A DNA stretch of 35,712 bases from an uncultured Akkermansia sp. (lineage in GTDB: Bacteria > Bacteroidota > Bacteroidia > B-17B0 > Aurantibacillaceae), in the NCBI GenBank assembly GCA_964566105.1, contig CAZMHW010000003.1, positions 1 through 35,712 on the forward strand, read 5' to 3'. The position numbers and the translations under genes were made by a program. Below, piece after piece: positions 1-35,712 of this stretch (position 1 is its first letter; each line of letters opens with the position of its first letter). The notes under the pieces are model-generated. The model worked only from the letters and a program-made list of their open reading frames with translations. It searched no databases and was not told where the DNA came from.

Positions 1-63
1 GTAGAACGTACTGAGTTTTACAAAGCCGGCGAAAAAGTAAACGAGGCGAGTCCCTTGGAATAG
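1..63 (+). CDS. 3' end of an upstream gene (partial), unknown product
   Basis: Frame 1 reads VERTEFYKAGEKVNEASPLE* up to TAG at 61-63; too short to assign a family. Confidence 0.55.
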   Translation, partial: VERTEFYKAGEKVNEASPLE

Positions 64-90
64 TCTCTATTCGTCTTAATATTTAGATCT

Positions 91-185
91 TGTGGGTGTT
101 TTCACCCGCGGAAAATTTACCTTCCATCAAATCTGTACGCTGAATTTGACATGCACATACCCTGTTGGTGAAAACACCAACAGGG
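91..185. repeat. Inverted pair of REP-like hairpins
   Basis: TGTGGGTG-TTTT-CACCCGCG (91-110) and CCCTGTTGGTG-AAAA-CACCAACAGGG (160-185, perfect 11-bp stem); loops and inner stems are reverse complements of each other. Confidence 0.6.
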
Positions 186-267
186 GCTAAAAACGTTCTT
201 CAAACTTATTTGCTTCCTGTTTGTTGTATGGTTAATTTTAACTGTGTAAATCCCTTTAAATTACATT

Positions 268-1122
268 ATGAAAATCTTTAAAAAAGTCCTTAAATGGCTG
301 GGCATTGTCGCGCTGGTACTTGCTTGTGTTGGAGGTTTCCTCTTTTTCAAATACCTCTACCCTTTCATGCAGAAAATGAAAGAAACACAAATTATTCAAT
401 ACGATAAAGACCTGACCCTGGTGATGGGCGGCGGCGGTAACTCCGGCATCCTTCAATCGGATAGTCTGGTGATAGTGATTGACACCAAAATGGATGATGC
501 GGCAGAAGCCCTTTCTAAACAAGTAAAACAGCTTGCGGGTAACAGACCCATTTTGGTCATCAATACACATATTCATCCCGACCATATTGGAGGAAACAAA
601 TACTATAAAGGATCCACCATTCTTGCCGGCGCAAATTACGGTAAGGAACTCTGGTTAAAGGAGGCGGATGAAGAAAGCATGCCAACGCAGTGGTTGAAAG
701 ACCGTATGGACATAAAAATGGGAGATGACACGGTCACTCTTGTAAATCTTGGTAAAAACGTGCATTCTGAAAGCGACGTGCTTGTTTACCTGCATAAACG
801 AAAATTACTATTTGGCGGGGATGTAGTCCTTAATAAACAAGCTCCTGTTCTGATGGGTGTTGCCAATCCTTACGCGTACATGGAAGTTTTAGAAGCGCTT
901 CCCAAACAATTCGATATTCACCAGGTTGTTCCCGGTCATGGCAAAATGGGTGGCATTGACGTGATCAGTGATTTTAAGGATTATTTTACGGACTTGAAAG
1001 AAGCGGCCAACGACCCTGCGCGAAGAACAGGACTACTCGCAAAATACGATGATTGGAATCAAGTGCCTGTTCTCATGTCGCCAGAAGGCACGATGAAGTA
1101 TTTTGAAAAGAACAAACAGTAA
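268..1122 (+). CDS. MBL-fold metallo-hydrolase (cyclase/glyoxalase II-like) with N-terminal membrane anchor
   Basis: THIHPDHIGGN (HxHxDH), HSESD, LFGGD and PGHG motifs; hydrophobic N-terminal helix. Confidence 0.9.
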   Translation: MKIFKKVLKWLGIVALVLACVGGFLFFKYLYPFMQKMKETQIIQYDKDLTLVMGGGGNSGILQSDSLVIVIDTKMDDAAEALSKQVKQLAGNRPILVINTHIHPDHIGGNKYYKGSTILAGANYGKELWLKEADEESMPTQWLKDRMDIKMGDDTVTLVNLGKNVHSESDVLVYLHKRKLLFGGDVVLNKQAPVLMGVANPYAYMEVLEALPKQFDIHQVVPGHGKMGGIDVISDFKDYFTDLKEAANDPARRTGLLAKYDDWNQVPVLMSPEGTMKYFEKNKQ

Positions 1123-1150
1123 TTTTCTTTTGTTCACATACCTCTTCTTC

Positions 1151-1960
1151 CTACAAAGGCAGAGGCACTTCAATGCTTACCGACGTGCCCCGGTTTATCC
1201 GGGAATCAAAGAACAGGTTTCCCTTTAAATAGGCAACCCTGCAGCGGGTATTTTTTAATCCAAAACACTTTTCCCGCTGCAGAGCTTCTTCTACGTTAAA
1301 ACCTTTACCATTGTCCACCACCAGAATGCTGAGTTCTTTTTCATGTTTAACTATCTGAACGTTTGTCTCTGTGGCGTCCGCGTGTTTTACACAATTAGTA
1401 ATTAAATCCTGCAGCACCCTGAAAAGCACTATCTCTTTGGTTTGCTCAAAACGCCCTACCTCCCCTATAATTTCCAGATTTATTTTAAACCTATCCGAGG
1501 ACTCTGTTTTATTAACGTACTCCAGCATGGCTGTAACCAGCCCGGATTTAATAAGGGTGTGAGGTACCATACTTTGCGAAAGCACCCTTAGTTCTTTCAC
1601 CGAGTCGTCCAATAATTCCAGCGCATGATTCAACAAAGACCTGTCTGCCTGAGTGGTTTGACTCATAAAATTTTGCAACACCGAAATATTGATTTTTGTA
1701 GCAGATAATTGCTGCCCAATCCCTTCGTACAATTCTCTCGCTACCCTGGCTTTTTCCTTTTCTTCTGTTTCAATGAGGGACTTTGTAAGCGCTTCCTGCA
1801 CCTGCTCTTTAAGAGAATTCTCTTTTTTATGACGGCGGTTAGTCCCTATTCTGTAAATCAGAAAAAAAACTAGCAGAAGGGAATTCCAGATGAGGAAATA
1901 AATAAGAAACGTTTCTTTCATGTGCAGAGCAATTAGTACTGTAAAGCATGTTTGGGTCAA
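1151..1960 (-). CDS. HisKA_3-type histidine kinase-like protein, single TM, phosphoacceptor His replaced by Tyr; real start may be ATG at 1921
   Basis: RVARELYEGIGQQL in place of RIARELHDxxGQ; N box (LITNCVKHADA), G1 DNGKGF, G2-like FGLKN, C-terminal GTSVSIEVP. Confidence 0.85.
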   Translation of the reverse strand: MTQTCFTVLIALHMKETFLIYFLIWNSLLLVFFLIYRIGTNRRHKKENSLKEQVQEALTKSLIETEEKEKARVARELYEGIGQQLSATKINISVLQNFMSQTTQADRSLLNHALELLDDSVKELRVLSQSMVPHTLIKSGLVTAMLEYVNKTESSDRFKINLEIIGEVGRFEQTKEIVLFRVLQDLITNCVKHADATETNVQIVKHEKELSILVVDNGKGFNVEEALQREKCFGLKNTRCRVAYLKGNLFFDSRINRGTSVSIEVPLPL

Positions 1961-2044
1961 ATTAAACGGATTATGGATAAGAACGTCCTTTCCCGTTTTT
2001 ATTTGAGTTTAGTCAAAATTGCTTGATTCTACCGTGTTTTAAAA

Positions 2045-2060
2045 TACCCTGAGCTGGGTA
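2045..2060. promoter_or_regulatory. Palindromic operator TACCC-N6-GGGTA upstream of the kinase-like gene
   Basis: TACCC TGAGCT GGGTA; identical arms recur at 2828-2843. Confidence 0.5.
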
Positions 2061-2093
2061 ATTTAGCTCCGTGCTGGTACGGAGAGATGAGGG

Positions 2094-2753
2094 CTAACTC
2101 TCGATGAGTTTGTGGTGCATGGCATATTTTATAAGTCCCGCCACGCTCTTTGTGTTTGTTTTTCTGAAAATATTTTTCCGGTGTGTTTCCACAGTTCGTT
2201 CACTTATAAACAGCCGGTCGCCAATTTGCGCGTTACTTAATTCCTCCGCGATCAGTTTTACGATTTCAATTTCACGTCCGGTGAGGTTCACCGTTTCTTT
2301 TTGTACATCGTCTTTAGGTTGTGAAAAAGACTTCATCATTTCAGCTGTTACCTCTTCACTAAAAAACTGCTGTCCCGATGCAATGCGTGTTAATGCGTTC
2401 ACCAGTTCTTCTGTCCCTGTATTTTTGAGTACATAGCCATTGATTCCTGCTACCAGCATTTCTGAGATTGTTCCCCGGTCTCCATACATGGAGAGCGCCA
2501 GGATTTTTAAATCAGGCATGAGCGCGCGCATTTTTTTTGCCAGTTCAATACCACTCATTTCCTTCATACTCACGTCGGTGATGAGAATCTGTGCGGCCTT
2601 ATTCTGAATGTCGGAAATTGCCAGAAGCGGATTTGTATGTTCGCCGATGATCTCAAAACCTTCCGAATTTTTAAGCAAGGCTTTAATTCCATCGATCATG
2701 ATCTGGTGATCATCTACGATATATACTTTAATTTTTGGATAAACGGCACACAT
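2094..2753 (-). CDS. NarL/FixJ-family response regulator (REC + LuxR HTH)
   Basis: IVDDHQ, ILITDVSM (phospho-Asp), LALSM, GYVLK, then LTGREIEIVKLIAEELSNAQIGDRLFISERTVETHRKNI. Confidence 0.95.
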   Translation of the reverse strand: MCAVYPKIKVYIVDDHQIMIDGIKALLKNSEGFEIIGEHTNPLLAISDIQNKAAQILITDVSMKEMSGIELAKKMRALMPDLKILALSMYGDRGTISEMLVAGINGYVLKNTGTEELVNALTRIASGQQFFSEEVTAEMMKSFSQPKDDVQKETVNLTGREIEIVKLIAEELSNAQIGDRLFISERTVETHRKNIFRKTNTKSVAGLIKYAMHHKLIES

Positions 2754-2827
2754 GGTTTTGTTCCGGTAAAAGTAAAGATTTTACGCATACTTAAAAATAA
2801 ATATACCCACTGGCACGGATATATTTT

Positions 2828-2843
2828 TACCCCGCATTGGGTA
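2828..2843. promoter_or_regulatory. Palindromic operator TACCC-N6-GGGTA in the divergent promoter region
   Basis: TACCC CGCATT GGGTA, with an extra TACCC half-site at 2804-2808. Confidence 0.55.
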
Positions 2844-2986
2844 TTTATCAAAAGCCTGTGAAACCGCAATTTTGGTGCAACAAACACACTTAAAAGTAAA
2901 CCTGCTCTGTACCGTCATCTTCGCACTCAATCGGTTACTTTAAGAGAAAACAGATCAGGGACACACACACTTAAGAAAAAACAGGT

Positions 2987-3715
2987 ATGAAAAAAACATT
3001 GATCACATTAACACTACTCGCATCCTTTATTCTGGGAAAGGCGCAGGGAGTAGGAATGAATTGCCAGTACTTTCCGGGTTTGCAGGTAGGTTTTGTAAAC
3101 GTTAAAGTAAGCGGCAATCCCCAGTTCAGCAAATACCGTTACGCTGCCGGTATGCCCATTTTAATGATAGATCGGCTCACCAGTCACTGGTACACCAATC
3201 TTGATTTCAGTGCGCTCTATTACGGGGCCACACAAACAAACAAAGCCAATGACGACCGGTTAAAAATATCCAAAGCCGAGGGAGCCATGTGTTCGGGACG
3301 TTTGGGGTATTTGTTTGGAGACGGTGACCAGTTTCGTTTCGGGTTTAACGGTAATCTTGGGATAGCCACCTCTAACCTGGATTCACTGAACAGACCACTG
3401 AAACAAAGAAGCTATTATAATTATGGGCTGGGACTTCTTGCTTACAAGAAATTCGGAAAATTCAGGGTAGTGGGCAAAGTGGGATATGAACTTTACGCTA
3501 AGAAGTCTTTTGTTACCAAAGGCCATGGTCTTTATTTTGAGGGAACAATCGGCTATTCCTTTTATCAAAAATTTGGATTGTCTATTATGCCTTGTTTTTA
3601 CAGCAAGAGTATGACCTACATTCCGAAACCATCGGATGGTTCAGGAACGGGTACTGAAGCACAAGCCAAAGTAAAATCCTTTGTTCTCAGAATAGGTTTA
3701 ACCAAATTTTTCTAA
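2987..3715 (+). CDS. Hypothetical secreted protein, probable outer-membrane beta-barrel
   Basis: Sec signal (..GKA|Q), alternating aromatic/Gly strands, ends FVLRIGLTKFF (terminal Phe). Confidence 0.7.
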   Translation: MKKTLITLTLLASFILGKAQGVGMNCQYFPGLQVGFVNVKVSGNPQFSKYRYAAGMPILMIDRLTSHWYTNLDFSALYYGATQTNKANDDRLKISKAEGAMCSGRLGYLFGDGDQFRFGFNGNLGIATSNLDSLNRPLKQRSYYNYGLGLLAYKKFGKFRVVGKVGYELYAKKSFVTKGHGLYFEGTIGYSFYQKFGLSIMPCFYSKSMTYIPKPSDGSGTGTEAQAKVKSFVLRIGLTKFF

Positions 3716-3735
3716 CCTCCCTAATAAGACATATC

Positions 3736-4746
3736 ATGAAAAAGAACATATACTCCTTTTTAATAGCCTTTTTAGTGCTTAATACCTTACTGGTTCAGGC
3801 GCAATCGATTTCCTATACTTACGAAAAAGACGATCCGCACGACATTAAAAACTTTTCCTTTGCGATCGATCCCTTCTTTATTGACGTAAACGGTCACAAC
3901 TCCTACGCTTTCGGCTGGGGCTTACGTGCCGAACATATGATTGGCAAACGTCTCCTTGCTAATTTCGACATGCGCACAGGTTTTGGAACCAATCTCTATA
4001 AAAAATCAAACGACAACACCCGCAATTATTTTAACATGGAAGGCGGTTTGGGTTTGATCTTCTTTAACAAAACCCGTACCCGAAATGTACCCATTATTTT
4101 AAGTCAGACCACCTCGGGCAACACCCGTACAACAGTCTCCATTAAAGGTGGGGTGCCCGCAAAATGCTGGTTAATTGTAGCCTTGCGTGGTGGGTTTCAG
4201 CAATACACCAACACACTGGATTACAAAAACTTTGTGGATACTTTGCTCACCGTTGGTGGCATGCCTTACAAAACAGCAAAAGATTCCTACATCTTTAAAG
4301 ACAGTTCAGGAACCAACGTTAAACAAATGGATCAGGTGGGTGGTATTGCTATGACTTCCCTGTATGGAGGTTTACAATTCAGAACCATCCGGAATTTAAT
4401 TATTGATGTAAGTGGTTATGGTACCCGCTCCAATATCCGCTATTCGGATTTTTACATTGATGTGTTATTCGCCCCGGTAATTGCCATCAGAGACTTTAAG
4501 AACACCGATGGTAAAGCCTACGATGTAAAATATGACAAGATGAGTCACCTGGGCTGGCGTTTCGGTTGGTTCTGGCGTAAACCAAAGGATCAGGGCTTCA
4601 GCGCGAAACTTGAAATGGGCAGTCGCCCGGGCTTTAAAGCTCCAAGCAACGTAAACGTACCTGTTAATGTGAAAAATTTATATTGCACACTCACATTTGG
4701 ATTATACATTCCATTGAAAATAAAACCGGTATACGACGGAAATTAA
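3736..4746 (+). CDS. Hypothetical secreted protein, probable outer-membrane beta-barrel
   Basis: Sec signal (..VQA|Q), amphipathic strands such as FGWGLRAEH, LGWRFGWFW, CTLTFGLYIP; 20 nt downstream of previous gene. Confidence 0.65.
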   Translation: MKKNIYSFLIAFLVLNTLLVQAQSISYTYEKDDPHDIKNFSFAIDPFFIDVNGHNSYAFGWGLRAEHMIGKRLLANFDMRTGFGTNLYKKSNDNTRNYFNMEGGLGLIFFNKTRTRNVPIILSQTTSGNTRTTVSIKGGVPAKCWLIVALRGGFQQYTNTLDYKNFVDTLLTVGGMPYKTAKDSYIFKDSSGTNVKQMDQVGGIAMTSLYGGLQFRTIRNLIIDVSGYGTRSNIRYSDFYIDVLFAPVIAIRDFKNTDGKAYDVKYDKMSHLGWRFGWFWRKPKDQGFSAKLEMGSRPGFKAPSNVNVPVNVKNLYCTLTFGLYIPLKIKPVYDGN

Positions 4747-4811
4747 TAGACACACATTGAATTCCTGACAAACATCAGGTCTCAGTTATCAGAATTTAAT
4801 CTCACTTGTTT

Positions 4812-4844
4812 AAAAAGGCGGCACTTAATGGTACCGCCTTTTTT
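4812..4844 (+). terminator. Intrinsic (possibly bidirectional) terminator
   Basis: AAAAAGGCGG-loop-CCGCCTTTTTT hairpin with T tract downstream of the 2987-4746 operon. Confidence 0.8.
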
Positions 4845-4886
4845 GCTTCTCTCAGATAAAACACTATATTAGTATAAAGTTTCAAT

Positions 4887-6040
4887 ATGCTCGACGACTC
4901 AATCGATCTTCTGGAGGAACTGGATAATGTCTCGCAAATTCACCTGCTGGACCGTGACGACATAGACTCACTGATGCTCGAATTCGGGCGACGCATTGTA
5001 AAAGCGCTTAAAATTGAAAGAATTAATGTTTGGTTGTTTAACAACAAAAACGATGCCCTGATCTCTATAGGAGAATATGACGCCCGGGACAAAAAATTTG
5101 GCAAAAACAGTGTGCTGAAACAAAAAAAATTTCCGGAGTATTTCGAAGCCATTCAAAAAAATAAAATACTTCTCATTCCCAACGTTTACGAAAGTCCATT
5201 AACCCAAGAGTTTACCGAGGTTTACTCCATTCCACACAACCTCATTTCGCTGATGGATATTCCCCTGCGAATTGCGGGAGAACTGGTTGGGGTGATATGT
5301 TTTGAAAAAACAGGGAAAACGGAGAAAAATTTTGGTGTGGAAGAACAGAGTTTCGCGCTGAGTGTATCTCTTGTTTTAGCCTCGAACCTTGAAGCACGCT
5401 ACAGGCGCGCTGCGCAATCCAGACTTGACAAAGTATTAAAAGAAAAAGATCTCCTCATCCAGGAGATCAATCATCGGGTAAAAAATAATTTCTCTATTCT
5501 GATCAGTTTGCTCAGATTAAGCAAAGACCAGGGAAAAACCCTCGACCCTGCCCTGATCTTTACCGAATACGAGCAACGCATCTTCTCCATGCTTAAGATC
5601 CAGGAGCTGCTGTATCAAACCGATAACTATGTTAGTATAAATCTGACCGATTACGCCAACGAACTGGTACATGAATTTAAAAGCTCACACCCGGAAGTCG
5701 CAGAAAATATCCGTCAAGACATTGAACCTTTAGATCACCACCTGGCTTCAAAAAGTGCGCTGCATCTTGGCCTGATCATCACCGAGATATTTCTTAATTA
5801 TTTGAAATACTCTTATTCCCTAAGCAGCAAAAATGAATTTATAATTTCTATACATAAAACAGAAGATAAAAAATCCTTATCAAAACCGGAGATAACGGCA
5901 AAGGTTTTAATTTTGTGGAAAAACTAAAAAACAACAGTCTTGGATTACCCCTTATTAAAGACCTTTCGCAAGATATTGGTATAAGTGCCACCTTCCCATC
6001 TGAAGGAAATAATTTCTATCACTTTGTACTCCAGGAATAA
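4887..6040 (+). pseudogene. GAF + HisKA_2 sensor histidine kinase interrupted by a 1-nt frameshift at an A6 run (5868-5873); real lesion or assembly error
   Basis: GAF region (SLMDIPLRIAGELVGVICFE), H box EINHRVKNN. The ORF ends at 5927 without G boxes, but the -1 frame continues ILIKTGDNGKGF...SLGLPLIKDL...LQE* to 6040. Confidence 0.85.
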
Positions 6041-6097
6041 TCAGGAAAAACGACGCACATATCTTCCGCAGCTCAAAAACACCGGCCCTTCTGCAAA

Positions 6098-6850
6098 CTA
6101 GTACAGCCTGACTTTATACGCAAACCCTCCGGGATACCACTCCTTCATTTTCAAGACTTCCCTTGTCTTATCACTGATCCAAAAAAGCGCAGAAGAGCCT
6201 TTTACTCCATAGTCAATTGACAAAAGCCAGCATCTCACTTTGACTCCACCCGGTAACGAGAGATCATCTTGTCCCTTCACGGATAAACGATAATAGGCCG
6301 CTTTGTTTGTTCCGGGCTCATAAAAGGCTACCGCAAATTCCTGTCCTTTCGTTTTAAAAGGCAAGAGTCCATAGAGTTCCAGATCCATTGGAAATTCGAA
6401 AGCCGGAGGATCTAATTTAAATTTAAACAGGCTGTCTTTCCGGGTTCGTTTGTCTTCGTCAGGAACAGTTACTAACCCATCTTTAAACTGGTAAGATCTT
6501 TTTCCTCTTTTAAAATAATTGGCTTTATGCGTCAGCGGTTTCATAGAATTTAAAAATCCCGTGGCTTTTACCTCGCTGATAAGCGTATCGTTCATGTACC
6601 ACTTCCATTCAAAATTGTACAGATCCTCGCCCCCATTTCCCTTTGAAAAGTTTAGACTGCGCTCCCAGATATTTGCCGCGCCTTTACGACTATCATTTGT
6701 ATCAGTGAAATATACCGCGTAACTGGTATTCGATTCTTTTAGAGCCGATACATTTAATTTTGCATTGGTATAATTGATTGTGTCAATACTTTGAGCATTC
6801 AATGCTATTCCTGTTAGCATACAAGCCAGATTTAAGAGGGTCTTTTTCAT
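6098..6850 (-). CDS. Secreted hypothetical protein (DUF3108-like)
   Basis: Sec signal (..LNA|Q); C-terminal CWLLSIDY...FWISDKTREVLKM pattern resembles DUF3108-type proteins (family call by recollection). Confidence 0.6.
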   Translation of the reverse strand: MKKTLLNLACMLTGIALNAQSIDTINYTNAKLNVSALKESNTSYAVYFTDTNDSRKGAANIWERSLNFSKGNGGEDLYNFEWKWYMNDTLISEVKATGFLNSMKPLTHKANYFKRGKRSYQFKDGLVTVPDEDKRTRKDSLFKFKLDPPAFEFPMDLELYGLLPFKTKGQEFAVAFYEPGTNKAAYYRLSVKGQDDLSLPGGVKVRCWLLSIDYGVKGSSALFWISDKTREVLKMKEWYPGGFAYKVRLY

Positions 6851-6925
6851 TTTTAATTTATTTTAATATATTTTTATTTTATTCGAAATCGCTATGAGTT
6901 CAGTGGATTAAGCGTCCTTACCAAA

Positions 6926-9900
6926 CTAATGTATTAGTAAAACATGGCCATTCAGTTCTTTTGTTTCTTTATTAAGACCAGTTACATTTATCTTCCAGAT
7001 ATAAATTCCCTGAGGGTAAAAATCGTCAAGGCCATCTCCCGTTTTTCCCTCCCAACCTCTTTCTATGTCTGTTGAATGAAAAACCTTATGCCCCCATCTG
7101 TCGTATATACTCAATTCATAACTGGAAATGTTAGCTCCCTTTGGCATAAAGACATCATTCTTACCATCATTATTTGGTGAAAAAGCATTAGGAACGTAAA
7201 AATTAAATTCTTCCATTACCACCAATGGTTTTGAAACGGAATCAGAACATTCAAATTGATTTTTAACTACAAGAGTAACCAGGTAGGTACCTGGCTTCGG
7301 ATAAATAAAGCTAGGATTTTTATCCGTGGCATTCGGTTGACCCCTGCTCCAAAAATACCAATCCCAATGTGTAATAGCTTCTCCTGTTGAAGCATCTTTA
7401 AACATTACTAATTCATCCGTACCTGAAACTGGTCGCTCAGGACTAAAACTAAAATCAGCAATTGGTTTGGGAAATACATCTATTTTTTTTTGTGCTGTAT
7501 TAAAGCACCCATTCATATCTTTTACTTTTACGCCGATGTCATATGAACCCGGCCTTTCAAAGCATTTATTCAAGTTCCTGCTTAAGTTTGTTTCTTTTAC
7601 TCCATTAAAATACCAGGCCTCAAGTGTGTTGCTTGTTTGGGTCTGAAGACTGAATGTGGTGCACAAAACGCCACACCCTCTTGAGTCCGCGTAAACATTT
7701 ACACCAGGCAGATCGAAGACAATAACATCAACCTGAGCTGTTGCAGAACAGTTAGACGTATTTGTTACGGTAACGTAATAAGTACCAGCTTTACTCAACG
7801 AACCAACAGTGAGTGTTGCTGATGAACCGGAACCCGTGTAATAATCCGGACCGCTCCAATCATAACGTACACCAGGATGTGGACTAACAGAAAGTACAAG
7901 ATCTGTTTTCAGACAAAGGGGACTGTTAGAAACAATCAAAGGCTTATCGGGAGCTTCATTTACATAAACGGTTGCATAAGACTGGGCTGAACAGTTAATT
8001 CCATTCGAAACATTCACTGTATAAATACCCGCCAGGGAAGTTTGAGCTACGGGAAATAACGGATTTTGAATTATTGAACTGAAGTTGGCCGGACCTGTCC
8101 AAATATAAGAACTCCCCCCATAAGCATTCAATTGAAAACTCTGGTTTACACAGGCAGAAACATTGGAGGTTGCAATAACAGGTATTGGATTTACAATAGC
8201 CTGTGTTGTAAAACTGCTTGGACAAATCATAGTTCCGGATGGTAACGAAGGGACAGAATAAGTTCCCAGTGAATTGGCATAAAGATTATAAATCCCTGAA
8301 GCACTTACTGAAGCGTTTTGTATCAGCGGATTTTGGATGGTTGAATTAAAGTTATTTGGTCCTGACCATAAATAACTTATGGAGGGGCTTGCGGTAAAAC
8401 TTAAAGCTTGTCCCACACAAACGGTATGCATACCGGTAACAGTTACGGGAAAATAATTGGCGACAAATACCGCTGTTGTTGCCTGTGCTGTACACACGCC
8501 ATATCTTGCGGTAACTGTATAAATACCACCCGACGAAAGACCAATGGTATTTAGCGTTGGATTAGGTAAATTGCTTGTAAATCCCGAAGGTCCGCTCCAA
8601 ATTAGCGACGCAGAAGCTGATACCGCGCTTAGCTGAACTGTTCCACCTTTACAGGCTGGGCTTGAATTTAACGCTGTCACAGTTAAGTTGATGTTGCTTC
8701 CTATAACTACTGTTTGTATTGAAACACAATTATTTATCACGTCTTTTAGTTGCACTGTATAAAGTCCTCCCGGCGAAGTCACTGTAATACTTTGGGCGGA
8801 GGAGCTAAACGTACCTGCAGACCAGGAGTAAGAAAGAACTCCGGGAGTGTAACTTGTCGTAGTTGTTAATACTACAGATGGCGTGATACAGGAAATTGTG
8901 CTGGTCCCACTTTGATTCAGTATGGAGAAAGTAAGTACCGGCGGCACAGGGTTTATAACAATTAACGCGGAAGCAGAACAATTACCGGCTGAAACAATAG
9001 TGGCTGTGTATGTTCCGGGAACAATCCCGCCATTAGCCACAGTTTGCGTTGCATTGTTTATTCCAGGAGGAATTGAAGGTTGCCAGTTAACACTGTATGC
9101 CGGTGCACTTCCCGACATATCAAAAGACAAACCCAGATTAAAAGCGTTTGAGGTATTGTTGCAGCTGGCTTGTGTAACGGTTGGGCTCAGTATTGGATTG
9201 GAATAAACGGTCACTGTACTAACAGCACTTGATGTTTGAACTGTATTATAAATATTGGTACCTGTCACAAAAAGCGTATAGGAACTTGTAATTGTTGGGG
9301 TTACAGGGAAAATACCAGTGGTGTTTGTTATGGCTCCGGGAAGTATGGAATACGTTGGATTTATTAAACCGCCTGAATTTGGTACCAGAATATTTACGCC
9401 GGCACCTTTACAAACAGAATAATTTTGGACGCCAATGTTGGCCACGCACGGGGTTGAAGCTACAGTACAAGTTAAGGAATTAACCGCCGAAAAGGTCCCT
9501 ACGAAGCTATTGCCACACACATAGATCAGTTTATTTACTTTATCCATTTTCAAATCGAAGGCATAAGGATTGGCAATACCTGTATTAAGTGGGATAGACG
9601 TTAGCTGGTTGAAAACAGTGCCTGTAAAACGATAGGTCAGAATAAAACCATTTCCTCCGAGATACAGATTATCACAATCGTCTACCGCAATACCCCCCTG
9701 ATGTTTTACAAACTGTCCGGGCACAGTTGTAGAAGCCGTTAAAGTTCCTGTGGTTTTATTATAGGCAGCCAGATTTAATCCATCGTAATAAAATAAATAA
9801 TTAGCATTTACGGCCAGGCTATTAAACCCGTTCGAACCATTACCTGCATAACTGACATAGTTTGCCTTGTTTCCAGCTTCAACAAGGGTTGTAAAAGTAC

Positions 9901-11311
9901 TCGGCTGTGTCCAGACATTTCCATTGAATGTTGAATTAATGGCGCTGATTTTATTATTTAACACAGGGCTCGCAATCGAGGCATAATTCACAAAAAAATT
10001 ACCGGCATCGTCGATCGCATGGGATACAATATCCTGACTTCCCGTAGCAACTGTAGGATTAAAGTTTGCCATACTAAGAGTTCCGGTGGTTTGATCAATA
10101 ATTCCAGCGGAAACATTAGACGGAACGCAACCTCCAAAGGCAATCACTTCATTGGTAGAACAACGAAATCCCATATCCCACACTTCCGTAAACTGCGTGT
10201 TGACAACCGTAATAAAGTTGTCATAATTTCCAGAGGCATCTAACCGGATTACCTGATTATTTGTTGTATTAATACCCTGTGCCACGTATGTTTTTCCGGT
10301 TGCTTTGTCTACCAAAAAATTACCTTCATAATTTCCACTTGGATTTGTAGACCAGAAAGGAACAACCAGTGTCCCTGAAAAAACCCATTGCAAAACTCCG
10401 GTGGAGCTATACCTTGCTACTTTATAACCCGGAGAACCCCCGAATATGTAGGCGTTTCCGTTAAAATCATAATCAACATCGAAAGCCTGATTATTGCTCC
10501 ATACTGTACTTGTCAGACTTGACACTGCCACCACATACGGATCAATCATAAGTGCCTTAGTGGAATCATAACCATCGGGGAAACGAAACCCGATAATTTT
10601 ATGCTGAACTTCTAATTCCGATTTCACCGGCTCACCGCCATCTATAAGAAAACTTCGAGGTGCATATTCGATGATCTCGTCATTAGTGGTCTTTATTTTA
10701 ACAGAACCTTTTTTATCTTTTCTGACACTTACCACATCGCCCTTATAGTTGATTTTTATATCCCGGGGAGAAGCGCCGGGATGTAATAGTAGAGTGTATT
10801 TAATACCACAAGTCTTGTTTTCCGGAAGACTGTATTCGACATCAATATTTGGGTAAATGTTTTTATAGAGTAATTTTTTAAAAGTAGTTGAATTATATTC
10901 AGCTGCCCCATAGGTATAGTAATAGCTTTGTTTTTCCTTTTTTTCAATAGATACTTGCCTGTTCATGTGCTCCCACTCCATCTGCACATAAGATGTGAGA
11001 TCTGACTTAACACCCGTTTTTTCACCCCTTTCTTCTGCCTCCCTTTGTTCTTCAGTCAGGGACTCTTTTTTTTGTACTTTGTAAACTAAACCCTTATCTG
11101 TAAAATAAATTTTCTCAGTACCATTGTCAAGAACCGCTAAGATCTTATTTTTACCAGGAAGGTCGTTGTCAAATTGTCCCTTATTTTCAATAAATACCCG
11201 ACTCCCAAAAACATCTCCCGACACTAAAAAATTGTTATGACGTATTTCATTTTGTGACACCAATGAAAACAGATTCAGAAAACAGAAGAGGACAAATACT
11301 TTAATTTTCAT
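6926..11311 (-). CDS. Large surface protein with beta-propeller-like region, Ig-like/PKD repeats and gliding-motility-associated (T9SS type B) C-terminal domain
   Basis: Signal peptide, FIENKGQ N-terminal module, repeated YxWxGP..F.S..QNP Ig units, PKD (FKDASTG..WDWYF..PGTYLVTL), CTD FYVPNAFSPNNDGKNDVF...IYDRWG...GIYIW. Confidence 0.9.
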   Translation of the reverse strand: MKIKVFVLFCFLNLFSLVSQNEIRHNNFLVSGDVFGSRVFIENKGQFDNDLPGKNKILAVLDNGTEKIYFTDKGLVYKVQKKESLTEEQREAEERGEKTGVKSDLTSYVQMEWEHMNRQVSIEKKEKQSYYYTYGAAEYNSTTFKKLLYKNIYPNIDVEYSLPENKTCGIKYTLLLHPGASPRDIKINYKGDVVSVRKDKKGSVKIKTTNDEIIEYAPRSFLIDGGEPVKSELEVQHKIIGFRFPDGYDSTKALMIDPYVVAVSSLTSTVWSNNQAFDVDYDFNGNAYIFGGSPGYKVARYSSTGVLQWVFSGTLVVPFWSTNPSGNYEGNFLVDKATGKTYVAQGINTTNNQVIRLDASGNYDNFITVVNTQFTEVWDMGFRCSTNEVIAFGGCVPSNVSAGIIDQTTGTLSMANFNPTVATGSQDIVSHAIDDAGNFFVNYASIASPVLNNKISAINSTFNGNVWTQPSTFTTLVEAGNKANYVSYAGNGSNGFNSLAVNANYLFYYDGLNLAAYNKTTGTLTASTTVPGQFVKHQGGIAVDDCDNLYLGGNGFILTYRFTGTVFNQLTSIPLNTGIANPYAFDLKMDKVNKLIYVCGNSFVGTFSAVNSLTCTVASTPCVANIGVQNYSVCKGAGVNILVPNSGGLINPTYSILPGAITNTTGIFPVTPTITSSYTLFVTGTNIYNTVQTSSAVSTVTVYSNPILSPTVTQASCNNTSNAFNLGLSFDMSGSAPAYSVNWQPSIPPGINNATQTVANGGIVPGTYTATIVSAGNCSASALIVINPVPPVLTFSILNQSGTSTISCITPSVVLTTTTSYTPGVLSYSWSAGTFSSSAQSITVTSPGGLYTVQLKDVINNCVSIQTVVIGSNINLTVTALNSSPACKGGTVQLSAVSASASLIWSGPSGFTSNLPNPTLNTIGLSSGGIYTVTARYGVCTAQATTAVFVANYFPVTVTGMHTVCVGQALSFTASPSISYLWSGPNNFNSTIQNPLIQNASVSASGIYNLYANSLGTYSVPSLPSGTMICPSSFTTQAIVNPIPVIATSNVSACVNQSFQLNAYGGSSYIWTGPANFSSIIQNPLFPVAQTSLAGIYTVNVSNGINCSAQSYATVYVNEAPDKPLIVSNSPLCLKTDLVLSVSPHPGVRYDWSGPDYYTGSGSSATLTVGSLSKAGTYYVTVTNTSNCSATAQVDVIVFDLPGVNVYADSRGCGVLCTTFSLQTQTSNTLEAWYFNGVKETNLSRNLNKCFERPGSYDIGVKVKDMNGCFNTAQKKIDVFPKPIADFSFSPERPVSGTDELVMFKDASTGEAITHWDWYFWSRGQPNATDKNPSFIYPKPGTYLVTLVVKNQFECSDSVSKPLVVMEEFNFYVPNAFSPNNDGKNDVFMPKGANISSYELSIYDRWGHKVFHSTDIERGWEGKTGDGLDDFYPQGIYIWKINVTGLNKETKELNGHVLLIH

Positions 11312-11632
11312 AAATAGTACACCACAATAGATTTTTCTTTAAATTTTGTCAGAATGGAAATACTCCCGTTTTATAATCGAAGAATTAATTCTCAAGCTAA
11401 CTTTCAAACAAATAAGATTTTAATTCAGGATAAACACCATGTGATTAAGCCACATTAGACGCTGAATAGTAAGATACCAGAATTAACATCTTAAAAGTTC
11501 CCAGTGTCTTTTCCAGCGGCCCATGACAGAGCGCCAGTCGTTTGAGTTATCCTGAAAAGTCCTTCAGTTGTGGAGATTGTTACGAATTTAAAGATGGATC
11601 AGGCAACGGAATTACCTTTAGACAGTTATTCT

Positions 11633-11656
11633 GTACTACCTGTAATCAGGTAGTAC
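11633..11656. promoter_or_regulatory. Perfect 10-bp inverted repeat, candidate operator
   Basis: GTACTACCTG-TAAT-CAGGTAGTAC; core TACCT-N6-AGGTA has the same spacing as the boxes at 2045 and 2828. Confidence 0.5.
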
Positions 11657-11982
11657 TCTAAGTATGCTTCAGTCTACCGGAGTAGCAAATTACAGTTCAT
11701 TAAATGGAATTGAATCAAAGGCCTAGTTGTAGCTTAATAAAAGATCAGGGAACAACAAAAATACCATGCAGAACAAAGTTCCGAATTGCAACTTAACGCA
11801 ATTCAAATTTTATCTAGAAAAGAGATTCATGATTTTTCTTAATAGTATTTCACCACAACATTCTTTTCCTTTCAAATTTATGTGGTCTATACCCAGCAAA
11901 ATTGTCCTTTGAAACATTTCAGAACAGTGCTAAAAATTTACAAATACAGTTTTCAGGAGTTATTGGAGGCTAAGAAATACGC

Positions 11983-11990
11983 TACTTTTG
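11983..11990 (+). promoter_or_regulatory. Bacteroidota sigma70 -7 element
   Basis: TACTTTTG matches TAnnTTTG, 31 nt before ATG 12022. Confidence 0.65.
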
Positions 11991-12021
11991 CCCCCCTATT
12001 CATACTTTAATCTTATTAAAC

Positions 12022-12597
12022 ATGTATAAACTAAAAGTTATTTCTTCAACTGTACGGCCTGGCCGCAAGGGGCCCATCATCGCAGACTGGATATCGGAGT
12101 TTGCAAAACAACACGGTCAATTCGATGTGGAATTATTAGACCTCGGCGAAATCAAACTTCCTCTGATGGACGAAGCTGCACATCCCCGTTTAAAAAAATA
12201 CGAACACCCGCATACGAAGAAATGGAGCGCAAAAATAGAAGAAGCAGATGCTTTTATTTTTGTAACTGCCGAGTACGATTACAATTACCCAGCCCCCTTA
12301 CGCAACGCGCTTGAGTACCTGGCGCAGGAATGGGCCTACAAGGCCGCAGGTATTGTAAGTTACGGCGGCATTTCTGCAGGAACACGGGCCGCAAACAGTC
12401 TCAAAGCAGATCTTTCAACCCTGACAATGGTTCCCATGCCGGTATCGGTAAACCTTCCCCTCTTTACACAATATATTAATACAGATGGTGTATTTGTTGC
12501 CGCGGAAGAAACCAATAAAGCTGCAACGGCTATGTTGAACGAATTAGTCCGCTGGACAAAGGGCCTCAAACTTATAAAAGAAAATAAGTGGGAATAA
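12022..12597 (+). CDS. NADPH-dependent FMN reductase (FMN_red family)
   Basis: SSTVRPGRKG FMN-binding loop, ADAFIFVTAEYDYNYPAPLRNALEYL, VSYGGISAGTRA. Confidence 0.92.
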   Translation: MYKLKVISSTVRPGRKGPIIADWISEFAKQHGQFDVELLDLGEIKLPLMDEAAHPRLKKYEHPHTKKWSAKIEEADAFIFVTAEYDYNYPAPLRNALEYLAQEWAYKAAGIVSYGGISAGTRAANSLKADLSTLTMVPMPVSVNLPLFTQYINTDGVFVAAEETNKAATAMLNELVRWTKGLKLIKENKWE

Positions 12598-12620
12598 AAT
12601 AGAACTACTTACAGATTTAT

Positions 12621-12848
12621 TTACTTCTCCGTCAAACGGATTATATTCACCGGGCAATTATCCGCCGCTTTCTTATTCTGTTCAAACTCTTCCATAGGAA
12701 CCATCACAGAATAAATGCCGGATTTTTCTTTGGAACCTATCAGCACGGATTTTCCATCCTGACGTGAAATACGCCAACGGGAGCGTAATGCCTCTACACA
12801 GGCATTGCACCCAATGCATTTGTTGCGGTAAAAAATAATACGGATCAT
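12621..12848 (-). CDS. Small ferredoxin
   Basis: CIGCNAC...CPV cluster motif; 4-nt overlap with the upstream U32 gene. Confidence 0.88.
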   Translation of the reverse strand: MIRIIFYRNKCIGCNACVEALRSRWRISRQDGKSVLIGSKEKSGIYSVMVPMEEFEQNKKAADNCPVNIIRLTEK

Positions 12849-14110
12849 TCTACCGGTAACAGTTTATACAATTTATCAGAAGGACGGATCTTTTGTTCGA
12901 ATGGCATGGTAAACACTTCGCCCTTCTTTACGGAAGTCACTTCTTTATTATCTACCCTTAAACTTTTTACTTCGGTGTGAACAACCCCGGTAGTTGGTCC
13001 GCTGAGTAAAACAACGGTACCGACACTCAGATCCCCGCTCTCGAGTTTAAACTCACCTATATTTTTATCGCTGTAATATTTTAAAGCCTTGGCAGAATAT
13101 ACTTTTTTCTCTGTGGCTTTTGATCCGGCTTCGTCCGTCCACTCCCCTATTTCTTTACCCAGGTAATACCCTTCCCAAAAACCACGGTTAAACACACGGG
13201 CCAGTTCCTTTTTCCATTCAGCAATTTTTTCGGCTGTGTAGGTTTCGTTATAATACGCATCTACCGCTTCCCGGTAACATTTAGTAGTAATATACACGTA
13301 ATCGGCCGAACGTCCTCTTCCTTCTATTTTAAGAATATTAATTCCGGCGCCAATAAGTTTATCTAAAAAATCAATTGTACATAAATCCTTGGAGGACATG
13401 ATGTACTCATTATTAATCTCCAACTCCACTCCCTCTTCCTGATCAATCACCGTGTATTTCTTTCTGCAGTTTTGAATGCAGGCCCCTCGGTTGGCCGATG
13501 AATTATGAGAATGCAGACTTAAATAACATTTCCCTGAAACAGCCATGCACAACGCGCCATGCGCAAAAACTTCCACCTTAACCAGGTTTCCCGAAGGACC
13601 GGTGATCTTGTGTCGTTTAATTTGTCTCGCAATATCGGTTACCTGCAATAAACTCAACTCCCTGGCAAGAACGACCGTATCGGCATAACTGGCGTAAAAT
13701 TCCACACTTTGAACATTGCTGATATTGGCTTGCGTGGAAATATGCAAAGGCATCTCCACTTTTTTACAATAGGCCAGTACCGCGTGATCACTTGCAATGA
13801 CAGCATCAATACCAGCCTCTTTTGCTGAGTTGACGATACGTTTCATCAAACTCACATCGTGATCGTAAATAACCGTATTGAGGGTGAGGTACGTTTTTAC
13901 CTTATGCTCTTTGCAGATCTCACTGATTGTGTCGAGATCTTTGAGAATAAAATTATTAATGGACTTGGCACGCATGTTGAGTTGCTCAATGCCAAAATAA
14001 ACGGAGTTGGCTCCGGCCTGTATGGCAGCTCTTAAAGATTCAAAGGAACCCGCCGGTGCCATGACTTCCACTTTTTCTTTTTTGGAAGAAGTGCTGTGTT
14101 TTATGTTCAT
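12845..14110 (-). CDS. Peptidase U32 family protein (TrhP/YegQ-like Fe-S hydroxylase)
   Basis: EVMAPAGS, HISTQANISN, VVLARELS, HGALCMAVSGKCYLS, NRGACIQNCR, LKIEGRGR. Confidence 0.92.
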   Translation of the reverse strand: MNIKHSTSSKKEKVEVMAPAGSFESLRAAIQAGANSVYFGIEQLNMRAKSINNFILKDLDTISEICKEHKVKTYLTLNTVIYDHDVSLMKRIVNSAKEAGIDAVIASDHAVLAYCKKVEMPLHISTQANISNVQSVEFYASYADTVVLARELSLLQVTDIARQIKRHKITGPSGNLVKVEVFAHGALCMAVSGKCYLSLHSHNSSANRGACIQNCRKKYTVIDQEEGVELEINNEYIMSSKDLCTIDFLDKLIGAGINILKIEGRGRSADYVYITTKCYREAVDAYYNETYTAEKIAEWKKELARVFNRGFWEGYYLGKEIGEWTDEAGSKATEKKVYSAKALKYYSDKNIGEFKLESGDLSVGTVVLLSGPTTGVVHTEVKSLRVDNKEVTSVKKGEVFTMPFEQKIRPSDKLYKLLPVE

Positions 14111-14217
14111 GCCTTTATACTGTTCTTTTCGGGCATAAAAGTAGAGCTAAATGACGGTTGACGGGCTGACAAAAGTCAGGATTATGGACGGAAATCCCCA
14201 TGATTCCGCGACGCTTC

Positions 14218-14292
14218 AACACAGAGCAAAGAGGGACAGAGGACGCAGAGCTATCTAAACACAGAGCGCACTGAAGACACATCGGCACGGAG
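14218..14292 (+). repeat. Degenerate short tandem CACAGAG-type repeats in two blocks
   Basis: AACACAGAG CAAAGAG GGACAGAG GACGCAGAG ... AACACAGAG CGCACTGAA GACACATCG GCACGGAG. Confidence 0.5.
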
Positions 14293-14401
14293 GTTTCTGT
14301 TCAGATATTTCAACAAAGAGATCAAGATGGAAAGGGGTTTCTGAGTTTTCTTAGCCTTGAAACTCTTACACTTCTCTTTAACCGTTTTGGAAAATGAAAA
14401 A

Positions 14402-14647
14402 CTAACTAAAAATTTTATAGGTACTCAAAAAATAGTCCAGTTCTTCGGAGATCTTTTTATCACTCAGTTCTTTGTGCAGGGGCAAAAACTCACAGACTAC
14501 CTGAAAATCTTCGTCCTGAATATTACTTGGTCTGGCTTCTACCAGTTCTATTTTACATTTTCGCTTGGAGCCCTTGTGTTCCGCAATTTTACCCACCAAA
14601 TCCTTGGCCAGTGCCCTGGCCTTTAATTCCGCATCCGTTTTTTTCAT
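14402..14647 (-). CDS. Small hypothetical protein, divergent from the RHS operon
   Basis: 81 aa, ATG start, protein-like charged composition, TATCTTTA (-7-like) just upstream on the minus strand. Confidence 0.55.
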   Translation of the reverse strand: MKKTDAELKARALAKDLVGKIAEHKGSKRKCKIELVEARPSNIQDEDFQVVCEFLPLHKELSDKKISEELDYFLSTYKIFS

Positions 14648-14764
14648 ATTCAGTACAAACTTTAGCGTAAAGATAGAACTAAGAAAGTCGGTTGATTGCT
14701 ATTTATTGTAGCATTACTAATTTCTTAAATTACTGAGCAGGATAAAAACATTTTCATTCCGCCG

Positions 14765-14850
14765 CCATGGATTTACATGGTAAACAGTCTATGTATTTAC
14801 GTAAAAATGAAACTATGTAATCACATAGAAATGATTAGGTGAACACATAG
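14765..14850. promoter_or_regulatory. Four tandem palindromic boxes, consensus CTATGT-N4-ACATAG
   Basis: CCATGG-ATTT-ACATGG (14765), CTATGT-ATTT-ACGTAA (14789), CTATGT-AATC-ACATAG (14813, perfect), TTAGGT-GAAC-ACATAG (14835); periods 24, 24, 22 nt. Confidence 0.7.
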
Positions 14851-15031
14851 AAATAACTGCGCGTCTAGAAACTAAAACATTCCTAATCAACAATTTGTCC
14901 AAGTAAAGATACAAGCGTTGCTGGAGACGCACGTTTTAAAGGCTCGATAATAGATGTTTTAGATTTAATATTGCAAACAATTCCTTCAATAACTGGATTC
15001 CTTTTCACTTAAAATTCACATTCTTGCGAAC

Positions 15032-18000
15032 ATGAGAACAAAATCAACAATTTTAATAATTATCCTTTTACAGACTTTTCTGAAAGCTCAACAAGTCAAT
15101 CAGTTTACCGGAGCATTTAATTACAATGTACCTATTTTGAATTTACCCTCCGAAAGGGGACCTGGTATTAACATTGACGCTTCTTATAATTCTGGCATTC
15201 AAATGAATCAACCGGCCAGTCAGATTGGTTTAGGTTGGAGCTTAAACGCAGGAGGCGCTATTTACCGGCAAGTATCAGGATTTCCAGACGATATGCTTGA
15301 TTATGAATACATGGATATGATCAACAACAAGCAGATAAAAGGTCAGGGAGCAATGTATCTCACAACTTCAGGGTTGTCAGGTGCTATCGATTACGATTTT
15401 GTAAAAACGCAAAAAGGTCCTGCCATGGATACCGCTGAATTCACAACACCGGCTTTTGATATTTTTAATGTGAATGGTCCTGCTTTTGGCGGAAAAATGA
15501 AACTTTCTTATTTAAAATTCTATAGCTACCATTCACAAAATATGGGTACAAATTCTGTTCCTGAGTACAAAATGGTCCCCAACACCCAAAACTTAACCGC
15601 AAATAGCTTCCCCGGTTCTGGTTACTTCCGTAAACCTCAGTTTCACTTTACCGGTGATTTCGCTGACACTCTTGTTTCAAGACACTATTCAACAACGGTT
15701 AATAGTAGTACTCCATTTAGAATACCTTCTGACTTAGTCAGCCAGTTAGGTTATCCTGGAGGAAGCAGTGAGCCTTTTATAGGTAAACATTTAAATGGCA
15801 CTGCGGTGTCTAATCAAAATTACGATTTAAGTACAGGTAGGTTGGCTTCATCGAATTTTGTTGAATATTTCACAAACCAGGATATTAACTCAGCGAATAA
15901 TTCTGGTTTTGCGAGCGGGCCATTAACAACATTTATAGATTTTAGTAGTTCGCACGCAAGATCTTCCTCCAACTTTCCAGATGATGGCATTGGCTACTTT
16001 AGAATTACAGCTTCCAACGGTTTAACATATCACTATGCCCTTCCTGTTTACGAATCTCAGAGTTGTTCATTCAGCGCTCCTTTAAATTACAATTACTCCC
16101 TACCAACTTGTTTATCAGGAAGTCTTAATCCTTACGGAACGAATAATTCCTCACAAGGGTTACCCATAACCGGATCAAACATCTGGATCAAATACACCAA
16201 CGCTAATCGCTATGCTGTAAAATGGTTATTAACAGCCGTAACCGGTAGGGATTTTGTAGATATTAATAATAATCACATGGTCGACGATGGAGATGATGGC
16301 TACTGGATAAGCTATGATTATCAGCTATGGAATTCAAATCAAATACAAAGAAGTCCCTATTATGGCTATGATCATCAGTATTCTCCAGATGAAGCAACGG
16401 AACACTACCCTATTTATTACCCAATAGAACCATTATCAACAGGGGCACCTTACAAACTTTCAGGAGTGTATGGCACAGCCAGCATCTCTAAGACAGAAGA
16501 ATATTATTTAAAAAAAATAAGAAGTTCGAGTCACACAGCCATTTTTGTAATGGATTCAAGAAAAGATGAAAAAGGTGGTGATGTCGCAGACATTTCCGTA
16601 TCAACGTTTAAACCCGCACCTAGTCTTTTAATAAAGAGAATCATTCTTTTTAAAAACGAACAAATGGATTCTATAATTGGTGTAAACCCACCCAGCTTTT
16701 CTCAATCCAATTATTCAAACAACTCCCTATTCGATTTTTCACAGAATATAAATACAAGTTCAACATTTTTTACAGAAGCATGGTATCAACTTTACTCAAA
16801 TAACTGGAAATACTGCATTTTAAAAAACGTAGAATTTGATCAGGACTATTCCCTCTGTCCGAAATATCACGGTAATATAGAAGTGAAATGCAATGGAGCT
16901 GATCCTCTTACTAGTCCCAGCTCCGTGCAAGCAGCACTCTCGGTGGGGAACTACAGTTCAAGTGGTAAACTAACCTTAAAAAGAATTCTTACCTATGATT
17001 TTCAGAACATTAAATTAACTCCAAGCACTATATTTGACTACCAGAGCAATTTAACTAATGGGAATCCGGATTTTAACCCTATCAAAACAGATAACTGGGG
17101 CTACTTTAAATCTGATGCCAGCAACAATGGTTATAGTCGTTATACTACAGCAACTTCAAAAGATTACACAAAGGCCTGGAGTTTAAACAAAATTACCGAC
17201 CCATTAGGTGGTATAACCGAGGTGGAATACGAATCCAACTCATATAAGAAAGTAATTGATATTGAAAAGGGTACAAGAGGCCCGGTATTTATATACAGAA
17301 TTCAAGACGTAGACACTTTGCATAGCTATTTTGCCATCACCATGGAGGAAGGATCTAATGCCAGCTATCCGATGTCGGAGTTTCAGGCATTAAGCACAAA
17401 TACGTTAACCGGAATAAAAAGAAGCATTTGTATGCCTTTCGTCGCGGCCATCAATCCATCAACACCATCTGGGACGATTATACCATACACAGGTTTTGCC
17501 ATGGGTGACTGCACATTTACCGTGAACACCACTAATTCAGGCTATCCAACAAATCACGTAATGGGAAATATAACAAGTTCCAATAACGCTGTATATAATT
17601 CCACCAATTCAAGAATGTTCTCCTCAACGAATATTGATAACTACCTTTTACCTACAATACACTCAAGTCCTTATGGCTCTTATTACTACGATATGGCTTA
17701 CTCTGGAAACGGCTTCTTAATGATAGAAACACCCATCGGATTCGAAGCATTTGGAGGAGGCGTCCGTGTAAAAAACATAAAAACCCAAAACTCAACTAAC
17801 GAAATCTATGTGGAACAATACAGTTACGAAAACGGCGTAGCTGGCAACGAAATGGATCGCTTTGATTTTCAGGTTCAAAAAACTGGATGCGCGGGAAGTT
17901 TGAACCGCTACGATTTTATTAAACCCAAAAGCTACACTCTTTTTGACATGCTCCCAACCATTGGATACACTAAGGTAACCGTAAAGGATTTAGGACGCAT

Positions 18001-19762
18001 AAATACGGCCAATGGAAAAACAGAAACCACTTTCATAACTGATCCTGCCGATGAAAACGGCGCTTTTTCAAATAACTATTCCGCAAACACATTCACCAAT
18101 GTACTCGGTTCTTCTGATCAGCAAAAAATTTCCGAATTCCTGAATCAATTTTCAAGTGTTTTTGGCGCTGTTAAACAAACAATCGTCTATGATAAAAACG
18201 ACAATCAGATTTCGAAAACAGTAAACGAATACGAAGCTACTCAGCAGGGTGCCCTCTCGGAAGTTATTCATTTCGAAGATCCTTATTATTTTAATGGAGC
18301 TCTGCAAGCAACTGTACTTTCAAGCACTGTCAACATACTCAGAGACATCCCTGTCGTCCAAAAAAGCACCACGCACTACGGAATGGGAACTGTGAATAAA
18401 GTTGAAACTCTTCGCAGAGATGAATTAACCGGTGAAAGTACTACCATAAGAAATTCAGGTATAAATAAAAGCACTTCCATAGCATATAAAATCCCCGCTT
18501 ACAAGCAATACTTACCAATAGAAAGTCTTGATTTTACAAATGCAAATTCCAGAAAGATGATACCGTTTGGAGAAGACCTTTACACCTATTCAAATGTTGA
18601 CACCAGCTTAACCTCCAGTCAGGCCAATGGTTATTCGGCAAGCTTTCTTAACGCTTCCTATAGATTATACTCACGAGTTGTTCGTTTACTTCAGTACAGC
18701 GGCACCACCAATACACTAAGTGCGGCGCAATATACGTTACCTTATTACGTTAACAATCGTAATTTTTCATTTGATGCTGGCAACGGATCATTGGACCAGT
18801 ATGGTTTATTGAGAAAATCAAATCTTAATTCTAACCCATTAAATCTTGTTACAATAAATAACTCAGCTATCTGGGAACCATCCGGTACGTATAACTGGAA
18901 AATTGCGAATGAAGCCACTTTATACGACGATATGGACCGCATCATAGAATCGAGAGACGCGAATAACAGGTTCAAAGCAACCAGATATGGTTATAAAAAC
19001 TATTATGTAAATTCTCAGGTTAGCAATTGTAATTACTCAAGTTACACATTTGCCGATTTTGAGAATGCTGCTAATTCCGTCTCTAGTAACGGTACTGCAA
19101 GGTTTGATGGAGATATATTGGCTACAAATTACACCCAAGTAAATTATTCAACCATTACACCGCACACCGGATCAAAATGCATTTCCATTAGTTCATCGCC
19201 TTTAAAATTTATTTCATCGTCGTCAAAAAGTCCAGGTAACTCCCTCGATATGGGTCTACTACCGGGAAGAATTTATCGAGCTTCTGTTTGGGTAAATACT
19301 TCCAACTTATCTAATGCACTCATGTCCGTTAATATAGATGGTACAATAAATGGAACCACAAACTATTCGAATGCCTACTCCGCCAATTCAACAAATAATT
19401 TAGTAACCACCATAGGAAACTGGAACCTATTGCAGCTAGATTTTGAAGTACCTGAAGGTTTCTCGACCGGCAGTACTGGACAGTTTAAAATCGAATTAAA
19501 ATCTAATGGTGGCACTGTTTATTATGACGACTTCATTTTTTGTCCTGTCGAAAGTGATTTTTCGGCAAGTGTATACAATCCAAGAAATGGTCGCCTACTT
19601 TCAAGTATTGATGTTAATGGAATGGCTACTAACTATGTGTACGACGCCTCTGGTAGACCAACTGAGGTCTGGCAGGAAATCGCTCACGCAACTTCCACCG
19701 CGGGTTCATACAAACAAACAAGAAAAAAGACTTACAACTACGCGCGTGGCGCCAACAATTAA
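15032..19762 (+). CDS. Secreted SpvB/TcB-like YD-repeat protein with a C-terminal CBM-like domain, no RHS core
   Basis: Signal peptide; VNQFTGAFNYNVPI...SYNSG...SQIGLGWSLNAGG..RQVSGFPDD N-terminus; TDNWGY, ITDPLGGITEVEYE, GGGVRVKNI; YRASVWV...W..L..F...YYDDF; terminal IDVNGMATNYVYDASGR; no PxxxxDPxG. Confidence 0.85.
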   Translation: MRTKSTILIIILLQTFLKAQQVNQFTGAFNYNVPILNLPSERGPGINIDASYNSGIQMNQPASQIGLGWSLNAGGAIYRQVSGFPDDMLDYEYMDMINNKQIKGQGAMYLTTSGLSGAIDYDFVKTQKGPAMDTAEFTTPAFDIFNVNGPAFGGKMKLSYLKFYSYHSQNMGTNSVPEYKMVPNTQNLTANSFPGSGYFRKPQFHFTGDFADTLVSRHYSTTVNSSTPFRIPSDLVSQLGYPGGSSEPFIGKHLNGTAVSNQNYDLSTGRLASSNFVEYFTNQDINSANNSGFASGPLTTFIDFSSSHARSSSNFPDDGIGYFRITASNGLTYHYALPVYESQSCSFSAPLNYNYSLPTCLSGSLNPYGTNNSSQGLPITGSNIWIKYTNANRYAVKWLLTAVTGRDFVDINNNHMVDDGDDGYWISYDYQLWNSNQIQRSPYYGYDHQYSPDEATEHYPIYYPIEPLSTGAPYKLSGVYGTASISKTEEYYLKKIRSSSHTAIFVMDSRKDEKGGDVADISVSTFKPAPSLLIKRIILFKNEQMDSIIGVNPPSFSQSNYSNNSLFDFSQNINTSSTFFTEAWYQLYSNNWKYCILKNVEFDQDYSLCPKYHGNIEVKCNGADPLTSPSSVQAALSVGNYSSSGKLTLKRILTYDFQNIKLTPSTIFDYQSNLTNGNPDFNPIKTDNWGYFKSDASNNGYSRYTTATSKDYTKAWSLNKITDPLGGITEVEYESNSYKKVIDIEKGTRGPVFIYRIQDVDTLHSYFAITMEEGSNASYPMSEFQALSTNTLTGIKRSICMPFVAAINPSTPSGTIIPYTGFAMGDCTFTVNTTNSGYPTNHVMGNITSSNNAVYNSTNSRMFSSTNIDNYLLPTIHSSPYGSYYYDMAYSGNGFLMIETPIGFEAFGGGVRVKNIKTQNSTNEIYVEQYSYENGVAGNEMDRFDFQVQKTGCAGSLNRYDFIKPKSYTLFDMLPTIGYTKVTVKDLGRINTANGKTETTFITDPADENGAFSNNYSANTFTNVLGSSDQQKISEFLNQFSSVFGAVKQTIVYDKNDNQISKTVNEYEATQQGALSEVIHFEDPYYFNGALQATVLSSTVNILRDIPVVQKSTTHYGMGTVNKVETLRRDELTGESTTIRNSGINKSTSIAYKIPAYKQYLPIESLDFTNANSRKMIPFGEDLYTYSNVDTSLTSSQANGYSASFLNASYRLYSRVVRLLQYSGTTNTLSAAQYTLPYYVNNRNFSFDAGNGSLDQYGLLRKSNLNSNPLNLVTINNSAIWEPSGTYNWKIANEATLYDDMDRIIESRDANNRFKATRYGYKNYYVNSQVSNCNYSSYTFADFENAANSVSSNGTARFDGDILATNYTQVNYSTITPHTGSKCISISSSPLKFISSSSKSPGNSLDMGLLPGRIYRASVWVNTSNLSNALMSVNIDGTINGTTNYSNAYSANSTNNLVTTIGNWNLLQLDFEVPEGFSTGSTGQFKIELKSNGGTVYYDDFIFCPVESDFSASVYNPRNGRLLSSIDVNGMATNYVYDASGRPTEVWQEIAHATSTAGSYKQTRKKTYNYARGANN

Positions 19763-19772
19763 TCTACACATT

Positions 19773-20195
19773 ATGAAAAAAATAACCACTTTCATTTTAC
19801 TAATGAGCTGTTATTTGCTCAGTAGTCAGGCAAACTATTTAAACAGGATAAATATCATTAAGAATGATTCTACTCTGCAAGTGAACAACGGAGATAGTAC
19901 TTATATTTTTACCGCCAAAATTCTGACCCATGTTATAAATGGCATTAATTCTTTTAGCCTCACAAGCAAAACCTACAATCGTCAAAATTCCACGTGGATC
20001 ACGGACAAGGACACCAGTTATATCTGGTCGTCTATCACTTCCACCTCTAATACTAATCAGAATTACTCAACTTCTAAAGCTAACGACAATCTGACTGAAA
20101 TTTCTCTTGGAAGACAATATCCCGGCACCAGAAGGAAATTTATATTCACAGTGTCTGGCACTAATGGAACTTTAACTAAAGAATTCGACTTTTAA
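19773..20195 (+). CDS. Small secreted hypothetical protein (140 aa) between the two YD/RHS genes
   Basis: ATG 19773 gives signal peptide MKKITTFILLMSCYLLSSQA, 10 nt after the upstream stop and 5 nt before the next gene. Confidence 0.8.
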   Translation: MKKITTFILLMSCYLLSSQANYLNRINIIKNDSTLQVNNGDSTYIFTAKILTHVINGINSFSLTSKTYNRQNSTWITDKDTSYIWSSITSTSNTNQNYSTSKANDNLTEISLGRQYPGTRRKFIFTVSGTNGTLTKEFDF

Positions 20196-20200
20196 CCTGC

Positions 20201-23200
20201 ATGAAAAAAATATTCCTCATAACCGCCACCCTTATTCTAAACTACTTTTTAAAAGGGCAAACTTTTACGCTTAATTTACAGCCCACTTCTGGTGCAGGAA
20301 TTGACGCGAATGTACAAAGCAATAACCCAACTCTGAATCTGGGTTCAGAAGATGTTTTACGCTTCTCAAGAAGTACAACCGGAGTAAAAGAACGGTCATT
20401 TTTACAGTTCGATATTCATTCCTTACCTGCGGGAGTCGACATTATTTCAGCCAAATTGATACTCTATGGAGTAAATCATACCATTGTTAACTCCGGAAAC
20501 GGTATTTTACAATTAGTTCCGGATACCTGGTCTGAAAACACCGTCAATTGGAATATCTCAACCACTCTCAAAAATTCATCCATGCCAACCGTGAGCATAC
20601 CCTCTGCAACAAGCGTGGCTCAGAACTACACCCTCGACGTTAAAGAAATGGTACAAACCATGGTAAATACTCCACTCGTAAATTTTGGCTGGTTGCTTGC
20701 TATGGAAAATGAAAACGCTTCCAATAATAAAACCTATAGATTTGGATCCAGCGATAATTCTAACGCCAGTTTATGCCCAAAATTATCGATTACCTATTGT
20801 AATCACATGACCGTGAATGCATTTGTCGGCCCGGCAACCGGAACCACAACAAGTGACGCTGGCGTTGTATTAAATGTGACGGATGGCGTACCTCCCTATA
20901 CGTATCTCTGGAGCAATGGCGCTACCACTAAAGACATTTATAATGTTGCTCCCGGTTTATACACCGTTACGATAACAGATAACAGAGGCACACCGGTGAG
21001 TAAAATAATTCCGGTAGCAGGCAGTTGTGGAAGCCTCAGTTTTACTGTTCTGTATTCTGCCGGAGGTTTTAGCAACGCAAGACTAATTAATGAATCTTTC
21101 AACAGCAACACTGCCAATTCGAATTTCGTAAACACAACCTTGTTAAGGGCCAATAATATAAGTAGCGGTGGTGGAAATGTGATAACGCGAAGTTTAATGG
21201 CTTTTGATCTGAACGCCCTACCCAATAACGTTCAGGTAAACCAGGCCAATTTGATCTTAACAGATGATGAAGTAACACAAGCCAGCACCTTTAAAGTGCA
21301 GCTACGAAGAATAAATGACAATTGGAATCAACGTACTGTTACCTACAATGAACAACCGAGTTTTAATACAAGCTCGCAGGATTTAATCGATTTTAATTAC
21401 GATGGCAGTCAATCCAGTTATAACATTGATGTAACCACACATTTACAAACAATGATCGGTCAGGTTAATTCCTCTTTGGGTTGGGTATTGAAATTGGAAG
21501 ACGAATCTCCAACTGATGCTGGTATTTCAGCTTCTTTTAAAAATCCACAAATCGCATTGCAATTAACCATGCCCAGTTTCGCCTGCGACGATAATCTGTT
21601 GAACTGGAATCTGGAAGAAACATACGACGAAAATGGAAACATCATTTCCTCTGAAAAGTCTTACCTGGATAATCTTGGACGTTTAACTCAAAAGCTAGTT
21701 AAAAACGCCAGTAACGAAGTTTTCAGAACCCAAACTGTTTATGATAGTTACGGATTTGCTGCCGTAAATTCTTTACCAGCTTATTCCGGCAACCAGTTAA
21801 AATACCAGACCAATTTCATGCTCAATCAAAGTGGACAAGCTTACAGCTACACAGATTTTGACTCACCAGGCACATTAAATAATAATACGGCTCTTCAAAA
21901 CGGTGTATCAAATTCTCTTGGAAACTATTATAGCAACACAAACCCATACGATTCGTATCAGGCCATAGCAGATAACCCCTTCACACGAACAGAGACAACT
22001 GGCGCAGGTAGCAAAACCAGGGTTAGTAAACCAGGTAATGCTTTTAAAATGGGTAGTGGCAAAGAAACCATTTCTTTTAGCATGATTAGCGGCGACGAAT
22101 TGAAGTATATTTTCGGGACTACCGGATCAAACTACTATTCCTACAAGGTCACACAGAGTTCCACAAATGTAATGGATTATAACGCCATTCAGGTAACTGA
22201 GTACATTAAAGCCACAAAAAAAATAGTAATAACTCCCGACAATCCTGAAACGGTTACTTATAGCATAGGTGACAAATTAATTGCAAGTTGTTACAGTGGT
22301 TTAAGCACGGGCGAATCTTACTCCACTATTTCCGGAGTTACCAATTTAATGCTTTACAAAGGGTTAAAATGCACCGACATTCACCTCCCTTACGCTAACA
22401 GAACAAGCTTAAGTTTACCCTTACCACTCTCCATTCCGGGCAATTCATCAAGTGCTCCTTCTTTATCAGACATCTCCTACAGCATCACCGATTTACACAG
22501 AGATGTAAAACTTAACAACGGCACTGATTATACTATTGGATCAAATCAGGTAGTTACTTTTTCAACTGCTTTTCTTAACTTATATCTAAACAAATCCATG
22601 TGTTTAAGAATAAGTTACAGCTATAGTAATAGTTACCAAACCTACCTGACCACTAATTCACTTACGCCTGAAGATGCAAAAGTTGTATATGATTTAAAAT
22701 ACGGCCGGGCAAGTAAAAACTACTACGACCTGAGTGGGACTTTACGTAAAAGTGTCAGTCCCAAAGGGTTTGACATAACTAATCCCAATGTGAGCACCAT
22801 GGCAACAAGCTATGATTACAGTCATTTGGGCCAGCTAATCGGCGTAAAAAGTCCCGACGAAGGCTATACTCAAATGATCTATAACAAGGAGGGAAATCTG
22901 CGCTTTTCACAAAACGAAAAACAAAAGAATTCGAATTATTTTAGCTACATAAATTACGATAAACATGGTCGTGCTTACGAAAATGGCGAAAATCATACTG
23001 CGCGTGCAAATGGCAGCAGTGTTTCTTTTGTAAATTATTATGGTCAGGGAAACTTTATTAGTCCCGGAATATTCTCTTCCATCATTGTTGACCAACAGGA
23101 TGGTTTGTCTTCTTCAGAGAAAACAAATAAAACCGTTACCAGTTATATTGCACCCGCTGCCGGCTCCTCAGGTGATATTCCAGCGGCATACTCTTACATC

Positions 23201-26119
23201 AGCCAATATAGAAACTTTAGAAACGGACTTGTAAATTCTATAAAGAACGATAACAGCACCATTTGGTATAACTACGATAAATTGGGTAGAAAATTAGCAA
23301 CGATTACACAAATAACCGAACCTGATTTTGTTTCGAAAAACAGCAATTTGGATGATCGTATTAAGACGTCTGAAAGTACCTTTGATTATTATACCGGCCT
23401 GAGTACAAGCAGTACCTACCAACTCAATGCCTCCAACGAATACCTGAAATACCAGTTTAGTTACGATGCCAATTTAAGGCCGAGTGCCTCTCAGCTCACG
23501 TATGGTGGCAATACCTACAACCTGAATGCGAACACCTATAATAAAATGGGACAGCTTAAACGTGTGGTAATCGGTAACAATTATCAGGGTCTCGATTATG
23601 TATATACGCTTAACGGCGGATTAAAAGCCATTAACCACCCTGGACTCGACCCAAGTCTGGATCCCGGAGGAGATGTCGGCACTTATGGCGGAAGCAACAA
23701 CAATGTAAACATGGACTTGTTTGGTGAAATTATTGAATTTTACCAAAACGATTACGAACGAAACAACACCAATATTAATAGCAGCATTAGTTCAAACAGC
23801 AGTGTTTACGACGGACTTATCTATGCCACCCGGTTTAAGACCCGGGATCAGGTAAACAGCCGGAATACCGGAGCCAATACCATAAATGATCCCATCAATC
23901 CGATTACGCTTATAAATAACACAAATTACAAACAACAGGAATTACGATTCGAATACACCTACGATGAGTTTAATCAACTGGGAGGCACCATTTTTGAAAC
24001 CTATAATAATTCAAGCAATGCCATTACCCAAAGAAGCGAATACTCCGAAAATGGCAATACGGGTTTTAACATCACTTACGACAGAAACGGAAATATTAAC
24101 CGCCTGACCCGAAAAGCTTATAACAATACAACGTTGGATGACCTGACCTACACTTACGGTACAACGGATAACAAATTAACAGCCATTGTTGACGCGGCAG
24201 TAAATTCGTATAATACCACGTTTAATTTCAAAACACCTAGCAACAGCAGCACAAGTCCCTTTTCATACAATGCCATCGGACAAATGACTGCCAGCCCCGC
24301 AGAAGGTATTAGCACTATTGACTATTTTCCCAATGGAAAAATAAAAAAGGTTACCTTTGCCAACAGCAATACGTGTGAATACGAATACGGTGCCATGGGC
24401 GAAAAACTCAAAAGCAAATATTACAATTATTCCAACGGTAAATATAAGTACACCTGGTATGTAGGTCCATATATTTACGAATGTGATCAGGCTGGCGCCA
24501 ATACTTTCCAGATTAAAGAGGCTAAAATCACAGGAGGTGTAATACGTGTTGGTGCAAGCAGTGTTAACTCAGGTTACATCGTGTACCATATTACCGATCA
24601 TTTGGGTAATGTCCGCGCCTCTTTTACCAAAAAAGATCCTGCCAATTTTGGAAACGTGAGTGGTACCGGGATCGAAATTTTAAGTTACAGCGACTATTAT
24701 GCCTTTGGCGGGCAGTTACCAGGCAGAAATTACGTTTATGAAAATTACCGTTACGGTTACCAGGGACAGGAAAAATCAGAAGATGGTACCATCTGGGACC
24801 AGTTTGAACTACGTAATTACAATCACGACCTGGGTAGGTGGTTTGCTCCCGATCCATACGGGCAGTTTACCAGCCCGTATATAGCCATGTCTAACAACCC
24901 TGTGAGCAATGTAGACCCGGACGGTGGTCAGAGCTTCCAGATTACCGGAAATTCAGGTCGATTGCTGGGTTACCGCCAGGATAAATGGGACCGGGGTAAC
25001 CAGACCGGAGCTTATTCCAGCGAGGCAGTGCAAAAAAGATATGATGACGAATACGAAAACCTGAAACAAAATTACCTCCTGAATAACCCAAATAGAATTA
25101 GAGATTCCAAAGGTTTTACAGATGCTGTTCTGGCTATGAACGGTTACTACATGGGTCTTGGCCACGGGAGCGGAGGCACAGCCGCGAGCATTGGTTTTGC
25201 GTCCGGAAATCAGGAATTGACTCAAACCGAAATTGGGCTCAATATCGGAGCTTGTCAATTAGCTGGCAACCAGGCACAGGGTGGCAATTTTTCAGAATTC
25301 AAACAGGCTGCTGTTGCAAATGCAGGCGTGGAAGGTGAAAGCGCTGAAACGTACGCAAAACGAAAACGAGAAACCATAAGACCCGCAGTTATTGCCTGGA
25401 CTGCTGTTAATTCCATCATGGACCAAAATGGTAATAACACCGGCCGTGTTGCAGTTACGACACATCACTTAGATGGTAGTGAGACCATTGTGGAATATGA
25501 TACCAAGGGCGAACCCCGGGCCGATGGTTCTCCAGCCATTGATCATATATCATTTTTGGATAAATCACAAGTAGACGCCAGAAACAACAGAGCTGCGGGC
25601 ACTTCACATGACACTAGAACCTGGTCGGATGCAGGAGGTGGTTTTGTGGGGCCCGCGCAGAGTAATAGTGGCGCTCAAAGTGGCGGGGGAAATATTTGGA
25701 ATAATGTTGCTAATGGTTTAGGAATAGGCATGGGAGTTCAACAAGAAGTCTTAGGCTACGCGGTAGCTCAGAATTACAAAAGTGCAAGAAATCCTTGGGC
25801 TTTTACAAGTTTAAGAGAAACTCAACAAGCGTGGCGAACAACTAACACTTTAGGTAAAGTTGGAAAAGGATTATTAACCGCCACCAAAGTATTAGGTGTA
25901 ACAGCGGGAGTCATTCAAATCGGTGTTAAAGGCGCTGAGATTTATGATAAAGGTTTTCAAAATGCTACAGTAAGAGATTGGACTGATATAAGTGTAAATA
26001 CAGCCGGCGTTATAGCTACAGTTTTCTTTGCCTCAAATCCTATAGGTTGGGCTGTTGGTGCAGCTGCGTTAGCTTATTCGGTTGGAACCACAATTTATGA
26101 TGCAAGCACTAAACCTTAA
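20201..26119 (+). CDS. RHS repeat-associated core protein with signal peptide, two DNRLRE/CBM96-like domains, an SprB-like repeat, YD repeats and a polymorphic C-terminus
   Basis: RSFLQFDI.SLP...IISAKLILY and RSLMAFDLNALP...ANLIL; PPYTYLWSNGATTKDI; YLDNLGR; core YHITDHLGNVR...DYYAFGG...YRYGYQGQEK...RNYNHDLGRWFAPDP...NNPVSNVDPDG (DPDG at 24914-24925). Confidence 0.95.
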   Translation: MKKIFLITATLILNYFLKGQTFTLNLQPTSGAGIDANVQSNNPTLNLGSEDVLRFSRSTTGVKERSFLQFDIHSLPAGVDIISAKLILYGVNHTIVNSGNGILQLVPDTWSENTVNWNISTTLKNSSMPTVSIPSATSVAQNYTLDVKEMVQTMVNTPLVNFGWLLAMENENASNNKTYRFGSSDNSNASLCPKLSITYCNHMTVNAFVGPATGTTTSDAGVVLNVTDGVPPYTYLWSNGATTKDIYNVAPGLYTVTITDNRGTPVSKIIPVAGSCGSLSFTVLYSAGGFSNARLINESFNSNTANSNFVNTTLLRANNISSGGGNVITRSLMAFDLNALPNNVQVNQANLILTDDEVTQASTFKVQLRRINDNWNQRTVTYNEQPSFNTSSQDLIDFNYDGSQSSYNIDVTTHLQTMIGQVNSSLGWVLKLEDESPTDAGISASFKNPQIALQLTMPSFACDDNLLNWNLEETYDENGNIISSEKSYLDNLGRLTQKLVKNASNEVFRTQTVYDSYGFAAVNSLPAYSGNQLKYQTNFMLNQSGQAYSYTDFDSPGTLNNNTALQNGVSNSLGNYYSNTNPYDSYQAIADNPFTRTETTGAGSKTRVSKPGNAFKMGSGKETISFSMISGDELKYIFGTTGSNYYSYKVTQSSTNVMDYNAIQVTEYIKATKKIVITPDNPETVTYSIGDKLIASCYSGLSTGESYSTISGVTNLMLYKGLKCTDIHLPYANRTSLSLPLPLSIPGNSSSAPSLSDISYSITDLHRDVKLNNGTDYTIGSNQVVTFSTAFLNLYLNKSMCLRISYSYSNSYQTYLTTNSLTPEDAKVVYDLKYGRASKNYYDLSGTLRKSVSPKGFDITNPNVSTMATSYDYSHLGQLIGVKSPDEGYTQMIYNKEGNLRFSQNEKQKNSNYFSYINYDKHGRAYENGENHTARANGSSVSFVNYYGQGNFISPGIFSSIIVDQQDGLSSSEKTNKTVTSYIAPAAGSSGDIPAAYSYISQYRNFRNGLVNSIKNDNSTIWYNYDKLGRKLATITQITEPDFVSKNSNLDDRIKTSESTFDYYTGLSTSSTYQLNASNEYLKYQFSYDANLRPSASQLTYGGNTYNLNANTYNKMGQLKRVVIGNNYQGLDYVYTLNGGLKAINHPGLDPSLDPGGDVGTYGGSNNNVNMDLFGEIIEFYQNDYERNNTNINSSISSNSSVYDGLIYATRFKTRDQVNSRNTGANTINDPINPITLINNTNYKQQELRFEYTYDEFNQLGGTIFETYNNSSNAITQRSEYSENGNTGFNITYDRNGNINRLTRKAYNNTTLDDLTYTYGTTDNKLTAIVDAAVNSYNTTFNFKTPSNSSTSPFSYNAIGQMTASPAEGISTIDYFPNGKIKKVTFANSNTCEYEYGAMGEKLKSKYYNYSNGKYKYTWYVGPYIYECDQAGANTFQIKEAKITGGVIRVGASSVNSGYIVYHITDHLGNVRASFTKKDPANFGNVSGTGIEILSYSDYYAFGGQLPGRNYVYENYRYGYQGQEKSEDGTIWDQFELRNYNHDLGRWFAPDPYGQFTSPYIAMSNNPVSNVDPDGGQSFQITGNSGRLLGYRQDKWDRGNQTGAYSSEAVQKRYDDEYENLKQNYLLNNPNRIRDSKGFTDAVLAMNGYYMGLGHGSGGTAASIGFASGNQELTQTEIGLNIGACQLAGNQAQGGNFSEFKQAAVANAGVEGESAETYAKRKRETIRPAVIAWTAVNSIMDQNGNNTGRVAVTTHHLDGSETIVEYDTKGEPRADGSPAIDHISFLDKSQVDARNNRAAGTSHDTRTWSDAGGGFVGPAQSNSGAQSGGGNIWNNVANGLGIGMGVQQEVLGYAVAQNYKSARNPWAFTSLRETQQAWRTTNTLGKVGKGLLTATKVLGVTAGVIQIGVKGAEIYDKGFQNATVRDWTDISVNTAGVIATVFFASNPIGWAVGAAALAYSVGTTIYDASTKP
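25673..25690 (+). repeat. Cassette junction motif, copy 1 (in frame, AQSGGG)
   Basis: GCTCAAAGTGGCGGGGGA; related copies at 26542 and 27405. Confidence 0.75.
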
Positions 26120-26123
26120 AATA

Positions 26124-26531
26124 ATGAAGAAGCTTTATTACAAAATAATGATTAGTTCAATTTACACAGCTCAACATAATGGTTTTATGAGTGATATATG
26201 GAAGTTTGCTTCCGGTTTTTACTTTGCTTTCGCGACTTCAATCTACTTGCTATTTTTTTATTTGTTTCTGAATAACTATATGTTGAATGATAAACTTGAT
26301 TTTTTCGTGTTACACATTCTTTCGGAAAAAAAGTATAATTTTATTTTGAACATATTCATTTATTTTATCGCTCCAATTATGGTATTGCATTATAGTATCT
26401 TTCTTGCTGATAATAAGTACAAAGCTTTGATCAAAGAGTATAAAGCGCAATACAATAAAAGGACTTTTGGTTGGTATTTTGCACTGGCAATAGTGATACT
26501 ATTTGCAAACTTATTCTTGAAAAAAAATTGA
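26124..26531 (+). CDS. Putative membrane immunity protein 1 (135 aa)
   Basis: ATG 4 nt after the RHS stop; three hydrophobic segments; AT-rich; position typical of a cognate immunity gene. Confidence 0.75.
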   Translation: MKKLYYKIMISSIYTAQHNGFMSDIWKFASGFYFAFATSIYLLFFYLFLNNYMLNDKLDFFVLHILSEKKYNFILNIFIYFIAPIMVLHYSIFLADNKYKALIKEYKAQYNKRTFGWYFALAIVILFANLFLKKN

Positions 26532-26541
26532 AGCTAAAGCT

Positions 26542-26559
26542 GCCTAAAGTGGTGGGGGA
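26542..26559 (+). repeat. Cassette junction motif, copy 2
   Basis: GCCTAAAGTGGTGGGGGA, 10 nt after the immunity 1 stop; TAA where copy 1 has CAA. Confidence 0.75.
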
Positions 26560-26985
26560 ATCACTTCCAATCAGGTTACTCAGTTAGCAAATATAGGTCT
26601 AGGTACAGCAGGGTTACTCCTTAATACGACGCAAGTAGCAGCATACAATGAAATATCGCAAACAGCCCGGAGAACCGGAAACATCGCAAACGCTTTATTA
26701 AGCAAATATTCTATTGATAAAACTATAGGAAAAGTTTCTCAAAAAGTTGGGTACGCTGGCGTGGCTATTAATGGATTAAATCTGGAATATAAATATACAA
26801 ATGGCAAAGATATTAAAACCCGTGATCTCGTGGATTTTGGTATCGGTGTAGCGCTATCTGTCATTGCAATTTCCAACCCTATTGGAATTATTGCATTAGG
26901 AATTTATGGTTTAGCAGATGCTTATGGCGCTTTCGATGGATTAAAAGAAGAATATTTAGGACAAACGGTAATACCTGGAAAATGA
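26548..26985 (+). pseudogene. Orphan RHS C-terminal tip cassette 1 (start-less, 145 aa)
   Basis: Open from SGGGITSNQVTQLANIGLG to the stop at 26985; shares RDxxD and SNPIG with the intact tip; 438 nt vs 441 nt. Confidence 0.8.
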
Positions 26986-27383
26986 CGATTATGATGAATT
27001 TTTTTGAATATAGTTGTTATTACTTATTTCGTTTTCTAATGAGAAAAGGGAAAAGTTATGAAACAGCCAAGACAGCTGCTGTATTATATATATCAGCTTC
27101 TATTTTCTTTTTCTTTTTATCAGCAACGCTATTTTTAAGATTTGTAGATTTCAAAAGTGAGAAATTTATTTTTAAATCTGTCGGCTTGGTTATTGCTTTT
27201 TTATTCTACGGTTTTTTTCATTACAGAATAGAAAAAGATAGCAAATTTAAAAAAATTATAGAGCGATATGAAAATATAGATTCCGAACCCTATCCGAAGA
27301 CAGCTGTTTGGAGTTTAGTTCTAGGTGGAATTGTTTGCTTTTGCTTATCCATTGTCGTAATGGCAATAATCAGTCGTAAATAG
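26982..27383 (+). CDS. Putative membrane immunity protein 2
   Basis: ATGA overlap with orphan tip 1; three hydrophobic segments; KFKKIIERYE parallels KYKALIKEYK of immunity 1. Confidence 0.75.
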   Translation: MTIMMNFFEYSCYYLFRFLMRKGKSYETAKTAAVLYISASIFFFFLSATLFLRFVDFKSEKFIFKSVGLVIAFLFYGFFHYRIEKDSKFKKIIERYENIDSEPYPKTAVWSLVLGGIVCFCLSIVVMAIISRK

Positions 27384-27404
27384 TTCTTTTACGTTAATAC
27401 AACT

Positions 27405-27422
27405 CCTCAAAGTGGCGGTGGG
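27405..27422 (+). repeat. Cassette junction motif, copy 3
   Basis: CCTCAAAGTGGCGGTGGG, 21 nt after the immunity 2 stop. Confidence 0.75.
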
Positions 27423-27850
27423 AGAATGTCCCAATCTGGTTTGGAAACACTACATCTGCCAAGAGTTTTGCAGTCGGACACACTGAAACAGGCATGCGTA
27501 TGTCAGCAAAGCAAACATTTAAGTGTGTACAGTATGATGGTAAAGTCAGATCAGCCGTAACTTTGACGAAGGCAAATAGGATAAACTCGTTGGGTACAGC
27601 AAAAGTACTTGAAACAACCGGCAGATTTCTCGCTGGCGCGTCTGGAGTTATTACCGTAGTGGACGGCATAACAAACGATGAAGGTTGGCAAAATCATCAC
27701 ACCGCAGACTTAACAATTACAGCAGGAGTATCTGTTCTTTCTGCATCTGTTCCGGTAGCTTGCTGGATAGTGGGAGCTGTTTTTTTGGCAGCTGATATAA
27801 CATCTCAAGTTACAACTGGACAATCATTCACTCAAAATTTATTTGATTAA
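27408..27850 (+). pseudogene. Orphan RHS C-terminal tip cassette 2 (1-nt frameshift directly after QSGGG)
   Basis: Adding one G at 27420-27422 gives QSGGGENVPIWFGNTTSAKSFAVGHTETGMRMSAKQ... through to 27850; Gly/Ala-rich hydrophobic end (ADLTITAGVSVLSASVPVACWIVGAVFLAAD) resembles the other tips. Confidence 0.75.
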
Positions 27851-27862
27851 TATTAATTATCT

Positions 27863-28231
27863 ATGTATAATTTTTTTTATTGTTATATCTATAAATTAAC
27901 AAATAAAGGGAGCAAAAACTCCAAAACAGACTCTATCAATTTTGTCGCTTTCACAGTTGTTGTTCATTTGGGATTATTTTTTGCATGTCTAAAGAGAATT
28001 TTTGATCTGCACTACCCTTTTTTTAGTAATGTTTATTTCTACAACAAACTGTTTTTAGCCCCCTTTGCTTTTATTTGGCTTTTGCTAGTATACTTGTATT
28101 ATAAGAAAAATTCTGATAAAATTCTCGAAAAATTAAGTGCTAAAATTGTTGTTAACACAAAAAACACTATTCTTGTTTTTTCAGCGTTACTAATTCCACT
28201 AATTATTATTATACTACTGTTAAAAAAGTAA
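27863..28231 (+). CDS. Putative membrane immunity protein 3
   Basis: 122 aa, three hydrophobic segments, starts 12 nt after orphan tip 2; N-terminus MYNFFYCYIYK resembles MNFFEYSCYYL of immunity 2. Confidence 0.75.
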   Translation: MYNFFYCYIYKLTNKGSKNSKTDSINFVAFTVVVHLGLFFACLKRIFDLHYPFFSNVYFYNKLFLAPFAFIWLLLVYLYYKKNSDKILEKLSAKIVVNTKNTILVFSALLIPLIIIILLLKK

Positions 28232-28440
28232 TTTAATGTAACGCTGATAGCGACTTTAAAATTCAGGATAAAAAATAGATGCTTCAATCTCCTAAAATTC
28301 AGATTTAAAATACTTAAAAATTGAGCGTGAAAGTATACCTATAGATTCTATTAACAACCGATGTACTTATTAGATTCTGAATGTACTCCATTGTTGTACC
28401 ATCCATTTCCTGAGTCAAGATAAAAGTTCATTTTAACAAT

Positions 28441-30138
28441 CTATTTCGTTATAATTACCTTTTTTGTAACCGAACCAGATTCTCCCTGTCCTATCAAAAA
28501 ATAAATTCCCGCAGGTAAATTTGTCACATTCATCAATGTGTCTTCTTCCCTACGGACAGAGGTCTCTGACACCAGTTGACCCAGGTTATTAACCAGGGTA
28601 AATTGCATATCGGTATTTGCACGTAAGGTAAACTCGCCTGCATTCGGGTTAGGATACACAAGCAGTGTCAATTGATTTTTACTTCTATTTTCTGAGATAC
28701 CCGTAATAAGTTGTGGGCCTAATTTAATAAGATACATATCCAGTGACCCAACAGGAGCCAGACTATCACTTTGATTGAGATCGGGATCAAAATCACAGAT
28801 TCCGGTGTAATACCCCGTACTGTAAACAGCGCTGTGATTGTCTGTGCAGATAGACCCGGGAACTATACCTCCGACGCGTGTATGCATTGCTTCTGCCCAC
28901 ACAAAGTCACCATTTGGATCTAACTTTAAAATGTAGGCATTTCCACTGTTAAGCCCGCTTGAAATCCCCAGCGTGTAGGTTCCTGAACTCGGGTCGAAAT
29001 CTGTCAACACAGAATAATAACCGGTGGAATAAATGTTTCCTGAGTTGTCAAGGGCAATCGAATTGGCCTGTCCGGTGGAGTTAATAGATTTCACCCAAAC
29101 AAAATTTCCCTGGGCATTTAATTTAGAAATAAAGAAACCTCCGCCGGTCAAAGTATAAGTTCCTGCACCCGGGTCAAAATCTGCCGTGCCTGCATAGTTG
29201 CCAGTTGTGTATACATTTGCGTTTGCATCCAGAGTTAATCCTCGAGAACCATCGGCTCCGGTTCCACCCTGAGCTATGGCCCAAACAAAATTACCTGAAG
29301 AATCTAATTTTGAAACAAAACAGTCATTAGAGCCTACCGGATTTAGTGTATAGGTCCCCACTCCGGGATCAAAATCTATTGTGTTTGAAAAAGTGCCTGT
29401 GGTATATACATTACCAGAAGCATCCACCGACATACCGGTAATAAGCTCGTTCGTAGCACTTCCCATTCTTTTCGCCCAGATAAAATTGCCTGACGGATTG
29501 AATTTAGATACAAAAAAATCGAAACCGCCGTTTGAATTGAGAGTATAAGTGCCTGCACCCGGATCAAAATCCACAGAATTACTGTTATATACTCCAGCAA
29601 CATAAACATTTCCCAGTGGGTCCAAAGCAATTGCTTCACCCTGATCGTTACCAGTCCCTCCAATCCGGTTGGCCCAAACAAAATTACCAGCAGCGTCAAG
29701 TTTGGAGACAAAAATATCCAATGCGGCACTTCCTTGCAACGTATAAGTTCCTGGACCCGGATCAAAATCCGCACTTAAATTCACATAACCTGTTATAAAA
29801 ACATTTCCGGAATTATCTACCTTAATCGATCTGCCGGCATCTGAATAACCAATGGCCTCTATTTGCTTTGCCCAAATTAGGTTACCGAGCGAGTCTTGTT
29901 TCAAAATAAAAACATCGCTTCCTCCAGCGGAAGTTAAGTTAAAAACTCCCTGGCCCGGGTCAAAATCCACAACATCCTGAAAGGCTCCGATGGTGTATAC
30001 ATTTCCGGAATTATCAGTAGTGATGGAGTTACCAACATCCACCGAAACCCCACCCACACTCCTCGCCCATTGTAGGTTCTGCGAAGAAAGTGGTGTTTTA
30101 AAAAAGGAAATTAATCCGATTAAGAATAGTTTTTTCAT
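28441..30138 (-). CDS. SBBP beta-propeller repeat protein with T9SS type A sorting domain
   Basis: Seven DFDP repeats with GNVYxTG and SKLDxxGNFVWA units; CTD VYPNP...NNLGQ...LPAGIYF...KKVIITK. Confidence 0.92.
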   Translation of the reverse strand: MKKLFLIGLISFFKTPLSSQNLQWARSVGGVSVDVGNSITTDNSGNVYTIGAFQDVVDFDPGQGVFNLTSAGGSDVFILKQDSLGNLIWAKQIEAIGYSDAGRSIKVDNSGNVFITGYVNLSADFDPGPGTYTLQGSAALDIFVSKLDAAGNFVWANRIGGTGNDQGEAIALDPLGNVYVAGVYNSNSVDFDPGAGTYTLNSNGGFDFFVSKFNPSGNFIWAKRMGSATNELITGMSVDASGNVYTTGTFSNTIDFDPGVGTYTLNPVGSNDCFVSKLDSSGNFVWAIAQGGTGADGSRGLTLDANANVYTTGNYAGTADFDPGAGTYTLTGGGFFISKLNAQGNFVWVKSINSTGQANSIALDNSGNIYSTGYYSVLTDFDPSSGTYTLGISSGLNSGNAYILKLDPNGDFVWAEAMHTRVGGIVPGSICTDNHSAVYSTGYYTGICDFDPDLNQSDSLAPVGSLDMYLIKLGPQLITGISENRSKNQLTLLVYPNPNAGEFTLRANTDMQFTLVNNLGQLVSETSVRREEDTLMNVTNLPAGIYFLIGQGESGSVTKKVIITK

Positions 30139-30256
30139 CCTGATGTAATATTAAATTGGGTTGTAGAAAAAGTGCTTTAAAATTCGACATAAAGATAATA
30201 TTTATTTGAATAAATTAATACCTGTGCTTTTGCAAACCCAATCAAATACCTACTCG

Positions 30257-30700
30257 TTATTTCTCAACCACCACCGGCCTCGCCTGCAATTCCCTTACCT
30301 CCACCGAACCATCTTGTTCTAAGACCGGACAACGTTTTGCCAGATTTAAGGCCTGTTCCAGGTCCATGGCATGTACGATGATGTTGCTGACTTCCTTTAA
30401 ACCGCCGCTGGTTGTTACGTATTCTTTTTTGCTGTTTTTTTGGGCATCCAACACCACGTAGCCCGGGTTAGGAAAAATATAACTGGTAACAAAAATGCCC
30501 TCCGCTTTCCATTGGTCGGTAAGTGCATTCCATTGAGGCCGAACGGCTGTGGCGTCATCCTTACTGTATACTTCGGGTACCCTGACAATTAAGATAAATT
30601 CTTTCATGGTGTTTTGATTTTTGGTTAAACTGTTTTGTGAATACATCCAAAAGCCTTGTAACAGAAAGGCCAAGAGGACAAGTTTTCTTTTTGTGTACAT
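30257..30700 (-). CDS. YciI/YCII-related protein with signal peptide
   Basis: MKEFILIVR...KEVSNIIVHAMDLEQALNLAKRCPVLEQDGSVEVREL. Confidence 0.8.
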   Translation of the reverse strand: MYTKRKLVLLAFLLQGFWMYSQNSLTKNQNTMKEFILIVRVPEVYSKDDATAVRPQWNALTDQWKAEGIFVTSYIFPNPGYVVLDAQKNSKKEYVTTSGGLKEVSNIIVHAMDLEQALNLAKRCPVLEQDGSVEVRELQARPVVVEK

Positions 30701-30719
30701 CTGTAAAAATTTGATGCGA

Positions 30720-30727
30720 CAAAATTA
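30720..30727 (-). promoter_or_regulatory. Bacteroidota -7 promoter element
   Basis: TAATTTTG on the minus strand, 19 nt before ATG 30700. Confidence 0.6.
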
Positions 30728-30766
30728 GTCCAGGTAAAAAAGAAAGGCTTGTAAAAAATCAGTGAT

Positions 30767-31540
30767 TTAGCGTAGGGGGAATTTTTTCAGATACTCCGTC
30801 GGACTTTGTCCGGTAAATACTTTGAATTCCCTATTAAAATGGGCCTGGTCGTAATAGCCAGCTTCGTAAGCAGTATCCAAAAAGACGGGATTCTTTTTTA
30901 GTTTAACCAGCACTGCTTTCATGCGTACCAAAGAAGCAAAACGTTTGGGACCCGTACCCACACATTTACGAAAGCGTTTTTCAAAAGCATCCTGACTGAT
31001 GTAAAGATCTTTACTCAGCTCTTTGATGCTCACATTTCCCTGAGCAGCTTTTATTTTTTGAATCGCGGCTTGCACCAGAGCATCCTGTTCGGGGTATTTT
31101 AAAGATTTCAAGAGAAAATCATTGACTAAATCCACGCGTTCTTTATGCGAAACGGCCGAAGACAGTTTTTCGCCCATGCGTTCTATTTCATAACGATCAA
31201 AAATCTGATCAAGCGGCAGTGTTTGCTCAAATAAATAATGCAGGGGCTCCCGGGTGAAAGCTGAAACACCAGCTTCGTTAAACTGCACTACCATGTTTGA
31301 TGTCTGTTTCTGATAGCTCACGTAACGGGGAGAAGGACGTAAGCCGGAAACGATAGCCCCCGGCAAGTCAAATGCCTTGTTATTTTCTACCTGGTTTACC
31401 TTGCCTTTAAAGACATAGGCCATAGTCAGTGCCGTATCTGGCAACAAGGAATTTTCCCAACCCTCCCCACTCTCAATAATGCGGACTCCTTTTACATAAG
31501 GACTAAGGACAGACAAAGGCTTGTGTGACTCAAAAAACAT
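30767..31540 (-). CDS. AraC-family transcriptional regulator
   Basis: GNVSIKELSKDLYISQDAFEKRFRKCVGTGPK...AYEAGYYDQAHFNREFKVFTGQSPTEY. Confidence 0.93.
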   Translation of the reverse strand: MFFESHKPLSVLSPYVKGVRIIESGEGWENSLLPDTALTMAYVFKGKVNQVENNKAFDLPGAIVSGLRPSPRYVSYQKQTSNMVVQFNEAGVSAFTREPLHYLFEQTLPLDQIFDRYEIERMGEKLSSAVSHKERVDLVNDFLLKSLKYPEQDALVQAAIQKIKAAQGNVSIKELSKDLYISQDAFEKRFRKCVGTGPKRFASLVRMKAVLVKLKKNPVFLDTAYEAGYYDQAHFNREFKVFTGQSPTEYLKKFPLR

Positions 31541-31582
31541 GTTACAAATCTAGCTGATATTTTTCTTTTTACCGTAAAACCC

Positions 31583-31625
31583 ACTATGTATTCACCCAGT
31601 AGTTTACTATGTGTTTACCCAGTAG
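31583..31625. promoter_or_regulatory. 20-bp direct repeat (period 23) containing CTATGT-N4-ACCCAG boxes
   Basis: ACTATGTATTCACCCAGTAG (31583) and ACTATGTGTTTACCCAGTAG (31606), 18/20 identical; TAAATTTG -7 element follows at 31646-31653. Confidence 0.7.
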
Positions 31626-31687
31626 ATTCTTTTGGTGGAATAGGTTAAATTTGAAAAGAGGCGATAAGGCTGCCAACCCACGTAACA

Positions 31688-32440
31688 ATGAAAAAGTCAA
31701 TTTTAATTCCGTTAGTTCTTGTATACTTTTTGCTGGGATCAACCGGCAGCCAGATTCGTGCGCAAACCGGCATTGAACCGTCTAAACTGAAACAGTTCAA
31801 CATCACCGTTAATTACGAAGACTACACGGTTAAAACCCAGATGCTCAGCCAACCGAAGAACATTAGTGTAAACAACGAGCGTATGTACCTCTGGTATGCT
31901 TCCCAGAAAATTATGGAAACCAAGGGTGGTTTTGACGGTAAATTAATTCATGGTACTTACAGGGCTTTTTACCTGAATAATCAGTTGAAAGAGAAAGGTG
32001 AGATCAGGTACGGTTTAAAACACAAGGAATGGAAATACTGGTACCCCGATGGCAAACTCCGCGAAGTGATTAATTGGAAAAACGGCGTAAAGAACGGTAA
32101 ATATTACCTCTACAACGATTATGGTCAACTGATGGCGCAGAGCCGGTTTAAGGACGACAAACTCAATGGCAATTTTTACACCTATAACGCCAATGGTAAG
32201 GTTATTGATAAAAAGCGTTATAAACACGGAGATGAAATTCCCGAAAAAATAAAAGCCCGGAAACCTAAGGAAAAAAAAGTTAAAAAACCGAAAACCGAAA
32301 AGGCGCCGGAAGTTAAACCCGAGCAACAAAACTCTGAAAACAAAAAGCCCTTTCTGAAAAACATTTTTAAAAAGAAAACAAAAAAAGAAAAAGAGGAAAA
32401 ACCCAAAGATCCCGAAAAAAGAAAAGTGATCAACTCTTAA
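31688..32440 (+). CDS. Secreted MORN-variant repeat (YwqK-like) protein with Lys/Glu-rich tail
   Basis: Signal peptide; repeats HGTYRAFYLNNQLKEKG, HKEWKYWYPDGKL, NGKYYLYNDYGQL, NGNFYTYNANGKV. Confidence 0.85.
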   Translation: MKKSILIPLVLVYFLLGSTGSQIRAQTGIEPSKLKQFNITVNYEDYTVKTQMLSQPKNISVNNERMYLWYASQKIMETKGGFDGKLIHGTYRAFYLNNQLKEKGEIRYGLKHKEWKYWYPDGKLREVINWKNGVKNGKYYLYNDYGQLMAQSRFKDDKLNGNFYTYNANGKVIDKKRYKHGDEIPEKIKARKPKEKKVKKPKTEKAPEVKPEQQNSENKKPFLKNIFKKKTKKEKEEKPKDPEKRKVINS

Positions 32441-32449
32441 TTGTTTAAC

Positions 32450-33784
32450 ATGCCAAAAACAAATGGTATAACTCTTTTACATGTTGTAGTCCGTAAATTC
32501 AGTTGGGCCTTACACTCCCCTGCAAAAAAAGGAACAGGGCTGTATGTGAAAGGAGGGGCATTGTACATCTCCATCCTGGTAAGCATTCTCATTGGCATCA
32601 CCCTGAGTTTATTTATCCTCCTTGGCAATTACAATCAACGCACCGTAACCGTTCTGGCACAGGACTCGCAGCTCTATTTTAATCTTAAAAGCGCGTTTCA
32701 ATTAGCACAGTCCGCTTATTTTAGTCAGGAACAAAACAATACCTGGATCAAAAACCAGTTGAACGACGATTCGATTAAAGTAAAAAAAATAAACTGGGGT
32801 GCGTATCTCATTATCTGCGCACAAAGTAAAAACAGACACCACTCCCTTTCCCAGTCGGGATTGTTTGGCACGTATATGAGTGCCGACACAGGTCTTATGG
32901 TTTCCGATAACAGCAGACCGGTTGGTTTGAGTGGCAGTATTCGCTTTCAGTCCAATTGTTATCTACCCCGTGCGGGCATTAAACCCGCGTACATTGAAGG
33001 GCAAAGTTACCAGAGCTCAAGCAACAACGGAACGTTTTTAAAAGCGTCTCCCAATCAAATTCCCCAACTCGATCCAAAGCTCGTAAAAGCCCTGAAAGAG
33101 GAGCAGGAAGGCTTAAACGTATACCTGGATTCGTTGGTTTCGTATGCACCCCCAGTCTATAATCAGGCTTTCGAAAAAAAAACACTGGTCTGTCAGCTTA
33201 ACACCACTCAACTCAGTCAGCTGCGCCTTAAAAATAACATCAAACTTATTTGTGGGGCAGTAGACATTGATAGCTCCTGTCACTTTGAGAACATTTTGAT
33301 CATTTGTAAAAAAGCCAGGTTTAAACAAGGCTTCAAAGGACAGGTGCACGTGATTGCCAGCGATAGCATCAGCATGGAAAGCAACTGTGAATTTCAATAC
33401 CCCTCCTCTTTTGTGCTTCTGCCGGATCAAAGCTCAGGTACTACATTTAACTCCATTCAATTTAATAAAGACTGTAAATTTTCAGGAGGTGTTTTGGCGG
33501 TTAACGAAACAAGCAGGTCAGAGAACAGCCAAAAAGTTTTTATTAAGTTACATGCCGGCTCAGAAATAAATGGTCTGATCTATTCCAGTGATTACGTTCA
33601 CCTGGAAGGTCAGCTCAACGCAAGTACCATCGCCAACAAACTCCTTTTAAAAACACCTTCAGCGGTTTACGAAAATCATATACTCAGTTGTGAGATCAAT
33701 CCAAAAAAATACGGCAGTTTAATGGCAGTGCCTTTGCTTTTTGATCAACGGGACAAATTACTTTGTTGTGCGAATTTAAATTAA
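32450..33784 (+). CDS. PilX/GspK-like large minor pseudopilin candidate; start uncertain (32441, 32450 or 32546)
   Basis: KG|GALYISILVSILIGITLSLFILL prepilin-like helix lacking Glu5; first of three pilin-like genes preceding gspF. Confidence 0.65.
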   Translation: MPKTNGITLLHVVVRKFSWALHSPAKKGTGLYVKGGALYISILVSILIGITLSLFILLGNYNQRTVTVLAQDSQLYFNLKSAFQLAQSAYFSQEQNNTWIKNQLNDDSIKVKKINWGAYLIICAQSKNRHHSLSQSGLFGTYMSADTGLMVSDNSRPVGLSGSIRFQSNCYLPRAGIKPAYIEGQSYQSSSNNGTFLKASPNQIPQLDPKLVKALKEEQEGLNVYLDSLVSYAPPVYNQAFEKKTLVCQLNTTQLSQLRLKNNIKLICGAVDIDSSCHFENILIICKKARFKQGFKGQVHVIASDSISMESNCEFQYPSSFVLLPDQSSGTTFNSIQFNKDCKFSGGVLAVNETSRSENSQKVFIKLHAGSEINGLIYSSDYVHLEGQLNASTIANKLLLKTPSAVYENHILSCEINPKKYGSLMAVPLLFDQRDKLLCCANLN

Positions 33785-34140
33785 TGAAAAAAAAGAAACA
33801 TAGCGTTTTAAAAGGCAGTTCCATCGTGGAAGTACTCATTGCACTCGCCATAACCAGTTTTTGCGCCAGTCTTGCCGTAGTGATTTATCTGAACATTCAG
33901 AAAAGCTCGCTTCCCTTTTTTAAAATAAAAGCAGTGGAACTGGCCGAGTACTATATGAAAGAAACACTGGAAAAGAGAAGTTTCCAGGATGAAACCTATA
34001 AGGCAGAAGAATTCTCCGTAAAAAAGTCGCTCGCTACTTCAGAATCCTTTCCGGATTGTTTAAATCTAAGAATCATTGTGTTTGATAACTCTAAAAAGAA
34101 GCTGCATGAACTTGAAACACTTGTGTATAAAGGGAACTAA
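33784..34140 (+). CDS. Prepilin-type minor pseudopilin (GspI/PilV-like)
   Basis: LKG|SSIVEVLIALAITSFCASLAVVIY with Glu5; TAATG overlap with the upstream stop. Confidence 0.8.
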   Translation: MKKKKHSVLKGSSIVEVLIALAITSFCASLAVVIYLNIQKSSLPFFKIKAVELAEYYMKETLEKRSFQDETYKAEEFSVKKSLATSESFPDCLNLRIIVFDNSKKKLHELETLVYKGN

Positions 34141-34143
34141 TAA

Positions 34144-34650
34144 ATGAACATAAAAAGAAATAGAATGCATCTAAAAGGATTTACCATCGCCGAACTGCTG
34201 GTGGTGCTCATCCTGACCTCTATTTCCATTACACTCTCCTACTCCACCCTTACCTACGTGCAAAAATTATTCAGCGCCTACAAAAACTCCAATAAATTTT
34301 TAAACGAATGGAGCGATCTTAAAAAACGTCTGGATTTTGAATCCATGAAAGCCGAACGCGTGACGGAAGAAAAAGAAAACTATTTCAGGATCAGCAGAGA
34401 TACTGTAGACAGTTGGCTTGAAATCAAAGAAAAACTAATTCTTTTAAAACATCGGGAAACCTGCGACACCTTTCACATAGAAGTAAAAAATCTGAAAAAA
34501 AAATACGAAGTCCTGCAAAATCCCCTGTGGGCAAATAAACTATTAACGGAATTACAATTTGAAACGGACTACAGTAAACAGAAATTTATTTTTTCATTCA
34601 TTAAACAACATTCTGCCGCACTTAAATTAAAACTCGAACAAAACCCTTAA
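34144..34650 (+). CDS. Prepilin-type N-terminal cleavage/methylation protein (GspJ/PulJ-like)
   Basis: LKG|FTIAELLVVLILTSISITLSY. Confidence 0.88.
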   Translation: MNIKRNRMHLKGFTIAELLVVLILTSISITLSYSTLTYVQKLFSAYKNSNKFLNEWSDLKKRLDFESMKAERVTEEKENYFRISRDTVDSWLEIKEKLILLKHRETCDTFHIEVKNLKKKYEVLQNPLWANKLLTELQFETDYSKQKFIFSFIKQHSAALKLKLEQNP

Positions 34651-35712
34651 ATGTCAGGAATAGACCTTTCAAAATATACAGAACAACACGTTTTTCAGAA
34701 AACGCCTTCAAAAACCTTGGATGCAGAGGGCTTATCAGGCCTTTTGAATACCGAAATTTCATTTTTTGAAAAGAAATTCGGAGCTAAAGAAAAGGAAGGA
34801 TTTTATTCGGAATTAGGCTTATTACTCTCCACCGGTGTCGATATTAAAACAGCTTTCGAGATCATTGAGGAAGACATCCCCAACAAAAAACACAAATTAC
34901 TTCTGGAACAAATAAAGAACGACATCATCAGCGGGATGCGGATTTATGAAGCAGTTTCAAAACATGAAAAAGTTTTTAGCAAATACGAAGCGCAAAGTAT
35001 TAAGATTGGGGAAGAAACCGGCAAATTAGCGGATGTGCTGAAGGAGCTCGGTTTGTTTTATTTATCAAGCATTAAATTAAGAAGACAAATAATCGGTGTG
35101 ATGACTTACCCGGTGGTGGTTATCAGCATGGCCATTCTGATCGTATATTTTATGCTCTCCTTTGTGGTTCCCATTTTCAGTGATATTTTTACGCAGACCG
35201 GAGGAGAGCTTCCTGAGATCACCCAGTTTCTGATCCGGCTCAGTCACAAAAGTTCGGCCATTTTTTACACACTCTTCTCGCTCATCGGAATTCTGGTGTT
35301 AGTGCACAAAACCCAAAACAAAAAAGAATGGTATCGCAAATACACATCAGCCTTCTTTTTAAAAATACCTGTGATCAATAAACTCATTCAAAAAATTTAC
35401 CTGGCACGATTTTGCCAGAGCATGAAACTGCTCTCAGGAGCAAAGGTGATGATTAACGAAGCACTAGACCTTGTGAAAAATATGATAGAATATTATCCTA
35501 TGGAATTCGCGCTGGAAAGTGTAAAGAACGAAGTGGTAAAAGAAGGAAAACTTTTAAATGAAAGCCTGGCCAGGCACAGCATTTTTCCGAAAAAACTCGT
35601 CGCCCTTATTAAACTCAGTGAAGAAGTGAACGCACCGGAAGTGATCTTCGAAAAATTACACCAGCAGTACTCCGCGGAGATAGAACATCAACAGGCCGTA
35701 GTAGGCAAACTC
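34651..35712 (+). CDS. gspF: Type II secretion system F family / PilC inner-membrane platform protein (3' truncated by the window edge; absent from the ORF track)
   Basis: Own translation from ATG 34651: FYSELGLLLSTGVDI...IKIGEETGKLADVL...MTYPVVV...FVVPIFSDIF...GGELPEITQFL...LARFCQSMKLL. Confidence 0.92.
   Translation, partial: MSGIDLSKYTEQHVFQKTPSKTLDAEGLSGLLNTEISFFEKKFGAKEKEGFYSELGLLLSTGVDIKTAFEIIEEDIPNKKHKLLLEQIKNDIISGMRIYEAVSKHEKVFSKYEAQSIKIGEETGKLADVLKELGLFYLSSIKLRRQIIGVMTYPVVVISMAILIVYFMLSFVVPIFSDIFTQTGGELPEITQFLIRLSHKSSAIFYTLFSLIGILVLVHKTQNKKEWYRKYTSAFFLKIPVINKLIQKIYLARFCQSMKLLSGAKVMINEALDLVKNMIEYYPMEFALESVKNEVVKEGKLLNESLARHSIFPKKLVALIKLSEEVNAPEVIFEKLHQQYSAEIEHQQAVVGKL

Follow-up and report, generated by a model that had tools for sequence, protein, structure and literature searches.

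The window, that is, the whole stretch of 35,712 nucleotides analysed here, is the entire contig C3, and its end falls inside a gspF gene. The contigs of four runs cover this stretch as short fragments, none spanning the whole, so the evidence for the join between the toxin genes and gspF comes from this assembly and from other genomes. The toxin operon, on the plus strand, opens with a YD gene (15032..19762) encoding a TcB-like protein of 1576 aa with a signal-peptide-like N-terminus, an SpvB-like N-domain and an RHS shell. It is followed by the gene for a small signal-peptide protein of 140 aa without family match (19773..20195), with a gene of similar size in the same position, flanked by YD and Rhs, in related loci, and by the gene for a TcC-like Rhs protein of 1972 aa (20201..26119), which also has a signal-peptide-like N-terminus. 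The Rhs protein combines two DNRLRE/CBM96 domains, a SprB repeat and an Rhs core with DPDG at residue 1572. This core passes TIGR03696 with 40 bits against a cut-off of 32.5, and both the YD/RHS repeats and the DPxG motif are present.

The C-terminal tip of the Rhs protein, about 400 aa with hydrophobic helices at its end, is a predicted membrane-active toxin. Immediately downstream, on the same strand, lie a gene for a putative cognate immunity protein with three predicted TM segments (26124..26531) and two further pairs. Orphan tip 1 (26761..26985), whose stop-free frame continues farther upstream, shows weak similarity to the Rhs tail and precedes putative immunity protein 2 (26982..27383; weak Bfi1 match, E 6e-5, far below cut-off). 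Orphan tip 2 (27494..27850; weak Bfe1 match, E 5e-5, below cut-off) is 40% identical to the Rhs tail over 81 aa and precedes putative immunity protein 3 (27863..28231; Bfi1, E 0.085). A variable tip, two orphan tips resembling the Rhs tail and three small TM immunity-like proteins make up the layout of a polymorphic toxin, and the tips do vary between homologous loci. Toxicity of the tip and its neutralisation by the immunity protein are putative; the Bfe1 and Bfi1 matches are weak and far below cut-off. The toxins are probably antibacterial.

Some 200 bp past the last immunity gene, and convergent on the toxin operon, lies a minus-strand gene (28441..30138) whose product, an SBBP beta-propeller protein, carries a genuine T9SS type A CTD; the gene is probably not part of the operon. 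It is the first of three unrelated minus-strand genes, unmentioned in the earlier note, that separate the toxin operon from the secretion operon.

An AF2 model of residues 20-1150 of the YD protein (pLDDT 82.6) gave YenB and TcdB2 as best Foldseek matches (E 2e-14), and its SpvB N-domain aligned with a Z of 8.3, which identifies a TcB-like chain. At the sequence level, a PDB search with the YD profile returned nothing specific, while the Rhs core matched a mosquito SGS protein. The pair resembles the BC component of Tc/ABC toxins (YenB-YenC, TcdB2-TccC3) in the YD fold, the SpvB-like N-domain and a partner Rhs core carrying DPDG and then a variable tip. What sets the pair apart from that component is that the N-termini of both chains look like signal peptides and that immunity-like genes lie downstream; global TM-scores are low (0.27). 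The TcA injector (PF18276) was not found in the window's genome, which is 82% complete and in which no positive control was detected for this search.

All three proteins of the operon begin with a basic start and a hydrophobic core, as called solely by a hydropathy heuristic, in agreement with the Sec signal peptides proposed in the earlier note. The mean hydropathy of the 9-residue core is 3.1 for the YD protein, 2.4 for the small protein and 2.7 for the Rhs protein, and the predicted mature-start Gln of the YD protein is nearly invariant among 22 homologues. The same note had seen no T9SS CTD on these proteins, and Por_Secre_tail, CHU_C, TIGR04183 and TIGR04131 all failed to match them; nor did their C-terminal pieces reveal a cryptic CTD even at E<=10, in scans that did recognise CTDs of either type on other genes of the window. 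Direct T9SS cargo status, which would call for a type A or B sorting domain, was therefore rejected for these proteins. VgrG, PAAR and Eag families were likewise absent among the window ORFs scanned (18 and 14 ORFs, a subset of all). PF04717 was not found in the 82%-complete genome, where its positive controls were detected, and neither were TssC and DUF4280, for which no positive control was detected. A T6SS-delivered Rhs effector was rejected on the signal-peptide-like N-termini, the lack of VgrG, PAAR or Eag in the scanned ORFs and the missing PF04717.

The secretion operon begins, as reported earlier, about 3.5 kb past the last immunity gene: its opening gene, for a MORN-repeat protein that is a regular member of the secretion cluster (31688..32440), starts at 3457 bp. 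On the same plus strand follow, at 4210 bp from the immunity gene, a gene for a GspK-like large minor pseudopilin (32441..33784), assigned by position and conservation in the absence of a family match, two minor pseudopilin genes with weak N_methyl motifs (33763..34140 and 34144..34650) and, at 6420 bp, the gspF/pilC platform gene (34651..35712; PF00482, E 4e-33; TIGR02120, E 3e-54, below its cut-off), truncated by the contig end. The Bacteroidota 'T2SS' is thus represented in the window by its first half, and its other genes are on further contigs. GspE, the secretin, gspG and the prepilin peptidase, sought beyond the window, are indeed present there together with L/M/C-like genes, so that a secretin, one assembly ATPase, a platform, major and minor pilins and a prepilin peptidase are spread over C298, C233, C3 and C700. 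The prepilin peptidase was assigned through its similarity to a weak Peptidase_A24 gene of genome G001. The order of C3, C233 and C298, which no sequence overlap joins, was taken from the same genome. The PF00437 matches are two halves of one GspE/PilB gene, and no PilT-type second ATPase was found in this 82%-complete genome. A canonical proteobacterial T2SS was rejected, since TIGR02517, TIGR02533, TIGR02120 and TIGR01710 all scored below cut-off (GspE and GspF being scanned as partial proteins).

The promoters of the two operons carry the same 16-bp near-palindromic box (consensus CTATGT-N4-ACATAG), in three copies before the Rhs operon (14789..14850, no strand assigned) and in two plus-strand copies 23 bp apart before the secretion operon (31584..31622). 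The similarity, noticed earlier, held up: all six CTATGTRWTYAC matches in the window fall in these two promoters, against 0.06 expected. The box also precedes gspE, and the best 14-mer common to the YD, MORN and gspE promoters, with two mismatches in total, was equalled by only one of 2998 random promoter triples. It recurs at the matching promoters of four genomes (G001, G015, G010, G018) and locus L058. No intergenic match was found in G429, G498, G521 or L055, and no cluster of boxes in G021, so the box is lineage-limited. These boxes are likely the binding sites of a response regulator, with a NarL/LuxR regulator encoded on contig C700 as the candidate, and the Rhs and secretion operons are likely co-regulated.

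The co-occurrence of gspF with signal-peptide YD and Rhs genes, and the distance between them, were analysed in 301 Bacteroidia genomes, 47 with and 254 without gspF; the matches listed by a phylum-wide gspF search, mostly from other classes, were not used for the counts. The YD family was present in 44 of the 47 gspF-positive and 56 of the 254 gspF-negative genomes, a contrast that the Fisher p-values overstate, since kin genomes are not independent. A YD gene lies within 35 kb of gspF on one contig in 28 of the 47 genomes (median 16 kb), where about 1.9 would be expected, and in seven more gspF-positive genomes the cluster has YD or Rhs genes as neighbours. The linkage asked about in the earlier note thus holds class-wide, persisting across many families despite widely varying gene order. 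A YD-small-Rhs unit of the window type is located inside the secretion cluster in G521, and directly after gspF on the same strand in G368 and G468. The window YD subtype occurs in 18 genomes, 17 of them gspF-positive (13 of 13, from eight families, at E<1e-60), and the single exception is a broken fragment, a 172-aa piece beside transposase-like ORFs. Copies of this subtype far from the cluster also occur, almost only in gspF-positive genomes. Conversely, G027 has a full secretion cluster with flanks free of Rhs. Among 76 metagenome loci, which are locus pieces, 16 have a T2SS gene near YD; the pieces holding the closest YD homologues (L055, L056/L059, L060) have none within up to 10 kb. A single-protein scan of genome contigs yielded one short locus.

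The toxin family as a whole does not depend on the machine: gspF is absent from 56 of the 100 YD-positive genomes, 54 of which also lack any secretin match, and most of these 56 use another gene set. This set includes a gene for a predicted outer-membrane barrel of about 26 strands, which in gspF-negative genomes mostly adjoins the toxin. Among genomes with strong YD matches, the barrel is present in 34 of 41 gspF-negative and 6 of 39 gspF-positive ones, as detected with a profile trained mostly on gspF-negative genomes. Eight of ten within-family contrasts between barrel and gspF point in the same direction, the other two being ties, and barrel and machine occur together at none of 115 YD loci; the two nearly exclude each other. 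Cassettes with neither are found in G344 and G454, and G451 and G388 are ambiguous. Thirty members of the barrel family share no Pfam family, a comparison with PDB sequences gave nothing specific, and the ESM Atlas returned unnamed Bacteroidota clusters only. Set against known outer-membrane translocators (usher, TpsB/Omp85, MtrB and TonB-dependent receptor), the family gave generic barrel matches in a structure search, the best being MtrB (Z 15.0, rmsd 6.4, 391 aligned), PapC (Z 12.3) and FimD (Z 12.1). A single origin of the barrel-linked YD genes was not rejected by the AU test (p 0.077), and repeated route switching is thus not supported.

The secretion cluster is likely the export route of these toxins, as its genes lie beside signal-peptide Rhs genes, share a promoter motif with them in the window and are mostly replaced by the barrel in genomes that lack the cluster. 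The export proposed in the earlier note through a T2SS/T4P-like machine therefore gains from the linkage, the boxes and the remaining genes found elsewhere, but does not extend to the 56 YD-positive genomes devoid of gspF. The reading we favour, with fair though far from full confidence, is that a two-chain Rhs toxin travels through Sec and then through the type II-like machine encoded next to it, which is likely co-regulated with it and whose main job in Bacteroidia is likely such export. Sec would carry both chains across the inner membrane, and they would be handed over in the periplasm, an OmpH/Skp chaperone being encoded in long cassettes. The pseudopilus, with its one GspE/PilB ATPase, would then drive passage through the secretin. 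Assembly of the complex in the periplasm before export, as proposed in the earlier note, is hypothetical; the assembled YD-Rhs complex would be about 400 kDa, a size that favours passage of the two chains through the secretin one by one or incompletely folded over passage of a closed shell. The tip would be released at the DPDG core and neighbouring cells killed; in cassettes without the machine, the barrel may serve as the alternative outer-membrane exit.

The strongest alternative, which we still regard as unlikely, is that the T9SS exports the chains piggy-back on a CTD carrier, either the first gene of the long cassettes or a cargo such as that encoded at 28441-30138, the machine or barrel only anchoring, displaying or pushing them. 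The T9SS is nearly universal and always available: GldN was detected in 58 of the 60 genomes examined, where its presence did not separate the export routes, and sprA in the source genome. Many loci are flanked by T9SS cargo genes. Long cassettes of the machine and barrel kinds alike open with a gene encoding a C-terminal end of weak similarity to a T9SS CTD (TIGR04183 matches in 3 of 10, every one below cut-off; one end resembles CHU_C). The same route has been proposed, as a hypothesis drawn from the neighbourhood, for TANFOR toxins (PMC7073777) and the Apibacter SpvB-Rhs proteins (PMC8125069), which share with the window proteins, in the passages describing them, a signal peptide, the lack of a CTD of their own, a polymorphic tip with immunity and nearby T9SS cargo; a TANFOR profile scan gave no match on the window proteins. 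However, neither the window operon nor the G521 unit contains a CTD-like gene. A universal T9SS also leaves unexplained both the confinement of the window subtype to gspF-positive genomes and the mutual exclusion of barrel and machine.

It is quite improbable, in our estimate, that the machine works as a filament, derived from T4aP, for contact or for DNA or nutrient uptake from killed neighbours, belonging to a co-regulated competition module without exporting the toxin. The Bacteroidetes system does branch with T4aP (PMC6668835), the best NCBIfam match of the major pilin is a type IV pilin, and any common function would fit the co-regulation and linkage; yet no PilT-type second ATPase was found in the 82%-complete genome, and an uptake role predicts neither the replacement by a barrel beside the toxin nor OmpH in the cassette. 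A merely historical link, one mobile island carrying both gene sets with the window operon beside the cluster by chance, would suit the three intervening genes, the lack of a window-type operon at the corresponding place in G001 and the patchiness of the cluster (47 of 301 genomes), but is very improbable given the linkage kept across many families as order varies, the near restriction of unlinked window-type copies to gspF-positive genomes and the window promoter bearing the box of both secretion operons.

Export of such toxins by the type II-like machine has partial precedents, and the earlier statement that no characterised example exists was too strong. The activity of the Xanthomonas perforans bacteriocin Bcn-A, a large Rhs/YD protein that is antibacterial and comes with an immunity gene, and in this comparable to the probable toxin of the window, is lost in a mutant of the T2SS secretin gene xpsD, although Bcn-A is a single 1398-aa chain and uses the general Xps T2SS of Proteobacteria (PMC7259588). 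A similar locus is known in F. psychrophilum CC-ST10, whose lineage-specific cluster of about 35 kb contains T2S genes, BC-domain genes and OmpH (Duchaud 2018, PMC5808330). It was described in one lineage, where it was taken for a possible virulence trait, and the passages on the cluster mention neither a linkage across the class nor a regulon, a barrel as alternative or polymorphic tips accompanied by immunity genes. TcdB/TcaC-type toxins of Bacteroidetes, with a signal peptide, an SpvB domain and RHS repeats, were labelled 'T2SS/Sec-dependent' (Zhang 2012, PMC3482391), a default, in the relevant part of that work, for toxins without signature neighbours, whereas here a specific machine is linked; the window YD protein also has no match to an integrin-like propeller family. 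No report of the class-wide linkage or of the barrel was found by title and the beginning of the abstract, and subscription papers or supplements may hold one.

The machine itself corresponds to the Bacteroidota 'T2SS' of C. hutchinsonii (CHU_3191-3202) and F. johnsoniae (Fjoh_0611-0622) (Wang 2017, PMC5553014; Denise 2019, PMC6668835), with the same component set of D, E, F, G, O, minor pilins and L/M/C-like genes (PMC5553014). C. hutchinsonii t2s mutants have cellulose-growth defects and little-changed supernatant bands (PMC5553014), and Denise et al. raised the possibility that this 'T2SS' is a new T4aP-derived secretion system (PMC6668835). The main texts of the two papers do not contain the term 'Rhs', and their parts on the system name no direct substrate, whereas we propose a class of substrates, a box in the promoters and an alternative to the machine. 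The wider idea, that the Bacteroidota 'T2SS' is an independently T4aP-derived, Rhs-dedicated secretion system and the barrel of about 26 strands an interchangeable second channel, is tentative, and we rate it a little short of an even chance. If true, it would add two unrecognised interbacterial toxin secretion routes to a class for which T9SS and T6SS are the presumed ones. For the Bacteroidetes 'T2SS', the analysis puts forward a class of substrates, a promoter box together with a candidate for its regulator, and mutants that are tractable, which make the question of its role directly testable. The results also challenge the default T9SS assignment of Bacteroidota signal-peptide Rhs toxins and uncover a large family of predicted outer-membrane barrels, without a known function, that appears where the machine is absent.

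Products of F. johnsoniae Fjoh_0601-0606, beside Fjoh_0611-0622, reportedly occur in spent medium without CTDs, as Kharade and McBride are said to have described in 2015; a literature text search for the tags Fjoh_0601-0606 gave no match. The locus-tag order of the F. johnsoniae system (PMC5553014, Table 2), compared by order only, matches the gene order in G133 and G240.

The toxin operon of the window comprises three genes in one direction, with products of 1576, 140 and 1972 residues. Signal-peptide-like N-termini were recognized on all three by a hydropathy heuristic and domain scans revealed no T9SS C-terminal sorting domain (CTD) on them, bearing out the earlier note, which had described them as signal-peptide proteins without a CTD. 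The AlphaFold model of the TcB-like YD/SpvB-type chain (YD; residues 20-1150, 38-row alignment, pLDDT 82.6, pTM 0.86) has YenB and TcdB2 as top structural matches (E 2e-14 to 2e-11, with a TM of just 0.27) and also resembles Rhs cores and the SpvB N-domain (Z 12.7 to 8.3). In the 1972-residue TcC-like chain (Rhs), two DNRLRE/CBM96 domains accompany an Rhs core, with DPDG at residue 1572, and the tail is similar to two orphan tips downstream, one of which weakly matches Bfe1; behind the tips come three small membrane proteins, and two of these match Bfi1 weakly. The operon encodes a TcB/TcC-like polymorphic toxin, and we infer its toxicity. In the 82% complete source genome G000, VgrG was not found by a search with a working control, nor were other T6SS markers and TcA by searches run without one.

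At its end, the window carries, in order, MORN, a K-like gene, two minor pilins and gspF, the platform gene of a T2SS-like cluster (the machine). The parts that the earlier note had proposed to seek beyond the window are all present on other G000 contigs: gspG and the prepilin peptidase, with a NarL/LuxR regulator, on C700, gspE on C233/C298 and the secretin, with L/M-like genes, on C298; C328 adds a C-like gene. One ATPase was found in this 82% complete genome, and PilT was not found there. The machine has the same components as the C. hutchinsonii system (PMC5553014), a type which PMC6668835 groups with T4aP and terms a possible new secretion system. In most clusters, a lipoprotein-like gene of ~320 codons sits between the M-like and C-like genes and MORN stands near the K-like gene; the two products are candidate system-specific subunits. 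The G000 copy of the former (C298:118-1080, L257) belongs to no clear family. A second, longer YD-Rhs cassette, spread over C537, C376, C755, C178 and C266, probably lies inside the machine cluster, as the gene order in the complete genome G001 suggests, and a third, on C5, is of a different type.

The association of toxin and machine is real and widespread. Among 41 relatives, a YD homologue occurs in 10 of 11 genomes with gspF, close to that gene on a shared contig in seven. In an even draw of 301 Bacteroidia genomes, gspF was present in 47 and a 17-sequence N-terminal YD profile, to which four sample genomes and G000 contributed, was positive in 100, that is, 44/47 genomes with gspF versus 56/254 without. 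The 47, 44 and 100 include the unpublished G352, without which 43/46 are YD-positive; no linkage claim depends on it. The linkage predicted by the earlier note recurs in these genomes: YD lies within 35 kb of gspF on the same contig in at least 28 of the 47 (median 16 kb; ~1.9 expected), a minimum, with a further 51 weak YD matches outside the count. Eighteen of the remaining 19 were inspected locus by locus. YD or Rhs genes adjoin the cluster in 7/18, and in about 7/18 it runs to or close to a contig break, with OmpH adjacent in one; the full cluster of G027 has flanks without Rhs, G289 and G319 have a partial or decayed cluster, and gspF of G474 stands without a cluster. YD-Rhs genes lie within or beside the cluster in the f12 genomes G085, G256 and G228. 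Metagenome loci have T2SS genes near YD in 16 of 76 cases (flanks of at most 10 kb, many cut short); the flanks of the nearest homologues (L055, L056/L059, L060) contain none, and those of L058 (45% identical) do. G318 and G145 have 18 and 13 YD matches, respectively, for a single gspF each, which suggests that a single machine acts in trans for many cassettes. Short divergent YD (1100-1400 residues) and Rhs genes adjoin the cluster in G477 (L201-L202), G382 (L203-L204), G256 and G228.

The YD-small gene-Rhs subtype of the window, searched with a full-length profile in the 301 genomes (two candidates scored per genome), occurs in 18, of which 17 carry gspF (13/13 at E<1e-60). The exception, G033, is 99% complete, lacks gspF and secretin, and retains a 172-residue piece followed by transposase-like ORFs (L134:7580-9865); this fragmented gene appears to have decayed once the route had been lost. 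No barrel or CTD-like gene, as described below, accompanied the unlinked window-type copies (G498, G317, G330, G386, G468, G145) in the stretches inspected.

A 16-bp near-palindrome occurs in three copies 5' of the YD gene and two 5' of MORN. A matrix built from G001 and G015 sites, partly circular because the sites were chosen by the pattern first noticed in the window, placed the YD, gspE, MORN, C537-cassette and C266 promoters at eight of the top nine G000 matches, and the C5 cassette, which is of the barrel type described below, outside the top 45. In a non-circular test, the YD, MORN and gspE promoters share a 14-mer with two mismatches in total, a result equalled by 1/2998 random triples, so that the promoter similarity pointed out earlier for the Rhs and pseudopilin operons holds and extends to gspE. 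Corresponding promoters of G001, G015, G010, G018, L057, L058 and L061 carry the box too, and it was not found in several other relatives. It is likely read by the NarL/LuxR response regulator (C700:921-1571, L254), whose gene faces that of the prepilin peptidase in convergent orientation, recurs in several related loci and, on C700, has no cognate kinase beside it. At C266:1525, a strong copy precedes a gene for a secreted-looking product, itself located after an Rhs tip and immunity gene; this gene may be a further regulon member.

The machine is dispensable for the YD family at large, any secretin match occurring in just 2/56 YD-positive genomes without gspF. Their cassettes usually open with a gene for a 650-1000-residue protein of no Pfam family, modelled as a ~26-strand outer-membrane barrel with a helical hairpin insert (pLDDT 75.8) and generic structural matches alone (MtrB, ushers, TonB-dependent receptors). 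Examples on C5 (L001, L002) and in L150-L179 precede YD genes by 2-5 kb, and most come from genomes that lack the T2SS-like cluster. Among 80 genomes with strong YD matches (20 weak-match or unpublished ones omitted), a first profile detected the barrel in 31/41 without gspF. A deeper profile, applied to the flanks of 9/10 misses and not to whole gspF-bearing genomes, raised this to 34/41, versus 6/39 with gspF; both profiles were trained mostly on genomes without gspF. In the five of these six whose barrel locus was inspected (all but G085), the barrel is beside YD on a different contig from gspF. Within families, eight contrasts run in the same direction, with two ties. Of 115 YD loci, within the DNA examined, 35 have T2SS genes, 10 the barrel, none both and 70 neither; the G344 and G454 cassettes have neither device. 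Barrel-linked YD genes lie within one subclade, intermixed with T2SS-linked ones, are absent from the window's 28-row clade, and a single origin of the link was not rejected.

Judged from sequence, export of the toxin through the machine is fairly likely. Two different outer-membrane devices alternate beside one CTD-less Sec-type toxin family, a pattern best accounted for if machine and barrel each provide the exit for these toxins. In the literature, a cluster of this sort has been described in F. psychrophilum, with dedicated translocation suggested (PMC5808330), PMC7259588 reports an Rhs bacteriocin dependent on the canonical T2SS, and the tables of PMC3482391 list SpvB/RHS toxins with signal peptides and without a linked machine; in open-access literature, supplements aside, we found no report of class-wide linkage, box or barrel. 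Alternatively, T9SS, the route proposed in PMC8125069 and PMC7073777, may export the chains: GldN was present in 58/60 genomes tested, and long cassettes of both the machine and barrel kinds open with a CTD-like gene. The conserved C-terminal Ig-like domain of that gene (L037:17459-19684, L040:1142-3883, L137:7637-8761 and others) shows weak similarity to the T9SS type A CTD, scoring under the cut-off, and is possibly a divergent sorting signal. As their GldN matches are below cut-off, G477 and G382 may offer a natural experiment on export without T9SS. For passage through the machine, the chains total ~400 kDa, and closed-shell transit seems doubtful in view of how large Tc shells and secretin channels are; the OmpH/Skp gene of long cassettes suggests that the chains would be exported separately, chaperoned.

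The G000 assembly has 839 contigs, one of which is entirely the window, and contains sprA and T9SS cargo genes. Two of the latter flank the toxin region, at 6926-11311 (type B CTD, DUF7948, PKD) and 28441-30138 (type A CTD, SBBP repeats). DNA near-identical to the window is found in wastewater and activated-sludge metagenomes, and a Bacteroidia MAG carries a close homologue of its YD, which, like sprA and the T9SS cargo genes, indicates that G000 belongs to Bacteroidia. At 12621-14110, a small ferredoxin-like ORF, of no relation to toxin or machine, overlaps a neighbouring gene, presumably of the U32 family.
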